This document shows, piece by piece, positions 1 to 64,000 of a stretch of DNA of 64,000 bases. Where the stretch lies: NCBI GenBank assembly GCA_016209685.1, contig JACQVQ010000008.1, positions 129,778 to 193,777 of the forward strand, in the 5' to 3' direction. Source of the stretch: Planctomycetota bacterium (GTDB taxonomy: Bacteria > Planctomycetota > Brocadiia > Brocadiales > Bathyanammoxibiaceae). How positions within the stretch are numbered: position 1 is the first letter of the stretch; each line of letters opens with the position of its first letter. A program made the position numbers and the translations under genes. The notes beneath the pieces were generated by a model. That model did no database searches, had not been told where the DNA came from, and was given only the letters and a program-made list of their open reading frames with translations.

Positions 1-1280
1 GGTTGGTACTGGGACTGTTTGAGGATTTCTACGAGCCTTTGTCCTCTGGCTAGCTGTTCCTTAGTGGTCTTATCAAGTTCTGAGCCAAACTGGGCAAAGG
101 CGGCCAGCTCCCTGTACTGTGCAAGAGTGAGCCTCAGCATCCCCGCCACCTTTTTCATGGCAGGCGTCTGGGCATTACCTCCCACCCTTGATACAGACAG
201 GCCCACGTGTACGGCGGGCCTTATGCCAGAGTAAAAGAGGTCGCTTTCAAGGTATATCTGGCCATCGGTTATAGAGATTACGTTGGTAGGGATATAAGCG
301 GAGTAATCCCCCGCCTGGGTCTCTACCACTGGCAGTGCGGTTAGTGAACCACTTCCAAGCTTTTCGTTGAGTTTAGATGCCCTTTCCAGCAGTCTTGAGT
401 GGAGATTGAAAATATCCCCAGGGAATGCCTCCCTGCCAGGGGGCCGTCTGAGTAAGAGTGAGACCTGGCGGTAGGCAATGGCATGCTTATAAAGGTCGTC
501 ATACATCACCACTGCGTGCTGACCGTTATCCCTGAAGTACTCACCCATGGCACAGCCCGCATAAGGGGCGATGTATTGCAGGGGCGCAGGGTCACTGGCC
601 GAGGCCACCACTACGGTGGTGTACTCCATGGCCTTATACTTCTCAAGGGTGCTTACCAGGTCTGCTATTGTAGAAAGCTTCTGGCCAATAGCTACGTATA
701 TGCACTTTACGCCCGTATCCCTCTGGTTGATGATGGTGTCTACAAGGATGGCCGTCTTCCCCGTCTGCCTATCGCCGATGATTAGCTCCCTCTGCCCACG
801 GCCTATGGGTATCATAGAGTCTATGGCCTTGAGGCCGGTCTGCAATGGCTCCTTTACTGGCATCCTCTCCACGACGCTGGGGGCGCGGCTCTCAATGGGC
901 CTGAAGGTTTCTGAGATTGCCGTTCCTTTACCGTCTATGGGCTGACCGAGGGCATTAACTACCCTCCCTAGAAGCCCCTCCCCTACCGGAACCTGGACAA
1001 TCTTGCCCGTGTTTTTTACTGTGTCCCCTTCCTTTATGCCCTTATCTGAACCAAGCAAGATAGCCCCCACGTTGTCTTCCTCCAGGTTCAGCACAATACC
1101 GTATACACCGGTAGGGAATTCCACTAACTCCCCTGCCATGCAATCATCAAGACCGTAGATTCTTGCCACTCCATCACCTACCTGGAGGACGGTACCTACG
1201 GTCTCCATTTTCAGCTTTTCTTCATAGCCCTCTATCTCTTTCCGGATGATAGAGGCCACTTCATCGGGTCTTAAGACCAT
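1..1280 (-). CDS. atpA: F-type ATP synthase alpha subunit (3' end of gene lies beyond the window edge)
   Basis: Absent from the ORF track because there is no stop in the window. My translation from the ATG at 1280 (minus) gives [21 protein letters not shown]...[24 protein letters not shown] (Walker A). It follows atpH in the canonical order. Confidence 0.93.
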
Positions 1281-1313
1281 AGTTAATCACTCCTGTAAAT
1301 AAAGACTTAAAAG

Positions 1314-1862
1314 CTAGGCCGCCCTGCCTTCCATTAGCCTTCTTCTCAGGTTCACAAGGTGGCCGCGAACACTACCGTCAATTACCGTATTGCCCATACG
1401 TATGACCAAACCGCCCAGTATTTCCGGGTTAATCTCCGTTTTTATCTCCACCCTCTTACCAGAGAGCCTCTTCAGGATTTCTTCAATCCTTGCCAGCCTC
1501 TCCTCCATAAGGGGAATTACCGTTTGTACGGTTGCACGTGCGACCCCGCCAATGAGGTCTGCTACAGACTTGTAGCCGTCCAATATAAATTCCAATATCC
1601 CCTCTCGTCTTTTATCTATAATCAGGCGGAGGAAGTTTCTTACCAGGGGGTCCAGGTGGGGCGCCAGCAGGCTGTCTATCATTGCTGACTTCCTTTCCCT
1701 GGGTATTGCCGGGTGGAGCAGTATTCTCTTCAGTTCCGGGTTCTCGCGGAGGAGTTGCGCCACTTTCTCCAGGTCTTTCACGGTCTCCGGGAAGCGGCCC
1801 CTAGCCTTGGCCGTCTCAAAAAGGGCCTGGACATAACCCACGGCTACGGACTTGTCTAGCAC
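1314..1862 (-). CDS. atpH: ATP synthase delta (OSCP) subunit
   Basis: 182-aa ORF between atpF and atpA with OSCP-like size; 7-nt overlap with atpF. Confidence 0.85.
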   Translation of the reverse strand: MLDKSVAVGYVQALFETAKARGRFPETVKDLEKVAQLLRENPELKRILLHPAIPRERKSAMIDSLLAPHLDPLVRNFLRLIIDKRREGILEFILDGYKSVADLIGGVARATVQTVIPLMEERLARIEEILKRLSGKRVEIKTEINPEILGGLVIRMGNTVIDGSVRGHLVNLRRRLMEGRAA

Positions 1863-2362
1863 CTCAGACCCTCCATCTCCTTTATGAATCCATCCACCAG
1901 TCTTTCTGCCGCTTCCTTGTTCAAAGACTGCTGAATCAATCTCTGCGAGGTAAGCAGAGACAATGCTATCACCTGGTCTCTGATTTCCTGAGCTACTTTT
2001 TTCCTCTCCAGTTCCAGGCTTTCCTTCGCTTTTAGCTTTATTGCCTCGGCCTCCTCTCTGCTCCTCTCTACTATCTCAGAGCCGAGCTTCTTTGCCTCTT
2101 TCACCGCCTCGGTAAGCTTCTTCTCAGCCTCGGCCTCTGTCTCGTAAACCTTCTTCTCGTAGCCTGCCTTTAACCTGGCGGCCTCCTGCCTGTCCCCCTC
2201 TGTCTTTTCGTAGGTATCCCTGATTTCCTCCCTCCTTGCCTTCAGGAGGGCAAATATTTTGTCAAAGAGGAACCTCCTGAGCAGGTAAAGCAGGATTAAG
2301 AAGCCAAGGGCCTGGACAATTACCAGCTTAAAGTCTACTCCTAAGGTTTTTAAGAGTTCCAT
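1856..2362 (-). CDS. atpF: ATP synthase Fo subunit b
   Basis: 168 aa with one N-terminal TM helix followed by a long charged coiled coil (EAEAEKKLTEAVKEAKK). Position is between atpE and atpH. Confidence 0.85.
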   Translation of the reverse strand: MELLKTLGVDFKLVIVQALGFLILLYLLRRFLFDKIFALLKARREEIRDTYEKTEGDRQEAARLKAGYEKKVYETEAEAEKKLTEAVKEAKKLGSEIVERSREEAEAIKLKAKESLELERKKVAQEIRDQVIALSLLTSQRLIQQSLNKEAAERLVDGFIKEMEGLRC

Positions 2363-2371
2363 GGCCCTCTC

Positions 2372-2644
2372 CTATTTAATTGATTGCTTAACCAGCTCAA
2401 GCAGTACGTCAGGGGTGGGAAGTTTTCCCATCAGGATGAAGGTTACCACAAGAGAATAAATGGTGAAGGTCTCAACAAATGCCAGACCAATAAACATCAC
2501 CATCTGGAATCGGTTGTAGAGTTCAGGCTGTCTGGCCATGGCACTAAGGGCACCTGAGATGGTTAGACCTGCACCTACACCGCAACCACCCGCCGCTATT
2601 GCCACAAAGGCAATGGCCAGTACTAGTCCAGCATAATAAATCAT
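2372..2644 (-). CDS. atpE: ATP synthase Fo subunit c
   Basis: 90-aa two-helix hairpin with an ARQPE loop and a conserved carboxylate in LAFVETFTIY. Confidence 0.92.
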   Translation of the reverse strand: MIYYAGLVLAIAFVAIAAGGCGVGAGLTISGALSAMARQPELYNRFQMVMFIGLAFVETFTIYSLVVTFILMGKLPTPDVLLELVKQSIK

Positions 2645-2659
2645 TTAGATTCCTCCTTT

Positions 2660-3400
2660 CTAATGTTTTTCCTCCTCTGTGCCAATGGCACTAGAGATAT
2701 ACACGGTGGCAAGAATAGCGAAGATTGCCGCCTGAAGGGTAGCGCACAAGAGGTCAAGTGCTACCATGGGGAGCTGTACAGGGATGGGGATAAAACCCAG
2801 AAGGAATGGGGAGAATCCCACGAATATAGTCAGTACGGTGTCCTCCCCTGTGAGGTTCCCGAATAATCGCATGGAAAGGGAGAGGGGCCTGGATATGAAC
2901 TCCTGCACCAGGTGCAAGGGGAACATCAGGGGCGCCATCCACCTGGGCTGGCCCATCAGGTGTTTAAGATAGCCCAGGGGGCCGTTATGTTTGAGGCCGT
3001 AGTAATGGGTAAGTAAGAAGACAAAAAGGGTCAGCGCAAGGGTGGTATTATAATTGGCCGTAGGAGAGCGAAAGAGCGGCACCTGCCCTATTATATTCAT
3101 TACCCATATATAGATGAACAAAGTGCCTATAAAGGGTACAAAGGCCGCCCCCACCTTCCCCATGTTGGCCTTCACAAGGTCATCAAGAAACTCCACCACC
3201 AGCTCCAGAAGGGCCTGTACGCTCCCAGGAACCCTCTCAAGCCGGCGGGTGTAAAGGTGGCAGAACGACACCAGGGAGACAATTATCAACATAGACATCA
3301 TCACCGGCAACCACTGGTGCAGTGTCAGCCCAAGGAAGTGTCGGTGCATGTCCAGGAAGAGGTCTAAAAAAGTGGGCAGTTCCTTAATCCCTGTTTCCAT
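2660..3400 (-). CDS. atpB: ATP synthase Fo subunit a
   Basis: 246-aa polytopic protein with the conserved Arg motif SLSMRLFGN. Confidence 0.9.
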   Translation of the reverse strand: METGIKELPTFLDLFLDMHRHFLGLTLHQWLPVMMSMLIIVSLVSFCHLYTRRLERVPGSVQALLELVVEFLDDLVKANMGKVGAAFVPFIGTLFIYIWVMNIIGQVPLFRSPTANYNTTLALTLFVFLLTHYYGLKHNGPLGYLKHLMGQPRWMAPLMFPLHLVQEFISRPLSLSMRLFGNLTGEDTVLTIFVGFSPFLLGFIPIPVQLPMVALDLLCATLQAAIFAILATVYISSAIGTEEEKH

Positions 3401-3403
3401 ACC

Positions 3404-3850
3404 TTAATTCCTTACACCCTTAGTTTGCGACCCCTGCGAGCTGTCTAGATAATTCACAAACACTATCCCTAGCATCTTTGAACTTAGCACCATCGGTACA
3501 AGGCTTAGCCCCACCAGAAAGGCAATTACATGCACCTGCAGGTAACTAAACATGATATAGAAAATTACGCATAACACAAAATACTTCAGGAGGTTTATCA
3601 AGGCAAAGAACTGCTTTCCAGACGGATTTCCCCTCTGGAAAAACTGCTGCACTGTCCACCACTGGAGTCTGCATAGCCCCAGGCTAATGGCACAACCTAT
3701 AAGTACACTATAAGAGATTTGAAAGGACCGGAAGGAGGTGGAACAAAGGGCTATCATGGCCATGAAAAAGAGGCTCGTGTTAAAGACCCTCTTTGGAAAA
3801 CCCTCGTCAAGGACTAACATATCGGTCTTTGTTTCCTGAGACCCCATCAT
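3404..3850 (-). CDS. ATP synthase protein I-like membrane protein
   Basis: 148-aa, 4-TM ORF immediately upstream of atpB, overlapping the next ORF by 4 nt. Assigned by position and topology only. Confidence 0.5.
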   Translation of the reverse strand: MMGSQETKTDMLVLDEGFPKRVFNTSLFFMAMIALCSTSFRSFQISYSVLIGCAISLGLCRLQWWTVQQFFQRGNPSGKQFFALINLLKYFVLCVIFYIMFSYLQVHVIAFLVGLSLVPMVLSSKMLGIVFVNYLDSSQGSQTKGVRN

Positions 3851-4116
3851 CTCTTCTTCCCGGCCTTTTCTTCTTCCTCCTGAAGCTTTTTCGCTACCCT
3901 ATAAAATTCCAGGAACCCCGAGGCAATCCCCAAAAATAGGAATATCAGCATTAACCGCGGGGCAGTACCAAAGCGAGAATCTAAATAGCTGCCTACAAGG
4001 TAACCCCCCACGATTGAACCTACCATAAAAAACCCAAGGCCCAGCGCCCTTTGAAGGGCTGGTCGCGGAGTACCGTCATTTCTGCCAAATATACCTAACA
4101 CCAATACACTCGTCAT
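3847..4116 (-). CDS. AtpZ/ATPase_gene1-like small membrane protein
   Basis: 89 aa with two TM helices (GLGFFMVGSIVGGYLVGSYLD...LIFLFLGIASGF). This is the first gene position in many atp operons. Confidence 0.55.
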   Translation of the reverse strand: MTSVLVLGIFGRNDGTPRPALQRALGLGFFMVGSIVGGYLVGSYLDSRFGTAPRLMLIFLFLGIASGFLEFYRVAKKLQEEEEKAGKKR

Positions 4117-4137
4117 TACGGATTGAAGGGCTACAGC

Positions 4138-4773
4138 TCACTCTTCCCTGAGGAAAAAGAATTTCTTGAGGGCCATCATTGTGTACCAGTTGAGCCTGAC
4201 TATGCACTCAAGCATGTTCAGAAATACTGGCGAGGCCTTAGGCATACAGACCCCTGCTATAAGCCTTTCCTCATGTTCAAGGGCGTAGCTGTCGGCAATC
4301 TCATTCAGATGAGACCCCTTTTCTAATGCATGCCCCAGGAGAAACTGGTTCTTGGTCAAAAAGGCATCTCCGGCATTTTTAATGACTTCGCGGGTATTCT
4401 CAGAGAGGTACTTTAACTCCCCAATGGCCTTATCGCTGAAAAGGAGGTCCTCATTCACTTTAATCTTCACCGGAGGAAACATCCCCCTGACGGCATCTAC
4501 CGCCCTTTGAAGGTGAGTGGCCGCCGAGACTACTCCCTTTAATTGCTCTTTTTCTTCTTTAGTCTTGACGGATACATCACTGAGCGAGGCTATTATCTCC
4601 TCTCCTAACTTATGAATCTCATTAGCTGGTACCTCAGCCTCCTCTAACTTCTTTACGTTATGCTGTACAAAAGCATCCATAGTAGTATCAAACGTCCTCT
4701 CAAGCTTAGTACACATCAGGCTAAGTTTTTGAGAGATTTCCCTCAGTAGTTTGTCATCCTCTTCCATGTCCAT
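4138..4773 (-). CDS. Hypothetical helical cytoplasmic protein upstream of the atp genes
   Basis: 211-aa ORF, acidic and helical. I could not recognise a family confidently. Confidence 0.4.
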   Translation of the reverse strand: MDMEEDDKLLREISQKLSLMCTKLERTFDTTMDAFVQHNVKKLEEAEVPANEIHKLGEEIIASLSDVSVKTKEEKEQLKGVVSAATHLQRAVDAVRGMFPPVKIKVNEDLLFSDKAIGELKYLSENTREVIKNAGDAFLTKNQFLLGHALEKGSHLNEIADSYALEHEERLIAGVCMPKASPVFLNMLECIVRLNWYTMMALKKFFFLREE

Positions 4774-4905
4774 CCACGAAGGCTAGAGATTTCTCACTGC
4801 TTAACGACCTGCCGCATAAGCCTCTACCGTGAGCCTTTTAAGGTCTAGAACAGTTAAATCTCTTTATCCCCACGACCTAAGAAAGGGTTCTCTAGTAAAA
4901 AATGC

Positions 4906-4933
4906 ATTTTACTAAATTGAAAGGCTTTGTCAA
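4906..4933 (-). promoter_or_regulatory. Sigma70-like promoter (TTGACA-N16-TAAAAT on the minus strand) facing the 4773 ORF and atp genes
   Basis: Reverse complement of 4906-4933 reads TTGACAAAGCCTTTCAATTTAGTAAAAT. Confidence 0.4.
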
Positions 4934-4986
4934 GGTGCATAACTGCTGGGCCTGGGACATGAGCCCGCACATTGCATTGGCAGTTT

Positions 4987-5177
4987 GAGACCTCTGCGAA
5001 AGTCTACACAGCACTACCTGTCATTCTGACCCTGAACGAAGTGAAGGGGAAGAATCTCTAGACCCTTCGCTTTCGCTCAGGGTGACACTTCGTGCCAGAT
5101 TCTTCGGTCGCTTCCCCTTCGCTCCGCTCAGGGCTTCGGCTCGGAATGACATGTGAGTAGGGTTTTGCAGGGGTCTC
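4987..5177. mobile_element. MITE, composite 191-bp copy, TSD AGTTT
   Basis: Ends are GAGACCTCTGCGAAAG...TTTTGCAGGGGTCTC. Flanked by AGTTT at 4982-4986 and 5178-5182. Internal GTCATTCTGA.../...GGAATGAC hairpin modules. Confidence 0.85.
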
Positions 5178-5275
5178 AGTTTGTGACAAAAGCGTTTTAT
5201 TCCCATTGTCCTGGAGATAGGTCCGCCTCAGGCGGATGAGACCTGCCCTGAACCGTGCTGGTTCAGGGCCTGCCC

Positions 5276-6013
5276 CTATATTTTCTCCTCCACCTCTGGC
5301 CTCCTGAGATAGAGGGGTTGGAGTTGGAAGGGGTCGCTAATCTCGTCCTTCTCGTAGAGTTGAACCCCCAACCTGGCCACGACCCTTGCCCTTGCCGTCC
5401 CCAGTCCACCATCTTTAATTATAATCCCATCCACGTGAAAGAGTTCCTTGTAAGGGGGTACACCATCTCCAAAGATTAGGACGGGTCTTGGGAGGAGGGG
5501 TAGCAGGGAATGGGGCTCAATGGCCATGCAGTCGGTCTGTCTCTGCCATACGCCATTTACTGGTCTGTAAATACAGGCATAGACCGCCCTCCTCTTGGCA
5601 TCCAGGATTGGGCAGATGGGTGTATCACCGGGGGTAACGTTCTCCGCCAGGACGTCCAGTGTGGGTACTGCTACCAGGGGTTTCCTTAGTACATAGGCCA
5701 GGGTCTTGGCACACGTTATCCCTACCCTGAGACCGGTAAAGGAACCTGGCCCGTGGCTTACTGCAATAAGGTCGGTATCCTCTGGCCGCCAGCCCAGGTC
5801 CCTGAAGATTTCCTCTATGGAAGGGAGTAGTGCCTGGCCGTGTCTCTTGACGCCAGGCCCACCTGGGCCTGCCCTTGAGCGGAGCGAAGGGGTAGATACC
5901 GCCCCCCTCTCAAAAGACCTCTCCCCCAGGGTGGTAAGGCCCCCCCCAACGCTACCCTCGCACACGGCCACACTACCCACCATTCCAGAGGTCTCTATAG
6001 CTACCACCCTCAA
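5276..6013 (-). CDS. tsaB: tRNA threonylcarbamoyladenosine (t6A) biosynthesis protein TsaB, carrying a repeat-derived in-frame insertion
   Basis: MRVVAIETSG...AVSHGPGSFTGLRVGI motifs with a TTG start. The segment VSTPSLRSRAGPGGPG (about 5851-5900) is encoded by a repeat module also present at 43796-43845. Confidence 0.85.
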   Translation of the reverse strand: MRVVAIETSGMVGSVAVCEGSVGGGLTTLGERSFERGAVSTPSLRSRAGPGGPGVKRHGQALLPSIEEIFRDLGWRPEDTDLIAVSHGPGSFTGLRVGITCAKTLAYVLRKPLVAVPTLDVLAENVTPGDTPICPILDAKRRAVYACIYRPVNGVWQRQTDCMAIEPHSLLPLLPRPVLIFGDGVPPYKELFHVDGIIIKDGGLGTARARVVARLGVQLYEKDEISDPFQLQPLYLRRPEVEEKI

Positions 6014-6149
6014 GTGTATACCTCCTAAAGGGATTGTAGACAGAAGATTGGAAATTGGAAATTTTAAATTTTAAAATTTCCAATCTTCAATTTCTAATTA
6101 TTCTACTCCCTACTCCCTACTCCCTAGTCTTTACCCCCTTACAATTTAC

Positions 6150-6178
6150 TTGACACAGGGGTTGGGTTTCCATAATAA
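6150..6178 (+). promoter_or_regulatory. Sigma70-like promoter TTGACA-N17-TAATAA upstream of the histidine kinase
   Basis: Sequence read directly: ttgacacaggggttgggtttccataataa. Confidence 0.4.
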
Positions 6179-6290
6179 TAAATTTATAATTTCTGTGCAC
6201 ATACCAGTTTGCCGCCTGGCCTTGTAACAGCTTGTAATAGTTAAGGTATAGCTGGCGAATCAATATTTTCCTCCTGAGAGGGGTAGTCTG

Positions 6291-8012
6291 GTGAATCCAT
6301 CAAGAGACCTTTTCCAAGAAGAACTTATAGAGCGACTCTACTGGTTTATCCGCTTGAGGTGGTTTGCGGTGGCCGGGGTGCTTGGGGTAGTGTGGGTTGC
6401 TTATGATTGGGGGATTGTGGACTCCCCCACCCCGTTTGTTGTTATTTCTTTAATCCTATTGGTCTTAAACGTCCTTTTTTCCATCCATGCAGACCGTGCC
6501 AAGGAACATCCACAGTGGGCAACTATTAATGCCAGGGTACAGATTATATGTGACCTGTTGGGTCTCCTAGCGCTCCTCCACTTCGCAGGGGGCGCAGAGA
6601 ACCCCTTCCTGTTCTATTTTGTCTTCCATACCATACTGGCCAGCATCCTGTTAGAGCGTAGAGAGAGCTACTTCTTTGCCTTCACGACCATACTACTATT
6701 TGGGGTGCTCGTGTCTCTGGAATATACGGGGGTTCTACCCCACCATCCTCTTTTAAAATATAAAAATCCTTTTGTGAGTCTGGCTGGCCCGGCGTGGTGG
6801 AAGGAACCTGTTTATCTGACGGGCATACTATTTGTGTTTGCTACCACGGTGCTTTTTTCCACCTACTTTACCGTCTCCGTGGCTACGAAGCTCAGGGAGC
6901 GGAGCCGCAGGCTGAAGGCCCTGCAGGAAGAACTCCTGAGGACGGAGAAGGATAAGTGGAAGGCCATAATTGAATGCATGAAGGAGGGGGTCATCTACGT
7001 GGATAATGGAGGAAAGATAGACTTTTATAACGCCTCCGCCGCAGACGTTAAGGAGTTAACCCTCTCTGCATGTTATCCTGCCTATAGTCATGAGGCCCTT
7101 GGGGAGCAGGTGGAAGACCCCTCCAGTTCCAACAGGATACTCCAGGCAGGGGGAAGGGTGTACGAGAGTACCTGTTCCCCGATAAGAGATTCCGAGGGCA
7201 AGCATCTGGGTACGGTGCTGGTGAATCGTGACATAACGGAGCGGAGGGAGATGGAAAAGAGGCTCATGCACCAGGAAAAGATGACGGTTATTGGTAAACT
7301 GGCCGCAGGGATAGCCCATGAACTGAATAACCCCCTTGGGGTCATCTCCATGTTCACTCAAATGGCCCTTAAGAAGGTCCCAAGCGATAATCCCCTGCAG
7401 GAGTACCTGGATACTATAAAGAGGAACACAGACGTATGCAAGAAGGTTATCCAGAGCCTCCTTTCCTATGCCAGGATGGTGCCCGTCCATCCCAGGGATA
7501 TAAACCTTAACGACTGCGTAACGGACGTCCTATTTATGTGCCGTCCCTTAGTGGAGAAGCAGGGGATAAGACTGGAGACCGAGCTTTACAAGGGGCTTCC
7601 CCTCTTTAAGGGAGACCCTGACCTCCTTCGGCAGGTGTTTATGAACATAGTAGTTAATGCTATCCAGGCACTGGAGGAAGGCGGCAGGTTAAGGGTAGCC
7701 TCTGATGTCCTCCAAGAAGATAGTACCCTGGAAGCCGTGAGACTGGTCTTTGAGGACAATGGCCCGGGGATAGCCCCTGAGCATATGGCCAGGCTCTTTG
7801 AGCCCTTCTTTACTACGAAGCCAGAGGGCGCGGGGACCGGGCTGGGACTTTCCACCTGTAAGAACATTGTGGAGAGGCACGGTGGTTTCATGCAGGTGGA
7901 GAGTGAGGTGGGCAAGGGTAGCCGCTTTACGGTGGTCTTGCCCGTTAAGGGAGAATTTGCCAGGGAAGGGGATTCTATGGTAAGGGCTGAAAGTCTCTGG
8001 AGTTGGAAATAG
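6291..8012 (+). CDS. Membrane sensor histidine kinase (multi-TM, PAS, HisKA, HATPase)
   Basis: H-box AAGIAHELNNPLG, N-box NIVVNAIQA, G-boxes EDNGPGI and GTGLGLS, and about 6 N-terminal TM helices. Confidence 0.88.
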   Translation: MNPSRDLFQEELIERLYWFIRLRWFAVAGVLGVVWVAYDWGIVDSPTPFVVISLILLVLNVLFSIHADRAKEHPQWATINARVQIICDLLGLLALLHFAGGAENPFLFYFVFHTILASILLERRESYFFAFTTILLFGVLVSLEYTGVLPHHPLLKYKNPFVSLAGPAWWKEPVYLTGILFVFATTVLFSTYFTVSVATKLRERSRRLKALQEELLRTEKDKWKAIIECMKEGVIYVDNGGKIDFYNASAADVKELTLSACYPAYSHEALGEQVEDPSSSNRILQAGGRVYESTCSPIRDSEGKHLGTVLVNRDITERREMEKRLMHQEKMTVIGKLAAGIAHELNNPLGVISMFTQMALKKVPSDNPLQEYLDTIKRNTDVCKKVIQSLLSYARMVPVHPRDINLNDCVTDVLFMCRPLVEKQGIRLETELYKGLPLFKGDPDLLRQVFMNIVVNAIQALEEGGRLRVASDVLQEDSTLEAVRLVFEDNGPGIAPEHMARLFEPFFTTKPEGAGTGLGLSTCKNIVERHGGFMQVESEVGKGSRFTVVLPVKGEFAREGDSMVRAESLWSWK

Positions 8013-8084
8013 TGGCGTGCGAATAGTGCCTGAGGTACCTGCCCGGAGTAGGGGGTAGGCCCTGCACCACCCTTGTACCACAAG

Positions 8085-8164
8085 GGTACAGGGCAAGGGT
8101 GTAGGACAAAGCCCTGTACCTAATTATTGGTACGGGGCAAGGGTGCAGGGTAAAGCCCTGTACC
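8085..8164. repeat. Two tandem copies of a hairpin unit (GGTACAGGGC-N16-GCCCTGTACC) between the kinase and regulator genes
   Basis: 8085-8120 has a perfect 10-bp stem. 8129-8164 is the same unit with one G/T mismatch. A partial third unit follows. Confidence 0.8.
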
Positions 8165-8201
8165 TGATTGGTACAGGGGAGTAGGGTGTAGGGAGAAGAG
8201 G

Positions 8202-9614
8202 ATGTACAACCCTTCTATTTTCGTAGTGGATGATGATCCAGATATGGTGAAAGGCCTCGTCCTTGTGCTGAGGGAGATAGGGGAGGTAGGTACTGCCCCT
8301 ACGGCGGAAGAGGCCCTGGAGTATATAAAGAGAAACCCGGTGGACGTACTGGTAACAGACGTCCGCATGCCGGGGATTGGTGGAATCTCCCTCCTGGAAA
8401 AGGTAAAGGAGTTTCGTCCCAAGATAGAGGTTATAGTCCTTACGGCGTATGGTTCTATAGAGTCTGCCATAGATGCCATGAAGAAGGGGGCCTATCATTA
8501 CGTTACGAAGCCATTTAATAATGATGAGCTATTGATAGTGGTACAGAGGGCCCTCCAGGATAAGCGCTTCCATGAGGAGTTAGAATATCTCAGGGAGAAG
8601 GTGAACAAGGCCCATGTCTTTGAGAATATCATTGGGCGTGACTGGAAGATACAGGAAATCTTTGAGACCATCAAGAAGGTCTCGCCCTCTAAAGTACCCA
8701 TACTCATCCAGGGGGAGAGCGGTACCGGCAAGGAGCTTATTGCCAGGGCCATACACCAGCACAGCCCCCGCTCCAAGAACCGCTTCCTTGGGATTAATAC
8801 CGCCGCCTTACCAGAGAACCTGCTGGAGGCCGAACTCTTTGGATACAAGAAGGGGGCATTTACCGGGGCAGATTACGACAAAAAAGGCCTCTTAGTCCAG
8901 GCCACACAGGGGACTTTCTTCCTGGATGAGATAGGTAGCATGTCCCTGGCCTTCCAGAGTAAGCTACTGCGGGTGATACAGGAGATGGAGGTTATCCCTG
9001 TGGGTGCTACCGAGCCGTTAAAGATAGACGTCCGTTTTATCTCTGCAACCCACACCGACCTGGAGAAGGCCGTTAAAGACGGCGCGTTCAGGGAGGACCT
9101 CTACTACAGACTCAACGTGGTGAGGATTAACGTCCCCCCACTGAGGGAGAGGAAAGAGGATATACCCCTCCTGGCAGGTCATTTCCTGGAGAAATGGGCA
9201 GAAGGGGAAGAAAAGAAGGGTCTTACCCCAGGCGCCCTCAGGCGTTTAATGGAGTATGACTGGCCAGGTAACGTCAGGGAACTGGAGAACGTTATCCAGA
9301 GGGCCATGCTAGTTGCAGAAGGAGTGGATATACAGCCTTCAGACATCCTGCTCAGGCAGGAACCGCTCCCATGGTTAGTAGAGGCCGAGGGTTATAGCAG
9401 TGTCACTTACGATAAGGCTAAGGAGGAGGTCTTCCGCCACTTCCAGCGAGAATACTTTACCAACCTCCTCAAGAGGTGTAACGGTAATATTACCCTTGCG
9501 GCCGAAAAGAGCGGTATAACCAGGACTGCCTTGCACCGCATCATAAAGAAACTGAACCTTTCCGAAGAAGTCCTGACCATGCGAGACTCCCTACCTCAGG
9601 TTACCTCAAAATAG
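8202..9614 (+). CDS. Sigma54-dependent response regulator (NtrC family enhancer-binding protein)
   Basis: Receiver domain (DVLVTDVRMPG), Walker A GESGTGKE, GAFTGA loop (KKGAFTGA) and a C-terminal HTH. Confidence 0.93.
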   Translation: MYNPSIFVVDDDPDMVKGLVLVLREIGEVGTAPTAEEALEYIKRNPVDVLVTDVRMPGIGGISLLEKVKEFRPKIEVIVLTAYGSIESAIDAMKKGAYHYVTKPFNNDELLIVVQRALQDKRFHEELEYLREKVNKAHVFENIIGRDWKIQEIFETIKKVSPSKVPILIQGESGTGKELIARAIHQHSPRSKNRFLGINTAALPENLLEAELFGYKKGAFTGADYDKKGLLVQATQGTFFLDEIGSMSLAFQSKLLRVIQEMEVIPVGATEPLKIDVRFISATHTDLEKAVKDGAFREDLYYRLNVVRINVPPLRERKEDIPLLAGHFLEKWAEGEEKKGLTPGALRRLMEYDWPGNVRELENVIQRAMLVAEGVDIQPSDILLRQEPLPWLVEAEGYSSVTYDKAKEEVFRHFQREYFTNLLKRCNGNITLAAEKSGITRTALHRIIKKLNLSEEVLTMRDSLPQVTSK

Positions 9615-9861
9615 AAATACACATTTATGATTATTCCAGCCGCACAGTGGCTGGACTCCACACAGAACGCACACTCTAGTACACAGGCATGTATACTAGA
9701 GTATACCCACCCAGGTCTTTTATTATTAAGCACTTACACCTGTCGCCCCACGGCTTGCCAACGGGGTTGTAACAGGGCCGTCCTCATTTGCACTCACAGA
9801 AGTTGTACCAACCCCTTTACTCTCAAGAAGTTAAGAAAAGGCTTGAGGCATGGTTACTAAA

Positions 9862-9877
9862 TGGTATGTCAATTGCT
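9862..9877 (+). promoter_or_regulatory. Sigma54 (-24/-12) promoter TGGTATGTCAATTGCT
   Basis: GG (9863-9864), N10, then GC (9875-9876), matching TGGCAC-N5-TTGC at 9 of the 10 specified positions (only the C>T change in the -24 hexamer). Lies about 50 nt upstream of the 9928 ORF and downstream of a sigma54 activator gene. Confidence 0.6.
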
Positions 9878-9927
9878 ACCGTGTCTAGGGCGAGGTGGAA
9901 AACTTATATATATTTGGGTGAGATTGC

Positions 9928-10374
9928 ATGGGGGAAAAGATATTAGTGTTGGATAGTGACAGGGATCACCAGGAGAGGATTAAGTCCCTATTGAACAAGG
10001 CAGGTTACGAGACCATGACCGTGGAGGATAGATTTTCTGGACTCCAGGCCCTCAGGGAAGGTGGCAGGGATTCTTGCCTCAGGCGGGTGGGATCAGCCGA
10101 ATCGGCCACTCTCAACAGGGGAGGTTTTTCTGCAGTACTGATGAGAGAAGAGGCCAACGGCACAATCAGTGTCCATGACACGCTCCAGGATATAAAGGCC
10201 ATCTCCCCGGAGATGCCAGTGGTCGTAAGTGCTGATTCCTGGACGCCCCAGTCTCTTCAATATTGTACCGAGGTCGGGGCCTTCTTCTGTATGGATGGGG
10301 AGGCCGAAGGCGACCTCCTTGTGCAGGTGTTAAGCAAGGCGATTGAAGAATATAAACTGTCCTCAAAGTTGTAG
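9928..10374 (+). CDS. Receiver-domain-like protein lacking an obvious phospho-acceptor Asp (pseudo-receiver), with a repeat-derived insertion
   Basis: KILVLDSDRDHQERI...AGYETMTV resembles a CheY-like fold. An LMREE segment sits where DLVLLD is expected. DNA at 10066-10105 matches the GATTCTT-GCCTCAGGCGGG-...GAATC hairpin module. Confidence 0.55.
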   Translation: MGEKILVLDSDRDHQERIKSLLNKAGYETMTVEDRFSGLQALREGGRDSCLRRVGSAESATLNRGGFSAVLMREEANGTISVHDTLQDIKAISPEMPVVVSADSWTPQSLQYCTEVGAFFCMDGEAEGDLLVQVLSKAIEEYKLSSKL

Positions 10375-10398
10375 GGGCAATTCACTAGTTGCCCCTGC
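10371..10398. repeat. GTAG-headed REP-like hairpin (GTAGGGGCAA...TTGCCCCTGC)
   Basis: 7-bp stem at 10374-10380 / 10389-10395. The TAG stop of the 9928 ORF is the TAG of the GTAG head. Confidence 0.8.
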
Positions 10399-10420
10399 TT
10401 AGGTAAAAGGAGAGGGAGTT

Positions 10421-11983
10421 ATGGGATATGCGAGATGGGCAGTCGTCTTTCTGATTAGTTTAGGGTTAATAGCCCTCAGCCATACCCCTGTTTTTGCTAA
10501 GGGAGATGCAGGTGCAGGGAAGGGGGTCTTTGAAAAGAGGTGTCAGGGCTGTCACGGAGAAAAGGGAGATGGCAAGGGTCTAGCCTCCGTCTTCTTGTAC
10601 CCCAAACCTGCAGATTTTACGAGCGGCAAGTTCAAACTCCGCTCCACCCCATCCGGAGAGATGCCCACCGATGACGACCTCTTTAAGACCGTTGCTGATG
10701 GTGTCCAGGGGAGCGCCATGCCCTCCTTTGCCTATATCGCAGACGATGAGCGCTGGAACGTCATACAACACATAAAGACCCTCGCATTATATTTTGATGA
10801 GGAAGAGGGAAAGACCTACAATCTCTTTGAACTCAGGGGAGCCCCACACCCGTTAACCGTCGCCCCCGAACCGCCCATGGCCGCCGAGACCCTTGCAAAG
10901 GCGAAGGCCGTTTATGAGCAGGAAAAGCTGGGATGCGTAAAGTGCCACGGCAGGCTTGGGAAAGGGGACGGCCCATCGGCTCAGGAGCAGGTGGACGACT
11001 GGGGCAGGCCCATAAAGGTGAGAGATTTTACCACAGGCGTATTCAAGGGTGGTAATACCAACAGAGACGTTTATTTGAGGTTTGCCACCGGGATGAGCGG
11101 CACCCCAATGCCTGCCTTCTCCGGTGAACAGCTTTCGGATGCGGACCGCTGGTCATTAGTCCAATACGTCCAGTCCCTGAAGAACCCGGACGTAAGGTTG
11201 GCTACCCCACCGGCCGACGCCACCATAGTGGCCACCCAGACTAACGAGGATATCCCGGACGATAACCCCGAGGCTACGGTCTGGCAGTCAGCCAAGGAAT
11301 ACGAGATACCACTTAACAGGCTCTGGCAGCCAGAGATTCTACCCATGCACGTACGGGTCCGCGCCCTCTACAACGGCAAGGATGTGGCCATACACCTGGA
11401 GTGGGACGACGCTACCCAGAACATGGGCTATTCCCAACCGCAGACCTTTAGAGACGGCGCAGCCGTACAGTTCTCCCCCAGCGGTGAGTTTCCCTTTATA
11501 GGGATGGGTAATGGCAAGACCATGACAGGGCTGGAGATTCCTGTCAACATCTGGCACTGGAAGGGAGACTGGCAGGCAGATGCTGGCACCTATACCGACA
11601 TAAAGCACGTCTACCCGAACATGCACGTGGATACCTATTATTTCCCCAAGGAGGTACAGGATAAGACTTACCTAGCTGGTCGTGCGGCAGGCAACTTGTT
11701 TTCCAGCGACCACCGTCCCTCCGTTGTAGAAGACCTGAATGCCGTAGGTTTTGGGAGTCTAGAGTCCCAGCCTGTCAGCTCGCAGGGTGTCCAGGGGAGA
11801 GGCGACTGGTCAGATAACAAGTGGCAGGTGGTCTTAAGGCGTCCTCTGGAGTCTCAGGAGACCAGGGACGTAAAGTTCTCAAAGGGTGCTACCATCCCCG
11901 TATCCTTTGCCGTATGGGATGGTGCCCGTCAGGACAGGGACGGTATAAAGTTTGTATCTACCTGGTTTAGATTAAAAATGTAG
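10421..11983 (+). CDS. Secreted diheme cytochrome c fused to an NxrC/EbdC-like (DMSO reductase family type II gamma, heme b) domain
   Basis: Signal peptide, CQGCH and CVKCH motifs in the N-terminal half. The C-terminal half (WQS..YEIPL...HLEWDD...GAAVQF...FAVWDG) resembles the ethylbenzene dehydrogenase gamma / NxrC fold. The gene sits directly upstream of nxrA-like. Confidence 0.7.
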   Translation: MGYARWAVVFLISLGLIALSHTPVFAKGDAGAGKGVFEKRCQGCHGEKGDGKGLASVFLYPKPADFTSGKFKLRSTPSGEMPTDDDLFKTVADGVQGSAMPSFAYIADDERWNVIQHIKTLALYFDEEEGKTYNLFELRGAPHPLTVAPEPPMAAETLAKAKAVYEQEKLGCVKCHGRLGKGDGPSAQEQVDDWGRPIKVRDFTTGVFKGGNTNRDVYLRFATGMSGTPMPAFSGEQLSDADRWSLVQYVQSLKNPDVRLATPPADATIVATQTNEDIPDDNPEATVWQSAKEYEIPLNRLWQPEILPMHVRVRALYNGKDVAIHLEWDDATQNMGYSQPQTFRDGAAVQFSPSGEFPFIGMGNGKTMTGLEIPVNIWHWKGDWQADAGTYTDIKHVYPNMHVDTYYFPKEVQDKTYLAGRAAGNLFSSDHRPSVVEDLNAVGFGSLESQPVSSQGVQGRGDWSDNKWQVVLRRPLESQETRDVKFSKGATIPVSFAVWDGARQDRDGIKFVSTWFRLKM

Positions 11984-12062
11984 CGTTACCGTTTATACCC
12001 GAGGACAGGAAGCTTCAGGCAGGATTTTGACCTGACCAACCATAGAGGGAGGATAAGAGATA

Positions 12063-15000
12063 ATGGAGATTTCCAGACGCGACTTCCTAAGATATACAGG
12101 GATGGCCACAGGAGGCGCCATGGCCACGGGCCTGAAGCTCCGCTTCCTGGAGGCCCAGACGGAGATTCCTAACCCCCTTGAACACTACCCCGATAGAAAC
12201 TGGGAGAAGGTCTACAGGGACCAGTATTCCTATGATAGGACCTTTACCTTCTGCTGTGTACCTAACGATACCCATAACTGCCGTCTAAAAGCCTTTGTGA
12301 GGAACGGCGTTGTAACAAGGATAGAGCAGAACTACGACAGCCACCTGGTGGAAGATCTCCATGGTAACAAATGCACCCCAATGTGGAACCCTCGTGGTTG
12401 CCTTAAGGGATATACATTGGTCAGGCGGGTATACGGCCCTTACAGGATAAAATATCCCATGGTACGGAAGGGCTGGATGGAGTGGGCAGAAAATGGCTTC
12501 CCTGACCCCAACACTCCAGAGAACCAGGAGAAATACTTCCAGAGGGACAGGGATACCTGGGTAAGGGCATCCTGGGACTACGCCTTCACCCTCGTGGCCA
12601 GGGGCCTGCTCCGCATAATGTCTACCTATGGAGGTGAGGAAGGGGCCAAACTCCTCAGGAAGCAGGGCTATCCGGAGGAGATGATTGAGGCCGCCCATGG
12701 TACAGGTGCCCGTTGCATAAAGATTCGCCCAGGGATGGGATTTCTGGGGATGACCCGTATTTACGGTTCAGTTGTGCGCTTCTGCAATATGCTGGGCCTT
12801 TATGACGGCAAGGGTGGTGCGCGTAACTGGTCTAACTATACGTGGCACGGAGATTTGGGTCCTGGGCATCCCATGGTCTCAGGCATACAGACCTTTGACT
12901 CAGACCTCAACGACTTCCGCCATGCCAAGCTCATGGTCTTCAGTGGAAAGAACATGGTGGAAAACAAGATGCCCGATGCCCACTGGTGGATAGAGATAAT
13001 GGAGAGGGGCGGGAAGATTGTAAATATTTCCCCCGAGTACAGCCCAGCCTCCCAAAAGGCCGATTATTGGGTACCAGTAAGGCCAGGTTCTGACGTGGCA
13101 CTCATGATGGGAGTGGTCCATCTACTGATAAAGAACAACTGGTACGAGGTGGACTTCGTAAAACAATACACCGACTTGCCACTACTGGTGAGGCTGGATA
13201 ATTTGAAAATCCTGCGGGCCGCAGACATTATTTCTGGCTATAAGAACAAGGAACTCACCGGTTACAGCAAGAAGGTGCAGATTATAGACCCTCAGATGAG
13301 AGAAGACTGGGGCGACTTTGTGGTCTGGGATACCAAGAGCAATGGCCCCAAGGTGATAACCAGGGAAGACGTTGGCAAACACTTTGCCGCTATAGGCATT
13401 GACCCCGCCCTGGAAGGGAGCTTCAAGGTCAAGACTGCGGATGGCAAGGAGATAGAGGTAAAACCCTCGTTCCAGCTCTACAAAGAACTCTGCGCCGAGT
13501 ACGACCCTGCCACCGTCCAGGAGATAACCAGCACCCCCAAGGAGATGATAGAACAGCTGGCCAAGGACTTTGCCACCATAAAGCCAGCCATGATTCATAC
13601 AGGCGAGGGTACCAACCACTACTTCCACTGCGACATAAAGGACAGGGTCAACTTCCTTATACTGGCGCTCACCGGCAACTTCGGCAAGCCAGGGGGAGGT
13701 CCCGGCCACTGGGCAGGAAATTACAAGATTTCCGTCTTCCCGGGGTCATACGTGATGATGGGAGAGGACCCCTTCCACGTTAACCTGGACCCCAATGCTA
13801 AGGTGGAGGACATCAAGGTAAAGAAGTACTTCAAACCAGAAGAAGTGTGCTACTGGAACTACCAGGACAACATCCTGAAGGTAAATGGGAAGTGTTTTAC
13901 CGGCCAAACCCACATGCCCACTCCCACCAAGGTTATATGGTTTGCCAACGTGAACCTCATCAATAACGCCAAGTGGGCCTATGAGATGATTTACAACACC
14001 AATAAGAGGGTGGAGATGATAGTGGCCCAGGACTGGGAGTGGACGGGTAGCTGTGAGGTCTCAGACATCGTCTTCCCTGTCCACAGCTGGATGGAACTGA
14101 CACAGCCAGATTTTACCGCCTCCTGTTCCAACCCCTTCCTCCAAGTCTGGAAGGGTGGGATAAAACCACTTTACGACACTAAGCAAGATAGCGAGATATA
14201 TGCGGGAGTGGCTTGCAAGCTGGCGGAGCTTACCGGGGACAACCGTTACAGGGATTACTGGAAGTTTATCCTGGAAGGGAAGACAGAGGTATACATACAG
14301 CGGATGTTTGACGCCTGTATTACTACCCAGGGTTATAAGGTAGATGAACTCCTCAAGCAAGACCGTGGCGCCCTACTGCTCTTCCGCACCTACCCGAGGA
14401 TAACGGGTTGGGAGCAGATTCAAGAATCCAAGCCCTTCTACAACAAGACCGGAAGGCTTGAGTTCTACAGGGACGAGGACGAGTTCATTGAATACGGAGA
14501 GAACCTCATAGTCTTCCGTGAACCAGTGGAGGCCACACCCTATCTGCCCAACGTCATAGTGGGCACCCATCCGGCCATAAGGCCCAATGATTACGGTATA
14601 CCTTTGACCGCCACCGGTGCAGATGAGCGGTCTGTAAGGAACGTGAAGATGTCCTGGAAAGAGGTTAAGAAGACCAAGAACTTCCTGTGGGAGAAGGGTT
14701 ATCGTTTCTACTGCCTCACCCCCAAGACCAGGCACAGGGTGCACTCCTCCTGGAGCAACTCAGACTGGAACCTTATATGGGACAGCAACTACGGAGACCC
14801 CTACCGTATGGACAAGAGAACCCCAGGGGTGGGCGAACACCAAATCCATCTGAACCCAGAAGATGCCAGAGAGTTGGGCATCAACGATGGCGACTATGTA
14901 TATGCGGACGCCAACCCTGATGACAGGCCCTACGTGGGTTGGAAGCCCACCGACCCCAATTACAAGGTGTCACGCCTGATGCTCAGGGTGAAATACAATC

Positions 15001-15416
15001 CAGCTTATCCAAGAGGGGTAACCATGATGAAGCATTCACCTTTCATGGCCCTCTGGAAGACGGTGAAGGCCCATGAGACTAGGCCAGACGGCAGGGCCGT
15101 TACGGCTGACACAGGCTACCAGGCCAACTTCCGTTACGGCTCCCAGCAGTCATTGACCAGGGGTTGGCTACAGCCTACCATGATGACTGACAGCCTGGTG
15201 AGGAAGAACATTCTGGGACAAGGGATTGGCAAGGGCTTTGAGATAGACGTTCATGCCCCCAACACCTGCCCCAAGGAGACCTTGATAAGGGTATACAAGG
15301 CCGAGGATGGAGGCATAGACAGTAGGGGGGCATGGGAGCCTGCCAGGACGGGCCTGACCCCGGCCCAGGAAAACGAGGCCATGAAGAATTACCTCGCCGG
15401 CAAGTTCATCGTCTAG
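12063..15416 (+). CDS. nxrA: Periplasmic molybdopterin oxidoreductase catalytic subunit, nitrite oxidoreductase/nitrate reductase-like (type II DMSO reductase family)
   Basis: Twin-arginine signal SRRDFLRY. N-terminal Fe-S motif FTFCCVPNDTHNCRLKAFVRNGV. 1117 aa. Followed by NxrB-like and TorD-like genes. The physiological direction of the reaction cannot be told from sequence. Confidence 0.75.
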   Translation: MEISRRDFLRYTGMATGGAMATGLKLRFLEAQTEIPNPLEHYPDRNWEKVYRDQYSYDRTFTFCCVPNDTHNCRLKAFVRNGVVTRIEQNYDSHLVEDLHGNKCTPMWNPRGCLKGYTLVRRVYGPYRIKYPMVRKGWMEWAENGFPDPNTPENQEKYFQRDRDTWVRASWDYAFTLVARGLLRIMSTYGGEEGAKLLRKQGYPEEMIEAAHGTGARCIKIRPGMGFLGMTRIYGSVVRFCNMLGLYDGKGGARNWSNYTWHGDLGPGHPMVSGIQTFDSDLNDFRHAKLMVFSGKNMVENKMPDAHWWIEIMERGGKIVNISPEYSPASQKADYWVPVRPGSDVALMMGVVHLLIKNNWYEVDFVKQYTDLPLLVRLDNLKILRAADIISGYKNKELTGYSKKVQIIDPQMREDWGDFVVWDTKSNGPKVITREDVGKHFAAIGIDPALEGSFKVKTADGKEIEVKPSFQLYKELCAEYDPATVQEITSTPKEMIEQLAKDFATIKPAMIHTGEGTNHYFHCDIKDRVNFLILALTGNFGKPGGGPGHWAGNYKISVFPGSYVMMGEDPFHVNLDPNAKVEDIKVKKYFKPEEVCYWNYQDNILKVNGKCFTGQTHMPTPTKVIWFANVNLINNAKWAYEMIYNTNKRVEMIVAQDWEWTGSCEVSDIVFPVHSWMELTQPDFTASCSNPFLQVWKGGIKPLYDTKQDSEIYAGVACKLAELTGDNRYRDYWKFILEGKTEVYIQRMFDACITTQGYKVDELLKQDRGALLLFRTYPRITGWEQIQESKPFYNKTGRLEFYRDEDEFIEYGENLIVFREPVEATPYLPNVIVGTHPAIRPNDYGIPLTATGADERSVRNVKMSWKEVKKTKNFLWEKGYRFYCLTPKTRHRVHSSWSNSDWNLIWDSNYGDPYRMDKRTPGVGEHQIHLNPEDARELGINDGDYVYADANPDDRPYVGWKPTDPNYKVSRLMLRVKYNPAYPRGVTMMKHSPFMALWKTVKAHETRPDGRAVTADTGYQANFRYGSQQSLTRGWLQPTMMTDSLVRKNILGQGIGKGFEIDVHAPNTCPKETLIRVYKAEDGGIDSRGAWEPARTGLTPAQENEAMKNYLAGKFIV

Positions 15417-15429
15417 AGGCAAATATTGT

Positions 15430-15458
15430 GTAGGGGCGACCCGGCGGGTCGCCCCTAC
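15430..15458. repeat. REP-like hairpin GTAGGGGCGACCCGGCGGGTCGCCCCTAC
   Basis: Near-perfect palindrome with GTAG/CTAC heads, intercistronic between nxrA and nxrB. Confidence 0.85.
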
Positions 15459-15478
15459 TTAGGATTAGGAGGAATCTA

Positions 15479-16648
15479 ATGACAAAGGTTTACAATTGGC
15501 AGCTGGGGCGGGAGATGGAATACCCGTACGAGGCCGCCCGCCCAAAGAGACAATTCGCTGCGGTCTTCAATATAAACCGTTGTATAGCCTGTCAGACCTG
15601 TACCATGGCCTGTAAGAGCACCTGGACCTTCTCTAAGGGGCAGGAGTTCATGTGGTGGAACAACGTGGAGACCAAGCCTTTTGGAGGCTTCCCGCAGTCC
15701 TGGGACTCCAAGGCCCTCCAGCTCCTTGGCCCGCAACCAGGTTGGGATGCCGGCAGTAAGGCACATGATTCTCCCCATGGAAAGTACAAAGGGGAGACCC
15801 TATTTGAGGCCGCCGGCAAGAGGATTGACGCCAGCGGACAACAGGCCCTGGGATACGTCCCTGAGGATAAGGAATGGCGCGCCCCTAACTTCTTTGAAGA
15901 TACCGCCAACCGTTCCCCCAAGACCGTTAATGGCGTACAGGAAGGGGCCATGCTCCCTGAACACCAGATATTCTTTTTCTACCTGCAGAGGATTTGTAAC
16001 CACTGCACCTACCCTGCCTGTCTGGCGGCCTGTCCCAGGAAGGCCATATATAAGAGGCCAGAGGACGGTATAGTCCTCATAGACCAGAGCCGCTGCCGGG
16101 GTTACAGGAAGTGCGTGGAACAGTGTCCCTATAAGAAACCTATGTTTAACGGGCAGACCAGGGTCTCTGAGAAGTGTATAGCCTGTTATCCCAGGGTGGA
16201 GGGGAAAGACCCCATGAGCGAGGGAGACCCCATGGTCACCCGTTGTATATCAGCCTGTGTGGGGAAGATAAGACTACAGGGCTGGGTGGATGACCCGGAT
16301 AGCCCTGTCCATTACCTGGTGAGGAAAGAGAAGGTGGCCTTGCCCTTGTATCCCCAGTTCGGGACTGAGCCTAACGTGTATTATATACCGCCCAGGTGGG
16401 CCCCGAGGGGCTATCTACATCAGATGTTTGGCCCTGGTGTGGACGAGGCTATTGCCAAGTACACTAAACCTTCCCACGAACTCCTGTCCGTACTGCAGCT
16501 CTTTGGTGTAACGCAGAAGCTCATCTACTGCTACGAGGTCACCGCAGACACCATCATTGCCTACGGCAGGGAGCATAAGGAGATTATGAGGGTACCCGTC
16601 AACGAGGCCGTGCTCGTCAGGGATGAGAAGTACCTGAACGTTACTTAA
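15479..16648 (+). CDS. nxrB: Fe-S beta subunit of NXR-like enzyme
   Basis: MTKVYNWQLGREMEYPYE..., ferredoxin-type motifs CIACQTCTMACK, CNHCTYPACLAACP and CRGYRKCVEQCP. RBS AGGAGG. Confidence 0.85.
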   Translation: MTKVYNWQLGREMEYPYEAARPKRQFAAVFNINRCIACQTCTMACKSTWTFSKGQEFMWWNNVETKPFGGFPQSWDSKALQLLGPQPGWDAGSKAHDSPHGKYKGETLFEAAGKRIDASGQQALGYVPEDKEWRAPNFFEDTANRSPKTVNGVQEGAMLPEHQIFFFYLQRICNHCTYPACLAACPRKAIYKRPEDGIVLIDQSRCRGYRKCVEQCPYKKPMFNGQTRVSEKCIACYPRVEGKDPMSEGDPMVTRCISACVGKIRLQGWVDDPDSPVHYLVRKEKVALPLYPQFGTEPNVYYIPPRWAPRGYLHQMFGPGVDEAIAKYTKPSHELLSVLQLFGVTQKLIYCYEVTADTIIAYGREHKEIMRVPVNEAVLVRDEKYLNVT

Positions 16649-16656
16649 AAATACCC

Positions 16657-16710
16657 GTAGTCGCAGGCTTTAGCCTGCGTGAAGTAACGCAACCTAAAGG
16701 TTGCGGCTAC
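16657..16710. repeat. Paired REP-like hairpins (GTAGTCGCAGGCTTTAGCCTGCG ... CGCAACCTAAAGGTTGCGGCTAC)
   Basis: Two hairpins in inverted orientation with GTAG/CTAC heads. Related single hairpins occur at 49444-49467 and 55036-55058. Confidence 0.8.
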
Positions 16711-16727
16711 TATACAAGGAGACGTTG

Positions 16728-17504
16728 ATGCAAGAAGCTGGGAAAGAGGTTGTGGTGAAAGAATCCCCTGACGAAGAGAGGGCCCAAAAGGCCCTGGCCA
16801 GGAGCAGTTTCTATGGCATCCTGTCCAGGGGCTTCGCCTATCCCACCGAAGAGGTTCTGGGGGAGATAAAGGCAGGTGCCACCTCCAACGAGCTAAAGGG
16901 TTCGGCCGCCTGCCTGGGGGAGGGACTCTTGCAATCCGTGGAGGCCCTCTGTGAGGCTATGGAGAGGGAGATAGCCCCCCTCGGACTGAGGGAGGTGGAG
17001 GGAGGCTATAACAGGATATTCTCCATGGGTCTCCTGTGTCCCCATCATGAGACGTTTTACACCTCTGCCCATGTCTTTATGAAAAGCCAGGATCTGGCAG
17101 ACATCCAGGGCTTTTACAATGCCTTCGGTTTCCGTCTCGCAGAGGAACAAAAGGAACTGGCGGACTTTATAGGGACTGAGCTGGAGTTCATGTACGTCCT
17201 TTGCTTTAAGGAGTACCATGCAATAAAAAAGGGTGAGAAAGATAAGGCCGACCTCTGCCGTGAGGCCCAGGCCAAGTTTGTGGAAGGACATATTGGCACA
17301 TGGACAGAGGCCTTCTCTATGACTCTCACGGTTAGTTCGCACATGGACTACTTTATAACCCTGGGGAGGTTGTTAGAAAAGTTTGTGGATTTTGATTGCC
17401 AGTATCTCGGAGTGGCTCCCAAGAAGGTATCGGCGCCGGAAGAGGGATGGAAAAGAGAGACGGAGCCGCTCAGTTGTGGAGAAGATATACAAGGACTGAA
17501 GTAA
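16728..17504 (+). CDS. TorD/NarJ-like redox enzyme maturation chaperone (NxrD-like)
   Basis: ARSSFYGILSRGFAYPTEE motif, typical of this chaperone family. I start it at ATG 16728 (RBS AAGGAGA) rather than the track's TTG at 16701, which lies inside the REP element. Confidence 0.65.
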   Translation: MQEAGKEVVVKESPDEERAQKALARSSFYGILSRGFAYPTEEVLGEIKAGATSNELKGSAACLGEGLLQSVEALCEAMEREIAPLGLREVEGGYNRIFSMGLLCPHHETFYTSAHVFMKSQDLADIQGFYNAFGFRLAEEQKELADFIGTELEFMYVLCFKEYHAIKKGEKDKADLCREAQAKFVEGHIGTWTEAFSMTLTVSSHMDYFITLGRLLEKFVDFDCQYLGVAPKKVSAPEEGWKRETEPLSCGEDIQGLK

Positions 17505-17576
17505 TGGATTCATTCAATAATCCAGCTCCTTCCTTTGATATAAAACTCTAAGGATAGACACTGAAGGAGATTGTTA

Positions 17577-18137
17577 GTGGAGACGAATACGGCGAAGGTG
17601 GACGAGAAAGCTGCAGTTGTGGAAGCTGGCCCCCTTAAAAAGGAAATTGGGCTGGGGATAGGGGGCCGGCGTTCCTTTCTTTTAAAGCTGGGTTGGGCAG
17701 GTTTTGCCCTCTTCCTATCTGCATGGATGGTCTCCTTTATGAGATTGTTCTTCCCGCGGTGCCTCTTTGAGCCTCCTATGACCTTTAAGGCAGGTTACCC
17801 GTGGGAGTATACGGTCGGCGTAGTAAGCACGAGGTTCCAGAAGGAGTACAGGGTATGGATAGTAAGAGAGGGCGAGGGTTTTTACGCCCTGTTTGGCCAG
17901 TGCACCCACCTGGGCTGTACGCCTGTATGGTGGGAGGGGGAGAATAAATTCAAGTGCCCCTGCCACGGGAGTGGTTTTACCAAGGAGGGGATAAACTACG
18001 AGGGCCCGGCGCCAAGACCCCTGGAAAGGGTGAAGGTGACCCTGGCGGCCGATGGGCAGTTGCTCGTAGATAAGTCCATTCGCTTCCGGCAGGAAAGGGG
18101 CGAATGGGAGAAACAAGGGGCCTTCCTCAAGGTATAA
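17577..18137 (+). CDS. Rieske [2Fe-2S] protein of a cytochrome bc/b6f-type complex
   Basis: CTHLGC...CPCHGS boxes and an N-terminal TM anchor. GTG 17577 has better spacing to the GAAGGAGA RBS than the track's TTG 17571. Confidence 0.85.
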
Positions 18138-18186
18138 AGTCCTCAATACTGTATCTGCCTGGGCGTTATCCTCAAGGGAAAGACTA

Positions 18187-18963
18187 ATGTTGACAGAACA
18201 AAGAGAAAAGATAAAGGAAATCATTACTGAATCGCAGGTATACAAGTCCATCTTCCGTAGAGGTTTTGAGGACACCACAAAGAACCGCGTCCTGGCCATC
18301 TTCGGCAACGTATTCCTCCATCTACATCCACCTTACGTAAAGAGACATGCGCTGAAATTCACCCATAGCTGGTGTATGGGTGGTATAACCTTCCTGCTCT
18401 TTTTAGTCCTCTGCTTTACCGGGGTGTTCCTGTGTTTCTATTATCATCCCGATAAGATTAATGCCTACAGGGACATGAAGTATTTTGAGTACGACGTCCC
18501 CTTCGGGGTGGTACTGAGGAACATGCACCGTTGGGCCGCCCACTTGATGGTCATCACCGTGTGGCTCCATATGACCAGGGTCTTTATGACCGGGTCTTAT
18601 AAACCTCCGAGGGAGTTTAACTGGGTAGTAGGGGTATTGTTGCTGGTCTTGACCCTGCTCCTTAGTTTTACGGGCTATTTACTGACGGATGACCAGTTGG
18701 GTTTCTGGGCCGTGACGGTGGGTACCAATATGGCCAGGGCTACGCCACTACTGGGCCACGAGGGACCTTTTGGGGAACAGTTGGGAGTTACGGCCTACAA
18801 CGACATACGCTTTGCCCTCCTCGGTGGTTCGGTGGTGGGTGGTAATGCCCTGCTCAGGGCCTATGTATGGCACTGCGTGGCCATGCCTGTAACTGCCATC
18901 CTCTTCCTGGCCGTACACTTCTGGAGGACTAGAAAAGACGGTGGCACGGCAGGGCCACTATAA
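18187..18963 (+). CDS. Cytochrome b, N-terminal (b6-like) half
   Basis: Helix B carries H-x13-H ([16 protein letters not shown]) and helix D carries H-x14-H ([17 protein letters not shown]). The 14-residue spacing is the b6-type signature. Confidence 0.85.
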
Positions 18964-19020
18964 AAATTTGGGTTCAAGGGTTCAATCCACCTCAGGCGGA
19001 AAAGGTTTAAGGTAAAGTCC

Positions 19021-19995
19021 ATGTGGCACAATATATTTAAGATAGCCAGTAAGCCGGATAACATCCCCATCGTGGGGATGCTCCTCCTCGTCTTCTTCTT
19101 TTGGTTCCTCTCCTTCTGGGCGGCCTTTAAAAATGACCGTATAAGAAGGGCCGCGGCCGGCAGGCCGAGACCGGAGGGTGGAAAGTCCAAAGGGGATGTG
19201 GTGGACGTAATAGATTTTATGTACCCGGAGGAAGAGCAAGGGCTACCCAAAAAGGTCAGTTGCTGGCCCCATCTGGTGAAGCTGGAGTTTGTATGTGCCA
19301 TAGCCGTTATGGCACTGCTCATGTTCTGGTCTATCCCTATAGACGCACCCCTGGAGGAGCCTTCAGACTCCACCCTTACCCCCAACCCCTCCAAGGCGCC
19401 CTGGTACTTCCTGGGATTACAAGACATGCTGGTGTACTTTGACCCATGGATTGCAGGGGTACTGCTCCCCACTTTTATTATAGTGGGGCTGATGGTCATA
19501 CCTTATGTGGACGTAAACCCCAAGGGTAATGGTTACTACACCTTTGCCGAGAGGCCCTTTGCCATACTGGTATACTGGTTCGGTTTCTTTGTGTTATGGG
19601 TCTTGGAGATAGTCATTGGCACGTTCTGCCGTGGGCCGGGGTGGATGTTCTTCTGGCCGGGCCAGGAATGGGACCCCCACAGGGTAGTGGCAGAGGTGAA
19701 CATTAACTGGAACGAGTTCCTGGCAAACATTAGCGGTATTACGGCCCTGAAGACGGAGACGGCGGGCCTCCTTTTGGGGATAGTTACAATCCTGGCCTAT
19801 TTCGGGCTGGGGACGGCATTGCCCTATCTCTGGCTCAAGAGGCAGGAGGCACCCATAATACACCGTCTGGGACTCATCCGCTACGGCGTGGTGGGCTTCT
19901 TCTTCTGGACTATGATGGCCTTGCCCATCAAGATAGTCCTCAGGCTCATGTTTTCTATCAAGTATATCCTGGTTACACCCTGGTTTAACATATGA
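19021..19995 (+). CDS. Cytochrome b C-terminal (subunit IV-like) half with extra TM helices
   Basis: PNPSKAPWYFLGLQ motif (the PEWY-equivalent region), polytopic, directly after the b6-like gene. Confidence 0.75.
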   Translation: MWHNIFKIASKPDNIPIVGMLLLVFFFWFLSFWAAFKNDRIRRAAAGRPRPEGGKSKGDVVDVIDFMYPEEEQGLPKKVSCWPHLVKLEFVCAIAVMALLMFWSIPIDAPLEEPSDSTLTPNPSKAPWYFLGLQDMLVYFDPWIAGVLLPTFIIVGLMVIPYVDVNPKGNGYYTFAERPFAILVYWFGFFVLWVLEIVIGTFCRGPGWMFFWPGQEWDPHRVVAEVNINWNEFLANISGITALKTETAGLLLGIVTILAYFGLGTALPYLWLKRQEAPIIHRLGLIRYGVVGFFFWTMMALPIKIVLRLMFSIKYILVTPWFNI

Positions 19996-22850
19996 GTAAA
20001 AGAGATCCCATAGAAGAAAAATCTTTTGCGTGGCTGTTTGCCCTGACCATCTCTCTGCTCCTTATCAGTACCCTGTGGGCGATGTACGATGAGGTAATAG
20101 GGAGGAGGCCCTGGAAGCACTATCAGCGGGAATTCCTGGCCGTGGCCGATGGGAAATCCCAGCAGGAGCTGAAGGTGGCCACCGAGGCCCAGGCTACTGA
20201 ACAGTACAAGGGGCTCAGACAGGAGTACGATAGGGTTATTAAGGCCCTGGAGGCCAATCCGGAGAGGAATAAAAATATAGCCGAACTGAAAAGGCTGGAT
20301 AAAGAACTGGCCGAGCATATCCACGAATTACAGCTCCATAGGGGTGAGTATCAGGCCACCGTGTACGTGATGGAAAAGGCCGAGGAGGCGAGTAAAAGCA
20401 AACTCCTCCACGATGCCCAGGGGCTAGAGCCGTGCATTGAAGAACTCTCTACCAAGATGGCCACCATGCAAAGACGCAAGAAAGAGCTTCGGGCGGAACT
20501 AAAGGAGATGTCCAGAGAAAAAGAGGCCCTGGAGGAGAAACTACTGGCCTACGAGGACCGCCTAAAGGGTATACAGCGCTTCAGGGAGGCGTTAAAAAAG
20601 AAGAAGGTAGAGATAAAACAGATAGTGAATGACGAGTTGGGGGTCATAGACCGCTGTCATAGCTGTCACGCCGGTGTGGCCACAAAGGGCTTTGAGGAGA
20701 TCCAACAACCCCTCAAGACCCACTCCATGGTGGTAGGCCTACCAGCCCTTGCCCCTGGGCTGCCAGAAAGGGGCATACTGGACGCCCATCCCATAGAGAC
20801 CTTTGGCTGTACCCCGTGTCATAGAGGGCAGGGTTACGCCACCACCACTGCCCAAAAGGCCCATGGAGAACTGGAGTATGTCCTCACCCCCCTCCTCAGG
20901 GGCAAATACAACCAGGCTACCTGCTTCAAGTGCCATGACTACGAGATAGACATCCCCGGGGGTGAGGTGGTGTCATTGGGGAGGAAACTGTTCCATGAAT
21001 ATGGTTGTATTGGGTGTCACTCAGTAGGGGCCCTGGAGAGGGAGGACAAGACCCGTTACATAGGCCCGACCCTTGACGAGATTGGCAGTAAGGTATACCC
21101 AGAGTGGATTACCCCCTGGATAAATAACCCTAAAGAATTCAGGGCTGACACCAAGATGCCACGCTTCTTCCTAAGCCCGGAGGAGATAAGAAACGTAGCC
21201 TCCTACCTCTGGCAGATAGCTCAGAAGACCTCCGAGCCCTTAAATGTGCCCAAATTTGAGGCGGAGATGGTGCAATCAGGCAAGAACCGCTTTGAGAAGA
21301 CGGGGTGTCTGGGTTGTCACAAGATAGGAGACAGGGGGGGACAGTTTGCCCCCAACCTTACCAATATAGGAGAGAAGGCCCGCTACGACTACCTGGTGGA
21401 CTGGATAGCCGACCCGAAGAAACACCAGCCCCAGGGCCGTATGCCCAGCCTCCGCCTGGGTAAGGAAGAGGCAGGAGAGATAGCGGCCTACCTCACCACC
21501 CTCAGGACAAAAGAGCCAGGCGGTAAACATGAGGACTTCGGTGACCCCAGTAAGGCCGAGGCAGGTTTTGCCCTGGTGGCCAGATACGGATGCTTTGGCT
21601 GTCACAGGATAAAGGGTATGGAAGATAGGGGTAAGATTGGGGCAGACCTTTCAGACGAGGGCGTCAAGCCCATAGAGCGGTTTGATTTTGCCTTGCTTGA
21701 ACATGAGATTATGCACAAGATAGGGCTGGAAACCCCCAGGGACGAGGTGGCAAAGGCAAGGATGGCCTGGCTCACTACTAAACTTAAAGACCCCAGGATA
21801 TATGATACGGGTAAATACAAGAAACCAGAGGATAAGCTCCGTATGCCCAACGGCGGGTTGAACGACCAGGAGGCACAGGCCCTTGTTACGTTTATCATGG
21901 GGCTTACGGGCGAGAAGGTCTCTCCTAAATTTAAACGCAATCTCTCAGAGCAGGACAAGGCCGTCGTGGATGGCACCTTCCTCATCAGGAGATATAACTG
22001 TGTAGGATGCCATCCCTTCACACTGGAGAGGCTAACCCTGGCCGACGGCACCAAGGTGGAGGGTATGACCAAGATGGAGGAGGAGGGCACCCTGTTCTTC
22101 CAGCTCTGGCGGGATTACCCGGAGATGGGGAAGAAACTGGGAGAGAACATTGCAGTAGAGCTGACGGAGGTAAAGGGGCGTGTCCCTACCATGGGAGGGG
22201 AGATAGTCCCACTGATTATAGGGAAGATGGAAGAAGAGGAGGGTCTGGTGCCTGAGGAGGCCAGGGCCTTTGCCCCCCCCTTCCTTTATGGAGAGGGAAA
22301 GAGGGTACAGGCCGACTGGCTGTACAGGTTCGTCCAGGCCCCCATACCTCTGAGACCCTGGCTAAACGTAAAGATGCCCACCTTTGGTCTTAGTAAAGAG
22401 GAGGCTAACACACTGGCCAAATATTTTGCCCTTCTTGAACATCAGGAGTATCCTTATGAACGACTACAGGAGAGAGAGAGGGCCTACGTGGACTCAAGGT
22501 GCTCCAAGGATGCAGACTATTATATGAAGGCCAAACACCTCATGGACTCCAAGGACGTGAACTGCGGCTCCTGCCATGTCCGTGGGGAATTGAAGCCCTC
22601 CGGAGACCCCTCTGGTTGGGCGCCTGATTTGTCCCTGGCCAGGGAACGCCTGAGACCCAACTGGATAAAGGAGTGGCTTACCGACCCCCAGAGGATACAG
22701 GTAGGCACAAAGATGCCCAAGTTTCCATGGGGAGAGTTCCAGGACACATTCCCAGGCAGCGCCGGAGACCAGGTGGAGGCCCTGAAGGATTTGATTATGA
22801 GCCCTGGGGATTTATTGACCAAGTCACCTGCGGAATTGGCTAAGAGGTGA
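19992..22850 (+). CDS. Membrane-anchored octaheme cytochrome c
   Basis: Eight CxxCH motifs (CHSCH, CTPCH, CFKCH, CIGCH, CLGCH, CFGCH, CVGCH, CGSCH). N-terminal TM helix plus coiled coil. ATGA overlap with the preceding gene. Confidence 0.85.
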   Translation: MSKRDPIEEKSFAWLFALTISLLLISTLWAMYDEVIGRRPWKHYQREFLAVADGKSQQELKVATEAQATEQYKGLRQEYDRVIKALEANPERNKNIAELKRLDKELAEHIHELQLHRGEYQATVYVMEKAEEASKSKLLHDAQGLEPCIEELSTKMATMQRRKKELRAELKEMSREKEALEEKLLAYEDRLKGIQRFREALKKKKVEIKQIVNDELGVIDRCHSCHAGVATKGFEEIQQPLKTHSMVVGLPALAPGLPERGILDAHPIETFGCTPCHRGQGYATTTAQKAHGELEYVLTPLLRGKYNQATCFKCHDYEIDIPGGEVVSLGRKLFHEYGCIGCHSVGALEREDKTRYIGPTLDEIGSKVYPEWITPWINNPKEFRADTKMPRFFLSPEEIRNVASYLWQIAQKTSEPLNVPKFEAEMVQSGKNRFEKTGCLGCHKIGDRGGQFAPNLTNIGEKARYDYLVDWIADPKKHQPQGRMPSLRLGKEEAGEIAAYLTTLRTKEPGGKHEDFGDPSKAEAGFALVARYGCFGCHRIKGMEDRGKIGADLSDEGVKPIERFDFALLEHEIMHKIGLETPRDEVAKARMAWLTTKLKDPRIYDTGKYKKPEDKLRMPNGGLNDQEAQALVTFIMGLTGEKVSPKFKRNLSEQDKAVVDGTFLIRRYNCVGCHPFTLERLTLADGTKVEGMTKMEEEGTLFFQLWRDYPEMGKKLGENIAVELTEVKGRVPTMGGEIVPLIIGKMEEEEGLVPEEARAFAPPFLYGEGKRVQADWLYRFVQAPIPLRPWLNVKMPTFGLSKEEANTLAKYFALLEHQEYPYERLQERERAYVDSRCSKDADYYMKAKHLMDSKDVNCGSCHVRGELKPSGDPSGWAPDLSLARERLRPNWIKEWLTDPQRIQVGTKMPKFPWGEFQDTFPGSAGDQVEALKDLIMSPGDLLTKSPAELAKR

Positions 22851-22860
22851 GAAAATAGCT

Positions 22861-22901
22861 GTAGGGGCATCCGCCGTAGGGGCGAACGGCCGTTCGCCCC
22901 T
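22861..22901. repeat. Double GTAG REP-like element ending the long operon
   Basis: GTAGGGGCATCCGCC followed by GTAGGGGCGAACGGCCGTTCGCCCCT (22-nt perfect palindrome at 22879-22900). Confidence 0.8.
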
Positions 22902-23130
22902 CCCCCCCCAACTGTCTCAGGTAGTACACTCTAGCATGTAAATAAGGCGTATAAGGGTGTATCTCAGTAACATATGTGTTATCAGAGACTTATATCTTTA
23001 AGGCGATTATAGCCCTGTACAAAGTGTGACCAGGACTACACATGGCCTTTTCTTGCCTGTTTATAGATGTATAGTCCTAACCATTTTGTCTCCAATATAT
23101 TATGATAATTACCAGTTACTTATCAAGAAT

Positions 23131-23145
23131 TGGTACGCTAATTGT
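23131..23145 (+). promoter_or_regulatory. Possible second sigma54-type promoter TGGTACGCTAATTGT
   Basis: Same spacing as, and high similarity to, the 9862 element, but -12 is TTGT rather than TTGC. Lies about 65 nt upstream of the ferredoxin gene. Confidence 0.35.
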
Positions 23146-23208
23146 GGATAGTTCCCCGACTAGAGCTGTATAGCTGGATATCCAGACTAACTGCTAAGGA
23201 GGACAAAT

Positions 23209-23676
23209 ATGGCATATATGATTAAGGATACCTGTATAGGTTGTACCCTTTGTGCGAAGAAGTGCCCTGTAGGGGCTATTACCGGGGAGGCAAAGAAGCT
23301 TCATTATATTCATTCCAGACTGTGCATAGATTGTGGCGTATGCGGCAGTTATTGCCCATCAAATAGTATTTATGATAATGAGGGAAGGCAGACCTTTAAG
23401 ATAAAAGAGAGACCGATAGCGGTAGTAGACCCAGAGCGGTGCAGTGGGTGTAACCGTTGTGTGGATGTGTGCCCCGCTGGCTGCCTGGAGATGATGGATG
23501 AGGAACCTGGGACTATTTACAAGGTTGCCAGGAACGTACGGACAAAGGATTGTGTGGCCTGTAGGATGTGTGAGATGGTCTGTGGAGATAAGGAGGCCAT
23601 CAGGGTCCTCTGGCCTGACGGAGGGCGTTGCCATTCCCTTAACAGGGCAACCCCCCAAGAGGTTGTTGCTGCCTAG
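23209..23676 (+). CDS. Ferredoxin with four [4Fe-4S]-type cysteine motifs
   Basis: CIGCTLCAKKCP, CIDCGVCGSYCP, CSGCNRCVDVCP and CVACRMCEMVCG. RBS AAGGAGG. Confidence 0.85.
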   Translation: MAYMIKDTCIGCTLCAKKCPVGAITGEAKKLHYIHSRLCIDCGVCGSYCPSNSIYDNEGRQTFKIKERPIAVVDPERCSGCNRCVDVCPAGCLEMMDEEPGTIYKVARNVRTKDCVACRMCEMVCGDKEAIRVLWPDGGRCHSLNRATPQEVVAA

Positions 23677-23735
23677 GATTTGTTGAAAATCCGCCTCAGG
23701 CGGGCTACAGTGATTCTGCACCCGGAGGGAAACCG

Positions 23736-24542
23736 ATGCTAGCAAGGGTTTTGACAGGTATGGCGCTTGGGATGTGGGTTGTTACTTATGCCTGCCTCGC
23801 CCAGGCCTATGAAGTTATAGACGTAAAGGATGGGGGTGTCATTAGTGGAGTGGTGAAGTTGTCCGGGGATGCACCGGCACCAGAGGAGTTGCTTATTGAT
23901 AAAGACCCGGAGGTGTGCGGTAAGCACTTGCCCAGGCTCTCTGAGAAGATAATAGTGGACAAGGGCACTAAGGGTGTAAAGAACGCCGTGGTGTATCTGG
24001 TAGGCGTAGCCAAGGGGAAGGCCTTTGCAGGCCCCAATGCTGGGGCGGCTGACCCCCATGGCCATGGCGGTGCAGGGGAAGCGCCGGTCTCAAGTGGAGG
24101 AGAATATACCCTGGACCAGAAGGAGTGCGGTTTCATACCTCACGTGCAGGTCATCCCCGCTGGGGGCGAAGTGGAGCTGAGGAACGGTGACCCTTTAATG
24201 CACAACCTGCACTCTTACTCTATGAAGAATAGCAGTTTTAATGAGAGCATACCGGGTGATGGGAAACCAGTGCACAAGAAATTTGATTACCCTGAGGTGA
24301 TAAAGGTAGGGTGTGACGTCCACAAGTGGATGAACGCATGGATAGTGGTGAGGGATAACCCTTACTGCGCAGTAACTGCGGCGGATGGGAGCTTCACAAT
24401 TGCGGATGTCCCCGCCGGGGCCTACAAGCTGAACGTCTGGCATGAGGCGGCCAGCAAAGAGGATTTGAAGAAACTGACCAAGGACGTTACCATAGAGGCC
24501 AAGAAGGAGGTCAAAGTAGACCTGGAAGTTGCCTTGAAATAA
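23736..24542 (+). CDS. Secreted cupredoxin-like (type 1 copper motif) protein with a C-terminal carboxypeptidase-regulatory-like beta domain
   Basis: Signal peptide. Candidate copper ligands MHNLH ... GCDVHKWM (C-x2-H-x2-M). C-terminal GSFTIADVPAGAYKLNVWHE. Confidence 0.45.
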   Translation: MLARVLTGMALGMWVVTYACLAQAYEVIDVKDGGVISGVVKLSGDAPAPEELLIDKDPEVCGKHLPRLSEKIIVDKGTKGVKNAVVYLVGVAKGKAFAGPNAGAADPHGHGGAGEAPVSSGGEYTLDQKECGFIPHVQVIPAGGEVELRNGDPLMHNLHSYSMKNSSFNESIPGDGKPVHKKFDYPEVIKVGCDVHKWMNAWIVVRDNPYCAVTAADGSFTIADVPAGAYKLNVWHEAASKEDLKKLTKDVTIEAKKEVKVDLEVALK

Positions 24543-24762
24543 TCCGCCTGCGGCGGATAAAGAATTATCCAGCCCGTTTTGCGTCTTCACCGAGGTTCTG
24601 CCCGCTTAAGGACTGCAACGAAGACGCCTGTAGGGCTGGCTTGAAGGGCCTTCTGTAAAGGAGGCCTTTTTTGTTTCCAGGGGTTACCGTAACAGTAGAC
24701 AGAATATAGAACTGGGGCTCTGTCCCTAGCTAACTCACACCATAAAAGTTCAGGATTAACAG

Positions 24763-24792
24763 TTGTTTCCCTTGCCTTTTAACGGGTATAAT
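24763..24792 (+). promoter_or_regulatory. Possible promoter TTGTTT-N18-TATAAT upstream of tRNA-Ala
   Basis: Read directly; the -10 hexamer is at 24787-24792. Confidence 0.3.
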
Positions 24793-24855
24793 TAGTATCA
24801 TTTTATTTGTTTTTGCTAATCCCTGTTCCCTGACCCCTAATCCCTGATTTAAGGT

Positions 24856-24931
24856 GGGGACGTAGCTCAGTTGGGAGAGCGCAGCGCTCGCATCGCTGAG
24901 GTCGGGGGTTCAAATCCCCTCGTCTCCACCA
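24856..24931 (+). tRNA. tRNA-Ala (anticodon CGC), CCA encoded
   Basis: Hand-folded cloverleaf: acceptor GGGGACG/CGTCTCC with the G3:U70 alanine identity pair, D arm GCTC-AGTTGGGA-GAGC, anticodon loop CTCGCAT, T arm GGGGG-TTCAAAT-CCCCT. Confidence 0.95.
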
Positions 24932-25015
24932 GTCTTATTTTTATCTTAAAAGTTTTACCCTTACTCTCTAGTACCAAAAAGTTCAGTTAAAAATCGTTGG
25001 AAATAAATCAGGATT

Positions 25016-25339
25016 GTGGTAAATAGGGGATGTATACCCGTGGGAATTGAGCAAAAATATCTCCTCAGGCTAAAAGAGCTGGTGATAAACTTCCTGAAGG
25101 ATAGAGAAGTAAAGATAATCCTCTTTGGTTCAAGGGCAAGAGGACAGGGCTCCCCTTTTTCTGATGTAGATATTGGTATTGTACCTTCTGGGGAGTTGAG
25201 CGATAGGGAACTGGCCATTTTGAGAGAGAGGATTGAGGATTCCAATATCCCTTACAAGGTAGAAGTAGTAAACTTTTCTGAGGTCTCAGAAGGGTTTAAG
25301 AAAAGTGCCTTAAAAGGGGCGATAGTTTGGAAAGACTAA
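25016..25339 (+). CDS. Minimal nucleotidyltransferase (MNT) of an MNT/HEPN pair
   Basis: GSRARGQGSPFSDVDIGI (GSx10DxD). 13-nt overlap with the HEPN gene. Confidence 0.8.
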   Translation: MVNRGCIPVGIEQKYLLRLKELVINFLKDREVKIILFGSRARGQGSPFSDVDIGIVPSGELSDRELAILRERIEDSNIPYKVEVVNFSEVSEGFKKSALKGAIVWKD

Positions 25340-25716
25340 GACAGAGATACGAAGACGCCAAGAGGGCCTTAAAAACTCTCGAAGAGGTGATTAACGAGCC
25401 ATATTCTCTTGTCGTGAGAGATGCCACTATCCAGAGGTTTGAGTACACCTTTGAGGCCGTATGGAAATTCTTGAGGGAATACCTGGGGAATAAAGAGGGT
25501 ATCATCTGCAACTCTCCCAAGTCCTGCTTTAGAGAGGCCTTTAGCTTAGGGTTCTTAAAAGAGGAAGAGGCGGCAGAATTCCTGGAAATGACAGACAGGA
25601 GGAATGAGACCGCACATACCTATAAGGAAGAGGTTGCCCAACTCATCTATAGTAAGACCAAAGGCTATTTCTTCTTGATGCAAAACCTTGTGAACAAGCT
25701 TGTGGATAAGATGTGA
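25327..25716 (+). CDS. HEPN-domain protein (HI0074-type nucleotidyltransferase substrate-binding family)
   Basis: IQRFEYTFEAVWKFLREYL and the Rx4H motif RRNETAH. Confidence 0.8.
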   Translation: MERLRQRYEDAKRALKTLEEVINEPYSLVVRDATIQRFEYTFEAVWKFLREYLGNKEGIICNSPKSCFREAFSLGFLKEEEAAEFLEMTDRRNETAHTYKEEVAQLIYSKTKGYFFLMQNLVNKLVDKM

Positions 25717-25731
25717 ATCTGGCTCAGAAAT

Positions 25732-25796
25732 GTAGGGTGGGCTATGCCCACCAATTAAAGGTGCAAAAGGTGTAGGGTGGGCATAGCCCATCCTAC
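25732..25796. repeat. Two GTAG-headed hairpins (GTAGGGTGGGCTATGCCCACC; GTAGGGTGGGCATAGCCCATCCTAC)
   Basis: Located at 25732-25752 and 25772-25796, directly upstream of the helicase start. Confidence 0.8.
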
Positions 25797-25802
25797 TGTT
25801 AT

Positions 25803-27602
25803 ATGATTCAATCTCAGTCGCTATCAATATTGAAGACGGGTGCAAATGTTTTTTTGACTGGTGAGCCCGGGTCAGGCAAGACGCATACGATCAACGAGTA
25901 TGTAGCGTATTTGCGGGCGCGAGGTATAGAGCCGGCAATCACGGCCTCAACGGGCATCTCCGCAACGCACATCGGCGGGATGACCATTCATTCGTGGAGC
26001 GGTATAGGAATTAAAACGAAATTGGACAAAGGCGATCTTGATAAAATCTCATCCAATCCATACATAGTAAATCGCATCAATCGCACCAAAGTCCTTATCA
26101 TAGATGAAGTGTCCATGCTTCCTCCTGAGACCCTCTCCATGATCGATGCTATTTGTAGCAAAATCAAACAGAGTTCAGGGCCGTTCGGGGGTATTCAAGT
26201 CGTCCTGGTCGGCGACTTTTTCCAATTGCCGCCGATTGTAAAAACAGGAGTGGGGAACGACTCGCAAACAATGTTCATTGAAGAGTTGCCGGCCCGTTTC
26301 GTTTACGACTCTCTTGCGTGGGGACGGGCAAACTTGGTCGTCTGCTATCTCACCGAGCAGTACCGGCAGGACGACAGCGATTTTCTTACTTTGCTCTCAG
26401 CAATTCGGCGCAACGCCTTCGGTGAAGACCACTTGTGCCACATTAAAAGCAGAAGAATTGGTCATCGTGCCGCACCGAATGGCGCACCGAAACTCTTTTC
26501 GCATAATGTAGATGTGGACCGTGTCAATGACGGAATACTCGCTAATCTTCCTGGCGAGTCAAAAGTATTTACCATGTCTTCGCAAGGTCCGGACGTGCTC
26601 GCCTCCGCACTTAAGAGAGGATGCCTTTCGCCAGAGACGCTTTACCTCAAAGTCGGAGCGGCCGTGATGTTCACAAAAAATAATCCGAAAGAAGGATTCG
26701 TGAATGGCACGCTTGGTGCGATTGAAGAATTTGATAAGCACAGTGGCTATCCAATCGTGAAGACACGGAGCGGAAGACGGATTGAGGTTGAGCCGATGGA
26801 CTGGGCAGTGGAAGAGAATGGAAAAATTCGGGCGCAGATTACGCAATTGCCACTTCGTCTTGCCTGGGCAATCACTGTGCATAAGAGCCAGGGGATGAGT
26901 TTGGACGAAGCGGTGATGGATTTAAGCAATGTCTTTGAATTCGGGCAAGGGTATGTCGCACTCTCGCGCGTCAGGCGGCTTTCGGGTCTGTATCTTCTTG
27001 GCTGGAATGAGCGTGCGTTTCAGGTGCACCCCGAAGTATCGGAAAAGGATGCGGAGTTCCGCACTCAGTCGGAGCAGACGGCGCGCACGTTCAGCAAGGT
27101 TGCGGGAGACGAGATTACAGCAATGCACGAGCGGTTCATTCACCTGTGCGGGGGGGAAATTATCCCAGAAAGCCGCGTTAGTGCGACGATAGCGTCTCGC
27201 CCTCTACACACGGCCCACGAGGACGGAAACACCCGAGGCGAGCGGCGCTGGGAACGCACCCTTGCCCTTATTCGGTCTGGAAAGACGATCGCTGAGGTTG
27301 CGAAGATGCGCGGCCGGACTGAAGGAACAATCCTGGAACATCTGGAGGCGCTTCGGGCACTCAATAAACTATCGGTACAAGATATTGCGCATCTAGCGCG
27401 CGGGTCTGAGGAGGCAATCGCCAAAATCCATAGGGCGTTTTGCGAACTCGGCACTAATAAACTCTCGCCTATTTTTAAAAAACTTGGCGGCGCATATTCA
27501 TACGACAAGTTGCGAATAGCCCGACTAATGCTCAACGAACAATTCCCACAGGAAACTTCTGTGTCATCTGGTTTTGAGAAAACAAGAGAAAGAGACCTCT
27601 GA
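25803..27602 (+). CDS. PIF1/RecD-family ATP-dependent DNA helicase with a C-terminal HTH-like extension
   Basis: Walker A GEPGSGKTH, LIIDEVSM, GDFFQLPPI, TVHKSQGMS. Arg codons are mostly CGN, unlike the neighbouring genes (AGR). The last codons and the stop lie inside a MITE. Confidence 0.85.
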   Translation: MIQSQSLSILKTGANVFLTGEPGSGKTHTINEYVAYLRARGIEPAITASTGISATHIGGMTIHSWSGIGIKTKLDKGDLDKISSNPYIVNRINRTKVLIIDEVSMLPPETLSMIDAICSKIKQSSGPFGGIQVVLVGDFFQLPPIVKTGVGNDSQTMFIEELPARFVYDSLAWGRANLVVCYLTEQYRQDDSDFLTLLSAIRRNAFGEDHLCHIKSRRIGHRAAPNGAPKLFSHNVDVDRVNDGILANLPGESKVFTMSSQGPDVLASALKRGCLSPETLYLKVGAAVMFTKNNPKEGFVNGTLGAIEEFDKHSGYPIVKTRSGRRIEVEPMDWAVEENGKIRAQITQLPLRLAWAITVHKSQGMSLDEAVMDLSNVFEFGQGYVALSRVRRLSGLYLLGWNERAFQVHPEVSEKDAEFRTQSEQTARTFSKVAGDEITAMHERFIHLCGGEIIPESRVSATIASRPLHTAHEDGNTRGERRWERTLALIRSGKTIAEVAKMRGRTEGTILEHLEALRALNKLSVQDIAHLARGSEEAIAKIHRAFCELGTNKLSPIFKKLGGAYSYDKLRIARLMLNEQFPQETSVSSGFEKTRERDL

Positions 27603-27722
27603 AAAAGTCACTCCAACAGCATGTGTCATTCTGAGCGAAGCGAAGAATCTGGTCGTTTAGGAGATTCTTCGGTCGCTTCGCTCCCTCAGAATGACATGTG
27701 AGCAGAGTTTTTCAGAGGTCTC
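27592..27722. mobile_element. MITE, 131-bp copy, TSD AGAAA
   Basis: Perfect 15-nt TIR GAGACCTCTGAAAAA / TTTTTCAGAGGTCTC. AGAAA flanks it at 27587-27591 and 27723-27727. Confidence 0.9.
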
Positions 27723-27806
27723 AGAAAAACATTCAAATGCCTACTAATTTAAAATGGGGACACATCCCCTATTTTCTTATACTATTTTAATTATCTCGCC
27801 AGTACG

Positions 27807-28205
27807 TTATTCTAGCGCCACCTCAGCAAAGGTGTCGGGGTCTTGAGGGTCAAAAGGGGTGTCCGTACAGTAGACCAGGTACATGTCCCCCTCTCCAGTA
27901 TTCTTGAATCCATGGATGACCCTGGGGGGTATCTTGACTATCCTTAGCTTGTCATCCCCCAGGGTTATCTCTGACACCTTTCCGCTGTCCATATCCTTAA
28001 GTACCAGTCTCATCCTGCCCTTTATTACGCAGTACCACTCTGTCTTGTGGAGGTGGTAGTGGTTGCCCTTAACCATCCCAGGGGCGGCTACCGTAAGGTT
28101 TATCTGAGCCATCTTTTCTATCCCGAACTCCTTACGGAACAGCTCTACGAACCATCCCCTGTGGTCTTTGAGCACCTTGAGGTCTTTAATCTCTATGTCC
28201 TTCAT
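27807..28205 (-). CDS. Cupin-fold sugar-nucleotide epimerase/isomerase-like protein (RmlC/WxcM-like)
   Basis: 132 aa with KDHRGWFVELF and GNHYH..TEWYCV cupin motifs. Confidence 0.55.
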   Translation of the reverse strand: MKDIEIKDLKVLKDHRGWFVELFRKEFGIEKMAQINLTVAAPGMVKGNHYHLHKTEWYCVIKGRMRLVLKDMDSGKVSEITLGDDKLRIVKIPPRVIHGFKNTGEGDMYLVYCTDTPFDPQDPDTFAEVALE

Positions 28206-28288
28206 CCTCTGGTCCGTCCTGTGTTGGATAGATTTTAGATGGGAGACGTCCTAAAGTAAAGGCGGTTGTCAATTGTCCAATTGCATGA

Positions 28289-28317
28289 TTGACAGGGCTG
28301 GCCTCCTTTGATAATCT
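28289..28317 (+). promoter_or_regulatory. Sigma70-like promoter TTGACA-N17-TAATCT (TG-extended -10)
   Basis: Read directly. It is followed by about 280 nt of stacked repeats before the 28599 ORF. Confidence 0.35.
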
Positions 28318-28328
28318 AATAGCCCAGG

Positions 28329-28520
28329 CCATGAACCAGAAGCGGTTCATGGCAGTCCCTGAACCGCTTCTGGTTTAGGGCAGGCCCTGAACCGTCCCTT
28401 CGCTCCGCTCTAGGGCAGGTCTGGTTCAGGGCAGGTGAGGGTTTGCGGAAACTAGTAGTCAGAAGACAGGAGACGGAATACTAATTACTGAATTCTGACT
28501 ACCGACTACAGTCTTCTGTC
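28329..28520. repeat. Cluster of four stacked hairpin repeats
   Basis: CCATGAACC-N6-GGTTCATGG (28329-28352). CCCTGAACC..GGTTTAGGG (28357-28380). GCCCTGAACC...GGTTCAGGGC enclosing the CCCTTCGCTCCGCTCTAGGGCAGG module (28384-28432). GTAGTCAGAAGAC...GTCTTCTG (28453-28520). Confidence 0.8.
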
Positions 28521-28598
28521 ATTAGGAGGTCTGATATCTACGTTGCCCTGGCAGTATGGCTCATAGCCATCATTTTCCTGAGCTTCGGGATAAAGGCC

Positions 28599-29279
28599 TT
28601 GTGGTCAAAGTACTTCAAATGGCTCAATCTATTCCTCTACCCCGGCACCGTAGTACATGAACTCAGCCACGCCGTCCTCTGCCTGATTACAGGGGCCACC
28701 ATCACGGAGTTTAACCTCCTGAGGCTGAAAGACGTGGAGATAAAGTACGATACGCCCAAGGTACCCGTCTTTGGTGACTTCCTCATAGTCTTTGCCCCCA
28801 TTGTGGCATGTACCGCAGTATGGATGGGCATCTCTATTGCCCTGGGTAGCCCGGTGAACGTCAATGCCTCCTTGCCCAAAGACATAGCATTCACGGGGCA
28901 GGGCTTCTTTGAATTTGCAAAGGACCTTGTTGACACCATAAAGTTTACCACCCTGGGGATCTGGCAGACGGCAGATGCCCGGGACCCTAAGTGGGTAGGT
29001 TTTATCATCGCTACCATTATCTTTACGGTTTCCATGGCCCCACAGGCGAAGGACCTTAAATACCTCATCCCAGGGATAATTGTCCTTGCGGCCATATTCT
29101 TCTTCCTGGCAGAGTTTAAGATAGCGATAGGCCCATGGATTACGGGAAAACTCTCCTACTTCTGGGTGGCCGTGAACCTTGCGGGTTGTATGCTCCTGAG
29201 TATCCTGTCCCTGACGGCCATTGCCCTGGGGGTATATTCGGCCGTCAGGCTGATGACGAGCAAGAAGAGGGGCGAGTGA
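28599..29279 (+). CDS. Polytopic membrane protein with HExxH motif (putative membrane metalloprotease-like)
   Basis: VVHELSHAV lies within the first TM segment; about 6 TM helices. Confidence 0.45.
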   Translation: MWSKYFKWLNLFLYPGTVVHELSHAVLCLITGATITEFNLLRLKDVEIKYDTPKVPVFGDFLIVFAPIVACTAVWMGISIALGSPVNVNASLPKDIAFTGQGFFEFAKDLVDTIKFTTLGIWQTADARDPKWVGFIIATIIFTVSMAPQAKDLKYLIPGIIVLAAIFFFLAEFKIAIGPWITGKLSYFWVAVNLAGCMLLSILSLTAIALGVYSAVRLMTSKKRGE

Positions 29280-29293
29280 GGGCTAAGTGAGGA

Positions 29294-29887
29294 ATGATAA
29301 ATGCGGAGTACGGAATGCGGGATAAAGAAACTCCGAATGCCGAATTTAACATTCCGCATTCTTCAGGAGGGTTATTTTATACCAGTTTTAGGACGGCAAT
29401 AGGTCTGGTACACGTCGTATGGGGTACCAGGGGGTTACTCTTGACCTCTTTTCCTGATACGGGGGAGAGGTCCTTCTTGAAGGGGGTGGGGGAGAGGTTT
29501 GGGGTGATACCTATAAAGGGAGGAATCCCTCCAGGTGGGACAAAAGGACTCCTGGAGAGGTACTTCTACGGAGAGAAAGTCAGTTTCTCCAACGTGCCAT
29601 TAGATTTAGTTTGTGGTACTGCCTTTCAGCAGGACGTGTGGAGAAAACTGATGGAGATACCCTATGGGGAGGTCAGGAGTTACGGTTGGGTGGCCAGGGA
29701 GGTAGGGCGTCCTGCGGCTGTCAGGGCGGTAGGGGGGGCCTGCGGACAGAATCCATTACCGCCCATTGTCCCCTGCCACAGGGTAGTCGGCTCAAGGGGA
29801 GAGTTGACGGGGTACTCAGGTACTGGGGGGATAAGTTTAAAGAAGAGACTGTTGGAGTTAGAAAGGGCTACAATCTGTGCACGCTAG
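29294..29887 (+). CDS. ogt: Methylated-DNA--protein-cysteine methyltransferase
   Basis: Active site IVPCHRVVG; YGEVRSYGWVA. The first ~20 codons overlap a GGAATGCGG hairpin repeat, so the true start is uncertain. Confidence 0.85.
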   Translation: MINAEYGMRDKETPNAEFNIPHSSGGLFYTSFRTAIGLVHVVWGTRGLLLTSFPDTGERSFLKGVGERFGVIPIKGGIPPGGTKGLLERYFYGEKVSFSNVPLDLVCGTAFQQDVWRKLMEIPYGEVRSYGWVAREVGRPAAVRAVGGACGQNPLPPIVPCHRVVGSRGELTGYSGTGGISLKKRLLELERATICAR

Positions 29888-29995
29888 GTGGGAAAGGGGG
29901 GTTGATGTCCCTATCCATTTTTTGGGACTGGGGAGGGTGTAGGGCTGGAGGATGCCAGCAGGTAATACGTGGGCAAGAGTAAGATGCTGGACTAG

Positions 29996-30118
29996 ATGGC
30001 CAAGGAGAAGCTGAACCTGAAGAGTCAGGAGGAGGCCGGGGAAAAGGCCCTGGAGATATTCAACAAGCGGGTAGATGATTTCTGGATAGCGAGATTAAAA
30101 GATAGGTTCAAAAGATGA
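29996..30118 (+). CDS. Possible 40-aa ORF translationally coupled (ATGA) to the nuclease gene
   Basis: MAKEKLNLKSQEEAGEKALEIFNKRVDDFWIARLKDRFKR. Its stop, TGA 30116-30118, overlaps ATG 30115. No family recognised. Confidence 0.25.
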   Translation: MAKEKLNLKSQEEAGEKALEIFNKRVDDFWIARLKDRFKR

Positions 30119-30816
30119 TAGATAAAAATTTTGTGGTAACTATCTTTTTGTTACTAGCTAAACCAATTGCGGCTTGGAATACAAAAATGAAGCGCCGCAG
30201 TTCAACAGACAAAGAATATTTTGTACAGGACTGGGTTGAGGAACAGTTACATGGGCATTTCCAAATTTACAGGCAAGGCAGAAATTCACATCCTGACTAT
30301 ATTCTTACATCAAACAGTATATCTCAAGGATTGGAGGTTAAATCCCTTGAGTGTCGTCGAAAAGATAAGGATTTGAAGATAGCACCTTGTAGGACAGACG
30401 TAGACTTTAACAGTTGCATCCCCTGTGGCTTTATAAAGTTTAGAGAGAAAAAGCTAAAATGTTATTATGCCTTCATTTTATATGAATCTGACGCTAAATC
30501 CTCACTTCATGTGAAAGGTGTTTCTATTGCCTTTGTAGATGGAGATTTCTTGAATAGAGATTTTGACTTAGCCGTGGGGCACCGCAATGTATCAGAAGGA
30601 GGGTTTGGAAGTTATGGAGATGCCTTTATTCGTACCCGTAAGATGTATAGATTCCCAAATCCGCTTACACATCCTCAGTTCAGATACCAGAATGTTTTAG
30701 TCACAGAATTCTGTTTGGAGAATCCATCTAGGTTTGGACTAAGACTACTATCCACTGTTCAAAAGAAGGATAAAACAGGTAAGGTGTGGCCTTTCAGTGT
30801 GTATACACCTGCCTAA
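30115..30816 (+). CDS. Putative PD-(D/E)xK restriction endonuclease
   Basis: HPDYILTSNSISQGLEVKS (PD...E-x-K). AT-rich. Convergent with the methylase gene, and the stop codons overlap (CTAA). Confidence 0.55.
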   Translation: MIDKNFVVTIFLLLAKPIAAWNTKMKRRSSTDKEYFVQDWVEEQLHGHFQIYRQGRNSHPDYILTSNSISQGLEVKSLECRRKDKDLKIAPCRTDVDFNSCIPCGFIKFREKKLKCYYAFILYESDAKSSLHVKGVSIAFVDGDFLNRDFDLAVGHRNVSEGGFGSYGDAFIRTRKMYRFPNPLTHPQFRYQNVLVTEFCLENPSRFGLRLLSTVQKKDKTGKVWPFSVYTPA

Positions 30817-33287
30817 AATAGGCCCAATTGATATTGTCTCTGTCTTTTCACAAACACTTTTTGTCCCTTAAAAATTTCCTCACTCACGGCATCAACAGAT
30901 ACCTCATTCGCTCTTAAAAACTTCTCCATAACTAATGCACTTTGCAGTCGAGAGAGTGGGGTTAAAATCTTTGCCATTAAAATTACTCTAATATCGTTTC
31001 GGCTTAGCCTCCTACCTCTTTGATTGAACATTTCCACGGTTGTTTGAGTCTTTTCTTTTGCCTCTTCTATCAAATCAGGCTGTAGTTTATGAAACGGTGT
31101 AATTGGCTCTTGCTTACGACACACAAAAATTATATCCAAATTAATAGGTTCTTTTGCCTGTTGCTTTGGCACTGCAACCGACATTTCTGATTTGACAGGA
31201 TGACTTGCTTCAATGTAGAAACCAGCTTGGTTCAGGGCTTTCAGTACAGAAATCCATCCCTCCTGCCTAGAGTGATGATACGTGAAAACCAGGAGTCCCC
31301 ACTTTTTCAATACCCTATGACAATCCTTGTAAACATAGGCAAGGTTTGTTGCAAATTTTTCAGGGTCGGTTTGTTGGACTTCTCTATCTGAACGTGTAGT
31401 TTCACAACGAAACACCTCTTTTGTGCCTAGTATATACCTTTGCCAAACGTAGAAAAAGTCTGCCAGTTGAGAGTAATGAACATTATCAAAAAAAGGTGGA
31501 TCAGTAACTACAACATCAACCGAATTATCCGCAATATCTGTCTTACACGAGCTACCACATGAAAGATATGTATCCAGGTTTTTCGTAGCAAATTCATTAT
31601 ATGTTCTGGCTATACGAGTTCCTATGGTTTGACTAAGGCCAAATATCTTTTTTGAGACGATTCTTCCATTTCTTTGAGACAGCTCAAGCTCAAAAGGCTT
31701 TTCACGGTATTGGACTGCACGAGTGAGTCTGCCCGCATAAAGGGTTGAAAAGGCACCAGAACTTTTGGGCGTCCCCCAAATATTTGCCTCAAGTGGTACT
31801 CTTTCTGGTTTTAAAATGTGGTGAGAAAACATGTGCCTAACTGCTCCAGTCCCTTCTCCTTTAAATGAACAAAACATATTGTTAAATTCTAGACACCCTG
31901 AAAACAGACAAGTAAAAAGACCTCGCAACCTTTCATCACTAATTTTTTTAATCCGTTCAGCTAAGATATGCAGGCAGAGAAGCTGACGATCGTTAAACAT
32001 TTGATGCCAATGGGTATATCCGTAATTTATAACCTGGTCTGTATTATACCCTGGCTTTATGGCTACTATGGGGTAAGGATTCTTATAATCCTTGAGTTCC
32101 TTCCTCACCCTTTCAAAAAGTTTTATATCAAAATCATTTATGGGAACATATTCCTTCACGCCATTGGGAAGCAAGACCATCTTTGCGTACATCCTGTGAG
32201 TTGGTGGACGTCCCGATAGTTGGTAAGTCTTAGCAATTGAGAGTTCGTGGTTGCAATTTGGGCAGGCAGCCTTACTACCTCTGGTTGGTCCCACATGGGG
32301 GTTGTACTGGAAGTAACATTTACTACAACAAGCAGTAAGGTCTTGAAAGTTAATAGTATTAACTTCACCACAATTGGGGCATAGTGATTTGGCCTTGGGG
32401 AATTGGGTAGGATAGGCATGTTGTGCAAAAACACGAGAAGAAAACAAATCCACTACATGCTCGCATTCTGGACAAGTAGTGGTCTTGACCCAAAAATAGT
32501 AAAGAACGTCTACTATACTGTCATTTTGAAGTCTCGTTTTATAGAATGCCTTTATCTTATCTGCAACATCCACCTCAATAGCACTGAATGTTGTTTGAAC
32601 TTCTTCCAAGGAATAATTTTCTAGCGAGTTACGAACCATAAAAAAGGAAACAGGATTTATATCCCTGCCAATCACCCGACAACCCAGCTTAAGTGCTTCT
32701 CCAAGGGTTGTTCCGCTTCCCATAAATGGGTCATAAATAACAAACCCCGGGTAACGCACTGGCTTATAGAAGAGATTTAGAATATTATTGCCCTCTGGTG
32801 TACATGCCCCGATGATTAGCGCACGAAATACAGTGCCAAGCCTCTGTGCCCACCACTTATGGACATGATAGATTGGACGATATATCTCCTTCCGCCAGCT
32901 TTCGTGCTCGGCAATCTCGCTTATTTCTTCAAAAGGAAACGAATCCTCAATTGCCTTGCGGAATTCTGTAGGTGCAGTATACGAGGCAAGTTCTTCAGCT
33001 ACCTTTTCAGGAGAAAAAGCTCTCCGCAGCCTCTTAATTGTTTCCGCTGGCTTTTTCTCTATAGCAGCCAACCATGCGGGAGGAACTCGTCCTGCAAGCA
33101 GAGTAAGCTCATCTGTATCCCAGCGTAAGACCCTTGCCAACTTTTTAACAAGAGCTACCGAAGGTGGGACTTTTTCGTTTTCTATTCTAGATAAATAGGC
33201 AAAATTGACGTCTAGTCTTTTGGCTAGAGATTTTAGGGAGACCCCTTTTCTTTTTCGTATCTTTCTTAAGTATGCCCCAAAAGACAT
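30813..33287 (-). CDS. DNA methyltransferase: N-terminal XRE-type HTH, DUF1156-like region and Zn-ribbon-containing N6/N4 methylase
   Basis: HTH LKSLAKRLDVNFAYLSRIENEK. HKWWAQRLG (DUF1156-like). Motif I DPFMGSGTT. Four CxxC pairs. Motif IV VVTDPPFFDNVHYSQLADFFYVW. Confidence 0.8.
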   Translation of the reverse strand: MSFGAYLRKIRKRKGVSLKSLAKRLDVNFAYLSRIENEKVPPSVALVKKLARVLRWDTDELTLLAGRVPPAWLAAIEKKPAETIKRLRRAFSPEKVAEELASYTAPTEFRKAIEDSFPFEEISEIAEHESWRKEIYRPIYHVHKWWAQRLGTVFRALIIGACTPEGNNILNLFYKPVRYPGFVIYDPFMGSGTTLGEALKLGCRVIGRDINPVSFFMVRNSLENYSLEEVQTTFSAIEVDVADKIKAFYKTRLQNDSIVDVLYYFWVKTTTCPECEHVVDLFSSRVFAQHAYPTQFPKAKSLCPNCGEVNTINFQDLTACCSKCYFQYNPHVGPTRGSKAACPNCNHELSIAKTYQLSGRPPTHRMYAKMVLLPNGVKEYVPINDFDIKLFERVRKELKDYKNPYPIVAIKPGYNTDQVINYGYTHWHQMFNDRQLLCLHILAERIKKISDERLRGLFTCLFSGCLEFNNMFCSFKGEGTGAVRHMFSHHILKPERVPLEANIWGTPKSSGAFSTLYAGRLTRAVQYREKPFELELSQRNGRIVSKKIFGLSQTIGTRIARTYNEFATKNLDTYLSCGSSCKTDIADNSVDVVVTDPPFFDNVHYSQLADFFYVWQRYILGTKEVFRCETTRSDREVQQTDPEKFATNLAYVYKDCHRVLKKWGLLVFTYHHSRQEGWISVLKALNQAGFYIEASHPVKSEMSVAVPKQQAKEPINLDIIFVCRKQEPITPFHKLQPDLIEEAKEKTQTTVEMFNQRGRRLSRNDIRVILMAKILTPLSRLQSALVMEKFLRANEVSVDAVSEEIFKGQKVFVKRQRQYQLGLF

Positions 33288-33403
33288 GACGGTATTATAA
33301 ATTGGTTGACAATATTGTCAACCAATTTGTAAAAGAAACTTTAGTGAAAAGATTCGTTCAATACGCAATTAAGAGCAAATGAAATACACGAAGTGGCTGA
33401 TAT

Positions 33404-33565
33404 CTACTTCCCATCCTCCATTACTTTATACTTTACTTCCTCTATTGCTTTGAAATCCAGATAACCCCTTTTCCAGGCCAGGAAGAGAGCTACTGCCGCC
33501 CCCATGAAGAAGAGTCCGCTTACAAAGAGCATCAGCCAGCTGGTGAAGAGGGGTGTGTCCTTCAC
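33404..33565 (-). CDS. ccoS: CcoS/FixS-like cbb3 oxidase maturation peptide
   Basis: A TM helix followed by LAWKRGYLDFKAIEEVKYKVMEDG (compare the RSGQ[FY]DD motif). The track ORF (to 33697) runs into repeat DNA. Start taken as GTG 33565 or ATG 33532; uncertain. Confidence 0.5.
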   Translation of the reverse strand: MKDTPLFTSWLMLFVSGLFFMGAAVALFLAWKRGYLDFKAIEEVKYKVMEDGK

Positions 33566-33596
33566 GGAGTCCAGGAGACAGGCGCAGGGAAAGACA

Positions 33597-33644
33597 GGGG
33601 TCAGGGGGTAGGGATTAGGGGCCAGGGGGTTGGGGGGGCGGGGG
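33597..33644 (+). repeat. G-run array (GGGG TCA GGGGG TA GGG ATTA GGGG CCA GGGGG TT GGGGGGG C GGGGG)
   Basis: Read directly. Adjacent to the AT-rich repeat at 33654-33693. Confidence 0.8.
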
Positions 33645-33725
33645 TAAGACCCCATTGGAAATTGGAAATTGGAAATTTTAAATTTTAAAATTTTCATTTT
33701 ACAATTTACAATCTCTCAGTTTTCC

Positions 33726-34277
33726 TTACCTCAAACTCTGTAGATACGTTACAAGGGCCTCTGTCTCTTCTCTAGACAGATAGGAAAAAGGGGGCATTAC
33801 TGAGCCTTTAACCTTTCCAGCCATCCCTTCCTCCTCAGGTGTCTTTGGCCTGGGGTTCATCAGGTGATTCCTGTGCCAATCGTCCTCGTACTTTCCCCCC
33901 AGGTGGGAGAGGTCTGGCCCGGTGCGTTCTGTACCCAGGACGTGGGGGTAGTCATACTGATAGTCCCCGGGTTGGGAGACGTTCCCCAGACCCGCATCCG
34001 TCCTTATGGGCCTTACCTGCTGGGTGTGACAGTACCAGCATCCCTCCCTTACGTAAATCTGGCGTCCCAGGAGTGCCCTTTCTGAGTAGGGTACCCCCTT
34101 GTCCGTGGCAGGAATCTTTTCCATGTACGGTAGCACGGCCGTGGAGAGGAAGGCAATGATTATAAGGAGCATCGCCCCTGGTACCAGTATACCCAGGACA
34201 ATGCTCCTTTTATAATATATCCCTCCCAGGCATATAATGCTACCGGCCAGGATAAATAATATAAGGGCTGTGTACAT
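33726..34277 (-). CDS. ccoO: cbb3-type cytochrome c oxidase subunit II (monoheme)
   Basis: N-terminal TM helix; EGCWYCHTQQVRP motif. Directly follows ccoN. Confidence 0.85.
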   Translation of the reverse strand: MYTALILFILAGSIICLGGIYYKRSIVLGILVPGAMLLIIIAFLSTAVLPYMEKIPATDKGVPYSERALLGRQIYVREGCWYCHTQQVRPIRTDAGLGNVSQPGDYQYDYPHVLGTERTGPDLSHLGGKYEDDWHRNHLMNPRPKTPEEEGMAGKVKGSVMPPFSYLSREETEALVTYLQSLR

Positions 34278-34278
34278 G

Positions 34279-35871
34279 CTATGCCCCTTTACTCCTTAGG
34301 CGGCCCCCTGGTGAATCTGCCTTGTAAAAGGTTAAGAGGACGTTCACCACAAATAACATTACCCCTGTCGCCATTAGTCCTGCCCCTAGCCAGAGGGTGA
34401 AGTAAAAGGGATGTAAGAGTCTAACAATATCAATAAACTCCACTGCAGGTTTAAAGAGGGCACTGCCGGTGACAAAATCGTATTCCTCCAGCTTGACCAG
34501 CCACATGGCCCCCTGGACTATCCCCGCCGTGTGCAATATGCCCAGGAAGATAATTAGGCCCAGGCATAACAGCCAGAAGTGCCAGTGGGCCAGCCTCAAG
34601 TTGATACTGGTATTAAGGAGTCTTGGGAGGACGTAGTAAATGGAGGCCATGCTTATGAAGGAGAAGGTGGCCAGGAAGGCCAGGTGGGCATGGGCTACTA
34701 CCCAGTAAGAGAGGTGGAGGTTGGAGTTGACGGCCTTGAGGGCCTGGAACGGACCCTGGGTGCACGTGAGGAAATAGGCCAGCCCGCCTATCATGAAAAA
34801 CCTTACTGGCAGATGCTCTGGAGAGTTGTCAAACATGAGGTGCCAGCTCCCCTGGGCCGTCTTAAAGAAGTTATATACTACGGCAAAGACCGGGATGAGC
34901 ATGAGAACGCTGAAGGTTATGGCCACGTCCTCCAGCCAGTCGGGGCCTGGGCCATAGATGAGATGGTGTTGGCCGTTCCAGACGTAAAAGAAGGCCAGTG
35001 TCCAGAAGCCTATGAGGGAGAGCCTGTGACTGTATAAGGGGTTTTTGGTGAGTACTGGTAGGAAGTAATAGAATATACCCAGCCCCAAAGTGCTGAACCA
35101 CATGCCTATGATGTTATGTCCGTACCACCAGTTTAGCATGGCATCGTTCACCCCGGGTACGGGGCCCCTGCCGCCCAGGCCCGTCGTATCCATGAGGAAG
35201 TTGTTACCCACCATGTAGGTGAAGGGCATCCATACCAGCGAGCCCAGGAAATACCACAGGCTGACGTACATAGCCTTGTCCTTCATACGGGCTACGGTCT
35301 TGAACACGTTGTAGCCCAGCAGTGCAAGGATGGACATAAAGAGGTAGTCCAGGGGCAGTATAAACTCTGCGTATTCCCTTCCCTGCGTGTATCCTAAAGG
35401 CAGGGTGATAGAAGCCCCGATGAGGAGCAGGTTCCATAACAGGCAGGTCAGGTTGCCCAGCCTCTCGCTGTAGAGTCTTACCCCCGTGAGCCTGGGAAGG
35501 ATGTAGAGCATTATCCCCGTGCTGGACATGGAAAGCCAGCCGAATAGGGCGCCATTAACGTGGAGGGGCCTGAGCCTGCCGAAGGAAAGCCAGGCCGTCC
35601 CACCCAGGAAATCGGGCCAGACAAACTTGGTGGCAAGGATAAGGGCCAGGGAGACTACGAAGGCAAGCCATAATACGGAGGAGAGGATAAAACTCCTGGC
35701 CGCAGAGTTTTCCTCATCGTTATTGTTCCATCTACACAGGCCGCTTAGGAGGGACAAAAGACCCATATCTTGACGGGAGCGGCCCTGCCACCTGCCGGGC
35801 CTCTTAGCCTCCACCCCTTCTATGTCACCGAGTTTCTTTCCCTTTACCGTACTTCGCCTGGAAAGAGGCAA
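34279..35871 (-). CDS. ccoN: cbb3-type cytochrome c oxidase subunit I
   Basis: NWWYGHNIIGMWF motif and 12+ TM helices. The start is uncertain: the track uses TTG 35871, which overlaps the upstream cytochrome c gene, and ATG 35766 is an alternative. Confidence 0.85.
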   Translation of the reverse strand: MPLSRRSTVKGKKLGDIEGVEAKRPGRWQGRSRQDMGLLSLLSGLCRWNNNDEENSAARSFILSSVLWLAFVVSLALILATKFVWPDFLGGTAWLSFGRLRPLHVNGALFGWLSMSSTGIMLYILPRLTGVRLYSERLGNLTCLLWNLLLIGASITLPLGYTQGREYAEFILPLDYLFMSILALLGYNVFKTVARMKDKAMYVSLWYFLGSLVWMPFTYMVGNNFLMDTTGLGGRGPVPGVNDAMLNWWYGHNIIGMWFSTLGLGIFYYFLPVLTKNPLYSHRLSLIGFWTLAFFYVWNGQHHLIYGPGPDWLEDVAITFSVLMLIPVFAVVYNFFKTAQGSWHLMFDNSPEHLPVRFFMIGGLAYFLTCTQGPFQALKAVNSNLHLSYWVVAHAHLAFLATFSFISMASIYYVLPRLLNTSINLRLAHWHFWLLCLGLIIFLGILHTAGIVQGAMWLVKLEEYDFVTGSALFKPAVEFIDIVRLLHPFYFTLWLGAGLMATGVMLFVVNVLLTFYKADSPGGRLRSKGA

Positions 35872-36286
35872 GGAGTTGGTCTATGTGTTTGTTCCAGGCC
35901 TCCGGGTTAGAAAGCTTTCTGACCCTGGAGTCGTGTACCAGGAAGTCAAATACCTGCTTACCCTCATTCGGGGTTATCCCTGAGCCTGGTTTGCGCATCA
36001 TCTTGTTTACGTAGGTATTCCATTCCTCGGCCGTAGCGAAGGGGGCGTTGAGGGGACGGGCCAGGCCGTGACACCTGCCACATTTAACGGCAAAGACCTT
36101 GTATGCCTCCTGTACGGGAGGGGGATAATTTGAGATGTCTACTGTCTCAGGGCCCAGGTCCCAGGCCATAGGGTTCCTGGCGGCCTCTATCTCTTTTTCC
36201 AGTGCGGAAGGGCTCCCCTCGGCATAAATAGCAGTAGGCAGTAGGCAGTAAGCAGTAAGCAGTAAGCGGTAGAGGGCTGATTTCAT
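35825..36286 (-). CDS. Secreted monoheme cytochrome c
   Basis: CGRCH motif. Start taken at ATG 36286 (MKSALYRLLLTAYCLLPTAIYA/EG). The signal peptide is encoded by a heptamer array. Confidence 0.7.
   Translation of the reverse strand: MKSALYRLLLTAYCLLPTAIYAEGSPSALEKEIEAARNPMAWDLGPETVDISNYPPPVQEAYKVFAVKCGRCHGLARPLNAPFATAEEWNTYVNKMMRKPGSGITPNEGKQVFDFLVHDSRVRKLSNPEAWNKHIDQLLASFQAKYGKGKETR
36231..36272. repeat. Six tandem heptamers (GCAGTAG x2, GCAGTAA x3, GCGGTAG) inside the cytochrome c signal-peptide coding region
   Basis: Read directly. Same CTACTNN family as the arrays at 6103-6127 and 38965-38988. Confidence 0.85.
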
Positions 36287-36419
36287 AAAGGTTAATCCCT
36301 GCTCCTGGTTCCATATCTTATTGGTCCAGGGCCAGGCCAATATTAGCAGACCAGGAATCTAAAGTCAAAGGGTTTAAAGGGCGGGACCTGCCTTCTATGC
36401 ATGATGACCCTGGCGGGAG

Positions 36420-37172
36420 TTACGGAAGTTCTGTACTGATAGACCCCTGTGTAAGGGAAAAGAGGATTACGTTTGCCTGTTGTTTTGCTAGTGAAAGATT
36501 ATTTCGCATCGCATCTGCTAGATCCATCATAAGGGGGGAGACTGCACTTTCTCCTATGCCCATATAATCATCGCCCGCTTCTACGTCCAGGTAATCATTG
36601 CCCAGGGAAGGTAGTTTCTTTATAGCTACAAGGGTTTCATTATAGGACGCCTTGAGGTCTCCTTTTTCTGCATAAATCCACGCCAGGATGGCGTGTATCA
36701 TGGGGTTGGGACGTCTTTCGTCCTTCAGGAGTTTCTTGAGTCCTTCTATAAATTCATTGGCCGTTTGTTTGTTCTCCTCCCGTGATAAGGTAGAAGTAGG
36801 GGGGACATTGGTCAGGCCTGGGTTTATCTCAAATATGGTATTATATTCTTTTACGGCCCTTTGGAGTCGCAATTTTAAGGAATAGGCTATGACCAGGTAC
36901 CTATGTCCATCTATCACTTTGGGTTGAAGCTTTGTTGCCTCCTCTAACTCTTTAACAGCGGCATCGGGGTCCCCGGTCTTTAAGCAGTCCAATCCCTTTT
37001 CAAAGCGGGCCTTTGCATCGCCAGTGTATTCTGTCTGGATAGGCGCGTCGGGAAAAAGAACTTGGAAGTCAGTTGGGACGTCAGGTGGAACGTCAGGTTT
37101 AGGACGTTCTGCCTGGATAGGCGTAGCGAGAAGAAGCACTCCCAAGACCAATAGTAGGGGTATCCTTATCAT
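36420..37172 (-). CDS. Secreted TPR-like repeat protein
   Basis: Signal peptide MIRIPLLLVLGVLLLATPIQA followed by helical repeat segments. Confidence 0.5.
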   Translation of the reverse strand: MIRIPLLLVLGVLLLATPIQAERPKPDVPPDVPTDFQVLFPDAPIQTEYTGDAKARFEKGLDCLKTGDPDAAVKELEEATKLQPKVIDGHRYLVIAYSLKLRLQRAVKEYNTIFEINPGLTNVPPTSTLSREENKQTANEFIEGLKKLLKDERRPNPMIHAILAWIYAEKGDLKASYNETLVAIKKLPSLGNDYLDVEAGDDYMGIGESAVSPLMMDLADAMRNNLSLAKQQANVILFSLTQGSISTELP

Positions 37173-37218
37173 GCGGGCATTTTACAGCATTTACTAATGG
37201 AGTCAAGGCCGAAAAAGG

Positions 37219-37614
37219 CTATGGCAGGAATCTTCTTAACGCAAGTTTCAGGGGGGCTGTATCGGCGGATTTGGTGACGAAGTCGTCGGCTACCCAGCAC
37301 AGATAATTGTCTCTATAACCAGGATGGCTACTGTGTAAGATTACGGGGAGTGTGGGATAGCAAGATTTGACCCTGGAAAGGGTCTGGATACCATCCATCC
37401 CCGGCATGACTACGTCCATTATCACCACCCCTGGCTTCTCTTCAGCTATCTCCTTCAACGCCTCTCGTCCATCTCCTGCTGAGCGTACCTGATAGCCTTC
37501 TCTCTCCAGTTCCTCCCGGAAATAGAACCTCTGGAGGTCATCATCCTCTACAAGAAGGACATTTTTTGAATCAGGATTGGGGGCACACATGGCGGCCTTC
37601 CTTTTTACTGGCAT
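37219..37614 (-). CDS. Stand-alone response regulator receiver domain
   Basis: LLVEDDD...VVIMDVVMPGMDG...ILHSS...K: canonical CheY-like residues. Confidence 0.85.
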   Translation of the reverse strand: MPVKRKAAMCAPNPDSKNVLLVEDDDLQRFYFREELEREGYQVRSAGDGREALKEIAEEKPGVVIMDVVMPGMDGIQTLSRVKSCYPTLPVILHSSHPGYRDNYLCWVADDFVTKSADTAPLKLALRRFLP

Positions 37615-37799
37615 CTTATCCTTTTGGTAGGGCAGACCAGTACCGCACTTTTTATCTGCTCAATGTGCGGGCCAAATTTCTCTCTTATCTTGAGCTGGAC
37701 TCCGGTGGACGGATGAAAGGAGAAGACCTCTCTGGCCTCTTCGGCGCACATGGCACAGTTTACACACTTGCCCTCAAACCAGATGGTTTTAATCTCCAT
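37605..37799 (-). CDS. Small single-cluster ferredoxin-like protein
   Basis: 64 aa with CVNCAMC...CP. Overlaps the receiver gene by 10 nt. Confidence 0.55.
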   Translation of the reverse strand: MEIKTIWFEGKCVNCAMCAEEAREVFSFHPSTGVQLKIREKFGPHIEQIKSAVLVCPTKRIRCQ

Positions 37800-37824
37800 G
37801 GGGTTTCTCTCCTTTACAGTAGTA

Positions 37825-37853
37825 GTAGGGGCGGGTTTTAAACCCGCCCCTAC
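37825..37853. repeat. REP-like hairpin GTAGGGGCGGGTTTTAAACCCGCCCCTAC
   Basis: Perfect palindrome with GTAG/CTAC heads, between the protoglobin and ferredoxin genes. Confidence 0.85.
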
Positions 37854-37872
37854 ATGCAGAGATTAAATACAC

Positions 37873-38583
37873 CTACACCCAGGGGGCAAAGTAGTCAATG
37901 TGATAGACGTCTATTATCAACCAGAACAGCTTCGTCCAGGCTGCGACTATCCTGCGCATCTTCTCAGGCTCATCCTTGAGTTGCTCGTGGAGGTAATTAA
38001 AGAGGTACTGGTGGATGTACCCCCAGAGGGCCAGGTTCAGCCTTACCGGGACGTATATGTCCTCATTCCCAAAGACAGGCACATGGACCGCACCTACCCA
38101 GCGTACAAAGTTCCAGAAGTCCTCATCCCACTTGCACTCCAGTATCTTCAGCATGAACCTCCTCTGGCGTGCCCTCCTGATAGTTACGTACTCCTCGGCG
38201 ATGTTTCCTTCTTCGTCCCTGAACCACCTGGAAAGCCACGGGTCGGTGACCAGTTTCTCCCAGTATATATGGTCAAGGATTTTATCCAGGGCAGGTGCTA
38301 TGACCTCCTTAGATTCCTTGATAGCCTTCTTGTCATCCTCGGTGAAGTTCAGACATTGAGACATGTACTCCACACGTTTCGTTATGTCCAGACTGGTTTC
38401 TCTGTAGAGGTTCCAGGCCCTCTGGAACTCGGGGACTTCCAGCACTGCGTTGCGCTTCCCGCCCGGGACTTTTGGTTCTGCCTCCATAGGGAACGTCTTC
38501 ATATAAGCCGTTGCCATTGCTGAAGTCATACCTGTCTTTCCTGTCTTTGGATACTCAGTTGCCATTACTGAAGTCATGCCCAT
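37873..38583 (-). CDS. Protoglobin-like single-domain globin
   Basis: Architecture parallels archaeal protoglobin (F.EDDKKAIKE..., ILDHIYWEKL, candidate proximal His in WVGAVHVP, AAWTKLFWL...Y). The N-terminus contains a 48-nt tandem duplication, so the start is ambiguous. Confidence 0.6.
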   Translation of the reverse strand: MGMTSVMATEYPKTGKTGMTSAMATAYMKTFPMEAEPKVPGGKRNAVLEVPEFQRAWNLYRETSLDITKRVEYMSQCLNFTEDDKKAIKESKEVIAPALDKILDHIYWEKLVTDPWLSRWFRDEEGNIAEEYVTIRRARQRRFMLKILECKWDEDFWNFVRWVGAVHVPVFGNEDIYVPVRLNLALWGYIHQYLFNYLHEQLKDEPEKMRRIVAAWTKLFWLIIDVYHIDYFAPWV

Positions 38584-38730
38584 CTCCTTTTCAGAAATTT
38601 GTCATAGAAGGTTAAGACGGCGGACCGTCTCTCTTTTCCCGTGGTAGTAAAAAGTGGACAGTGGACGGCATGCAGGGACAAAGCCTTCTCTGTATACCGT
38701 TTGCCGTCTACTCCTCCTTGTCCTGCGGCC

Positions 38731-38913
38731 TCAAGGCATCATGACTTGAAAGAGGGCCTGTGCTGAGAGTACCCATATCGTGGCTATGCCTAGTAGGACT
38801 GTGCCTATTCCCAGACCGATTCCTGAGGCCAACGCAAGGGTCCTCCTCCGGTTCTTAGCCCTTATCAACGCTTCCACCGGCATGTCTAGGTTCCTTTTCT
38901 TTCCCCACCCCAT
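38731..38913 (-). CDS. Small single-TM membrane protein
   Basis: 60 aa with a strong RBS (AAGGAGG, 8 nt upstream of the ATG). Confidence 0.45.
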   Translation of the reverse strand: MGWGKKRNLDMPVEALIRAKNRRRTLALASGIGLGIGTVLLGIATIWVLSAQALFQVMMP

Positions 38914-38992
38914 GTCTTTGTCCTCCTTTTTAACCAGTAGTCAGAGATAAATCTTTTCCCTGGCTACTAGCTACTGACTACTGTCTACTTTT

Positions 38993-39226
38993 TTATAGTC
39001 TATCCAGTGAGTCTAAAAACTGGCGATGTTCTACCGAGTAGGTAGAAGGCTCGTAATAGGTGCCCTCCCTTGCATGGTCCAGGAGATAATTACATCTGGG
39101 ACACCTGCGGTTATGAGGCCCTTCGCTCTTAAAACTCCTACCACACATCAAACAGTCCCTCGTTTTTCTCTGGAGTTTTACCCTCTTCCTTATTATTGGT
39201 GTTAGAGTTAATTGTCTATCCACCAC
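38993..39226 (-). CDS. Small zinc-ribbon protein
   Basis: CLMCGRSF...CPRCN, preceded by AGGAGG. Confidence 0.45.
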   Translation of the reverse strand: MVDRQLTLTPIIRKRVKLQRKTRDCLMCGRSFKSEGPHNRRCPRCNYLLDHAREGTYYEPSTYSVEHRQFLDSLDRL

Positions 39227-39777
39227 ACCCTCCTTTCCAGGTCGCCCTTTACCAACAAGGTGCGGGGCTTACTGCCCAGAAGAATTTGAAATAGCGTGTT
39301 ATGTAACACCATTAAGCATACCCTGTGCCAAAAGGGCATCTTTTTCCCCATAAAGACTCTAATTTCTTAAGTTTTTTATTTTCAAGATCTTACGGGGTGG
39401 TCTGGAAGATGGGGGTCTGTAGTAATCTGTTACAAACTAGTTACACTACAAAACCTGTAGGAATATTTTCCAAAACCCATGTGGAATTGGCTAGATACCA
39501 TGAAAAATTTTCAATAGGTACTTTTCATTAGGCCTGTCTGCCTGAGATGGATCTCTCTTCCTGAGATGAACTGCTGCCGAGGTGTCCCTCGCCCTGAACC
39601 AGAACGGTTCAGGGCAGGCTACCTTCTTGCAATCCCCCGCATTATCTGATATTTTACTGAGAGGATGCACGTTTGGGGAAATCCACCTCAGGCTAAAGGG
39701 GTAATTCATGGACTGCCCCTACAAACTATTTCAGTCTTTATTCATACGCCTCTAGTGCCACCACCAAAGGAGAGTTT

Positions 39778-40794
39778 ATGAGCACCTTTGCCCCAGAGAC
39801 CGAAAGCCCCGATATTAAGGCCATAGAAAGGATTGCCGAGGGGCGGCAAAAGATAAGGGAAGAGATATCAAAGGTAATAGTGGGACAGGAGGAAGTGATA
39901 GAGCATATGCTTATCGCCCTCTTTTGTAAGGGCCACTGCCTGTTTGTGGGTGTACCGGGTCTGGCCAAGACCCTGCTGGTGAGCACCCTGGCCGAGGTGC
40001 TCCATTTGCGCTTTAGCCGTATACAATTCACACCCGACCTTATGCCGGCTGACATAACCGGTACCGACGTCCTGGAGCAGGACCATACCACAGGCAGGCG
40101 TTTCTTTAGGTTCATAAAGGGCCCCATCTTTGCCAATATCCTCCTGGCCGATGAAATCAACCGTACACCCCCAAAGACCCAGGCCGCCCTCCTCCAGTCC
40201 ATGCAGGAGTATAAGGTTACTGCCGGGGGGAATACGTATCCACTGGAACTCCCATTCCTGGTCTTCGCCACACAAAACCCCATAGAGCAGGAAGGTACCT
40301 ATCCCCTCCCCGAGGCCCAGCTGGACAGGTTTATGTTCCAGATAGACATAGACTACCCCTCCCAGGCAGAAGAGATGGAGATAGTCAGGACTACTACGGG
40401 TGCCTTCAGGCCCACGCTTACCAGGGTCTTTGGTCCAGAGGAGATTCGGGCGTTCCAGGAAATCGTCCTGAAGGTGCCTGTATCGGACCACGTCCTCTCC
40501 TACGCCGTAAGGTTAGTGAGGGCCTCAAGACCTACGGCTAAAGATGCCCCGGATTTTGTTAAGAAGTGGATAAGCTGGGGTGCAGGCCCAAGGGCCTCCC
40601 AGTACCTCATCTTAGGGGGTAAGACCAGGGCCCTCCTCCAGGGGCGCTATGCCGTTAACACGGAAGACATCCGCCGCCTCTGTCGTCCTATCCTACAGCA
40701 TAGGGTCATTACCAACTTCCATGCCGAGGCAGAGGGCATCTCCTCCAGGGAGATCATTGACAAGCTCCTGGAGACAGTGAAAGAACACGAATAA
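39778..40794 (+). CDS. MoxR-family AAA+ ATPase
   Basis: Walker A GVPGLAKT, Walker B LLADEINR. RBS AAAGGAG. Confidence 0.92.
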   Translation: MSTFAPETESPDIKAIERIAEGRQKIREEISKVIVGQEEVIEHMLIALFCKGHCLFVGVPGLAKTLLVSTLAEVLHLRFSRIQFTPDLMPADITGTDVLEQDHTTGRRFFRFIKGPIFANILLADEINRTPPKTQAALLQSMQEYKVTAGGNTYPLELPFLVFATQNPIEQEGTYPLPEAQLDRFMFQIDIDYPSQAEEMEIVRTTTGAFRPTLTRVFGPEEIRAFQEIVLKVPVSDHVLSYAVRLVRASRPTAKDAPDFVKKWISWGAGPRASQYLILGGKTRALLQGRYAVNTEDIRRLCRPILQHRVITNFHAEAEGISSREIIDKLLETVKEHE

Positions 40795-40798
40795 AATC

Positions 40799-40900
40799 GT
40801 AGGGGCAGACCTGCGTGTCTGCCCATTAGGTTATAGACACTTACGTAGCGTGCGAGTCATGCCTTAGGCAGATCCGCCTCTGGCGGACTTGCCTCGCACG
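40799..40900. repeat. REP-like hairpin plus nested hairpin containing a TCCGCCTCTGGCGGA variant
   Basis: GTAGGGGCAGACCTGCGTGTCTGCCC (40799-40826). CGTGCGAG...CTCGCACG (40849-40900) encloses the palindrome at 40873-40887. Confidence 0.75.
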
Positions 40901-40912
40901 TCCTCTGGAATA

Positions 40913-41830
40913 ATGAAGAAACCAGAAGTCAAGACCTTTGACCCAGCCACCCTAAGCAAGATATCCGACCTTAGCCTCAGGGCACGCTATGTGGTAGAGG
41001 GAACCCTTGCGGGTATACATAAGAGTCCCCACAAGGGCTCAAGCATAGAGTTCCTGGAACATAAGGAATACTCCCCTGGGGATGAGATAAAACATATAGA
41101 CTGGAAGGTGCTGGGGAGGTCAGATAAATACTATCTGAAACAGTTTGAGGATGAGACCAATCTAAGGGCCTACCTCCTCCTGGATACCAGTGGTTCCATG
41201 GGTTATGGCTCAGGGGCAATGACTAAACTAGAGTACGCTACCACCCTGGCCGCTTGCCTGTGCTACCTGTTACTTATGCAATCGGATGCCGTGGGCCTCC
41301 TCCTCTTTGGGGAAGGGGTACCAGCCTCAGGCGGATACATACCCCCGAGGGCCAAATCCAACCACCTCCAGGTACTACTGGGCGCCCTTCATGGACTCAA
41401 GGCCCAGGGGAAGTCCAGGCTTGTCCAGGTGCTGGGGGATTTTGCCGAAAGGGACCCAAGACGTTCCCTGATAGTCCTGCTCTCAGACCTGTTTGATGAC
41501 GTAAAGGAGGTATCCAAACGACTCAATCAGCTCAGACAGCGCAACAACGAGGTAGTGCTGTTCCAGATACTGGACAGCTATGAACTAGAATTCCCCTTCG
41601 GAGAGCTAACCCTGTTCCAGTCCATGGAAGATACTACCCAAGTGCTGGCCGAACCCAGGGCCATCAGGGGGGCCTATCAGGCTGAACTGGCCCGCTTCCT
41701 GGAGGAGATACGCCAGGGCTGTCTGGAGAACCAGATTGACTATTGGCTCGTTAACACCTCTACCCCCATAGACCGTGCCCTCCTCGGGTATCTAGCCACA
41801 AGGGAAAGGTTCCATCAGAGGTCCAAATAA
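40913..41830 (+). CDS. DUF58 (vWA-like) protein, MoxR partner
   Basis: HKGSSIEFLEHKEYSPGDEIKHIDWK. I use ATG 40913 because the track's TTG 40889 lies inside the hairpin repeat. Confidence 0.85.
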   Translation: MKKPEVKTFDPATLSKISDLSLRARYVVEGTLAGIHKSPHKGSSIEFLEHKEYSPGDEIKHIDWKVLGRSDKYYLKQFEDETNLRAYLLLDTSGSMGYGSGAMTKLEYATTLAACLCYLLLMQSDAVGLLLFGEGVPASGGYIPPRAKSNHLQVLLGALHGLKAQGKSRLVQVLGDFAERDPRRSLIVLLSDLFDDVKEVSKRLNQLRQRNNEVVLFQILDSYELEFPFGELTLFQSMEDTTQVLAEPRAIRGAYQAELARFLEEIRQGCLENQIDYWLVNTSTPIDRALLGYLATRERFHQRSK

Positions 41831-41896
41831 CTAGGGGGTAGGGAGTAGGGAGTAGGGAAGAAGATTGCTATCCCCTGCTCCCTACACCCTAGCCCC
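41831..41896. repeat. Inverted heptamer arrays (GGGGGTA GGGAGTA GGGAGTA GGG ... CCCCTGCTCCCTACACCCTAGCCCCT)
   Basis: Four G-runs at 41834-41857 form a canonical G4 motif, followed by a C-rich imperfect complement. Confidence 0.8.
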
Positions 41897-41906
41897 TATT
41901 TTAGCT

Positions 41907-44099
41907 ATGCATCTACTTAACCCATTATTTCTACTAGGGATACTGGGGGTCGCCCTCCCCGTCCTCATCCATCTCATGGGCAGACGCAGGGCCCCCCTGT
42001 ACCACTTTGCGGCCATAGATTTTATCCTCCGTTCCCAGAAAAGGATAGAGGCCCGTCTCAAACTCCAGCACCTCCTCCTGCTCCTCCTCAGGGCAGGAGT
42101 AATCTTCCTTATAGTCCTTGCCCTGGCCAAACCGCTACTCCAGGAAAGGGGACTAGCCCTGGCACCCATAGGGGCCTCCTCTAGCAACGTCTTTATAATT
42201 GACAACTCTTTCAGCATGAACTACCAGACTGGAGAATCCACCCTCCTGGCTCAGGCCAAGGCACGGGCCAGGGAGCTTGTCGCCAGTCTCTCGCCCTCTG
42301 ACGAGGGATACGTCCTGGCTACCCACTCCGCCTCAGGCGGACTGTCTGCCGCTGGCGGGCTAACCCCTGATAGGGCTAGACTCCTGGAGTCGTTAGAGGG
42401 CATTGTGCCCTCTTTTTACTCTACTCCGATTAACCCCTCCCTTGAGAAGGCCCTTTCACTACTTAATGGCTCAAAAAAGGAATTAAAGAGGGTCTTCCTC
42501 TTTACAGACCTGACCCAGAATAGCTGGAGAGAACCCCAAGACCTGAGCGATTCCTTTAAGAAAGCGACGGCGTTTCTCTACATAATTGATACCGCCAGGG
42601 GACAGCCCCTCTCCAACCTGGCCATCACAGCCCTGGAATCCAGTTATGATTGGACCAGAAAGGACGGTAAGGTACACCTTAAGGCCACTATCCAGAACTT
42701 CTCTGATGCACACGTGAAGGACCTCCTGGTCAGGGTTGGATGGGGTGGCAGGCCCGCTACTACCAATGGAAAAGGCACAGCCCAGGGGTTCCTGGACCTC
42801 CCACCACACTCCCAGGCGGTCAAGGAATTCTTCCTGGATGCCCCTGGAGAGGCCGTCCTCTGGGGTTGTGTAGAGATAGTGGAATCTGCTGACGGTGGAT
42901 TGGTTGCTGACAACCAGCGTTATTTCGCACTCCCTTCAGTAAAGGATATGTCGGTGCTGGTCATAGACGGTGCGCCCAGCATCTACCTTTATCAATGCGA
43001 GAGCTTTTACCTGGAGAGGGCCCTTAACCCTGCCCGACTCCATCACTCTTATATAAAACCTACGGTCATAATACCCAGGGAGATACCATCGGTGAGGTTT
43101 AAGGACTTTGACCTGGTTATCCTGGCCAACGTGGAGGAGATGCCATCTCAGAAAGTAGCAGAATTGACCAGTTACGTGAAAGAGGGGGGGAAGGTCTTAT
43201 TTAGTCTGGGCAATAATGTGCGGACAGAATATTACAATACCTCCCTGGGAGAATTAGTACCCAAACTCCGTATGGCAGTGGAGTCCCCCAAGGAATCAGG
43301 CGGGTTAAGCCTCGGCTCCCTTGATACCTCACACCCTATCTTGAGGGTCTTTGCCGGGGAGCGTTCAGCCCTGCTTGGGGCATCCAATTTTTACAAGGTC
43401 TTTCTCATTGAACCGCAGGTTACGGGGAGCGTTAGCACCGTATTAAGCTATTCCAATGGCGCCCCGGCCCTGCTGGAGATGTCGTGTGGGAAGGGGCGTT
43501 CCATGCTCTTTACTTCTACTTTTGACAGGGATTGGACTGACCTGCCGGTGAAGCCTATCTTTCTGCCTCTAATACAACAGATATGTCTGTATCTTACGGG
43601 CAATTTAATAGAGGTAGGGCCTGGGGAGGTTATCGTGGGCCAGGAGTGGGAGATGCCCCTCTCCCAGGAGGACGCCTCTATGGAGGTGTTAGACCCAGGG
43701 GGCAATCTCTTCAGCCCCTCTATAAAGAGCCATCCCTCCAGGGCCGTAGTGGTCTCACAAACTGATTATCCTGGCATCTACCGTATCAAGAAGGTGGTAT
43801 CCGCCCCTTCGCTCCGCTCAAGGGCAGGCTCAGGCGGGCCTGTCGCAGAGAGGCAGTCCCCGGTCCCCTGGGCGGTCTTCGCCGTGAACGTGGACCCAAG
43901 GGAGAGCGACCTTTCCAGGATAGACCCCGCCCAGTTGAGGTCATCCCTGGGAGAAGAGAGGGTGGGCCTGGGCCTTCCTGGGGCCGTAGGAGGGCATGAG
44001 GGTCTTGTCGCCGGTCTAAGGCTCTGGCCTATACTGCTCATTACCGCCCTGGGGCTACTGACGATGGAATCCTTCGTAGTTGGACGCAGGCCATCATGA
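41907..44099 (+). CDS. BatA-like (aerotolerance regulator N-terminal domain) large membrane protein, with repeat-derived in-frame insertions
   Basis: MHLLNPLFLLGILGVALPVLIHLMGRRR start. Contains TCCGCCTCAGGCGGA in-frame at 42327-42341 and the 50-nt module at 43796-43845 (SAPSLRSRAGSGGP). Confidence 0.75.
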   Translation: MHLLNPLFLLGILGVALPVLIHLMGRRRAPLYHFAAIDFILRSQKRIEARLKLQHLLLLLLRAGVIFLIVLALAKPLLQERGLALAPIGASSSNVFIIDNSFSMNYQTGESTLLAQAKARARELVASLSPSDEGYVLATHSASGGLSAAGGLTPDRARLLESLEGIVPSFYSTPINPSLEKALSLLNGSKKELKRVFLFTDLTQNSWREPQDLSDSFKKATAFLYIIDTARGQPLSNLAITALESSYDWTRKDGKVHLKATIQNFSDAHVKDLLVRVGWGGRPATTNGKGTAQGFLDLPPHSQAVKEFFLDAPGEAVLWGCVEIVESADGGLVADNQRYFALPSVKDMSVLVIDGAPSIYLYQCESFYLERALNPARLHHSYIKPTVIIPREIPSVRFKDFDLVILANVEEMPSQKVAELTSYVKEGGKVLFSLGNNVRTEYYNTSLGELVPKLRMAVESPKESGGLSLGSLDTSHPILRVFAGERSALLGASNFYKVFLIEPQVTGSVSTVLSYSNGAPALLEMSCGKGRSMLFTSTFDRDWTDLPVKPIFLPLIQQICLYLTGNLIEVGPGEVIVGQEWEMPLSQEDASMEVLDPGGNLFSPSIKSHPSRAVVVSQTDYPGIYRIKKVVSAPSLRSRAGSGGPVAERQSPVPWAVFAVNVDPRESDLSRIDPAQLRSSLGEERVGLGLPGAVGGHEGLVAGLRLWPILLITALGLLTMESFVVGRRPS

Positions 44100-44761
44100 A
44101 GGGAAGGGTAGGATTGTATATGGACGACATATGCCTTTTTTTTGTATTGTGGCTATTGCCTTTTGCCTTGCTGGTAGGGGTTTCCAATGGCAATGAGGAG
44201 GACCGCAGCCGCTGGGAGGAGCGTTACGCCACGCCTGAGTACGTCTATGGAAAGGAGCCTGTAGAGTTCCTTAAGGAGAACGTAGAATTCCTTCCCAAAG
44301 GCAGGGCCATTGTCCTTGCCATGGGCGAGGGGAGAAACGCCGTTTTCCTGGCCCAGAGGGGTTTTGAGGTGGAGGGGGTAGACATCTCTACCAATGCCCT
44401 GGAGAAGGCAAGACGCCTTGCCCTGGAAAAGGGAGTGGACGTGAGGGCCTTCCAGGCCGATTTAGATAGTTATCAACTCCCCAGTCAGGGCTACGACGTG
44501 GTGGCCTGCTTCTACTACCTCCAGAGGGGTCTCATACCACAGATGAAGGCGGCCCTCAAGCCGGGGGGGATGATTATTATGGAGACTTATACCAAGGATA
44601 ACCTCAAACATGGTTTCAGCGGCCCCCAAAACCAGGACTACCTCCTGGACACCAACGAACTCCTGCACCTCTTCAGTGATTTGAAGGTGGTTCTTTATAG
44701 GGAGATGGTGGTGGAGGGACGCAAGGCCGTTGCAGGCATTATAGCCCAGAGGGTGGAATAA
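44096..44761 (+). CDS. Class I SAM-dependent methyltransferase with an N-terminal TM segment
   Basis: VLAMGEGRNAVFLAQRGFEVEGVDIS (motif I). ATGA overlap with the upstream gene. Confidence 0.75.
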   Translation: MKGRVGLYMDDICLFFVLWLLPFALLVGVSNGNEEDRSRWEERYATPEYVYGKEPVEFLKENVEFLPKGRAIVLAMGEGRNAVFLAQRGFEVEGVDISTNALEKARRLALEKGVDVRAFQADLDSYQLPSQGYDVVACFYYLQRGLIPQMKAALKPGGMIIMETYTKDNLKHGFSGPQNQDYLLDTNELLHLFSDLKVVLYREMVVEGRKAVAGIIAQRVE

Positions 44762-44865
44762 CACGCCCCAGGCCCTCCTCTTTTTAGAGGAGGCATTACG
44801 AGGAGATAACAATGTGTAAGACCTGTGCCAGACACAATCCTAAAAAGAAGAAATAGTTGGCCTCA

Positions 44866-45408
44866 TCATCTTTTGTAAAGCCCCACCAGTTCAGCCTGGG
44901 CGAGGATATGGCCCTTCATGGCCTTTTCTACGTCCTTTTTGGTGGCCCTGGGGGGTAGACCGAGCTTTGCGTCAAGGGCGTAGAGTTTGAAGAAGTAGCG
45001 GTGAGCTGGGCCAGGGGGTGGACATGGTCCCCCGTAACCTACCTTCCTAAAATCGTTTACACCTTGTCTTGCCCCGTTCTCAAGGACCTCTTCCGGGGCC
45101 ATTCCTTCAGGGAGTTCCCTCGTCTCAGGGGGGAGGTCGTATATTACCCAGTGTACCCATGTGCCCACGGGTGCGTCTGGGTCATCGCAGATAAGGGCGA
45201 GGCCCTGGGTCTTCTCTGGGACATCTGTCCAGCTTAGCGGTGGGGAGACGTCTGCCCCGTCACAGGTATACTTAACAGGGATTTTTTCCTGGGCCTTGAA
45301 GGCCGAACTCTTTATCTCCATGGCCATAGCCTCCTCCGCCCCCATAACACAGGTGATTATTGAGAATGTGCCTATTATAACAAAGGCTATAACGGATTTG
45401 ATACGCAT
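44866..45408 (-). CDS. Secreted YbhB/YbcL (PEBP/Raf-kinase-inhibitor-like) family protein
   Basis: CDDPDAP...WVHWVIYDL...GYGGPCPPPG..HRYFFKLYALD. Start taken at ATG 45408 (RBS GGGGTGAG). The track start at 45459 lies inside the MITE. Confidence 0.88.
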   Translation of the reverse strand: MRIKSVIAFVIIGTFSIITCVMGAEEAMAMEIKSSAFKAQEKIPVKYTCDGADVSPPLSWTDVPEKTQGLALICDDPDAPVGTWVHWVIYDLPPETRELPEGMAPEEVLENGARQGVNDFRKVGYGGPCPPPGPAHRYFFKLYALDAKLGLPPRATKKDVEKAMKGHILAQAELVGLYKR

Positions 45409-45431
45409 CTTCTCACCCCTTTTCATTAAAT

Positions 45432-45673
45432 GAGACCTTTGCAAAAGTCTCAACCACACTACTTGTCATTCTGAGTGAGCCAAAGCCCTGAGCGGAGCGA
45501 AGGGGAAGCGAAGAATCTAGACCCTTCGCTCCGCTCAGGGTGACATTTCGGATTAGAGATTCTTTCCGCCTCAGGCGGGCTTTGCTCCCTCAGACGCCGT
45601 CAGATTCGCTTCGCTCACTACAAGCCTGAGCGAAGCCGAAGGAATGACATTTAAGGTGTCTTTCAGAGGTCTC
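45432..45673. mobile_element. MITE, composite 242-bp copy, TSD TAAAT
   Basis: GAGACCTTTGCAAAAG...CTTTCAGAGGTCTC. TAAAT flanks it at 45427-45431 and 45674-45678. Sits between the stop of the type IIG gene and the PEBP start. Confidence 0.88.
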
Positions 45674-48600
45674 TAAATATCCTTCTCTACGCCTGGATAG
45701 ACATCGTCAATAGCCTTCTGGACTTTAATGGTTTTCTGGAGTGTGGTGATAATCTTACAGTAATACTTTATATCATTAAGGGATAACCTTCTTCCTTTTC
45801 TAGCCTTTTTCCTATCCTTTAGCCATTTATCGCAGACTTGGTAGCCCCCGATTTGATATTGCCAGACTCCTTCTTCTAGCCCTTCAAAATATTGGTTTGG
45901 GTTTATATAGACCTTGTCTTTATCATATCTAACCTTTTCAACCACGTTATCCCCCTTACCTTGAAACTTGGCAACGGGTGGGTCAAGCTCAGGGGACTTT
46001 AATAGGTGTAAATCAACCAGTTTTTTCCCATATTCTCCCATCTTGCAGAAAAGCTTATAATCTTTCGTGAAGGGGATCCTTGGAAAATCAATCTTTAGAA
46101 ACTCGGCGTACTTTGTGCGGTAGGTATTGGAGTAGAGGACGGCATAGATGTAATGGAAGATTTGCTCAGGAGAAGGTGTCTTCTTAAAGGCTTTTGTTAG
46201 TTGTTCCATAAGTGCAGGGGAGAGGTTCGGCCTCTTTGCCCCATACTCTGCCTGTGACTCAAAGAGCATCATAATACCACCTGAAGATTTCTTTTTAGGG
46301 TTGTCCTTCTCTGGGTAGAGGTAGAGGGGGGCTTGTTGAATAATTCCTCTACTACTTAGGAATGTCCTATTGTCGACTATGTGTTCACTCACAAGAAAAT
46401 GGGTGTAATCTTCCTCTAATGAGACCTGTCTCATGAAGCAAATTGACAAGTTCTCCTGTACCATATGACGCATGACCTCTGGACGTGGTCTACAATGAAA
46501 CCCCCCTGAATTGCCAGTATAGTAGGTGTATCTTACGTCAAATGGTCTGTATAGAATTGGGACCATCTTTTTCCTGTCTAGGCCGCTTTCTTTCAAATCT
46601 TTTTGGGCTGTCTCTATGCTCCAGTCTTTTGAATCCTTGCCTAGATTATAAGCCCTTCGTGCTAACTCTTTATCAATCTTAGAAAAGTTTAATACTGTAG
46701 ACCAGACCTCATCAGGCGTCCACCTTATGGTCAGACTATCCCTTGCCGTAACTATTCCTACACTGTTTACGGGGAAGATGTCGGTTATCTTTAGATACTT
46801 CTCATAATTTTTTAAAAGTTTTTCGTCTCTCGGAATAAAGAGATAGAATTCAGATTTGGGTGACAGCGTTCGCCACTTGGTCGTTTCTATATCATGCTTC
46901 AGGAGCCAATTGTATTTCTTCTCCCACAACCCCCAAACCTCTGAATGATAAACCTTACACCCTTTCTTCGTACCCTGCCTCTTTATGAAAAGGGCAATAG
47001 CTACTCCCTGCTGTATATCAAAGACGTTCTCGTCTTTAGAACCATCAGGACATTTCTCCTTTTTCCGGGTGTTGCCGTGCAAATCAAGTAAATAAATCTC
47101 ATTAAAACTGTCCATCAGGGACTTTCGCATACCCCTAAAGGTGGGGTTATCAAGATAGCTATGGTTGGTGATGAATCCTAAAACCCCTTCCCCGGCCGTA
47201 TCTATCTTCCACTGGGCGAAACGGATAAACTTTACGTAATCGTCCTGAAGCCACTTGGGATTCTTTTCCCCTAAAGGCTTTCCATCAACCTGATAGTAAG
47301 CCCTACTCTCCTTTGATATCCATTCTCCCAGATTGTAGGAATGGCCTGAATAGGGCGGATTACCTAGTATGGCTAGTATAGGCTGTTCCTTTTTGATCTT
47401 TCCTGCCGAATGGGATTCCTCAGAGAGAGAGGCCATGCCGGGGAGTTCTGTCTGGGCCAGTTCTTCCATTTCTAACGTATTGGTTAGGTAGAGTTTGAAC
47501 CTGTCATCTTTCTGTAGTCTGTAGCCAAGTTCTTCCAGGAGGAAGGACATCTTCAGGTGGCCCACTGCGTAAGGGGCCATCATCAATTCAAAGGCATAGA
47601 AATTTTTGAGGATGTGCTCTTTTATGAGATTCTCTCTTCCGCCTTCACCATATTTGGAGCAGAATTCCTCCACTGCCAATTTGCTTGCCTCGGCCAGGAA
47701 GGTGAGGGTGCCGGCGGCTGGGTCTAGAACGGTAACCGAGGTACTCGCAAATCCGTTCTGCCTATCAAAACCCTCTTTCAAGACCTTATGCAAGGAGCGG
47801 ACGATATAGGAAACAACAGGTTCAGGCGTATAGTATACGCCCCTCTTCTCTCTAGTTGCCGGGTCGTATTCAGCCAGAAAGGTCTCATAGAAGTGGATGA
47901 TAGGGTCTTTGCCCATCCCTTCGTGAAAATATTTATGGAGGATATTTTTTACATCGGTAATTGCTAAGACCTCTGAGATGTCATCAGTAATCCACTCCAT
48001 CTGCTGGGGTAGTTCGCCAAGTGAAATGAATTGGAAAACATCCCTTAAAATGCCTATAGTAGGTGGAATTTTGTTGTATGCGAGTTTTCTATTGAACCCA
48101 TTCTCAGAGCGGGTACGTGCGGCAAAGAGTCCGTATGTAACGGTCTGTGAGTAGAGGTCGGCAAAGTCCTCCCCAGAGAGGTCGCTTATAAGATATTGTT
48201 TGAATGCCTGATAGAACCCCAGGATAAACCCTTTCCCTGCCTTTTCTTCTTCCTTCAGTTCCTGTGCAACGACCTCGTCCTTCAAGAAGCGTGTCCGCTT
48301 TGCCAGTTCTACCGCCAGGGTCTTTGCGTCGTAGACCCTGGGCAGGGAGAAGGAAAAGAATTTTTCTAGTAGTTTAAGAAAATTTGACTCTTTTTCTGCC
48401 GGCGGGACGGTTTTAAGCTGATGGGCAATAAAAGGTCTACCAACAAGGACTTTATCTATTAATATGCCGTTGCGATAAAGCCTGAATTCAAAGAAGTTGG
48501 TCAGTATCAGGTTGGGGAAGGTGTGCAGGTAGCGTTTCAGCTGGCCCGTAGTTTCTATCTGGTCTAAATACTCTGTGGTGGGGCTTTTGGCCTCAACATA

Positions 48601-48810
48601 GCCAACTATATGCTGTTTCCCGTCCCACACCCTGAAATCGGGGTTACCTGCCTCTGTCTTCTTTGGGAGGGTGGTTACATGTATGTCTTGTTTGTTTACT
48701 GATTTTGCATATTCTTCCAACAGTTCTTTGAGAATGGGGTAATAACTTTCCTCCCTGGCATCCCCCTGGCTGGCAACCTCAGATATTTCTTTTAGATATG
48801 GTTTTAACAC
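45673..48810 (-). CDS. Single-polypeptide type IIG-like restriction-modification enzyme (PD-ExK nuclease, gamma-class N6-adenine methylase, specificity region)
   Basis: N-terminal PDFRVW...GYVEAKSP (PD...ExK). Motif I VLDPAAGTLTF. Motif IV GNPPYSG. C-terminal FHYIYAVLYSNTYRTKYAEFLKIDFPRIP. AT-rich. Confidence 0.75.
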   Translation of the reverse strand: MLKPYLKEISEVASQGDAREESYYPILKELLEEYAKSVNKQDIHVTTLPKKTEAGNPDFRVWDGKQHIVGYVEAKSPTTEYLDQIETTGQLKRYLHTFPNLILTNFFEFRLYRNGILIDKVLVGRPFIAHQLKTVPPAEKESNFLKLLEKFFSFSLPRVYDAKTLAVELAKRTRFLKDEVVAQELKEEEKAGKGFILGFYQAFKQYLISDLSGEDFADLYSQTVTYGLFAARTRSENGFNRKLAYNKIPPTIGILRDVFQFISLGELPQQMEWITDDISEVLAITDVKNILHKYFHEGMGKDPIIHFYETFLAEYDPATREKRGVYYTPEPVVSYIVRSLHKVLKEGFDRQNGFASTSVTVLDPAAGTLTFLAEASKLAVEEFCSKYGEGGRENLIKEHILKNFYAFELMMAPYAVGHLKMSFLLEELGYRLQKDDRFKLYLTNTLEMEELAQTELPGMASLSEESHSAGKIKKEQPILAILGNPPYSGHSYNLGEWISKESRAYYQVDGKPLGEKNPKWLQDDYVKFIRFAQWKIDTAGEGVLGFITNHSYLDNPTFRGMRKSLMDSFNEIYLLDLHGNTRKKEKCPDGSKDENVFDIQQGVAIALFIKRQGTKKGCKVYHSEVWGLWEKKYNWLLKHDIETTKWRTLSPKSEFYLFIPRDEKLLKNYEKYLKITDIFPVNSVGIVTARDSLTIRWTPDEVWSTVLNFSKIDKELARRAYNLGKDSKDWSIETAQKDLKESGLDRKKMVPILYRPFDVRYTYYTGNSGGFHCRPRPEVMRHMVQENLSICFMRQVSLEEDYTHFLVSEHIVDNRTFLSSRGIIQQAPLYLYPEKDNPKKKSSGGIMMLFESQAEYGAKRPNLSPALMEQLTKAFKKTPSPEQIFHYIYAVLYSNTYRTKYAEFLKIDFPRIPFTKDYKLFCKMGEYGKKLVDLHLLKSPELDPPVAKFQGKGDNVVEKVRYDKDKVYINPNQYFEGLEEGVWQYQIGGYQVCDKWLKDRKKARKGRRLSLNDIKYYCKIITTLQKTIKVQKAIDDVYPGVEKDI

Positions 48811-48991
48811 TGCCTAACCTGAGAATTTCATCACCCTTTCCGCTTGACCTTTATATATCAGATTCTATAGCTTTTTTCTACAGCCCAATTTGCCCACCCT
48901 TGACGGCTGGTAACATTTTTGTTAAACTTTTTGTGTGTCTAAAAACAGTTGCTCATCTTACTGGAAGCCTTCCACGCCAAAGCCGCTAGAG

Positions 48992-49096
48992 GTGAAGTGT
49001 CCTAAGTGTGGCAAGGTGGAAGAGATATGGAGCGATGAGGAGGCCACCTGTCAGTGTGGCACTACCCTTAATAGAACGCTCGTCCAGGAAGATTAA
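48992..49096 (+). CDS. Possible 34-aa zinc-ribbon ORF paralogous to the N-terminus of the next gene
   Basis: (V)KCPKCGKVEEIWSDEEATCQCGTTL versus RCPKCGRTVEMFGDEEKTECKCGNTV in the 49128 ORF. GTG start; an upstream GTG at 48935 is also possible. Confidence 0.3.
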   Translation: MKCPKCGKVEEIWSDEEATCQCGTTLNRTLVQED

Positions 49097-49127
49097 CAAG
49101 AAAATCCCGTAGACCAGAGGATATATT

Positions 49128-49442
49128 ATGGGAAAGGTCAGATGCCCAGGCAGTCTTAAAACCACTGCTCCCACCATTGTGGAGAGGAGATGCCCCAAGT
49201 GTGGCAGGACGGTGGAGATGTTTGGCGATGAGGAGAAGACCGAATGCAAGTGCGGTAACACCGTCTTCAAGGACAGGATACCCACCTGTGTGGAATGGTG
49301 CAAGGCCGCCGAGGAGTGCCTGGGGGACGTTATAGACGTAAAGAAGATTAAAGAAGAGGCCAAAAAGAGGGCCGAAAAGGAAGGGGACCCCCAGTTTGTC
49401 TCCAAGCTGGGAGAACTCTTTAAGAAGAAACAACAGGATTGA
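49128..49442 (+). CDS. Zinc-ribbon protein with a lysine-rich C-terminal tail
   Basis: CPKC...CKC plus CVEWC. 104 aa. Confidence 0.5.
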   Translation: MGKVRCPGSLKTTAPTIVERRCPKCGRTVEMFGDEEKTECKCGNTVFKDRIPTCVEWCKAAEECLGDVIDVKKIKEEAKKRAEKEGDPQFVSKLGELFKKKQQD

Positions 49443-50532
49443 TGTAGCCGCAGGCTTTAGCCTGCGTATAGAGGATACAATAGGCCCCCCAATACCTCAA
49501 CAAATAAGTAATATATTAGTAATTCGCCCGGGTGCCCTGGGCGATTTCGTTCTGACCCTGCCCGTCTTTGCCTATCTCAGGAGGAAGTTCCCACAGGCCC
49601 GCATAGAAGTCATGGGCTATCCCTCCATTGCCGAGATGATAGTGGGAAGATATTATGCAGACGGGTTCGCCCGTTTCGACCAGCCTGAGGTGTCCTATCT
49701 CTTTCTGAACGACCTCCCACTGCCTGAATGCCTTGAAAAATATCTCTCCAGGTTTGATATGATTATCTCTTTCCTGCATGAAAGGGTCTTTATGGAAAAT
49801 CTCAGACGGGTAACCACTGGCTGCGTGCTGTCTCAGAACCCCCTGCCCAAGCCCAACGGGACTACCCATGCCGTTGAACACCTCTTGTCCGCCGTGGGCG
49901 GATGGGGAGAGGCAACTGCTGAAGAAAAGACCCCAAGGGTCTTCCTTAAGGGAGAGGATAGAGGATGGGCCTCGGATTTTTTGGACAAACACCTTAACCA
50001 TTCCGCCCCAATAGTGGCCATGCACCTGGGCAGCGGTGGACGCAAGAAGTGCTGGCCGGTAGAGGGTTTCATCTGTCTGGCCTTCTACCTCAGGAAAGAG
50101 TTAGGGGCCCAACTGCTCCTGGTCTCTGGCCCTGCCGACGAGGAGGTAACGGGCTACTTCTTAAATTATACTCAACCAAGACCTCCACTACTCCATAACC
50201 TCCCCCTACCCAAACTAGCGGCCGTACTGGAGAGGTGCGACCTCTTCATAGGAAACGATTCTGGCGTAACACACCTTGCGGCGGCCACGGGTGTGGCTAC
50301 CCTGGCCCTCTTCGGCCCCACAAGTCCAGCAGTCTGGGGGCCCAGGGGTGAGAGGGTAAGGATCGTTCAAGGTAATCCACCTCAGGCGGATTGTTCTCCC
50401 TGCAGTCCGGAGGAGCGGGGTCGCTGTCAGCGGCCTGCTTGTATGGAGGTTATCACTGTAGGGCAGATAATCAGGACGGCAGAGGAGGTCTTGGGGACTG
50501 CCTGCCCTAACAGTCCGTGTCATTCTGAGTGA
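49396..50532 (+). CDS. Glycosyltransferase family 9 (heptosyltransferase-like)
   Basis: ILVIRPGALGDFVLTLP and GNDSGVTHLAAA. The true start is probably downstream of the REP hairpin at 49444-49467. The last 6 codons and the stop lie in a MITE fragment. Confidence 0.8.
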   Translation: MSPSWENSLRRNNRIDVAAGFSLRIEDTIGPPIPQQISNILVIRPGALGDFVLTLPVFAYLRRKFPQARIEVMGYPSIAEMIVGRYYADGFARFDQPEVSYLFLNDLPLPECLEKYLSRFDMIISFLHERVFMENLRRVTTGCVLSQNPLPKPNGTTHAVEHLLSAVGGWGEATAEEKTPRVFLKGEDRGWASDFLDKHLNHSAPIVAMHLGSGGRKKCWPVEGFICLAFYLRKELGAQLLLVSGPADEEVTGYFLNYTQPRPPLLHNLPLPKLAAVLERCDLFIGNDSGVTHLAAATGVATLALFGPTSPAVWGPRGERVRIVQGNPPQADCSPCSPEERGRCQRPACMEVITVGQIIRTAEEVLGTACPNSPCHSE

Positions 50533-50639
50533 GCCGAAGCCCTGAGCGTAGCGAAGGGGTAGCGAAGAATCTAGTTAGAGATTCTTAGGTCGTTTCACTC
50601 ACTCGGAATGACATCTGTTCGGAATTCTTCAGAGGTTTC
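50518..50639. mobile_element. MITE fragment lacking the left TIR
   Basis: TGTCATTCTGAGTGAGCCGAAGC...GGAATGACATCTG...TTCTTCAGAGGTTTC. Confidence 0.7.
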
Positions 50640-50817
50640 AAAATGAACGTAGATACTAGTTTATAAACCATCCCCACCGCTAGTCCCAATAGGACGCTAT
50701 CCGCTACGATGAGGGAGACGTTCTGCTCAGGTATGTACCTGGAATAAAACACCGCCGCCAGGGCGTAAGAGACAAGGGCTAGGGCAAGGAGGATGAGTGG
50801 CACGGGGTGAGCCTAAA

Positions 50818-51289
50818 TCAGATTTCATCTAAGATTTTCTTAATCAAAGGTTTTAATTGGGGTATCCTTTCTTTAATAGCTGTCCAGACTAATCTATAAT
50901 TTACTCCGAAGTAGATGTGAATCAGCTTGTCTCTCATCCCTGCCATTTCCTTCCAGGGGATTTGTGTGTATTTTTGTTTTATACCTTCTGGAACGTTCTT
51001 TGAGGCCTCCCCGATAATCTCAAATTTCTTTACGACTGCGCTTGAGGTCTTATCGTCTTCTTTAAATTTTTCAAAACTCGAGACCTCTGAAAAAGTCTAC
51101 ACAACACTACTTGTCATTCTGAGCGAAGCGAAGAATCTGGTCTTTTAGGAGATTCTTCGGTCGCTTCGCTCCCTCAGAATGACATGGGAGCAGGGTTTTT
51201 CAGAGGTCTCAACTCATATCTTCCACAAATTTTTCTATTCTCTCCATAGCATCCAGGATGTCTTTTAGATAAAGTTTGTAGTCTCTCAT
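50818..51289 (-). pseudogene. hepT: HepT (DUF86 HEPN toxin) gene interrupted by a MITE
   Basis: Own translation: MRDYKLYLKDILDAMERIEKFVEDMS, then the MITE (creating a TGA), then, after removal of the MITE and one TSD copy, an in-frame FEKFKEDDKTSSAVVKKFEIIGEASKN...MRDKLIHIYFGVNY...ILDEI* (Rx4HxY motif). ATGA overlap with mntA. Confidence 0.85.
51080..51210. mobile_element. MITE, 131-bp copy, TSD AACTC, inserted in hepT
   Basis: GAGACCTCTGAAAAAGTC...GGTTTTTCAGAGGTCTC. AACTC flanks it at 51075-51079 and 51211-51215. Confidence 0.9.
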
Positions 51290-51579
51290 AGATAGACTAC
51301 CTCTTTTAATACAGATTCTTTAATTTCTTTTCTCAAATCCTCTTTTGGCACTACGTCTACCTTTTGATTAAACCTTTCCTCTAAGAATAGGGCCAACCCC
51401 ACAAGGTCAAAAATGTCAGCACCATCTTCAAAGTCCACAAGAATATCTATGTCACTCGTTTCCTTTTGTTCCTTTCTTATGACAGAACCAAAAATGCCTA
51501 TCTCTTTCGCCTTAAAGCTGGCTTTAATTTCCTTTTTTAACTGCTCTAGCGTTCTTAATATCTCTTCCTTTGTCTTCAT
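51286..51579 (-). CDS. mntA: MntA-type minimal nucleotidyltransferase antitoxin
   Basis: GIFGSVIRKEQKETSDIDILVDF (GSx10DxD). 97 aa. Confidence 0.85.
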   Translation of the reverse strand: MKTKEEILRTLEQLKKEIKASFKAKEIGIFGSVIRKEQKETSDIDILVDFEDGADIFDLVGLALFLEERFNQKVDVVPKEDLRKEIKESVLKEVVYL

Positions 51580-51633
51580 GGCTCATTTGTCCTTAACTTG
51601 TCATTTTTAAAGGCGTCCAGAAGGATAAGCCAA

Positions 51634-51706
51634 GTAGGGTGCGTGGTAACGCACCATTTTCATTCATTTCCTATTTTTCAAGACGGTGCGTAAAAACGCA
51701 CCCTAC
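51634..51706. mobile_element. Second small palindromic element family (73 bp): GTAGGGTGCGTGGTAACGCACC ... GGTGCGTAAAAACGCACCCTAC
   Basis: Each end is itself a GTAG-headed hairpin. A 114-bp relative lies at 63373-63486. Confidence 0.75.
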
Positions 51707-51752
51707 ATTTTCTTATAAATCTCAAATGGCAACTGGTAATAGTCAATACGAT

Positions 51753-51922
51753 GAGATCTCTGAAAAATTCCACTCGCTTGTCATTCCTTCGGCTTCGCTC
51801 AGGACGGCGTCTGAGAGAGTGAAACGACCGAAAATCTCTTAAAAGACTAGATTCTTCGCTTCCCCTTCGCTGCGCTCAGGGCTTTGGCTTACTCAGAATG
51901 ACAGGCACTACGAAAGAGGCCC
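51753..51922. mobile_element. Degenerate composite MITE copy
   Basis: GAGATCTCTGAAAAATTCC...GTCATTCC...CAGAATGACAGG...AAAGAGGCCC. The right end is diverged and no clear TSD remains. Confidence 0.6.
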
Positions 51923-51942
51923 TTGGTGAGCCTTCAACATTA

Positions 51943-52692
51943 CTATCCACTGAATAGCTCCCCTTCTATAAGTTTCATACATTTATTAACATAGAACATA
52001 TCGGGTTCGTGCTTATGAGGTCGGACTCTAATTTCAAATTGGGGATCATCTGCATTAGTATTGTCAAATAAAACCAATCCTATCCCAAAAATTAGACTTA
52101 AGGGGTCCAGTCTTGAAATGTCTTCCTGGGACGAATCTTTTGGAACTACTATATAGGATTTATGGCTGAACAGCTTATACGAGCAAGCTTGTCCAAATGC
52201 CGTAATTAAGTCTCTCGAATCTGCTTTTATTTCCGCTGAAACAATTTCAGTAGGTGTTTTAACAATGTCGCTCCTGAGTGGTTCTCGCTTTCCAATAACG
52301 TCAGGGGTTCCCCATTTGTCTTTAAATTTATTTCCTCCTAAAGGGATGGCCTTAGTGCATTCTTCTAAGTCGTTGACAAGCCAATCTGCGAAAGGTTTGT
52401 AAAAATCTTCTTCCCTTATTATTTTCTTGGTCTTTGTAGGAGGTTCAAGTCCCTCTTCGCCGATTCTCTCTTCCTTAAATGACGGGTGCCGGGAAAGCCC
52501 CCGTGCAGGCCTATAAACCTCGCCAGGTACACGTGTCTCTAAATTCCAAACTGTTCCATTAATAGTATTGACAGGAATCTCTGGAAGTTCCGTGTGTATT
52601 TTTCTTACAAAGTCTGAGTAACGGAGGCCGGTAGGGCTAGATTTAAGTAATTCTATCGCCTTTGATATAATTTTCTCTCTACTCGTTGACAT
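51943..52692 (-). CDS. Orphan winged-helix plus PD-(D/E)xK nuclease-fold protein (Mrr-like architecture)
   Basis: N-terminal KAIELLKSSPTGLRYSDFVRKI (wHTH-like). C-terminal GTPDVIG...VSAEIKA...FGQACSY. AT-rich and flanked by MITE copies. Confidence 0.5.
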   Translation of the reverse strand: MSTSREKIISKAIELLKSSPTGLRYSDFVRKIHTELPEIPVNTINGTVWNLETRVPGEVYRPARGLSRHPSFKEERIGEEGLEPPTKTKKIIREEDFYKPFADWLVNDLEECTKAIPLGGNKFKDKWGTPDVIGKREPLRSDIVKTPTEIVSAEIKADSRDLITAFGQACSYKLFSHKSYIVVPKDSSQEDISRLDPLSLIFGIGLVLFDNTNADDPQFEIRVRPHKHEPDMFYVNKCMKLIEGELFSG

Positions 52693-52772
52693 ATGTTTAT
52701 TTCAATTGACCCAGTCTTTATAATAGTTGAGACTTAGTATATTTAAGCCAAAGGGCTTAATCAAGCCTATTC

Positions 52773-53522
52773 TCAACCCCTCCACAGGAAATCTACCCCT
52801 GTCAAAAACAACGCCACCAGAACGACCTTACGGAAGCTCTCCTGTGGGATGCTCTGGGCGATGCGGCGGCCTAGTAACGTGCCACTGTAGGCAATGACTA
52901 TCAATAGGGGGATGAGCCAGATGTCTTCACTGTGGGGGTTCACCACGCCCAGTGCAAGATAAGTGGGGATCCTGGTCAAATCGGCCATCAGGGCCAGTGA
53001 GGCGTTGGTGGCTATGTAGGCATCCCTGGGGAGGTTGAATGCCTGGAGGAACATCGTCCTGGGGGCGCCGCCTACGCCCAGGAGTCCAGAGATAAACCCC
53101 GTGCATGTCCCTCCCACCACCGCCACCCAGTCTTTGGCCTCCAGCGTCACCTTGGGGCTGAGGAAGGAACTCGCCGCAAACCCAATGAGAAATAGCCCGA
53201 AGAGGGACTTAAGGGTCTCGGAAGGTAGATACACCACCAACCATGCCCCTGCAAAGCAGGTAACTATCATAGGAAGGCCGTAGAGTGGTATGAGCCTCCA
53301 GGAGATGTCTCCCTTGAATATACTCACCCTGGAGAGGTTAGAGAAGAAGTGGAAGAAGGCCACCAGTACAATGGCCTGTTTTATGTCCAGGAAGTAGGCC
53401 GCCACAGGGGTAAGCAGTGTGGCCGAGCCGAAGCCCAGCACCGTTGCCATGGCCGCCACAAGAAAGGCAGAGATTAAGAACAGTGTCATCATAAAATTTA
53501 TCCTTTGGACATGATAAATCAT
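52773..53522 (-). CDS. TauE/SafE-family anion exporter-like membrane protein
   Basis: Two internally repeated 4-TM halves with GFGSATLLTPV and GVGGAPR motifs. The start may be Met11/12 (53492/53489). Confidence 0.7.
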   Translation of the reverse strand: MIYHVQRINFMMTLFLISAFLVAAMATVLGFGSATLLTPVAAYFLDIKQAIVLVAFFHFFSNLSRVSIFKGDISWRLIPLYGLPMIVTCFAGAWLVVYLPSETLKSLFGLFLIGFAASSFLSPKVTLEAKDWVAVVGGTCTGFISGLLGVGGAPRTMFLQAFNLPRDAYIATNASLALMADLTRIPTYLALGVVNPHSEDIWLIPLLIVIAYSGTLLGRRIAQSIPQESFRKVVLVALFLTGVDFLWRG

Positions 53523-53588
53523 GCCCCAATATTGGTACTCTTTTATTATAAGAAATAATCTGTTATTATCCTACTGCAGAACCAGATG

Positions 53589-53719
53589 GAGACTTCTGCA
53601 AAACCCCACGCACTTGTCATTCTGAGGGAGCGAAGCGACCGAAGAATCTCTTAAAGGAATAGATTCTTCGCTTCGCTCAGAATGACAGATAGTGTCATTA
53701 CGACTTTTTCAGAGTTCTC
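53589..53719. mobile_element. MITE, 131-bp copy, TSD AGATG
   Basis: GAGACTTCTGCAAAA...CTTTTTCAGAGTTCTC. AGATG flanks it at 53584-53588 and 53720-53724. Confidence 0.88.
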
Positions 53720-53757
53720 AGATGGGATAGTTCAGGAAAGTCGGGCATTTCCATACA

Positions 53758-54264
53758 ATGACTATAATACCTTCAAGAATCGGGTGGCTCCCGCTTCCCC
53801 CCTTCCTGGTAGGTGGCGTCTTCCCCTACCTTGCAACCTACTTAGACGTACTCCTGCCCACCCCCCCTTTTGGGCAGTGGCGGTGGCTGGGGGTGGCCCC
53901 TTTCCTTATGGGTTTTACGCTGGCCTTCGTTAGTGCACGTCTAATTTATGCCTCCCAACAGTGGAACAAACAACCCACCCCTCTGGGCGTACCAAAGAGA
54001 CTGGTACTTGTGGGGCCTTACCGCCATGTCCGTAACCCTATGTTTTTGGGTATGTTACAAATAGTGCTGGGCGAAGGGTTATACTTCCAATCCCTTGCCA
54101 TCCTTGTCTACCTGGGTACCCTCTGCCTCTTTGGCCACTTTTTTATCATACTGGGAGAGGAAAGGAGGCTGGAGGGGCAGTTCGGAGAGGAATATGAGAG
54201 GTACAAACGAGAGGTGGGACGCTGGCTGCCGAGGTGGACGCCGTATAAAGGTGATTTATCTTGA
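53758..54264 (+). CDS. Isoprenylcysteine carboxyl / phospholipid methyltransferase-like membrane protein
   Basis: LVLVGPYRHVRNPMFLGMLQ...EERRLEGQFGEEYERYKREV. Confidence 0.75.
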   Translation: MTIIPSRIGWLPLPPFLVGGVFPYLATYLDVLLPTPPFGQWRWLGVAPFLMGFTLAFVSARLIYASQQWNKQPTPLGVPKRLVLVGPYRHVRNPMFLGMLQIVLGEGLYFQSLAILVYLGTLCLFGHFFIILGEERRLEGQFGEEYERYKREVGRWLPRWTPYKGDLS

Positions 54265-54366
54265 CTTGAATCTTGACTCAGTACATCATACTGAGGGTTT
54301 TTGTACTTTGATTCTTGTGCGTTGTGTTGTATGAACGATATTAAGACCTCTGCTGAAAAAGTAGGC

Positions 54367-54627
54367 ATGCCAGAGATAAGCAGATTTTATGGAATTATTA
54401 TCGCCATGTTTTACGACGACCACAATCCACCACACTTTCACGCACGATATGGAAGTTACAAGGTGGCAATAAAAATAAGGGATTTTGCGGTCTTAGAGGG
54501 ATATTTGCCACCCAAGGCCATGGGGCTTGTTATGGAATGGGCGGCTATCCACAAGGACGATCTCTTGCTAGATTGGGAAGCAGCGAAGGAGAAAAAACCC
54601 ATGCTTCCAATTGAACCGCTCAAATAG
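54367..54627 (+). CDS. DUF4160-family protein
   Basis: MPEISRFYGIIIAMFYDDHNPPHFHARYG. Start taken at ATG 54367 rather than the track's 54301. Confidence 0.75.
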   Translation: MPEISRFYGIIIAMFYDDHNPPHFHARYGSYKVAIKIRDFAVLEGYLPPKAMGLVMEWAAIHKDDLLLDWEAAKEKKPMLPIEPLK

Positions 54628-54635
54628 GGAGGTCA

Positions 54636-54953
54636 ATGATGTACTATGATGTTGTTGGAGTGAGATATATAGAAGGGTATAAGTTAGAGGTGGTATTTGA
54701 AAATGGGAAGAGGGGAATCGTTGATTTACAGAGCTATGTAAAAGAGGGTGGAATCTTCAGTCGTTTTTCTGATAGGGAATATTTTAGGCAAGTTTGTGTT
54801 AATAAAGAGTTGGGTGTACTATGTTGGCCGGATGGATTAGACATTGCTCCAGAGACCCTTTACAGTAAGGCAACCGGAGAACCACTTCCTACCTGGGTGT
54901 CACCGGAAACAAATAGACCTCAAAGGAAAGTTGTTAAAAAGGCACTCAGGTAA
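54636..54953 (+). CDS. DUF2442-family protein
   Basis: VVGVRYIEGYKLEVVFENGKRGIVDL. Follows the DUF4160 gene after 8 nt. Confidence 0.7.
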   Translation: MMYYDVVGVRYIEGYKLEVVFENGKRGIVDLQSYVKEGGIFSRFSDREYFRQVCVNKELGVLCWPDGLDIAPETLYSKATGEPLPTWVSPETNRPQRKVVKKALR

Positions 54954-55067
54954 ATGTCTTGTCTTGAGGCCTTTCTTTTAAATCAATTCACTGATTGACA
55001 CACACTGCGGTTGCCCTTATAGTAAAGTAAAGTTTCGCAGGCTAAAGCCTGCGGCTACGGGTTTAGC

Positions 55068-55715
55068 ATGAAAGAAAATCCAGAAGGCCTTATAGTTGCC
55101 CTCACCGGGGCCAGTGGGATGCCCTATGCCAGGAGGCTCCTCCAGGTACTCTGCGAGAAGGGGATACAGGTACACCTCAGCATCTCTGAGGCCGCATTCC
55201 TGGTAATAAGGGAGGAACTGGGACTAAGGCTTGATATAAATAACCCGGATTTGGAGGCCCTGGTAGGCCGGGACGTCCGCCCCATCTGGTACCATAAGGT
55301 TACCCAGCTTGATGCCCCCATTGCCTCAGGTAGCTTTCCCATCAGGGGTATGGTGATAATCCCATGCAGTATGAACACCCTGGGTGCGGTGGCCAATGGC
55401 CTTGCCTCCAATCTCATCCAGCGGGCGGCCAGTGTCGCCCTCAAGGAGAACCGCAGACTAATTCTTGTCCCTAGAGAAACCCCGCTGAACACCATAAACC
55501 TTGAGAATATGTTGAAGGTGGCCAGGGCGGGGGCACATCTGATACCTGCCATGCCAGGCTTCTACCACCATCCCAAAACGGTGGAAGACCTGGTAGATTT
55601 CATGGTGGCCAGGGTGCTGGACTCCCTCCAGATAGGACATGACCTCCTTGTCCCTTACGAGGGACCCTTCCAGGAAACAGGGGGCAGGGGACAGGGGACA
55701 GGGGACAGGGGATAG
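55068..55715 (+). CDS. ubiX: Flavin prenyltransferase UbiX, with a C-terminal tail encoded by a heptamer array
   Basis: ALTGASGMPYARRLLQVL...IIPCSMNTLGAVANG. The tail ETGGRGQGTGDRG is encoded by the GGGGACA repeats. Confidence 0.9.
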   Translation: MKENPEGLIVALTGASGMPYARRLLQVLCEKGIQVHLSISEAAFLVIREELGLRLDINNPDLEALVGRDVRPIWYHKVTQLDAPIASGSFPIRGMVIIPCSMNTLGAVANGLASNLIQRAASVALKENRRLILVPRETPLNTINLENMLKVARAGAHLIPAMPGFYHHPKTVEDLVDFMVARVLDSLQIGHDLLVPYEGPFQETGGRGQGTGDRG

Positions 55716-55760
55716 AATTCTATCCTGTTACCTGTCGCCTGTAACCTGTAACCTGTTCCC
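55680..55760. repeat. Inverted heptamer arrays around the palindrome GATAGAATTCTATC
   Basis: Left arm has five G4/G5 runs (55680-55711, GGGGACA x4). Right arm reads CTGTTAC CTGTCGC CTGTAAC CTGTAAC CTGTTCC. Confidence 0.85.
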
Positions 55761-55816
55761 TTGCTTAAATGGGGGATTTCATTATAATTTGGGCATGACA
55801 CATCCGAGGGCGGTCA

Positions 55817-56956
55817 ATGGACAATCCTGAAGTAAAGAAAGGCAGTGGCGTCCGCCCCAGGCAGACTGGCGACAAGGGCAGGGGCTACGGTTACTGGATC
55901 CTGGCCTCTGTGGCCTTCTTCTTCTTCCTATCCACGGTGATGCTGGCAACCGTGCTCTTTGGAGGACTTGCCCTTATGCGTGCCTTCTCCCTGGAGGACG
56001 AGTCCCTTAGGGAGGCCTATATAGAAGAGACCGTGGAGGGTATCGGCGAGAAGAAGATTGCAGTCATACCCATAGAGGGGATAATCCGTAGTGGTCCATC
56101 AGCCTTTGGTCCAGATGAGGCGGGCCTGGTGGAGGCCTTCAAGAAGCGGATGGAGAAGGCCGGAGAGGATGCCCACGTGGAGGCCATCCTCTTGAGGATA
56201 GACAGCCCAGGGGGTGGGATAACTGCCAGTGACGTCATCTACAACGAACTCATTAAATATAAAGAAGAAAAGAAAAAGAAGGTAGTCGCCTGTCTGGAGG
56301 ACGTGGCCGCCTCGGGGGCCTACTATGTCGCAGTGGCCTCAGATAAGATTGTGGCCCACCCTACTACAATAACGGGCAGTATAGGCGTAATCCTGCCCCT
56401 GATAAACGTCTCGGAACTTATAAAAAGATACGGCATAGAAGACAAGTCCATAACCTCCGGCCCTTTCAAGGAGATAGGCTCTCCGCTCAAGCCAATGAGC
56501 CCTGAGGAGGAGGCGGTCTTGAAGGGCATCGTTGAGGAGATGTACACCAGGTTCATTACGGTAGTCTCTAAAGGCAGGAACATCCAGCTGGAGGACGTCA
56601 GGAAGCTGGCCGACGGGAGGATTTACACCGCACAGCAGGCCCAGGCCCTTGGCCTTATAGACCAGACGGGATACCTCTCCGATGCCATAAAACTGACAAA
56701 AGAACTGGCAGGGCTGAAGGAGGCGAAGGTAGTCAGGTACAAGAAGAAATGGGGCATCAAAGACCTCCTCAGCCTCAAGACAAATGTGCCTTCAATTACC
56801 CTCATCGGGGGTGGCCCTGCTAATGATAATAGTGCCTCCCCGGACGTCTCCAGGCTTATGTACCTATGGCCTGGCTTCCATGCCGCAGGTGTACCGCTCG
56901 ATAACTATTTCTATGCGCCCTTTGGCGGTGGACACCTATTGAAGACAGGCAATTAG
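55817..56956 (+). CDS. sppA: Signal peptide peptidase SppA (36K type)
   Basis: N-terminal TM helix; IDSPGGG and DVAASGAYYVA motifs. Confidence 0.88.
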   Translation: MDNPEVKKGSGVRPRQTGDKGRGYGYWILASVAFFFFLSTVMLATVLFGGLALMRAFSLEDESLREAYIEETVEGIGEKKIAVIPIEGIIRSGPSAFGPDEAGLVEAFKKRMEKAGEDAHVEAILLRIDSPGGGITASDVIYNELIKYKEEKKKKVVACLEDVAASGAYYVAVASDKIVAHPTTITGSIGVILPLINVSELIKRYGIEDKSITSGPFKEIGSPLKPMSPEEEAVLKGIVEEMYTRFITVVSKGRNIQLEDVRKLADGRIYTAQQAQALGLIDQTGYLSDAIKLTKELAGLKEAKVVRYKKKWGIKDLLSLKTNVPSITLIGGGPANDNSASPDVSRLMYLWPGFHAAGVPLDNYFYAPFGGGHLLKTGN

Positions 56957-56968
56957 GCCTACAGCAAG

Positions 56969-58438
56969 ATGATACGGGTACGTTTTGCCCCCTCCCCGAC
57001 AGGCCCCATACACCTGGGTAATGCCAGGACGGCCCTCTTTAACTGGCTCTTCGCCAGGCATAATGGCGGAGTCTTCATACTCAGGATTGAGGATACAGAC
57101 GTTACCCGCTCAGACCCCCGTTACACCCAACTAATTATGGACGACCTCCGGTGGTTAGGGATGGACTGGCAGGAGGGGCCGGATGCGGGAGGGCCTTACG
57201 GGCCTTACGTCCAGTCTCAGAGGCTCTCCACATACCAGGATTTTGCAGAGAAGTTACTGGAGGAAGGGAAGGCCTATCCCTGTTACTGTACCCAGTCGGA
57301 ACTGGAGGAGCGACGGAAGGCGGCCCTGGCCAGGGGCAGACCCCCACGCTATGACAATCGCTGCAGAAACCTATCTGAGGCGGAGAAGAAGGCCCTTGAG
57401 TCGCAGGGCAGAAGACCTTCCCTGCGGTTCCTCATACCGCCTGGCGAGAAATTGGCCTTTGAGGACATGATTAGGGGTAGATGCGAATTCAACCTGTCCG
57501 TGTTAGGGGATTTTGTGATTATGAAGGCAGACGGTACACCCTCTTTCCACATGGCAGTGGTGGTGGACGATGCCCTGATGAGAATAACCCACGTAATACG
57601 TGGTGAAGACCACCTGAGTAATACACCCTTGCATATCCTCCTCTTTGAGGCCCTGGGTTTCCCCAGGCCGCACTACGCCCACCTGCCCATGATAGCAGGG
57701 GAGGAGGGAGACCCGCTCAGTAAGAGGGCTGGTGCCTTTTCCATCCAGGATTACAAGGGGTGGGGCTATCTACCCGAGGCCCTGGTCAACTATATGCTGT
57801 TACTGGGCTGGAGTCCAGGACAGAAGCAGGAAAAACTTACCCTGGCGGAGGCGGTGGAGAGATTTGACGTGAGGCACGTAAGTAAATCCCCCGCCCATTT
57901 TGACCCAAAGAAACTAGACTGGCTGGCAGAAAAGTATCTTCGTCAGGCAGACTCAGAGAGGCTGATAGAACTAATTGTTCCCCTCCTGCCAGAGGAGGCC
58001 AAGAAGGTGGAACGACCAAGGCTAAAGGCCCTCGTAGAGGCTGTCAGGCCGGGGCTTGCCAACCTGTCCCAGGTAGTAAAAGAGTCTGAATGGTTCTTCA
58101 AGGAACCCGTCTTGGACGAAGGCCAGATAACGGCCTTGTCCAGCGACAAACCCCGGGCCGTCCTTGCCCAGGTACTTGAGGCACTTGAAGGGCAGGAAGA
58201 AAGTTTTATTAAAGAGTATAATAAATTTATAAAACAGTTGGCCGAAAAGGGTGGCCTCGCCCCAAAGGAGGTAATGATGCCCCTGAGGCTGGCCCTGACG
58301 GGGAGTACCCATGGCCCCGAACTGGTTGCCGTCATCTCCCTCCTCGGCCATGAGGGATGCAAAAGGAGACTAAAGAAACTACTCACACAGATTGGGCAGT
58401 TGAATAAGAATGAAATCAATCTACTTAAAGAGACATGA
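56969..58438 (+). CDS. gltX: Glutamyl-tRNA synthetase
   Basis: RFAPSPTGPIHLGNARTAL (HIGH) and a PLSKR (KMSKS-like) motif. Confidence 0.95.
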   Translation: MIRVRFAPSPTGPIHLGNARTALFNWLFARHNGGVFILRIEDTDVTRSDPRYTQLIMDDLRWLGMDWQEGPDAGGPYGPYVQSQRLSTYQDFAEKLLEEGKAYPCYCTQSELEERRKAALARGRPPRYDNRCRNLSEAEKKALESQGRRPSLRFLIPPGEKLAFEDMIRGRCEFNLSVLGDFVIMKADGTPSFHMAVVVDDALMRITHVIRGEDHLSNTPLHILLFEALGFPRPHYAHLPMIAGEEGDPLSKRAGAFSIQDYKGWGYLPEALVNYMLLLGWSPGQKQEKLTLAEAVERFDVRHVSKSPAHFDPKKLDWLAEKYLRQADSERLIELIVPLLPEEAKKVERPRLKALVEAVRPGLANLSQVVKESEWFFKEPVLDEGQITALSSDKPRAVLAQVLEALEGQEESFIKEYNKFIKQLAEKGGLAPKEVMMPLRLALTGSTHGPELVAVISLLGHEGCKRRLKKLLTQIGQLNKNEINLLKET

Positions 58439-60128
58439 GCTTTTTAAAGAGCTAAGTCTGCTGGCTAGTAAGGCGATAGACGCCTGCATCCTGAGTACCT
58501 CTACGCTGAATGAAGAGCTGTCCAGGCAGTGCCTAAATGAGTGTGTCAGAATCACGCGGGACGATGGTCTAATCTTTGTCCATGGACTACCGCATACCCT
58601 ACCCTCTTTGCTAGAACCTTTAATGGAGAGTCTTACGTTTAAATACTGGATTGCGATAGAATCTACTCCTGTAAAAGAAGGAAGATGCCTTCCTACTACT
58701 CACTCTGCGGTGGTGCTCTTCGCAAAACAAAAAAAGTACTTCCAAATAAATAAGGCACGATTCCCTCATAGGTACTGTGCCTTTTGCAATAAGACCCTGA
58801 AAGACTGGGGAGGTAAGGCCCACTTGATGCATCCAGACGGATTTGCCGTATCAGATGTCTGGAGACATTTTCCGAAGGCAGATAATTACACCAAGATTTC
58901 CTTACCTGTATTGCAGGCCCTCTTTTCTCTGGCTAATGTGGGGGAGAAAGCAATCTGTGCCGTAGGACCATTAGAAGCCCTCTCTTTTAGAGAGCCTGAT
59001 TACTCCGAGACGACGAAGAGACTAAAATCAATTAATGCACACATTGCGGAGGAACTATTTGATAAATTATACAGCCAGTACGCCTTATCCTTAGAATCCT
59101 CTAGTAAACATACTAAAAAACAATTACCTGGCGAAGTCAAAGTAAATACTCTTGATGAGACTTTACTGGACAAAGTACATCAAGGGGATATAGTAGAAAT
59201 ACTAAAGAGGTATCCTCCAAACTCAGTGGATCTGGTCTTTGCCGACCCTCCGTATAATCTTGACAAAATGTACAACTCTTACGATGACAAAAAGAAAGAA
59301 GGCCTCTACCTGGAGTGGTGTAACTCATGGCTAAAAGAATATATCAGGGTATTGAAGCCCACAGGCTCACTCTTCCTTCTAAACCTTCCCAAATGGGCAA
59401 TCTACCACGCACGTTTCTTGAACCAGTATCTGTTCTTTCAGAACTGGATTGTCTGGGATGCCGTGTCTGAACCACGTGGCAAACTAATGCCTTCTCATTA
59501 CGCACTGCTTTTTTATACAAAACATCCTACTGACTTTACTTTTAACTATGATAGAGTTTCAGAGATTGATGCTCCAACCTTTTGCATTAGGGCTGGCTGT
59601 ATAAAGGAGAGAAAAAAACAGGGCATTGACCAAAAAGTTCCTCTCACAGATATCTGGTGGGATATTCATAGGATAAAGCATAAAAAGGAACGAGACCCCC
59701 ATCCATGCCAGTTGCCTGAAAAATTAATGGAAAGGATAATCCTCCTCACCACAAATGAGGGGGACGTTGTGCTAGATGGTCTTTGTGGAACAGGCACTAC
59801 ACCCCTCGTGGCCACCAGGTTGAAGAGACGATACATTGCTATAGATTTGGATAGAAACTATGTAGAGATAACCAGAAGAAAACTGCAAGAGATAAAGAGC
59901 AAGGGTTACATCTGGAGAGAACCTATCAAAAGATACAAAAAACCAATTACTAAAAAACAATTACAACTTGAGCTAAGAGGGCTAACGAAGACCCTGGGTA
60001 GATTGCCCACAGAAGGAGATATAAGGTCAATGAGCAAATACAGCCTGGAGACATTTAAGGAGAACTTCCCCTCATTAGGAAAGGCCCTTAAGGCGGCTAA
60101 ACTGGAGGTGATGAGTGAAGCCACCTGA
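58410..60128 (+). CDS. Beta-class N6/N4 DNA methyltransferase with an N-terminal degenerate half-domain and a C-terminal homing-endonuclease-associated-repeat-like segment
   Basis: Motif IV VDLVFADPPYNL and motif I VVLDGLCGTGTT. aa ~50-160 parallel aa ~310-420 but lack DPPY. C-terminal GRLPTEGDIRSMSKYSLETFKENFPSLGKALKAAKL. The start overlaps the end of gltX by 29 nt. Confidence 0.8.
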   Translation: MKSIYLKRHELFKELSLLASKAIDACILSTSTLNEELSRQCLNECVRITRDDGLIFVHGLPHTLPSLLEPLMESLTFKYWIAIESTPVKEGRCLPTTHSAVVLFAKQKKYFQINKARFPHRYCAFCNKTLKDWGGKAHLMHPDGFAVSDVWRHFPKADNYTKISLPVLQALFSLANVGEKAICAVGPLEALSFREPDYSETTKRLKSINAHIAEELFDKLYSQYALSLESSSKHTKKQLPGEVKVNTLDETLLDKVHQGDIVEILKRYPPNSVDLVFADPPYNLDKMYNSYDDKKKEGLYLEWCNSWLKEYIRVLKPTGSLFLLNLPKWAIYHARFLNQYLFFQNWIVWDAVSEPRGKLMPSHYALLFYTKHPTDFTFNYDRVSEIDAPTFCIRAGCIKERKKQGIDQKVPLTDIWWDIHRIKHKKERDPHPCQLPEKLMERIILLTTNEGDVVLDGLCGTGTTPLVATRLKRRYIAIDLDRNYVEITRRKLQEIKSKGYIWREPIKRYKKPITKKQLQLELRGLTKTLGRLPTEGDIRSMSKYSLETFKENFPSLGKALKAAKLEVMSEAT

Positions 60129-61029
60129 ACCAAGAAAGCTGTCCTTTGAGGAGGCATGGGAAAGTACAACTGAATTCTTTGTTGATGATAGTGTAGAAGA
60201 AGAGGTTGACAAGAAGATTGAAAATATATACACGGCGACCCGTGGGGTTCATAAGTTTGAAAATATAGACGAGTTTGCCCAGTTTTTAAAAGATGAAGAA
60301 GGTGCGTTAGACTCCGTTTTGGCAGACGTTGGCCTTCCACAAGAGAGATTCAAAAGAATAATAACTTTGTTAAGGAGAAAAGGTAGGATACCAGGAGGTT
60401 TTGACCAGGAATGGGGTATTGGAAGGATAAGAAGACTACTCGTGGACAACGCATTCGCCCATACAATTGCAAACGTCCTTTTCCATGGTAAGGAAGACCC
60501 TTTCCTGAAGAGATACCTCCCGAAATATTACCGAGAAAAGTTAAATTGGGAAGAAATTAGCGACTACGAAGGGAGAAAATTAAAAATAAAAGAAACTATT
60601 TATCGTAGAGAATACGCAAATATCAGGGGCAGAAAGATAGAAGAAATTATAGGGAAAAAACTTGAGGCCATTAAACGCAAATATGGAATAGATTACGGAC
60701 GAGGGCGTTCAAGGCTAGTAGATGTTGACGTTGACTGGGCAGTTCCTGGGGTAGAGGCCCCCTGGGTAGTTATAATGGTTTCCTATCAGGAGACTACATC
60801 CAGTGGACAGACAACGAAGGCACGTGATATGTTGAATGCCTATAATCGCATACGCACTTCAAACAGCCGGAATAGAGAGAACAGGGCTTTTGTTAATTTT
60901 ATTGATGGAGTGGGTTGGCTGGCAAGAAAGGCTGACTTTAAAAGACTTATAGGTGAATGCCATTACTTCTTAAATCTGAAAAATCTGGACATACTGGAAG
61001 GGATCGTGCTAAAACACGTAACTAAGTGA
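60115..61029 (+). CDS. Putative restriction endonuclease partner of the 58410 methylase (assigned by context only)
   Basis: GTG start 4 nt after GGAGGTG, 14-nt overlap with the methylase gene, AT-rich. I could not pin down a catalytic motif. Confidence 0.4.
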   Translation: MKPPEPRKLSFEEAWESTTEFFVDDSVEEEVDKKIENIYTATRGVHKFENIDEFAQFLKDEEGALDSVLADVGLPQERFKRIITLLRRKGRIPGGFDQEWGIGRIRRLLVDNAFAHTIANVLFHGKEDPFLKRYLPKYYREKLNWEEISDYEGRKLKIKETIYRREYANIRGRKIEEIIGKKLEAIKRKYGIDYGRGRSRLVDVDVDWAVPGVEAPWVVIMVSYQETTSSGQTTKARDMLNAYNRIRTSNSRNRENRAFVNFIDGVGWLARKADFKRLIGECHYFLNLKNLDILEGIVLKHVTK

Positions 61030-61035
61030 TTAACC

Positions 61036-62493
61036 ATGAGCCTGAAGATATATAACACACTCACCAGAAATAAAGAAGAGTTTAAGCCCTTACATGAGGG
61101 CATGGTGGGTATGTATGTCTGCGGCCCTACGGTGTATGACCACCCCCACCTGGGCCATGCCAAGAGCTACGTCAGCTTTGACGTGGTGGTACGCTACCTC
61201 CGCTACCGGGGTTATAAAGTTCGCTACGTGCAGAACATCACCGACGTGGGCCACCTGACGGATAATGCCGACGCAGGGGAGGATAAGATAGAACTGCGGG
61301 CACGCCTGGAGCGTCTTGAGCCTATGGAACTGGTGGAGAAGTACATGAGGAGCTACTTTGAGGATATGGACGCCCTGAACGTCTTAAGGGCAGACATATC
61401 CCCCAGGGCCACGGGACACATACCTGAGCAGATTGGACTCGTAGAGAAACTCCTTGAGAAGGGGCAGGCCTACGAGGCGGGAGGTTCGGTGTATTTTGAC
61501 GTTAGGAGATTTGAGGGCTACGGAAAGCTGTCTGGACGAAGACTGGAGGAGTTACAATCCTCCGTAAGGATAGAGCCTAACCCTGAGAAGCGTTACCCAC
61601 TGGACTTTGCCCTCTGGAAGAAGGCACTGCCTGGACACATCCTCAGGTGGAGAAGCCCCTGGGGGGAGGGTTTCCCTGGCTGGCACCTGGAGTGCTCGGC
61701 CATGTCCATGAGGTATCTTGGAGAGACCTTTGATATACATGGAGGCGGTCTGGAGAACGTCTTCCCCCACCACGAGTGCGAGGTTGCCCAGAGCGAGGCC
61801 GCCAATGAAAGGCCGTTTGTGAGGTATTGGATGCACAACAACATGGTAACCGTGGGCGGGCAGAAGATGGGGAAGTCTCTGGGTAACTTCGTCACCCTCA
61901 AACAGGCCTTTGAGAGACATCTACCTATGGTGGTGCGGTTCTTCATCCTGAATTCCCACTACCGCAGTCCACTGGATTACACGGAGGAGGCCCTGGGGGC
62001 GGCCGCCAATGGACTGGAACACCTCCTTATAGCCGTAAAGACGGTAAAAGAGAGGTTGAGATACTCTAAGGAGTTAGCCCCGGAAAAGGCCATCCTGGAC
62101 CAGATTGAGGCCCACAGGAGACTCTTCCTGGGGGCCATGGACGATGATTTTAACACCGCAGAGGCACTGGCCGCCCTCTTCCAGTTCTCAAGGGGAGCCA
62201 ACCTTATCCTGGGTTCCGGTCAGGAAATAAGTCACCAGGCCCTCCTGGAGATGGATAATTTCTATCGCACCCTTGGGGGAGATATACTGGGTATAATTAC
62301 TGAGGCCCCGCAGTTAACAACGGGTAGAGATGAAAAAGAGGAGGCCTTAGTCCAACTCCTGATAGAGACCCGTAACCGTTTGCGTCAGGCCAAGCAGTGG
62401 CAACTGGCCGATGAGTTGCGTAGCCAACTGGACAAGTTGGGGATACTCCTGGAAGATAAACCTGAAGGGACTCAATGGAGGAGGAAGTTGTAA
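61036..62493 (+). CDS. cysS: Cysteinyl-tRNA synthetase
   Basis: HLGHAKSY (HIGH), KMGKSLGN (KMSKS), WHLECSAM. Confidence 0.95.
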   Translation: MSLKIYNTLTRNKEEFKPLHEGMVGMYVCGPTVYDHPHLGHAKSYVSFDVVVRYLRYRGYKVRYVQNITDVGHLTDNADAGEDKIELRARLERLEPMELVEKYMRSYFEDMDALNVLRADISPRATGHIPEQIGLVEKLLEKGQAYEAGGSVYFDVRRFEGYGKLSGRRLEELQSSVRIEPNPEKRYPLDFALWKKALPGHILRWRSPWGEGFPGWHLECSAMSMRYLGETFDIHGGGLENVFPHHECEVAQSEAANERPFVRYWMHNNMVTVGGQKMGKSLGNFVTLKQAFERHLPMVVRFFILNSHYRSPLDYTEEALGAAANGLEHLLIAVKTVKERLRYSKELAPEKAILDQIEAHRRLFLGAMDDDFNTAEALAALFQFSRGANLILGSGQEISHQALLEMDNFYRTLGGDILGIITEAPQLTTGRDEKEEALVQLLIETRNRLRQAKQWQLADELRSQLDKLGILLEDKPEGTQWRRKL

Positions 62494-62569
62494 TATATGG
62501 AGTCCAGTCCGCCTGAGGCGGATGTCGCTGGTATAAATCCATTGACTTTAAAGAAAGTAAGGAGTTGCG

Positions 62570-63256
62570 GTGAAGTTAAAGACAGCTAATAGCCCCCTGG
62601 TTACGCTACAGATGGTGAAGGACCACCCGGACGTGCAGGTCTACATAGACAAGGCGGACGAGTTTTTGGGCAACATTGGTTATACGGAGCATGGCAGGCG
62701 TCATGCCAACTACGTAGCCCATAACGCCGGCAGGATTCTCAGGGAGCTTGGCTACGAAGAAAAGTCCTGCGAACTGGCGGCCATTGCGGGCTACATCCAC
62801 GATATAGGGAACGTGGTCAACAGGCCCTCTCATCCCGCAACCGGGGCCTACCTGGCCCATCAATTCCTCAGGGAACTTGGTATGCCACTGGAAGACGTCC
62901 TTGCCGTGATGGGGGCGATAGGTAGTCACGACGAGGACTGCTGTGAACCCGTAAACGTGGTAGGTGCGGCACTGATAATTGCAGATAAATCAGACGTCCA
63001 CCGCAGTCGTGTCCGCTCCCCCAAGGAGATAAGGTTTGATATACACGATAGGGTTAATTATGCAGTAAGGAGGGCCGAGCTTAAATTAGATACAAACAGA
63101 AGGCTTATCAGCCTGGAGCTGGACATAGACAGGGACATCTCTGACATGGTGGAGTACTTTGAGATATTCACCACAAGGATGGTCGCCTGCCGCCGAGCCG
63201 CCAAACTCCTGGGCTGTACCTTTGAGGTACAGGTGGTGCAGGAGAATGGGAAATAG
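62570..63256 (+). CDS. HD-domain phosphohydrolase-like protein
   Basis: HGRRHANYVA...GYIHDIGN (H...HD). GTG start after AAGGAG. Confidence 0.75.
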   Translation: MKLKTANSPLVTLQMVKDHPDVQVYIDKADEFLGNIGYTEHGRRHANYVAHNAGRILRELGYEEKSCELAAIAGYIHDIGNVVNRPSHPATGAYLAHQFLRELGMPLEDVLAVMGAIGSHDEDCCEPVNVVGAALIIADKSDVHRSRVRSPKEIRFDIHDRVNYAVRRAELKLDTNRRLISLELDIDRDISDMVEYFEIFTTRMVACRRAAKLLGCTFEVQVVQENGK

Positions 63257-63260
63257 GAGT

Positions 63261-63372
63261 GAGAACTCTGCAAAACGCCCAAAATGTCATTCTGAGTTGC
63301 CGAAGGCAACGAAGAATCCCAGCCAAAACACGAGATTCTTCGCTTTGCTCAGAATGACAAGGGGTGGAGTTT
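63261..63372. mobile_element. MITE copy whose right end is replaced by the 63373-63486 element
   Basis: GAGAACTCTGCAAAACG...GTCATTCTGAG...CAGAATGACAAGGGGTGGAGTTT, then GTAGGGTGCG begins. Confidence 0.7.
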
Positions 63373-63486
63373 GTAGGGTGCGTGGTAACGCACCATTCAT
63401 TATTCGTTCCCCTATCTTTCCACCTTCAACACATATACACCTGTAATCAGGCATTTTTAAAAACGGTGCGTTAAAACGCACCCTAC
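63373..63486. mobile_element. 114-bp copy of the GTAGGGTGCGTGGTAACGCACC...GGTGCGTTAAAACGCACCCTAC element
   Basis: Termini are near-identical to those of 51634-51706 (left hairpins identical, right hairpins differ at one loop base). Its CTAC head provides the TAG stop of cca on the minus strand. Confidence 0.75.
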
Positions 63487-64000
63487 TTCTTAATCCCACC
63501 ACCCAAGATTTCAGCCACCATCTCCCTGGCCCTATTGAGGGCCTCTTCTCTGGTCTGGAGTTTGCCTTCCAGTTGTTCATCGTAGAGCTTGTCTAGGATT
63601 TCTGAAAAGGACGGGCCGGGTTTTAGCCCAAGGGCTATGAGGTCGTGTCCATTGACCAACCTCTGAGGTTTTATCTCCTCTTCCTTCAGCCTCCCCCGCA
63701 TCTCCTGGCAATAATTATAATCAGAGAGGTCGCCAGTGCTGGCCAGGGCGTCCACCCGACAGACCTCGGCCAGGAGGGGGTAGTCCGGGTGCGAGAGGAG
63801 TCTCTTAAGGGTGCTCATCTTCATCTTCCGGGCGTCCTTAAAGGCCATGTGTCTCTTTACCAGCCAGGCAATCCGTTCCTTCTCTTCTCTGGAGGTGCGG
63901 AGGCGGTCGCAGATATTCCCGGCCATCTCCGCCCCAATGCCCTCGTGGTATGGGAAGCGGATACGGCCGTCTCTCAACTCCCAGGTAACGGGCTTGGCCA
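63483..64000 (-). CDS. cca: CCA-adding enzyme / poly(A) polymerase family protein, C-terminal part (5' end beyond the window)
   Basis: The reading frame is open to the window edge. Sequence ...FPYHEGIGAEMAGNICDRLR.S.EEKERIAWLVKRHM...LVNGHDLIALGLKPGP.F..IL. Confidence 0.7.
   Translation of the reverse strand, partial: AKPVTWELRDGRIRFPYHEGIGAEMAGNICDRLRTSREEKERIAWLVKRHMAFKDARKMKMSTLKRLLSHPDYPLLAEVCRVDALASTGDLSDYNYCQEMRGRLKEEEIKPQRLVNGHDLIALGLKPGPSFSEILDKLYDEQLEGKLQTREEALNRAREMVAEILGGGIKK

Follow-up and report, generated by a model that had tools for sequence, protein, structure and literature searches.

A hairpin-forming MITE family with 5-bp target-site duplications in a Brocadiales genome, very probably moved by an IS5-family transposase supplied in trans

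The window, a 64,000-nucleotide stretch of a Planctomycetota genome of the order Brocadiales (contig JACQVQ010000008.1, positions 129,778 to 193,777 of the forward strand), holds eight copies of a small hairpin-forming element among its genes. The copy at 4987 to 5177 (plus strand) is a 191-bp composite with extra interior hairpin modules and TIRs with 2 mismatches each; its target-site duplication (TSD) is AGTTT (4982 to 4986 and 5178 to 5182), and it has a TsaB-like gene on one side and a PhoU-like gene on the other, upstream of the ATP synthase operon. An intact 131-bp copy with perfect 15-nt TIRs (27592 to 27722, plus strand; TSD AGAAA at 27587 to 27591 and 27723 to 27727) sits in the final codons of a PIF1-like helicase gene, whose product now ends in ...RERDL before the stop (599 aa) and upon in silico excision ends in ...REKHSNAY (602 aa). 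The second composite, of 242 bp (45432 to 45673, plus strand; TSD TAAAT at 45427 to 45431 and 45674 to 45678), is inserted at the TAATG stop/start overlap between a Type ISP restriction-modification gene (45673 to 48810, minus strand) and a PEBP gene. Both of these frames are unbroken by the insertion, the stop having changed from TAA to TAG.

A truncated copy without its left TIR (50518 to 50639, plus strand) has a glycosyltransferase-9 gene on one side and a 72-aa ORF on the other, whose ends run into it. An intact 131-bp copy with perfect TIRs (51080 to 51210, plus strand; TSD AACTC at 51075 to 51079 and 51211 to 51215) splits a HepT (DUF86) toxin gene (50818 to 51289, minus strand) into an N-terminal part at 51216 to 51289 and a C-terminal part at 50818 to 51079; the gene is downstream of its MNT antitoxin partner (51286 to 51579). 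The copy at 51753 to 51936 (minus strand) is full length, old and decayed, with 1 mismatch in the TIR at 51753 to 51767, a degenerate second TIR at about 51920 to 51936 and no recognisable TSD. A further 131-bp copy (53589 to 53719, minus strand; TIRs with 2 and 1 mismatches; TSD AGATG at 53584 to 53588 and 53720 to 53724) is inverted relative to the other two of that length and lies between divergent TauE and PEMT genes. The copy at 63261 to 63372 (minus strand) is truncated, has one TIR only and ends exactly where a GTAG-tagged hairpin-pair repeat, a separate resident of the window, starts (63373 to 63487).

An earlier note on this DNA had listed eight copies in 64 kb, comprising three of 131 bp, composites of 191 and 242 bp, and three fragments. 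Its coordinates and lengths for the 131-bp copies and the composites agree with ours, as do its insertion contexts (a toxin gene, gene 3' ends and a 5' leader), which we identify as the HepT toxin gene, the last codons of the helicase gene, the Type ISP/PEBP overlap and intergenic leaders. Two of its fragments, 50518 to 50639 and 63261 to 63372, are indeed truncated, but the third, which it ended at 51922, is a complete decayed copy that runs to about 51936. When the three 131-bp copies were made into an nhmmer profile, it matched the eight loci in the window and nothing further. A ninth copy lies directly outside the window, and the subfamily was also found in other Brocadiales MAGs; a blastn search of the PLSDB plasmids with the MITE gave no match.

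Both ends (GAGACCTCTGAAAAA / TTTTTCAGAGGTCTC) are present in five of the eight copies, and the 15-nt TIRs are perfect in two of them and carry 1 to 2 mismatches in the other complete copies. Allowing up to 2 mismatches, GAGACCTCTGAAAAA matches the window 14 times versus 0.14 expected (none of 100 shuffles reached 14), an enrichment of about 100-fold above chance that bears out the TIRs described in the earlier note, and 13 of these matches are ends of the eight elements. The 14th (25273 to 25287) lies within an MNT gene, lacks a MITE interior and is probably due to chance. The copies measure 131 to 242 bp, and the long hairpin that had been reported for their interior spans the whole length, with folding energies as DNA of -28 to -43 kcal/mol (z-scores relative to shuffled sequences, -5.7 to -10). 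This interior hairpin is G+C-rich and made up of modules (GTCATTCTGAGCGAAGCGAAGAATCT / its complement), and the intact copies are mutually 84 to 92% identical.

Such an interior could be a functional unit in its own right (for example a structured RNA, a terminator or stabiliser, or a site that binds proteins and is kept by the host), with the TIRs as a mere vehicle and retention of the copies reflecting selection too. This would fit with the high stability of the hairpins, with their persistence in old copies that have no TIRs and with the way in which copies at the 3' ends of genes and at one operon junction leave the reading frames unbroken. It would also fit with the 'GTCATT-hairpin-AATC' arms, which recur, around stems of other sequence, in MITEs from other phyla. 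We nevertheless consider a functional hairpin very unlikely as the explanation of the family, given that the copies occur in both orientations and that one of them destroys a gene; moreover, Rfam at gathering thresholds returned tRNA-Ala only, with no RNA family matching the MITE, and a simple scan for promoters and terminators made no call within the copies.

The reading that we prefer, that the copies are MITEs spread by a transposase, draws on their flanks. All five complete copies in the window have exact 5-bp TSDs, each different; these five repeats, already given in the earlier note, were confirmed by direct reading and again by a script. When TIR pairs 80 to 330 bp apart were counted in the listed MAG loci and the window (n = 57), the script found exact 5-bp TSDs in 30 of the pairs, for a chance expectation of about 1 in 1024 per pair. 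The 38 duplicated 5-mers are A+T-rich (79% A+T) and no two are alike; they are therefore not part of a longer conserved end. Inconsistent duplications and 5-mers embedded in a longer conserved end were the two outcomes that the earlier note had named as contrary to transposition, and neither was found.

The interrupted HepT gene provides a second line of evidence. In silico removal of 51080 to 51210 together with one AACTC yields an intact 111-aa HepT ORF, 95 to 98% identical to intact 111-aa database proteins. Three contigs of a relative (L115, L117 and L121), which are about 91% identical to the window and have the same gene order, carry the empty site, with a single GAGTT versus GAGTT-MITE-GAGTT in the window. 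This precise filled/empty pair, which the earlier note had proposed looking for, shows transposition of the MITE directly and independently confirms the reading of the copies as MITEs with 15-nt TIRs and 5-bp TSDs. Elsewhere, the relative shares the copy at 50518 to 50639 (L115, 3268 to 3372), which is therefore old. Between these two orthologues, one arm of a hairpin differs by a 28-bp module. Half of the copy at 51753 to 51936 is also found in L115, and the relative's TauE-PEMT intergenic region is unrelated in sequence to that of the window.

No transposase was found within the window, as had been noted before, or when each of its ends was extended by about 8 kb, and tblastn with four transposases matched neither the window nor any of the Brocadiales loci examined. 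Two widely spaced TIR pairs in Brocadiales, of 1305 bp in L103 and 1394 bp in L045, have ordinary genes between them and no transposase. Full-length elements with identical TIRs, the other object that the earlier note had suggested seeking, were found in other MAGs and in metagenomes, and they belong to the IS5 family. One of them (L105) is 1157 bp long, encodes a 316-aa transposase and has the TSD CACTT, and another (L073) is 1203 bp long and encodes a 325-aa transposase; each is bounded on both sides by a perfect GAGACCTCTGAAAAA. Their transposases exceed the cut-offs for Pfam DUF772 and DDE_Tnp_1 and for NCBIfam NF033581 (IS5 family), and genes bounded by perfect GAGACCTCTGAAAAA score 180 to 265 bits against NF033581 (cut-off, 140). 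In these matches, in their length (1.15 to 1.2 kb) and in ends that start with GA, the two elements resemble the IS5 group, with its single-ORF DDE transposase and DUF772 N-terminal domain. The variant end GAGACCTCTGCAAAA occurs in IS copies and MITE copies alike. The closest annotated plasmid transposases are less than 40% identical.

These shared ends also bear on the idea that the copies are palindromes of the REP/REPIN kind, which a RAYT (Y1 transposase) or recombination, and not a DDE transposase, would have spread. Like GTAG-tagged, RAYT-moved REPs, the MITE is small, G+C-rich and palindromic over a long interior and is mostly intergenic, and a true GTAG-tagged hairpin-pair repeat coexists with it in the window. 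REPs, however, have neither IS-type TIRs nor a TSD, whereas this family has both: its 15-nt TIRs are identical to those of IS elements with DDE transposases, its 5-bp TSDs are exact and variable, and it has a precise empty site. In addition, the MITE ends start with GAGACC and bear no GTAG or CGTC tag. We regard REP-like spread as extremely improbable, and the earlier note had rejected it as well.

For movement by an IS5-family transposase, the TSD length helps to indicate the kind of helper. The canonical TSD of the IS5 group is 4 bp, which the L073 type matches, whereas the L105 type and the MITEs have 5 bp. The L073-type IS, which has 21 nt in common with the MITE left end, was at first considered as the parent and was rejected as the best candidate, as all ten of its copies have 4-bp TSDs in a specific palindromic target. 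Among 30 L105-type copies with flanks in metagenomes, 8 have an exact 5-bp TSD and 16, on short metagenome contigs, have none. Because the L105-type TSDs are 5 bp, like those of the MITE, we consider the L105-type IS the likely kind of helper. The sequence that the MITE has in common with L073 and L105 is confined to 15 to 21 nt of the ends, and it is therefore at most a type II MITE; its origin as a deletion product of the IS (a type I MITE) was discarded, its interior being an unrelated hairpin. With so little in common, descent of the MITE from an L105- or L073-type IS is conjectural.

A helper from the IS1182 family, which is related to IS5, appears unlikely. Two 1.9-kb elements (L015 and L019) encode transposases of 541 to 566 aa whose scores against NCBIfam NF033551 (IS1182) exceed the cut-off; in each element, GAGACCTCTGAAAAA is perfect at one end and has 2 to 3 mismatches at the other. 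They are flanked, however, by the 4-bp CTAG and not by a 5-bp A+T-rich TSD; no such element was found in the Brocadiales loci examined, and these two were the only examples seen.

Our preferred explanation, which the sequences make very probable, is that the family consists of MITEs moved by an IS5-family DDE transposase supplied in trans. The MITEs would carry only the TIRs that this transposase recognises, and the transposase itself may be encoded elsewhere in the same genome or may have been acquired transiently. It would bind the two 15-nt ends (GAGACCTCTG[A/C]AAAA), and the element, excised or copied, would then be joined to a target whose strands are cut 5 nt apart. Repair of this stagger would produce the 5-bp TSD; short A+T-rich 5-mers would serve as targets. 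The interior does not derive from the transposase gene (a 'type II' MITE), and hairpin modules are gained or lost over time. That such a transposase acts in trans in this particular genome is an inference, as is the cut-and-paste chemistry.

We compared the family with described bacterial MITEs. MITEAba12 (Acinetobacter), whose parent ISAba12 is co-resident, has 9-bp TSDs and GGCTTTGTTGCACAAA ends and retains its TSD in 40% of copies (PMC6382973). The two have much in common: both are non-coding elements of about 110 to 130 bp with TIRs that match an IS, A+T-rich targets and the ability to disrupt genes, and in both the TSD is equal in length to that of the proposed parent IS and is retained in part only (30 of 57 TIR pairs for the window type). 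The window MITE differs in its 5-bp TSD, in its GAGACCTCTGAAAAA end and in having no parent IS in the region examined. Chunjie (Geobacter uraniireducens) and Nezha (Anabaena/Nostoc) are likewise hairpin-forming bacterial MITEs, of 130 to 235 bp. Chunjie is reported to have 21-bp TIRs and 9-bp TSDs, unlike the window MITE, and the reference copy of Nezha has a 10-bp TSD. An identity with Chunjie, Nezha or MITEAba12 was rejected on TSD length (9, 10 and 9 bp, respectively) and on the ends. A literature search for the TIR and hairpin strings across 8 million papers returned no relevant one; its single match, a Neisseria dRS3-like string, is a lead only. The family apparently has no existing name, and it is an ordinary, well-proven kind of mobile DNA.

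The earlier note had called the family active-looking, a description that proved overstated and held only in part. At least two copies are older than the divergence from the relative of about 91% identity, three of the eight are truncated or decayed, and the identity of 84 to 92% among the intact copies suggests older activity. Within the species we observed no site that was filled in one assembly and empty in another: its assemblies carry the same insertions, the three NCBI assemblies and the Logan contigs being filled or ending inside the MITE. Current activity is unproven, since the copies differ by 8 to 16% and no such polymorphism was seen.

The results leave the current understanding of MITE function unchanged. 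They offer a clean demonstration of MITE insertion, made from sequence only through the filled/empty pair, and they tie the 5-bp TSD to a particular IS5 sub-lineage. Contigs of groundwater anammox-type genomes repeatedly end inside copies, so that the family breaks short-read assemblies, and the copies create false ORF ends and false starts in annotation. The family has inactivated one HepT toxin gene and has separated a translationally coupled restriction-gene/PEBP pair without frame damage. In at least six bacterial phyla, the same TIR bounds many MITE families whose interiors are unrelated, and the TIR together with the 5-bp TSD is a simple handle for finding such families across phyla. More tentatively, and with more doubt than confidence on our part, the 15-nt end may define a very broad and hitherto undescribed superfamily that includes an IS5 sub-lineage with 5-bp and not 4-bp TSDs and dozens of these MITE families, reaching a few viral contigs and possibly archaea, with the recurrent arms under structural selection or acting as exchangeable modules. 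If true, this would explain a widespread class of G+C-rich hairpin repeats in environmental genomes and the spurious small 'hypothetical proteins' to which they give rise.

Copy 51080-51210 of the MITE (copies are named here by their start coordinates) interrupts a HepT (DUF86) toxin gene, with the MNT partner alongside. Removal in silico of its 131 bp and one AACTC restored a continuous 111-aa HepT ORF, and with the restored protein as a query, we recovered intact 111-aa proteins (P0001-P0007) that were 95 to 98% identical over 100% of the length. These are encoded on three contigs of a relative (L115, L117, and L121), which are syntenic with the window at ~91% nucleotide identity and share with it the gene order PEMT, TauE, 249-aa protein, MNT, HepT, 72-aa ORF, and glycosyltransferase-9. 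At the insertion point, the three contigs read ...GATATGAGTTTTGAG... with one GAGTT, and the window reads GAGTT-[MITE]-GAGTT. The locus is thus a precise filled/empty pair and direct proof of transposition, and the 5-mer is therefore a target-site duplication, not element sequence. Excision in silico of copy 27592 changed the end of a PIF1-like helicase from ...RERDL* to the longer ...REKHSNAY*, and excision of copy 45432 recreated the TAATG stop/start overlap of a Type ISP restriction gene and a PEBP gene. Copy 45432 sits in this former overlap (window 45424-45431 and 45673-45678), and the two genes (restriction-modification, with PEBP downstream) now lie 247 bp apart; the duplication preserved both reading frames, with the stop codon changed from TAA to TAG.

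The terminal 15-mer GAGACCTCTGAAAAA, with at most 2 mismatches allowed, had 14 matches in the window (0.14 expected), a number attained by 0 of 100 dinucleotide-preserving shuffles of the window. Thirteen of these matches were ends of the eight elements described in the earlier note; the 14th (25273-25287, 2 mismatches) lies within an MNT nucleotidyltransferase gene, without the MITE interior, and is probably due to chance. An nhmmer profile made from the three 131-bp copies and run on the window matched precisely the eight MITE loci and no others, with copies 4987, 27592, 45432, 50518, and 51080 on the plus strand and copies 51753, 53589, and 63261 on the minus strand. The lengths originally given for five copies (131, 131, 131, 191, and 242 bp) were correct, and their 5-bp flanking repeats (AGTTT, AGAAA, TAAAT, AACTC, and AGATG) were legible in the sequence and were recovered again by script. 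The 131-bp copies folded as DNA into a single long hairpin (-28 to -43 kcal/mol; z-scores against shuffles, -5.7 to -10). A further copy of the family lies ~4 kb left of the window start, between aminotransferase and response-regulator genes (L228, ~16606-16753).

The earlier note had asked whether copies elsewhere might lack consistent duplications and whether the 5-mers might belong to a longer conserved end. A GTDB scan with one genome per species (query GAGACCTCTGAAAAASYC) returned at least 107 stretches. In the window and the loci among the matches listed, 30 of 57 terminal-repeat pairs 80 to 330 bp apart had an exact 5-bp duplication, for which chance predicts ~1 in 1024 per pair, and the 38 duplicated sites (IS copies included) were all different, with 79% A+T and weakly palindromic A/T flanks. 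Together with the filled/empty pair, the duplications bear out the reading as a MITE: the window repeats are a genuine, well-supported IS5-type MITE family with 5-bp duplications. Elements with this terminal repeat formed, among the matches listed, many families with unrelated interiors. Several "Deltaproteobacteria" MAGs have one of 223 bp, another delta MAG has one of 230 bp, and further families occur in Verrucomicrobiota, Ignavibacteria, FCPU426, and a Synechococcus MAG. The window family is one of a broad group of MITEs with one common terminal repeat. The same terminal repeats bound elements of 91 and 100 bp on two IMG/VR viral contigs (L219, 2530-2620, with an apparent 8-bp duplication, GCCTGCGC; L220, 3514-3613, with the 5-bp duplication ACTTT).

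No IS5-like transposase was found in the window or within ~8 kb on either side, so the statement that no transposase was in sight holds for this whole region. Full-length IS elements with perfect copies of the MITE ends were found outside the window, at L105 (1157 bp, 316-aa transposase) and L073 (1203 bp, 325-aa transposase). Both transposases matched Pfam DUF772 and DDE_Tnp_1 and NCBIfam NF033581 (IS5 family) well over cut-offs, with only ~35% identity to each other. The parent of MITEAba12, ISAba12, was assigned by identical terminal repeats and identical duplication length (PMC6382973), and we applied the same logic here. In the long-read MAG MFD01231.bin.1.77, ten loci (L123-L132) each carry an identical 1203-bp L073-type copy at 1430-2632, and the target of all ten is the palindrome TTTRAC-NNNN-GTYAAA, duplicated over 4 bp. 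The L073 lineage therefore matches the MITE poorly, and its strong target specificity is apparently for another repeated sequence. The L105 element itself is flanked by the duplication CACTT. Among 80 metagenomic relatives (L139-L218; 82 to 94% identical), 30 were complete at both ends and had flanks, and an exact 5-bp A+T-rich duplication was present in 8 of these. No duplication was present in 16 of the 30, the flanks of which resemble the usual A+T-rich targets; contigs misassembled across repeats, or recombination among copies, may account for its absence. The variant end GAGACCTCTGCAAAA occurs among L105-type ends and also on several MITE copies. On these sequence features, the L105 lineage fits the MITE better than the L073 lineage does. 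IS5-group elements usually make 4-bp duplications, and a 5-bp sublineage would amount to a minor variant inside this family.

IS1182-family elements at L015 and L019 had one perfect shared end each and were flanked by CTAG. The MITE had only 15 to 21 nt of ends in common with any IS examined and is thus of the terminal-repeat-sharing kind rather than an internal-deletion derivative. The closest annotated plasmid transposases to the L105 protein were <40% identical and were named only "IS5 family transposase." In "Deltaproteobacteria" bin_276, the terminal repeat is followed by an apparent gene start, ATGAAACGATTAATTAAAAAG... (L006, 1-145; L107, 3754-3911), in both cases no more than ~160 bp from an end of the locus; this may be the beginning of a full-length element in the genome that has the 223-bp MITE family.

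When aligned, 14 copies (window and other Brocadiales MAGs) shared a fixed scaffold: the terminal repeat, a 12- to 18-nt noncomplementary spacer, GTCATTCTGAG...GAAGCGAAGAATCT, a loop, the complementary arm, a second spacer, and the second terminal repeat. In the "composite" copies, additional modules are present at defined points of the arms or loop, and identical modules reappear in copies of different genomes. Just such a module, the 28-bp TGAGCCGAAGCCCTGAGCGTAGCGAAGG in one arm of the hairpin, distinguishes copy 50518 (window 50540-50567) from its ortholog in the relative (L115, ~3300-3330), indicating that gain or loss of modules occurs in place, perhaps through slippage or conversion between copies. 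This module also occurs at window 45465 and 51753 and at L005 3341. Arms of the form GTCATT-hairpin-AATC, with differing stems, were found in other-phylum MITEs with the same ends; their recurrence could reflect common descent, structural selection, or function, and a cross-phylum superfamily with selected hairpin modules seems unlikely.

In a second small repeat family (window 51634-51707 and 63373-63487; L093, ~5230-5340), which is REP/REPIN-like, a GTAG-tagged hairpin (GTAGGGTGCGTGGTAACGCACC ... GGTGCGTnAAAACGCACCCTAC) occurs as inverted pairs; the hairpins were terminator-like in a simple scan. Both window copies adjoin MITE copies, and MITE copy 63261 is truncated exactly at the start of the repeat at 63373. 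A ~213-bp deletion in the relative (window 51630-51841 versus L115 2403-2416) removes half of MITE copy 51753 and the entire adjacent GTAG-tagged repeat.

The ~91% identical relative carries copy 50518 at the orthologous site and half of copy 51753 but lacks the HepT insertion, indicating that insertions occurred both before and after the split. The family had been called active-looking, which suits the anatomy of five copies but goes too far for present activity: identity among the three intact 131-bp copies is 84 to 92%, three of the eight window copies are truncated or decayed, and no empty alleles were found within the species, every same-species assembly having the same insertions or ending inside them.

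The window is chromosomal (50% G+C). On it are genes for ATP synthase, for restriction-modification, and for a nitrite-oxidoreductase-like molybdopterin enzyme with multiheme cytochromes, along with toxin-antitoxin pairs of the MNT/HepT type. Its DNA is present at >99.8% identity in the NCBI MAGs GCA_052360985.1 and GCA_052361005.1, and GCA_052360745.1 encodes identical proteins in unchanged gene order. Of the loci retrieved, the closest relative with a name was "Planctomycetes bacterium RIFCSPHIGHO2_12_FULL_52_36" from Rifle groundwater (~90% identity across 512 bp), and the subfamily with the window-type interior occurs in MAGs labeled Brocadiales, Brocadiia, or Planctomycetota. Three named MITEs belong to other families, with duplications of 9 bp in Chunjie (which has 21-bp repeats) and MITEAba12 and of 10 bp in Nezha; the terminal-repeat and hairpin strings had no match in the literature searched, and the family is probably unnamed so far. 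Six same-species short-read contigs (L002, L112, L113, L114, L230, and L231) end within MITE copies, near window 5043, 27600, 51200, and 53640, and such repeated stops indicate that the family causes assembly fragmentation. The importance of the family lies mainly in annotating and assembling these genomes and in its value as a clean example.

Follow-up and report, generated by a model that had tools for sequence, protein, structure and literature searches.

Two unrelated protein-coding genes in the window, i.e. the whole 64-kb stretch of DNA that was analysed, carry related in-frame inserts. The tsaB gene (5276..6013, minus strand) encodes the dimerisation subunit of the t6A complex with 245 aa (TIGR03725, 1.4e-40; PF00814). 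The batA-like gene (41865..44099, plus strand), whose true start is likely the ATG at 41907, encodes a protein with a BatA N-terminal domain (PF07584) and a VWA_2 domain (PF13519), which is 100% identical to P0121 from 'Candidatus Tripitaka californicus'. These family and domain matches agree with the host genes named in the initial annotation, which had described a 50-nt repeat module in both of them. The two 50-nt copies, located at 5851-5900 on the minus strand and at 43796-43845 on the plus strand, read as quoted in that annotation and are alike at 45 of 50 positions (90% identity, five mismatches); in a repeat search, the likeness extended to 63 nt at 84%. It had also been stated correctly that both copies are in the sense orientation of their host gene and share a common reading frame, which yields the peptides VSTPSLRSRAGPGGPG and VSAPSLRSRAGSGGPV.

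The insert in tsaB (5846..5902, minus strand) comprises the 19 codons A38-K56 (AVSTPSLRSRAGPGGPGVK), which stand for a single codon of the empty orthologue in protein and DNA alignments. A decayed hairpin-A unit and a 24-nt core, CCCTTCGCTCCGCTCAAGGGCAGG, make up this insert; the core was located by sequence match and pattern search at 5868..5891 on the minus strand. The insert in batA (43794..43850, plus strand) likewise comprises 19 codons (VVSAPSLRSRAGSGGPVAE) made up of a hairpin-A unit and the core (43805..43828, plus strand). The junction ATCCGC-core-CTCAGGCGG is common to tsaB, batA, and many other Brocadiales loci. A second, solo hairpin-A unit in batA (42327..42341, plus strand; TCCGCCTCAGGCGGA) is read as SASGG; in a 95%-identical orthologue, this patch consists of CCCCCCAC-CGGG and is 3 nt shorter (12 nt vs 15 nt). 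Mapping onto a structure predicted with AlphaFold2 places the TsaB insert in a disordered loop between β3 and α1, with a pLDDT below 50 at residues 37-55 and of 83 overall. Outside the insert, the model has a normal YeaZ fold with TM scores of 0.80-0.84 to YeaZ/TsaB crystal structures.

Nested units and their staged gain in tsaB and batA

The 50-nt module is a real repeat but not the single unit that it had been taken for, as an older hairpin holds the 24-nt core in its tip. This hairpin A is a REP-like sequence of ~30 nt, TCCGCC-TCA-GGCGGA, which stands alone in sister lineages. The core is a small hairpin by itself, and its complementary strand bears a GCGGAGC mini-hairpin tip.

Alignments of orthologues confirmed lineage-specific insertions in both genes, with empty sites seen at the DNA level. 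The TsaB orthologues P0006-P0010 and all more distant Brocadiales are free of the insert and read ...EKGM-RHGQ... in the protein alignment. The alignment of E. coli TsaB begins directly after the insert, in line with the earlier claim that this protein has no equivalent stretch. Similarly, the respective site is empty in the BatA orthologues P0124-P0126 and P0130 as well as in more distant sequences. Empty, short, and long alleles are found at orthologous sites for both genes. At the tsaB site, locus L004 is empty in the DNA alignment while L005 and L006 carry short forms, and the short-form orthologues P0003 and P0004 lack the core. At the batA site, L011 (P0125) is empty and L009 (P0122) carries the short form GGTATCCGCCTCAGGCGGGCCTGTCG. 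The short form of tsaB has been kept across lineages with 76-97% protein identity, and short forms are basal to long forms in neighbour-joining trees. Between orthologues with 95-96% identity, indels occur solely at the repeat units, and each net change is divisible by three (-2/+35 and +30 in tsaB; +3 and +24 in batA). The comparison of batA with P0122 displays a clean gain of 24 nt at 43805, one of only two indels over 2.2 kb.

Three stages can be distinguished in this process. In the ancestor of the Tripitaka clade, hairpin A (~30 nt, GTAYCCGCC-TCA-GGCGGACCTG...) entered tsaB and batA in-frame. The 24-nt core joined later near the hairpin tip, with an identical junction in both genes. In close relatives, more units were then set into the core's own tip: in P0001, an inverted composite of hairpin A and core has taken over the site of the 7-nt core tip GCTCCGC, which in YC43 is occupied by CCCTTCACTTCGTTCAGGG. 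When empty and filled sites of tsaB and batA were compared, neither target duplication beyond a 1-nt ambiguity nor terminal inverted repeats apart from the hairpin itself were detected. As DNA, the genic copies fold no better than shuffled sequence (z = -1.6 and 0.0).

The repeat family in the window and in other genomes

Hairpin A has 15 strand-matches in the 64 kb vs 0.05 expected. A solo copy found by pattern search lies 3' of tsaB (5223..5235, plus strand), and further intergenic solo copies are located at 18987-18999, 23691-23703, 24544-24556, 40874-40886, 45566-45578, and 62509-62521. Pattern search and ORF map place intragenic solo copies at 50377-50389 and 41322-41334. Seven of ten solo sites are intergenic, mostly at most 50 nt past a stop codon. 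The core pattern CCCTTCGCTCCGCTCWAGGGCAGG was found three times in the window vs 0.00 expected (100 shuffles), namely at 5868-5891 (minus strand) and 43805-43828 (plus strand) in the two genes and at 28396-28419 (plus strand). The latter, intergenic match had been announced by the initial annotation at 28397-28420; it is present, but shifted by one base. This third copy (28384..28432, plus strand) holds the T variant of the core in its loop, GCCCTGAACCGT-core-TCTGGTTCAGGGC, and its palindrome, which differs from hairpin A, folds as DNA with -15.4 kcal/mol (z = -2.2). The same composite is found in L013, L014, L020, L044, and L060. Hairpin B, which is devoid of the core, lies directly 3' of the tsaB stop codon (5245..5269, plus strand; GCCCTGAACC-GTGCT-GGTTCAGGGC) and has a second copy at 39591-39615 (2 matches in the window vs 0 expected).

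A MITE-like element at 4987..5177 is bounded by the terminal inverted repeats GAGACCTCTG...CAGGGGTCTC and harbours, at 5108-5142, a unit related to the core. Its relatives are located at 27592-27723, 45431-45680, 50510-50641, 51080-51211, 51779-51909, 53589-53720, and 63284-63366. These elements of 130-190 nt possess terminal inverted repeats and are built of the same hairpin units as the inserts. Their arms had been reported to contain the core; the related unit CCCCTTCGCTCCGCTCAGGGC is indeed present, but it is not the identical core, being without the W base and without CAGG. The sequence GAGCGNAGCGAAG has 13 matches in the window vs 0.16 expected. A search against Rfam 15 yielded a tRNA as the sole gathering-level match in the window and nothing meaningful at E ≤ 10 between 4900 and 6100. 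No transposase was found among the ten ORFs adjoining the MITE-like elements, all of which are ordinary genes.

Copies of hairpin A and of the core are also present in related genomes, and the composite junction is present at at least 13 other sites in Brocadiales genomes and metagenomes. A comparison of loci revealed no constant target sequence in the bases left of the core. MAGs of at least six phyla contain the exact core, which is not particular to this genome. Across these phyla, 23 of 23 specified bases of the core are identical, and its flanks, usually inverted repeats, vary by lineage. Besides tsaB and batA, about 20 Pfam-verified host genes contain the core in-frame, and the encoded peptide recurs at unrelated positions in about 10 unrelated protein families. 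Of the six reading frames of the core, five are open. In the sense orientation, all six composites in Pfam-verified genes (TsaB, BatA, MscS, PMT, MoxR, and GT2) use the VSAPSLRSRAGSGGP frame, and the three antisense composites all use the frame PPxPALERSEGA. The 6/6 usage points to selection, and the frame shared by tsaB and batA is a general rule for surviving copies and not a coincidence of two genes.

Relation to known palindromic repeats and possible origin

Rickettsia palindromic elements (RPEs) have a size of roughly 100-150 bp and are known only from Rickettsiales. RPE-1 to RPE-8 are palindromic selfish repeats that reside in-frame in unrelated ORFs including housekeeping genes, as well as in intergenic regions, and encode additional, tolerated peptide segments (summarised in PMC3733652). 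Like RPEs, the inserts described here are in-frame in unrelated, still intact ORFs, comprising TsaB, BatA, and about 20 other Pfam-verified genes. Set against the RPE descriptions, the differences are units of 15-30 nt, a composite of 50-57 nt, a planctomycete host, the stacking of units in one another's tips, and the distribution of the core over at least six phyla. The likeness to RPEs that had been noted in the initial annotation holds as a description of the mechanism because there are orthologues without the segment and empty sites in the DNA, and because the insert lies in a predicted disordered loop. The type of event is thus already known; here, it is unusually small, nested, and widespread, and its host is an aquifer planctomycete.

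In-frame palindromes in ORFs also have a precedent beyond Rickettsia. REPs are hairpins of 20-40 nt with high copy number that are mostly located 3' of genes, and intragenic REPs, found in dnaE among other genes, are occasionally in-frame with a coding capacity of 20-30 aa (Di Nocera et al. 2013, PMC3733652). REP loops can hold inner self-complementary parts (PMC3733652), and enterobacterial RAYT-associated REPs have a common AGCGNAGCG tip (PMC2817692). Hairpin A resembles REPs as a short imperfect palindrome with many, mostly extragenic copies near gene 3' ends; hairpin A and the core are without a clear GTAG/CGTC tag, and no RAYT gene is present among the ten scanned ORFs adjoining the MITE-like elements of the window. 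Abstracts describe REPINs as inherited vertically and specific to lineages; the core, by contrast, hardly varies across phyla. In-frame insertion has also been reported for MITEs of Coxiella (PMC5896051) and for the Correia and ERIC families (review PMC10969869). The inserts share with bacterial MITEs that they are non-autonomous repeats extending or interrupting ORFs without destroying them. In contrast to MITEs, the 24-57-nt inserts of both genes lack terminal inverted repeats and target-site duplications of their own, and MITEs are usually larger. Tiny GC-rich hairpins that invade coding regions and one another are also known from mitochondria as GC clusters, double-hairpin elements, and 'byp' elements. 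While byps are organellar and bypassed, the multiple-of-three rule indicates translation of the planctomycete inserts. Finally, d(GCGNAGC) is an extraordinarily stable DNA mini-hairpin (PMC13037366), to which the complements of the core tip (GCGGAGC) and of the MITE units (GCGAAGC) correspond; phage origins and promoters are its familiar settings, and it is not known as the tip of a dispersed repeat family.

The module is interpreted, with a probability of about 0.75, as selfish palindromic DNA of the REP/RPE type, non-autonomous and inserted into two coding regions step by step. Its persistence would depend on the survival of multiple-of-three copies only, and only in the benign Ser/Ala/Pro/Gly-rich frame, which is in part directly observed. 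The peptide is probably translated, as suggested by the multiple-of-three rule and the open frame, and would be a tolerated passenger and not a functional domain; the inserts in genes other than tsaB presumably also reside in loops or linkers. The most likely route of mobility, albeit a tentative one, is that the units owe their movement to a HUH/Y1 transposase (RAYT or IS200/IS605 type) that recognises hairpins and acts in trans on single-stranded DNA. Such an enzyme would leave no target duplication, and its preferred targets would be the single-stranded tips of extruded hairpins.

The main alternative, which is somewhat less likely, is that the units spread through template switching during replication (copy-choice) or through short-patch gene conversion among dispersed copies. 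Stalled polymerases or nuclease cuts at the hairpin tips would set this off, and no dedicated transposase would be needed. This alternative accommodates the observed replacements of the core tip in P0001 and YC43 and the change from 12 to 15 nt at 42327-42341, as well as the ordinary nature of the ten ORFs next to the MITE-like elements. Furthermore, TCCGC in the core tip equals the left arm of hairpin A, which provides microhomology at the P0001 junction, and the identical junction in many composites would let a composite copy convert a short one. However, the homologous flanks available for conversion measure just about 10-13 nt, the +24 event in batA is perfectly clean, and the 23/23-base identity of the core over at least six phyla with differing flanks is left unexplained.

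It is improbable that the peptide itself is adaptive, serving for instance as a flexible linker or regulatory loop in TsaB, near helix α1 of the TsaD/TsaE interface, and in BatA, with the DNA repeat merely as its source. In its favour, the short form has been retained across the lineages mentioned above, the frame preference is strong, and altered activity of REP-tagged repair proteins has been speculated (PMC3733652). Against this, near-identical orthologues differ widely in the length and sequence of the insert region, many close relatives fare well lacking the insert, the insert is predicted to be disordered, and the same peptide recurs in about 10 unrelated families at unrelated positions. 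Bypassing or removal of the insert in place of its translation, comparable to the coding gap of T4 gene 60, is very unlikely. The insert, GC-rich and hairpin-forming within a coding region and of fitting size (about 50 nt), resembles the byps derived from mitochondrial GC clusters, but a bypassed element would be free of constraints on length and frame. At least six independent length changes are all multiples of three (30, 24, 33, 12, 30, and 3), the used frame is without stop codons, and its 6/6 preference implies that the peptide is visible to selection. Equally little can be said for a chimeric assembly at the repeat or an ancestral segment lost in other lineages. Short repeats can mislead assemblers, and the short forms P0127 and P0005 amid empty-site neighbours require losses or parallel gains. 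Yet variant forms of the tsaB insert occur in independent assemblies from four sources, among them ENA, NCBI, and JGI, in which the insert-bearing ORFs are continuous and intact; the segments in tsaB and batA are not an assembly artefact. The segment is missing from all deeper Brocadiales, Scalindua, and E. coli sequences, and its DNA belongs to a dispersed repeat family.

Some of the events in these genes are replacements and not clean insertions, which agrees better with copy-choice than with transposition. The bases in front of hairpin A are often GGTA(T/A), not GTAG, and the core is untagged; the lack of a clear GTAG or CGTC tag may count against the reading as REP/RPE-type DNA. Classical GTAG-tagged REPs are present in the window as a separate family, GTAGGGGC...GCCCCTAC, which sometimes surrounds hairpin A and core (L031, L079).

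Nested palindromes in tsaB and the batA-like gene

The two 50-nt segments described in the initial annotation as one module within unrelated genes have exactly the sequence quoted there and are identical at 45 of 50 positions; in a repeat search of the window, their similarity reaches 63 nt at 84%. Both are in the sense orientation of their host genes and share one reading frame, giving the peptides VSTPSLRSRAGPGGPG and VSAPSLRSRAGSGGPV, which confirms the observation of an in-frame repeat. The first host, ORF 5276-6013(-), encodes TsaB (TIGR03725, 1.4e-40), and tsaB is a tRNA-modification gene that is essential in E. coli. The second host, ORF 41865-44099(+), encodes a BatA-like protein with BatA N-terminal and VWA_2 domains, and its sequence matches a protein recorded under the name 'Candidatus Tripitaka californicus' with 100% identity. 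An account of new anammox bacteria from subsurface aquifers names Ca. Hypogeohydataceae, the family to which a close relative is attributed.

Judged from its sequence, the module is a nested palindrome. Its outer part, hairpin A (TCCGCC-TCA-GGCGGA), has 15 strand-matches in the window versus 0.05 expected and is a repeat in its own right. Seven of ten hairpin A sites are intergenic, typically directly past a stop codon. A solo hairpin A in batA (42327-42341) is read as SASGG and stands in place of 12 nt in the orthologue, another one in a GT9 heptosyltransferase gene (50377-50389) is read as NPPQAD directly ahead of a conserved CSPC motif, and the MoxR-DUF58-BatA operon perhaps has a degenerate copy (41322-41334) in its DUF58 gene, read as PASGG. 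Nested at the tip of hairpin A is the 24-nt core CCCTTCGCTCCGCTCWAGGGCAGG, which has three copies in the window, at 5868-5891(-), 28396-28419(+), and 43805-43828(+), versus 0.00 expected from shuffles. The core is a small hairpin, CCCTT...AAGGG, whose loop on the complementary strand, GCGGAGC, fits the GCGNAGC 'mini-hairpin' motif known for its extraordinary stability (PMC13037366). The third, intergenic copy lies in the loop of another palindrome, GCCCTGAACCGT-core-TCTGGTTCAGGGC, which occurs without the core at 5245-5269 and 39591-39615. As single-stranded DNA, the genic copies have no folding advantage over their shuffled counterparts (z = -1.6 and 0.0), so hairpin potential is decaying within genes, and a functional structure is not proposed for them. 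In Rfam, a tRNA is the sole gathering-threshold match in the window, and only noise appears around tsaB at E <= 10.

Allelic series at the two insertion sites

In an alignment of 27 TsaB homologues, extra residues between ...ERG and RHGQ... occur only in the window sequence and in five orthologues (P0001 and P0002 with 96-97% identity to the window protein, P0003 with 84%, P0004 with 80%, and P0005 with 76%). P0006 (81%) and all more distant homologues, down to Scalindua, read ...EKGM-RHGQ... and have an empty site. The absence of an equivalent stretch from E. coli TsaB also holds, in that its alignment starts immediately past the insert. At the DNA level, the empty allele (L004) reads GGGAATG/AGGCATGGG, and the short form (L006) contains an additional 30 nt, GTACCCGCCTCAGGCGGACCTGGCGTTAAA, with a perfect CCGCC-TCA-GGCGG hairpin. 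In the window allele, the short form additionally contains the 24-nt core, with the junction ATC(C/T)(G/A)C-core-C(T/C)CAGG. In P0001, an inverted copy of the whole hairpin-A-plus-core composite stands in place of the 7-nt core tip GCTCCGC, a further net gain of 33 nt. Ordered by length, the orthologues thus form a series from the empty site via +30 and +54 to +87 nt. P0002 has a second 30-nt unit (TTCGCCGTGGCGAATCCGCCTCAGGCACGA) directly 3'.

At the batA site, P0124-P0126 and P0130 have no insert, with the DNA of P0125 serving as the empty site (L011). The short form, GGTATCCGCCTCAGGCGGGCCTGTCG, occurs in P0122 and P0123 (95% identity), and the window allele adds the core to it at the junction also used in tsaB. 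In Tripitaka sp. YC43, another small hairpin, CCCTTCACTTCGTTCAGGG, replaces the core tip (+12 nt). Accordingly, the lineage specificity expected for both inserts was found in both sets of orthologues, with empty, short, and core-bearing alleles at one site also in batA.

In global alignments with orthologues of 95-96% identity, indels in tsaB amount to -2/+35 and +30, all at repeat units, and those in batA to +3 at 42335 and +24 at 43805 and nothing else. Over the whole length of both genes, indels are confined to repeat units, and all net length changes are divisible by three. In neighbor-joining trees of both genes, short forms are basal to long forms; the short forms of P0005 and P0127 fall into clades with empty neighbors, so losses or parallel gains have also occurred. 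As far as orthologue sequences tell, the inserts are lineage-specific and were acquired in stages. Hairpin units have been gained stepwise at hairpin tips, precisely, in frame, and without target duplication, with losses being possible. Readings of the insert as translational bypass, assembly artefact, or ancestral peptide were rejected. The tsaB series records a protein loop that grew as units of selfish hairpin DNA were added one after another; at 95% identity, repeat units are the sole source of length change. It is a clean natural example of repeats creating new peptide segments, with selection deciding which frames pass.

An AlphaFold2 model of TsaB built from the protein alignment (mean pLDDT 83.4) matches YeaZ/TsaB crystal structures with a target-normalized TM of 0.80-0.84. 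Residues 37-55, between the strand 25-34 and the helix 53-73, have a pLDDT below 50 and no secondary structure. The proposed mapping onto a predicted structure therefore places the insert in a predicted disordered loop ahead of α1. TsaB proteins of other Brocadiales lineages (among P0010, P0027, and P0029) have short inserts of their own elsewhere, AVKPPGGGKA and APGYKVGASSLALG, and the same applies to BatA (among P0124, P0126, P0127, P0139, and P0140) with LNQNGSGP, SASAPALALASASAS, and AISVSDGLA. Such lineage-specific inserts at other positions suggest that repeat-driven loop growth may be common in this order.

Reading frames and occurrence of the core beyond this genome

When one genome of each GTDB species was scanned for exact matches, 76 loci with the core were found; for 23 specified bases in 596 Gb, about 0.02 would be expected by chance according to our own estimate. 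Assigned by record title, the core-bearing taxa are Planctomycetota (Brocadiales, Pirellulales), Chloroflexota, Acidobacteriota, Vulcanimicrobiota, Gemmatimonadota, and Coprothermobacterota. One 'Omnitrophica' contig (L045; RIFCSPLOWO2_12_FULL_50_11) is identical to a Brocadiales MAG contig (L014) over the 144-nt core context (60 nt on each side), probably because of faulty binning in one MAG. The flanks of the core vary by lineage and tend to be mutual inverted repeats: of 78 distinct contexts, 50% have a flanking stem of at least 5 bp, compared with 16% if the left flank of one locus is paired with the right flank of another. L018 and L076 represent MITE arms of other phyla with the core exactly at the tip, CGCTT-core-CGCTC. 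The inverted repeats and the tip position indicate that, as a rule, the core forms the apex of a larger hairpin, which is variable. The junction of hairpin A with the core was found in 21 further loci, representing about 13 distinct sites, in a metagenome scan. A protein database search with the composite peptide yielded no match at E <= 10, only 14 candidates that share words with it.

Many core copies are part of long ORFs whose reading frame also encodes Pfam domains before the core, after it, or both. In Brocadiales, the hosts are an MscS channel, a PMT-type glycosyltransferase, a MoxR AAA_3 ATPase, a GT2 protein, an M20 peptidase, a DUF4147/MOFRL glycerate kinase (two copies), a UbiE methyltransferase, and a DUF1573 protein; in other phyla, they are Ser/Thr kinases (kinase domain or linker), DnaE, and PMT_2/TMEM260-like transferases. 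Among the kinases, the core lies in frame inside the kinase domain in L034, L088, and L025, and in the linker past this domain in L030, L042, and L069, with more than one core-derived segment in each of the latter two. L034 and L088 are paralogues on one Dehalococcoidia contig (CAZPYZ010000026.1) with the core at the same position; the other four are from Acidobacteriota.

Five of the six frames of the core are free of stop codons, including all three sense frames, and across phyla the core is read in all five. All six sense hairpin-A-plus-core composites in verified genes are in the frame (V)SAPSLRSRAGSGG(P), an agreement with a chance of about 0.004 by our own calculation, and all three antisense composites are in the frame PPxPALERSEGA(D/E). 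Together with the multiple-of-three rule, this frame pattern indicates that the inserts are translated and that selection filters for small, flexible, hydrophilic peptides. Hairpin units also inflate and fragment gene calls in metagenome-assembled genomes and yield many spurious 'hypothetical proteins'.

Mobilization and related repeats

Y1/HUH transposases of the RAYT or IS200/IS605 type are not known to leave a target duplication. Mobilization by such an enzyme is the favored explanation, in which a hairpin-recognizing transposase would move the units in trans on single-stranded DNA, because no target duplication would be expected from these enzymes and hairpin tips are single-stranded. This is further supported by GTAG-tagged REPs (GTAGGGGC...GCCCCTAC) in the genome and by the common AGCGNAGCG tip of RAYT-associated enterobacterial REPs (PMC2817692). 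In the window, GTAGGGGC has 12 matches versus 3.7 expected, and the REP hairpins at 15430-15458, 37825-37853, 40799-40824, and 22861-22883 lie directly past gene ends, which hints that the genome carries a RAYT gene. Against a Y1/HUH enzyme count the lack of such a gene among the ORFs adjoining the MITE-like elements of the window, the left flank of the core, which is no fixed target, and several events that are replacements with microhomology. The latter suit copy-choice or gene conversion as the process moving hairpin units, which fits these events, but copy-choice gives no account of the invariance of the core across phyla.

No described element accounts for this cross-phylum conservation or for the hairpin-tip habit of the core, and the puzzle could lead to a new hairpin-targeting mobilization mechanism. 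A bolder and rather unlikely possibility is that the core and GAGCGNAGCGA-tip units make up a pan-bacterial 'nano-element' that spreads horizontally, is smaller than any MITE or REPIN described so far, specifically colonizes single-stranded hairpin tips, builds fractal palindromes, and enters essential genes in frame. Its targets would then be the tips of REPs, MITE arms, and its own copies, and near-invariance across at least six phyla would point to recognition by a conserved trans-acting enzyme.

In-frame palindromic repeats within genes, as in tsaB and batA, are already known from Rickettsia palindromic elements and from intragenic GTAG/CGTC REPs, which code for 20-30 amino acids, also in dnaE and repair genes (PMC3733652), and from Coxiella MITEs (PMC5896051). 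The likeness to the Rickettsia elements drawn in the initial annotation is thus supported, with refinements. The exact core and unit strings were in no relevant paper of the literature search, which also returned nothing on MITEs in anammox bacteria or on Ca. Tripitaka. In the literature searched, units nested in each other's tips within a coding region as an allelic series, a 24-nt core common to six or more phyla, the strict frame preference, and the mini-hairpin tip as common denominator appear to be undescribed.

The MITE-like elements of the window (130-190 nt) contain the same kind of unit, in which two complementary stem arms enclose a GAGCGNAGCGA loop and covary with each other (CCCT/AGGG, ATTCT/AGAAT, ATCCT/AGGAT, ATTCC/GGAAT, GTCCT/AGGAC). 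Copies with the unit GTCATYCTGAGCGNAGCGAAGRATC are located at 27592-27723, 51080-51211, and 53589-53720, and further copies at 4987-5177, 45431-45680, 50510-50641, 51779-51909, and 63284-63366. Among the matches listed, GTCATYCTGAGCGNAGCGAAGRATC has more than 120 exact matches in IMG/VR viral contigs (L110 onward), which suggests that the MITE-arm units belong to a very widespread hairpin-repeat superfamily, possibly carried by viruses. The 24-nt core has zero matches in IMG/VR, and the MITE has zero blastn matches in PLSDB plasmids or INPHARED phages. At 51080-53719 (2.6 kb), two inverted 131-nt MITE-like copies (85% complementary) enclose 2.4 kb with two 249-aa ORFs, one TauE and one without a Pfam hit, and no transposase; this arrangement looks like a composite transposon. 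A transposase adjoining the MITE-like elements, this region included, was rejected, as the ORFs encode TauE, PEMT, GT9, a PIF1 helicase, and others.

An AT-rich palindromic repeat (ATTGGAAATTGGAAATTTTAAATTTTAAAATTTCCAAT), for which Rfam gave only weak FinP-like and miRNA-like noise, occupies the promoter region between the divergent tsaB and histidine-kinase genes (6033-6098) and recurs at 33647-33726. A palindromic unit of 41 nt (GGTACAGGGCAAGGGTGTAGGACAAAGCCCTGTACC...) is present as a tandem pair at 8085-8169, in the interval between the genes for the histidine kinase and the response regulator.

What the first reader, a model, noticed from the sequence alone, without database searches (positions are those of the whole stretch)
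9862..22850. NXR-like molybdoenzyme genes fused into one apparent operon with a Rieske/split-cytochrome-b complex and an octaheme cytochrome c, under a sigma54 promoter
Nine same-strand genes run from a sigma54 -24/-12 element: pseudo-receiver, diheme-c::NxrC-like, TAT-exported NxrA-like, NxrB-like, TorD-like chaperone, Rieske, b6-like cytochrome b, subunit-IV-like protein and an 8-heme cytochrome c.
- Gaps between genes are 46-82 nt or are overlaps, and several gaps are filled only by REP-like hairpins.
- Periplasmic NXR-type enzymes are normally discussed as donating to or receiving from soluble cytochromes or an NxrC anchor. A hard-wired genetic link to a quinol-interacting bc-type complex with a large multiheme subunit suggests a dedicated nitrite:quinone (reverse electron flow) or quinol:nitrate module.
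- An adjacent histidine kinase and NtrC-type activator probably control it.
- I cannot tell from sequence whether this exact synteny has already been described.
Basis: partly seen in the sequence, partly recalled or inferred. Interest (0 to 1): 0.75.

Follow-up and report, generated by a model that had tools for sequence, protein, structure and literature searches.

The report
NXR genes joined to a bc-complex
In a deep-branching relative of anammox bacteria, the genes for the nitrite/nitrate enzyme NXR sit in one conserved, jointly regulated cluster with a quinol-oxidising Rieske/cytochrome b complex, which points to how this enzyme connects to the membrane's electron pool.

Summary
From 9928 to 22850 (+ strand) lie a weak receiver-like ORF, a diheme-c::NxrC fusion, a TAT-exported NxrA, NxrB, a chaperone, a Rieske protein, a b6-like cytochrome b, a subunit-IV-like protein and a membrane-anchored octaheme cytochrome c.

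- **NxrA identity:** it is 57% identical over its full length to the solved Kuenenia NxrA, and the active-site residues are kept.
- **Extent:** the unit runs two genes further, to a polyferredoxin and a cupredoxin-like protein. It ends at the only strong terminator (24643-24670).
- **Source:** a Brocadiales lineage (Bathyanammoxibiaceae/Hypogeohydataceae-type, close to RIFCSPHIGHO2_12_FULL_52_36).
- **Conservation:** gene order, the upstream kinase/NtrC pair, the sigma54 -24/-12 element and an upstream palindrome are conserved in every related MAG with a long enough contig.
- **Second case:** another Planctomycetota lineage has a compact NXR/Nar-like + Rieske/cyt b operon built on a different NxrA clade.
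- **Contrast:** Kuenenia-type clusters and the closest non-Brocadiales NxrA loci have no Rieske/cyt b genes nearby.

The parts are known. The Rieske/split-b/octaheme operon is described in Nitrospina, Kuenenia and Methylomirabilis, and a Rieske/cyt b-Nar cluster is known in haloarchaea. I found no paper describing this merger.

Best reading: a reversible nitrite/nitrate:menaquinone chain running through c-type hemes. The direction is unresolved.

The parts
6291..8012 (+). Sensor histidine kinase (PilS-like 6TM, PAS, HisKA, HATPase)
   Evidence: Pfam. Syntenic upstream of the cluster in L010-L014, L021, L027 and L066; weaker HK matches (33-43% identity) also lie upstream in L076, L031 and L046.
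8202..9614 (+). NtrC-type sigma54 activator (receiver + AAA+ Sigma54_activat + HTH_8)
   Evidence: Pfam E 1.6e-68; TIGR01818 2.5e-128. Syntenic in all related loci that reach this far.
9669..9706 (+). Conserved upstream palindromic block GCACAC-N5-GTACACA-N4-TGTrTAC, a candidate activator binding site about 190 nt upstream of -24
   Evidence: Inverted repeat I5. The block is conserved across 9 loci while its flanks diverge. Binding is inferred, not shown.
9862..9877 (+). Sigma54 -24/-12 promoter element TGGTATGTCAATTGCT
   Evidence: Unique in the window, 0.22 expected. AATGGTATGnnAATTGC is invariant in 9 loci. An analogous TGGCATGATTCTTGCT lies upstream of NxrA in L076.
9928..10374 (+). g1: 148-aa receiver-like protein, no phospho-acceptor Asp evident
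   Evidence: Pfam Response_reg E 7e-4, N-terminal 45 residues only, below the cut-off. Present at 46-57% identity in L010, L012, L013 and L066; absent in L014 and L021.
10421..11983 (+). g2: Sec-exported diheme cytochrome c fused to NxrC (heme b subunit)
   Evidence: CxxCH at residues 41 and 172. The N-terminal half matches 6H5L chain B, E 1.3e-59. This is the diheme partner Kustc0457; the chain assignment is from my own knowledge, and one search shows only that 6H5L is a Kuenenia HAO entry. The C-terminal half matches Kuenenia NXR-C, E 6e-32. The heme b ligands Met155 and Lys305 align to Met and Lys (PMC8387239).
12063..15416 (+). g3: NxrA, TAT-exported Mo-bisMGD catalytic subunit
   Evidence: 7b04_B 1440 bits over the full length. 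57.1% identical to Kuenenia NxrA. D264, N68, D69 and C65 align with Kuenenia D275, N70, D71 and C67.
15430..15458 (+). GC-rich perfect palindrome (REP-like) in the nxrA-nxrB gap, with no T-run after it
   Evidence: Present only in the window's genus (L011, L027) and absent from other genera.
15479..16648 (+). g4: NxrB, Fe-S subunit
   Evidence: TIGR03478 E 4e-85; Fer4_11.
16701..17504 (+). g5: NarJ/TorD-type assembly chaperone (an alternative ATG start lies at 16728)
   Evidence: PF02613 E 2e-20; TIGR03482 5e-28.
17571..18137 (+). g6: Rieske 2Fe-2S protein with an RR motif and a membrane anchor
   Evidence: CTHLGC...CPCHGSGF. b6f PetC-type NCBIfam hits. 52% identical to the Rieske protein of L076.
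18187..18963 (+). g7: cytochrome b6-like (split cytochrome b, N-terminal part)
   Evidence: PF00033 1e-39; ExtP NF040969 1.5e-77. Aligns with cytochrome b6 (2.6e-38), with WCMGGIT matching YCLGGIT, the heme ci cysteine. His pairs H-x13-H and H-x14-H.
19021..19995 (+). g8: subunit-IV-like membrane protein, six predicted transmembrane segments, Qo motif APWY in place of PEWY
   Evidence: ExtQ NF040970 4e-13; PetD-like. Alignment to b6f subunit IV.
19992..22850 (+). g9: membrane-anchored octaheme cytochrome c (TM helix, about 165-residue helical linker, 3 hemes with conserved His candidates for the sixth ligand + 5 class-I-like hemes)
   Evidence: 8 CxxCH motifs, all invariant in 37 homologues along with five Met-Pro motifs. 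AF2 model pLDDT 82.7. 4-nt overlap with g8.
22877..22902 (+). Second REP-like palindrome, inside a genus-specific 358-nt spacer
23131..23146 (+). Sigma54-like element TGGTACGCTAATTGTG (the -12 element is GT, not GC); a possible internal promoter in this genus only
   Evidence: An ACACTCTAG motif lies at the same spacing (about 197 nt) as in the main promoter. Function unknown.
23209..23676 (+). g10: cytoplasmic polyferredoxin (four CxxCxxCxxxC motifs, no signal peptide)
   Evidence: Pfam Fer4 families. It follows g9 within 10-20 nt in other genera. 52% identical to the ferredoxin that immediately precedes Rieske in the unrelated locus L079.
23736..24542 (+). g11: exported cupredoxin-like + CarboxypepD_reg-like protein
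   Evidence: H156, C193, H196 and M199 are invariant in 7 homologues. Homologues sit next to NxrA in the Kuenenia-type cluster L081 and next to R/b-octaheme modules in L079 and L080.
24643..24680 (+). Intrinsic terminator (12-bp stem plus T-run), the likely end of the unit
   Evidence: Best + strand terminator in 5800-25200. tRNA-Ala follows at 24856.

Best explanation
A sigma54/NtrC-controlled gene cluster of 10-11 genes merges two modules that lie at separate loci in classical anammox bacteria.

**Module 1** is a periplasmic (anammoxosome-side) nitrite oxidoreductase: NxrA, NxrB, a chaperone, and an NxrC whose heme b domain carries a fused diheme cytochrome c.

**Module 2** is a b6f-like Rieske/split-cytochrome-b complex. 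Its cytochrome c subunit is a membrane-anchored octaheme protein. It comes with a cupredoxin on the outer (p) side and a polyferredoxin on the cytoplasmic (n) side.

**Proposed chain:** Mo centre - five Fe-S clusters - NxrC heme b - two fused c hemes - octaheme c and/or cupredoxin - Rieske cluster - Qo site of cytochrome b - menaquinone pool. This couples the nitrite/nitrate couple to the quinone pool.

**Shown here:** the gene anatomy, cofactor motifs, topology signals, conserved synteny and the conserved promoter.

**Inferred:** that the products exchange electrons directly, and in which direction.

**My split on direction:**
- About 50%: quinol to nitrate with a Q-cycle. This is energetically well matched and resembles haloarchaeal pNar.
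- About 35%: nitrite oxidation feeding the c-heme hub, which also receives quinol electrons and supplies nitrite reduction and hydrazine synthesis.
- About 15%: pmf-driven reverse flow from nitrite into the quinone pool.
For: - Domain and cofactor anatomy.
- All exported parts carry Sec or TAT signals, and the polyferredoxin has none.
- Identical gene order from the kinase to the cupredoxin in every related Brocadiales MAG with enough contig: Avalokitesvara, Bathyanammoxibius, JP1, nzgw511, RIFCSPHIGHO2_12_FULL_52_36 and others.
- Gaps of 10-60 nt, or overlaps, in all genera.
- A single conserved sigma54 promoter with an upstream palindrome, and a single strong terminator after g11.
- A second Planctomycetota lineage (L076, L028) has built the same kind of operon on a different NxrA clade (46-48% identity). 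There NxrC is again fused to a c-type heme domain, and gaps are -41 to 25 nt.
- Relatives of the Rieske/b/octaheme module without NXR sit next to terminal oxidases, so it behaves as a complex III that feeds terminal reductases.
- Precedent: the haloarchaeal Rieske/cyt b-Nar cluster, with antimycin-sensitive growth on nitrate (PMC3509893, PMC4683180).
- The redox partner of anammox NXR-C is explicitly unknown, and the heme is surface accessible (PMC8387239).
Against: - There are no transcript, protein or activity data.
- Co-transcription does not prove a physical complex or direct electron transfer.
- In the window's genus, a 358-nt spacer with a sigma54-like element separates g9 from g10-g11.
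- Kuenenia NXR forms soluble tubules rather than a membrane complex (PMC8387239).
- The closest non-Brocadiales NxrA loci, including those with the same diheme::NxrC fusion, have no Rieske/cyt b genes within 10 kb. The fusion therefore does not by itself imply a bc partner.
- The Qo motif is atypical (APWY).
Confidence: 0.6

Rival explanations
1. Co-regulation only. NXR and the Rieske/b complex are expressed together because both deliver electrons to the same soluble high-potential carrier pool (cytochromes c, cupredoxin) that feeds nitrite reduction and hydrazine synthesis. They do not pass electrons to each other and do not form a complex.
For: - Chicano et al. propose that NXR electrons go to the NO-forming nitrite reductase (PMC8387239).
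- The fused N-terminal domain of g2 is about 50% identical to chain B of 6H5L. From my own knowledge this is Kustc0457, the diheme partner of the nitrite-reducing HAO; PMC8042395 describes that partnership.
- Classical anammox genomes keep the two modules at separate loci (PMC3578206).
Against: - Two independent lineages fused the modules into tight operons. In both, NxrC gained c-heme domains, which suits docking to a c-type partner encoded next door.
- The haloarchaeal precedent argues for direct coupling.
Confidence: 0.25
2. The molybdoenzyme is not a nitrite/nitrate enzyme. It acts on another oxyanion or substrate (chlorate, perchlorate, selenate, or a hydrocarbon as with EBDH), and the Rieske/b complex is its quinol-oxidising donor.
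For: - The NCBIfam type II DMSO reductase models hit below their curated cut-offs.
- The NxrA clade is a sister of the canonical NXR clade, not inside it.
Against: - Kuenenia NxrA scores 1440 bits, against 255 for PcrA and 152 for EbdA.
- The Mo-ligand Asp, the substrate Asn70 equivalent and the unusual 3Cys/1Asp FS0 are conserved.
- The clade includes genera that are cultured nitrate reducers from my own knowledge.
- Published annotation treats it as the NXR of these anammox families (PMC9723696).
Confidence: 0.05
3. The unit is split. The GC-rich hairpin after nxrA and the spacer before g10 act as terminators or promoters, so the cluster is really two or three transcripts that happen to be adjacent.
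For: - A strong palindrome at 15430-15458 (-30 kcal/mol).
- A 358-nt spacer with a sigma54-like element at 23131.
Against: - Both features are confined to one genus. Other genera have 33-57 nt without a stable hairpin between nxrA and nxrB, and 10-20 nt between g9 and g10.
- The hairpin lacks a T-run.
- Gene order is invariant.
Confidence: 0.1

Closest known systems
Kuenenia stuttgartiensis NXR (NXR-A/B/C, kustd1700/1703/1704; PDB 7B04) and its nxr gene cluster
   Same: - NxrA is homologous over its full length (57% identity), with the same Mo-ligand Asp, substrate Asn and 3Cys/1Asp FS0.
- NxrC keeps the Met/Lys heme b ligands.
- Same export signals and the same chaperone type.
- A g11-type cupredoxin-like protein also flanks NxrA in a Kuenenia-type cluster.
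   Different: - The NxrA clade is a sister of the canonical anammox clade, not part of it (PMC9723696).
- NxrC carries an N-terminal diheme c domain that the Kuenenia type lacks (322 aa, EB_dh only).
- The Kuenenia-type locus examined has no Rieske/cyt b genes within 10 kb, and no NXR-T-like gene was seen here.
Rieske / split cytochrome b / octaheme cytochrome c operon of Nitrospina gracilis, Ca. Kuenenia stuttgartiensis and Ca. Methylomirabilis oxyfera (Lücker et al. 2013, PMC3578206)
   Same: - Same three-part architecture: Rieske, b6-like cytochrome b plus subunit IV, and an atypical octaheme cytochrome c.
- g9 homologues include a Nitrospinota protein.
   Different: - In those organisms the operon stands alone; here it is downstream of nxr genes under one promoter.
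- I did not verify orthology of g9 with the Nitrospina or Kuenenia octahemes.
- The accessory polyferredoxin and cupredoxin genes were not part of the published description that I read.
Haloarchaeal Rieske/cytb-Nar gene cluster (Rieske - cyt b - hyp - NarG - NarH; PMC3509893)
   Same: - A periplasm-facing, TAT-exported Nar-type Mo enzyme is encoded together with a Rieske/cyt b complex.
- The proposed path is quinol to Rieske/b to a periplasmic cytochrome to NarH/NarG.
- Growth on nitrate is sensitive to antimycin A.
   Different: - Different gene order.
- The cytochrome b there is unsplit and of the Actinobacteria/Thermus type.
- There is no octaheme c and no c-heme fusion on the gamma subunit.
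- The Mo-subunit clade is different.
- The host is an aerobic or denitrifying archaeon rather than an anammox-lineage planctomycete.
Kustc0457, the diheme cytochrome c partner of the nitrite-reducing HAO Kustc0458 (PDB 6H5L; the assignment of chain B to Kustc0457 is from my own knowledge)
   Same: Residues 32-257 of g2 align along the whole chain at about 50% identity, E 1.3e-59.
   Different: - Here the domain is covalently fused to NxrC instead of docking on an HAO.
- The same fusion occurs in Ignavibacteria and a Deltaproteobacteria MAG that are not anammox bacteria.
Geobacter ExtP/ExtQ/ExtS (cytochrome b, membrane partner and c-type lipoprotein of the selenite/tellurite-reduction ext cluster; NCBIfam NF040969-71)
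   Same: - g7 hits ExtP at 1.5e-77, g8 hits ExtQ at 4e-13, and g9 weakly hits ExtS.
- This is another case of a b6-like module written into an operon with a dedicated terminal electron-transfer system.
   Different: - Scores are below the equivalog cut-offs.
- The partner system there is an outer-membrane conduit, not a Mo enzyme.

Membership tests
Periplasmic NXR (type II DMSO reductase family, Nitrospira/Nitrospina/anammox type) | Catalytic subunit homologous over its full length to a functionally characterised NxrA | tested here: met
   7b04_B 1440 bits over residues 1-1116; 57.1% identity.
Periplasmic NXR (type II DMSO reductase family, Nitrospira/Nitrospina/anammox type) | TAT signal on NxrA (outward-facing active site) | tested here: met
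   MEISRRDFLRYTG at the N terminus. The Pfam TAT_signal match is E 0.004, below the cut-off.
Periplasmic NXR (type II DMSO reductase family, Nitrospira/Nitrospina/anammox type) | Mo-ligand Asp, substrate-positioning Asn, FS0 with 3Cys/1Asp as in KsNXR-A | tested here: met
   D264, N68, D69, C65 and C73 align with Kuenenia D275, N70, D71, C67 and C75 (residue roles from PMC8387239).
Periplasmic NXR (type II DMSO reductase family, Nitrospira/Nitrospina/anammox type) | Gamma subunit with Met/Lys-ligated heme b (EB_dh fold) | tested here: met
   EB_dh E 2e-28. Met and Lys align with Met155 and Lys305 of NXR-C.
Periplasmic NXR (type II DMSO reductase family, Nitrospira/Nitrospina/anammox type) | Branches inside the clade of enzymes shown to oxidise nitrite | tested here: not met
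   In the NJ tree it is sister to the Kuenenia/Brocadia/NC10 clade. It groups with Ignavibacteria, Chloroflexota, Symbiobacterium and Caldinitratiruptor, in line with Zhao et al. 2022 (PMC9723696). This is an NJ tree only, without Nitrospira, Nitrospina, NarG or EbdA references.
Periplasmic NXR (type II DMSO reductase family, Nitrospira/Nitrospina/anammox type) | Nitrite-oxidising / nitrate-reducing activity | not testable with these tools
   Needs an enzyme assay.
Rieske/cytochrome b complex, b6f-like ('green clade') | Rieske cluster-binding boxes CxHxGC and CxCHGS | tested here: met
   CTHLGC and CPCHGS are present in g6.
Rieske/cytochrome b complex, b6f-like ('green clade') | Four heme-ligand histidines in helices B and D, with b6-type H-x14-H spacing in helix D | tested here: met
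   Read directly from the sequence. Alignment to cytochrome b6, E 2.6e-38.
Rieske/cytochrome b complex, b6f-like ('green clade') | Split cytochrome b plus subunit IV, and the cysteine that binds heme ci | tested here: met
   g7 and g8 are separate genes. WCMGGIT aligns with YCLGGIT of b6. g8 aligns with PetD.
Rieske/cytochrome b complex, b6f-like ('green clade') | Canonical PEWY Qo motif | tested here: not met
   APWY aligns with PEWY, a variant Qo site.
Rieske/cytb-Nar type coupling (haloarchaeal pNar model) | Rieske/cyt b genes and outward-facing Nar/NXR genes in one conserved cluster | tested here: met
Rieske/cytb-Nar type coupling (haloarchaeal pNar model) | Nitrate respiration that depends on quinol and is blocked by bc inhibitors | not testable with these tools
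   Physiology only. Shown for Haloferax according to PMC3509893.
Sigma54-dependent operon with a cognate enhancer-binding protein | GG/GC elements at the -24/-12 spacing, conserved in orthologous loci | tested here: met
Sigma54-dependent operon with a cognate enhancer-binding protein | Adjacent activator with a Sigma54_activat AAA+ domain and a conserved upstream binding-site candidate | tested here: met
   Binding itself was not tested.
Sigma54-dependent operon with a cognate enhancer-binding protein | rpoN present in the genome; transcription start mapped | not tested
   rpoN is not in the window and no transcript data are available.

The most novel reading that the evidence does not exclude
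The cluster encodes a true NXR-b6f-type supercomplex with a polyferredoxin on the cytoplasmic side. With it, deep-branching anammox bacteria of nitrite-poor aquifers and sediments could respire nitrate with quinol, making their own nitrite and conserving energy through a Q-cycle. That would amount to nitrate-fed anammox in one cell. Run backwards, or in a bifurcating mode through heme ci and the polyferredoxin, it could lift nitrite-derived electrons to quinone or ferredoxin for CO2 fixation.
Probability: 0.2. Interest if true: 0.85.

Novelty: new variant of a known kind. Interest (0 to 1): 0.6.

Why it matters
How NXR is wired into the rest of the respiratory chain is an acknowledged gap. The 2021 structure paper states that the way anammox NXR hands electrons to its redox partners is not understood.

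Here evolution has written the candidate partners into the same regulated gene cluster, in at least two lineages:
- a c-heme extension on NxrC;
- an octaheme cytochrome;
- a cupredoxin;
- a Rieske/b complex.

That gives concrete, testable partners for NXR in anammox bacteria. By homology of the Rieske/b/octaheme module, it also gives candidates for nitrite oxidisers such as Nitrospina.

It also bears on the ecology of the Bathyanammoxibiaceae-type anammox bacteria. They live in nitrate-rich, nitrite-poor subsurface settings and lack NirS and NirK. A quinol:nitrate mode would let them make their own nitrite.

Tried and rejected
- **Rfam scan of the window:** only one tRNA, no riboswitch or leader in the cluster.
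- **g11 identity:** a PDB sequence search and NCBIfam gave nothing significant. The cupredoxin call rests on the invariant H/C/H/M pattern.
- **g9 fold:** the AF2 model's best PDB match is Kustd1711 of the Kuenenia nxr cluster, but it is weak (E 6e-4, TM 0.31). A sequence search with the C-terminal third found no such hit. I do not claim homology.
- **Naming g9 relatives:** cluster look-ups gave Acidobacteria, Marinimicrobia and Bacteroidota, not Kuenenia or Nitrospina. Orthology with the published octahemes is unverified.
- **Genome scan bias:** the GTDB scan used exact peptide words from this NxrA. It missed canonical Nitrospira, Nitrospina and Kuenenia loci. It is a biased sample, not a census.
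- **Hairpins as REP elements splitting the operon:** considered and rejected, because they are genus-specific and lack T-runs.
- **The diheme::NxrC fusion as a marker of bc coupling:** considered and rejected, because Ignavibacteria have the fusion without nearby Rieske/b genes.
- **Literature:** searches for a description of this synteny in Bathyanammoxibiaceae, Avalokitesvara or Hypogeohydataceae found only statements that NXR is present and NxrC is divergent.

Full report
**1. The observation**

ORF listing and profile searches confirm nine co-directional genes between 9928 and 22850:

- g1: a 148-aa protein with only a weak match to the N-terminal part of a receiver domain.
- g2: 520 aa, with a Sec signal and two CxxCH motifs, followed by an EB_dh/NxrC domain.
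- g3: a 1117-aa molybdopterin subunit with an RRDFL TAT motif.
- g4: an Fe-S subunit.
- g5: a NarJ/TorD-type chaperone.
- g6: a Rieske protein (CTHLGC...CPCHGS).
- g7: a b6-like cytochrome b.
- g8: a subunit-IV-like protein with six predicted transmembrane segments.
- g9: a 952-aa protein with one N-terminal transmembrane helix and eight CxxCH motifs.

Gaps between genes are 46-79 nt. g8 and g9 overlap by four bases.

**2. What the molybdoenzyme is**

Against all solved structures, g3 matches Kuenenia stuttgartiensis NXR-A over its whole length. It scores 1440 bits, against 255 for perchlorate reductase, 163 for E. coli NarG and 152 for ethylbenzene dehydrogenase.

Aligned with Kuenenia NxrA it is 57.1% identical. 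It keeps the Mo-ligand Asp275, the substrate Asn70 and the unusual FS0 ligands Cys67, Asp71 and Cys75 (residue roles from Chicano et al. 2021, PMC8387239).

The C-terminal half of g2 matches NXR-C (E 6e-32). The residues aligned with the heme b ligands Met155 and Lys305 are Met and Lys. The refutation condition 'groups with non-nitrogen oxyanion or hydrocarbon enzymes' is therefore not met.

In a neighbour-joining tree, however, the protein does not fall inside the Kuenenia/Brocadia/NC10-type clade. It falls in a sister clade with proteins from Ignavibacteria, Bacteroidota, Chloroflexota, Thermoplasmata, Symbiobacterium and Caldinitratiruptor (62-68% identity). This agrees with the published remark that Bathyanammoxibiaceae NxrA clusters apart from that of classical anammox bacteria (PMC9723696). 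Symbiobacterium and Caldinitratiruptor are nitrate reducers from my own knowledge. Phylogeny therefore does not settle the direction of catalysis.

**3. Whose genome this is**

The exact NxrA occurs in two recent MAGs. The closest relatives of NxrA and of g9 are as follows:

| MAG or taxon | Protein compared | Identity |
|---|---|---|
| RIFCSPHIGHO2_12_FULL_52_36 | NxrA | 98% |
| 'Brocadiaceae bacterium Yes70-17' | NxrA | 98% |
| Brocadiia bacterium JP1 | NxrA | 87% |
| Ca. Hypogeohydataceae YC40 | g9 | 85% |
| Ca. Avalokitesvara rifleensis | g9 | 66% |
| Ca. Bathyanammoxibius | g9 | 65% |

These are the deep-branching anammox families described from sediments and aquifers (PMC9723696; bioRxiv 2023.04.27.538623).

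**4. Synteny**

Contexts came from look-ups of g9 homologues and a scan of GTDB species genomes with NxrA. I then ran tblastn with all window proteins against the 77 fetched loci.

Every locus of this Brocadiales clade that is long enough has the same order:

kinase - NtrC - [g1] - diheme::NxrC - NxrA - NxrB - chaperone - Rieske - b6 - subunit IV - octaheme c - [polyferredoxin] - cupredoxin-like protein

g1 is missing in the Bathyanammoxibius-like loci. The polyferredoxin is missing in one genus.

By contrast, the following have no Rieske/b genes within 10 kb:
- the closest non-Brocadiales NxrA loci (Ignavibacteria, Chloroflexota, Clostridia);
- a Kuenenia-type cluster, with the order NxrC - NxrB - chaperone - 317-aa protein - NxrA - cupredoxin-like protein.

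The scan used exact peptide words, so it is a biased sample rather than a census.

**5. A second, independent case**

Two 'uncultured Planctomycetia' MAGs (L028, L076) carry an NxrA-like gene only 46-48% identical to the window's. It lies in the clade of the Methanoperedens Nar-like enzyme.

The L076 operon is very compact, with gaps of -41 to 25 nt:

kinase - NtrC - sigma54 element - NxrA - NxrB - chaperone - NxrC::monoheme c - Rieske - unsplit cytochrome b - pentaheme c - monoheme c

Its Rieske protein is 52% identical to the window's and its cytochrome b 61%. So a related Rieske/b module has been joined to two different NXR/Nar clades. In both, the gamma subunit has gained c-type heme domains.

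**6. The Rieske/b module**

- g7 aligns with cytochrome b6 (E 2.6e-38). The alignment includes the cysteine that binds heme ci, and the histidine spacing is b6-type.
- g8 aligns with b6f subunit IV, but carries APWY in place of PEWY.
- All eight heme motifs of g9 are invariant in 37 homologues, and so are five Met-Pro motifs. This suggests five class-I (His/Met) hemes plus three N-terminal c7-like hemes, for which conserved histidines are candidate sixth ligands.
- An AF2 model of g9 (pLDDT 82.7) shows a transmembrane helix, about 165 residues of helices, and then the heme domains.
- More distant g9 homologues sit in Rieske - b6 - subunit IV - octaheme modules without NXR. One lies next to COX1/COX2 genes and one next to a bd-like oxidase. 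They again come with the polyferredoxin (52% identical to g10) and the cupredoxin-like protein.

g10 and g11 therefore belong to this module. The module behaves elsewhere as a complex III that feeds terminal reductases.

Lücker et al. [quoted passage not shown] They found it as a conserved operon in Nitrospina, Kuenenia and Methylomirabilis (PMC3578206).

**7. Regulation and transcript structure**

- TGGTATGTCAATTGCT at 9862 is the only sigma54-type match in the window (0.22 expected).
- AATGGTATGnnAATTGC is invariant in nine loci spanning several genera, while the flanks diverge.
- A palindromic block about 190 nt upstream (9669-9706) is also conserved.
- The kinase and the NtrC-type activator are syntenic throughout.
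- The only convincing + strand terminator lies after g11, at 24643-24670, followed by tRNA-Ala.
- The GC-rich palindrome between nxrA and nxrB (15430-15458) and a related one after g9 (22877-22902) occur only in the window's genus. Neither has a T-run.
- The same genus has a 358-nt spacer before g10. It carries a sigma54-like element with a GT at -12, and an ACACTCTAG motif at the same spacing as in the main promoter. Other genera have 10-20 nt at this point. This may be a secondary promoter. It does not affect the nxr - Rieske/b linkage.

**8. How it most likely works**

Topology signals place these parts on the outer (anammoxosome or periplasmic) side: NxrAB (TAT), diheme::NxrC (Sec), the Rieske domain, the octaheme domain and the cupredoxin. 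The polyferredoxin lies on the cytoplasmic side.

The simplest chain is: Mo - Fe-S clusters - heme b - two c hemes - octaheme c and/or cupredoxin - Rieske - Qo - menaquinone.

On direction I can only argue from established energetics (inference):

- **Quinol to nitrate.** This spans about +0.49 V. It matches the roughly 2 H+/e- conserved by a Q-cycle, as proposed for haloarchaeal pNar. There the Rieske/cyt b and Nar genes also share a cluster, and growth on nitrate is antimycin sensitive (PMC3509893, PMC4683180).
- **Nitrite to menaquinone.** The reverse would need about 0.49 V per electron, more than two protons at a normal pmf can supply under standard conditions.
- **Nitrite oxidation.** An anammox cell must nevertheless oxidise nitrite. 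Chicano et al. argue that NXR electrons go to the NO-forming nitrite reductase. The diheme domain fused to NxrC is about 50% identical to chain B of 6H5L, the partner of the nitrite-reducing HAO. The chain assignment is from my own knowledge.

I therefore favour a reversible module with the octaheme protein as a junction. My estimates are quinol to nitrate about 50%, NXR feeding the c-heme hub about 35%, and true reverse flow into the quinone pool about 15%.

**9. Comparison with what is known, and novelty**

Each component belongs to a known family. The principle of an outward-facing Nar-type enzyme written together with a Rieske/b complex is known from haloarchaea. The Rieske/split-b/octaheme operon is known from Nitrospina, Kuenenia and Methylomirabilis.

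What I could not find described is the merger itself. The papers I searched cover:
- the Bathyanammoxibiaceae, Subterrananammoxibiaceae and aquifer anammox families;
- the evolution of anammox enzymes;
- the Kuenenia NXR structure and cytochromes.

The merger puts a periplasmic NXR-type enzyme and this octaheme Rieske/b module into one sigma54/NtrC-controlled cluster. It is conserved across the deep-branching anammox families and paralleled in a second Planctomycetota lineage.

I rate it a new variant of a known kind, of moderate to high interest. It names concrete candidate redox partners for NXR, which is an openly acknowledged unknown.

**10. Limits**

- No expression, protein or activity data were available.
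- The tree is neighbour-joining and lacks Nitrospira, Nitrospina, NarG and EbdA sequences.
- The genome scan was biased by its word patterns.
- The window holds no hzs or hdh genes, so the anammox nature of this particular organism rests on its relatives.
- The library searched does not include most subscription-journal papers.

Noticed in passing
window 33726-36340 (- strand): cbb3-type oxidase genes (ccoN 34279-35871, ccoO 33726-34277) plus a small c-type cytochrome, about 10 kb from the cluster. This is an oxygen reductase in a genome from an anammox-related lineage.
   Followed up: partly
window 22851-23208: A genus-specific 358-nt spacer between g9 and g10. It carries a REP-like palindrome, a sigma54-like element TGGTACGCTAATTGTG (23131) and an ACACTCTAG motif at the same spacing as in the main promoter. 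Other genera have only 10-20 nt here.
   Followed up: partly
L076 3745-15451 and L028: An independent, very compact operon in 'uncultured Planctomycetia' MAGs: kinase - NtrC - sigma54 element - NxrA-like (Methanoperedens-Nar clade) - NxrB - chaperone - NxrC::monoheme c - Rieske - unsplit cytochrome b - pentaheme c - monoheme c.
   Followed up: partly
window 23736-24542; L081 12158-12886; L079 3933-4679; L080 2366-2983 and 8082-8828: A family of exported cupredoxin-like + CarboxypepD_reg-like proteins with invariant His/Cys/His/Met. Members occur next to NxrA in a Kuenenia-type cluster and next to Rieske/b/octaheme modules coupled to heme-copper or bd-like oxidases.
   Followed up: partly
L016 15883-17604, L017, L072: The diheme-c::NxrC fusion is not confined to Brocadiales. 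It also occurs in Ignavibacteria and a Deltaproteobacteria MAG, with no Rieske/b genes within 10 kb.
   Followed up: partly
window 30000-34000, 45673-48810, 58410-60128: A low-GC stretch (0.40-0.45 against about 0.51) with an HTH + DNA methylase gene. Elsewhere there is a Type ISP restriction-modification enzyme and an N4/N6 methyltransferase with HNH repeats. The window thus holds several defence or mobile-looking genes.
   Followed up: no
window 19992-22850 (model m475394f2715b): The AF2 model of the octaheme protein has, as its best PDB fold match, Kustd1711, the diheme cytochrome of the Kuenenia nxr cluster. The match is weak (E 6e-4, TM 0.31) and has no sequence-level support.
   Followed up: yes
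window 39778-44099: A MoxR AAA+ ATPase - DUF58 - BatA/VWA gene cluster (aerotolerance-type operon) on the + strand.
   Followed up: no
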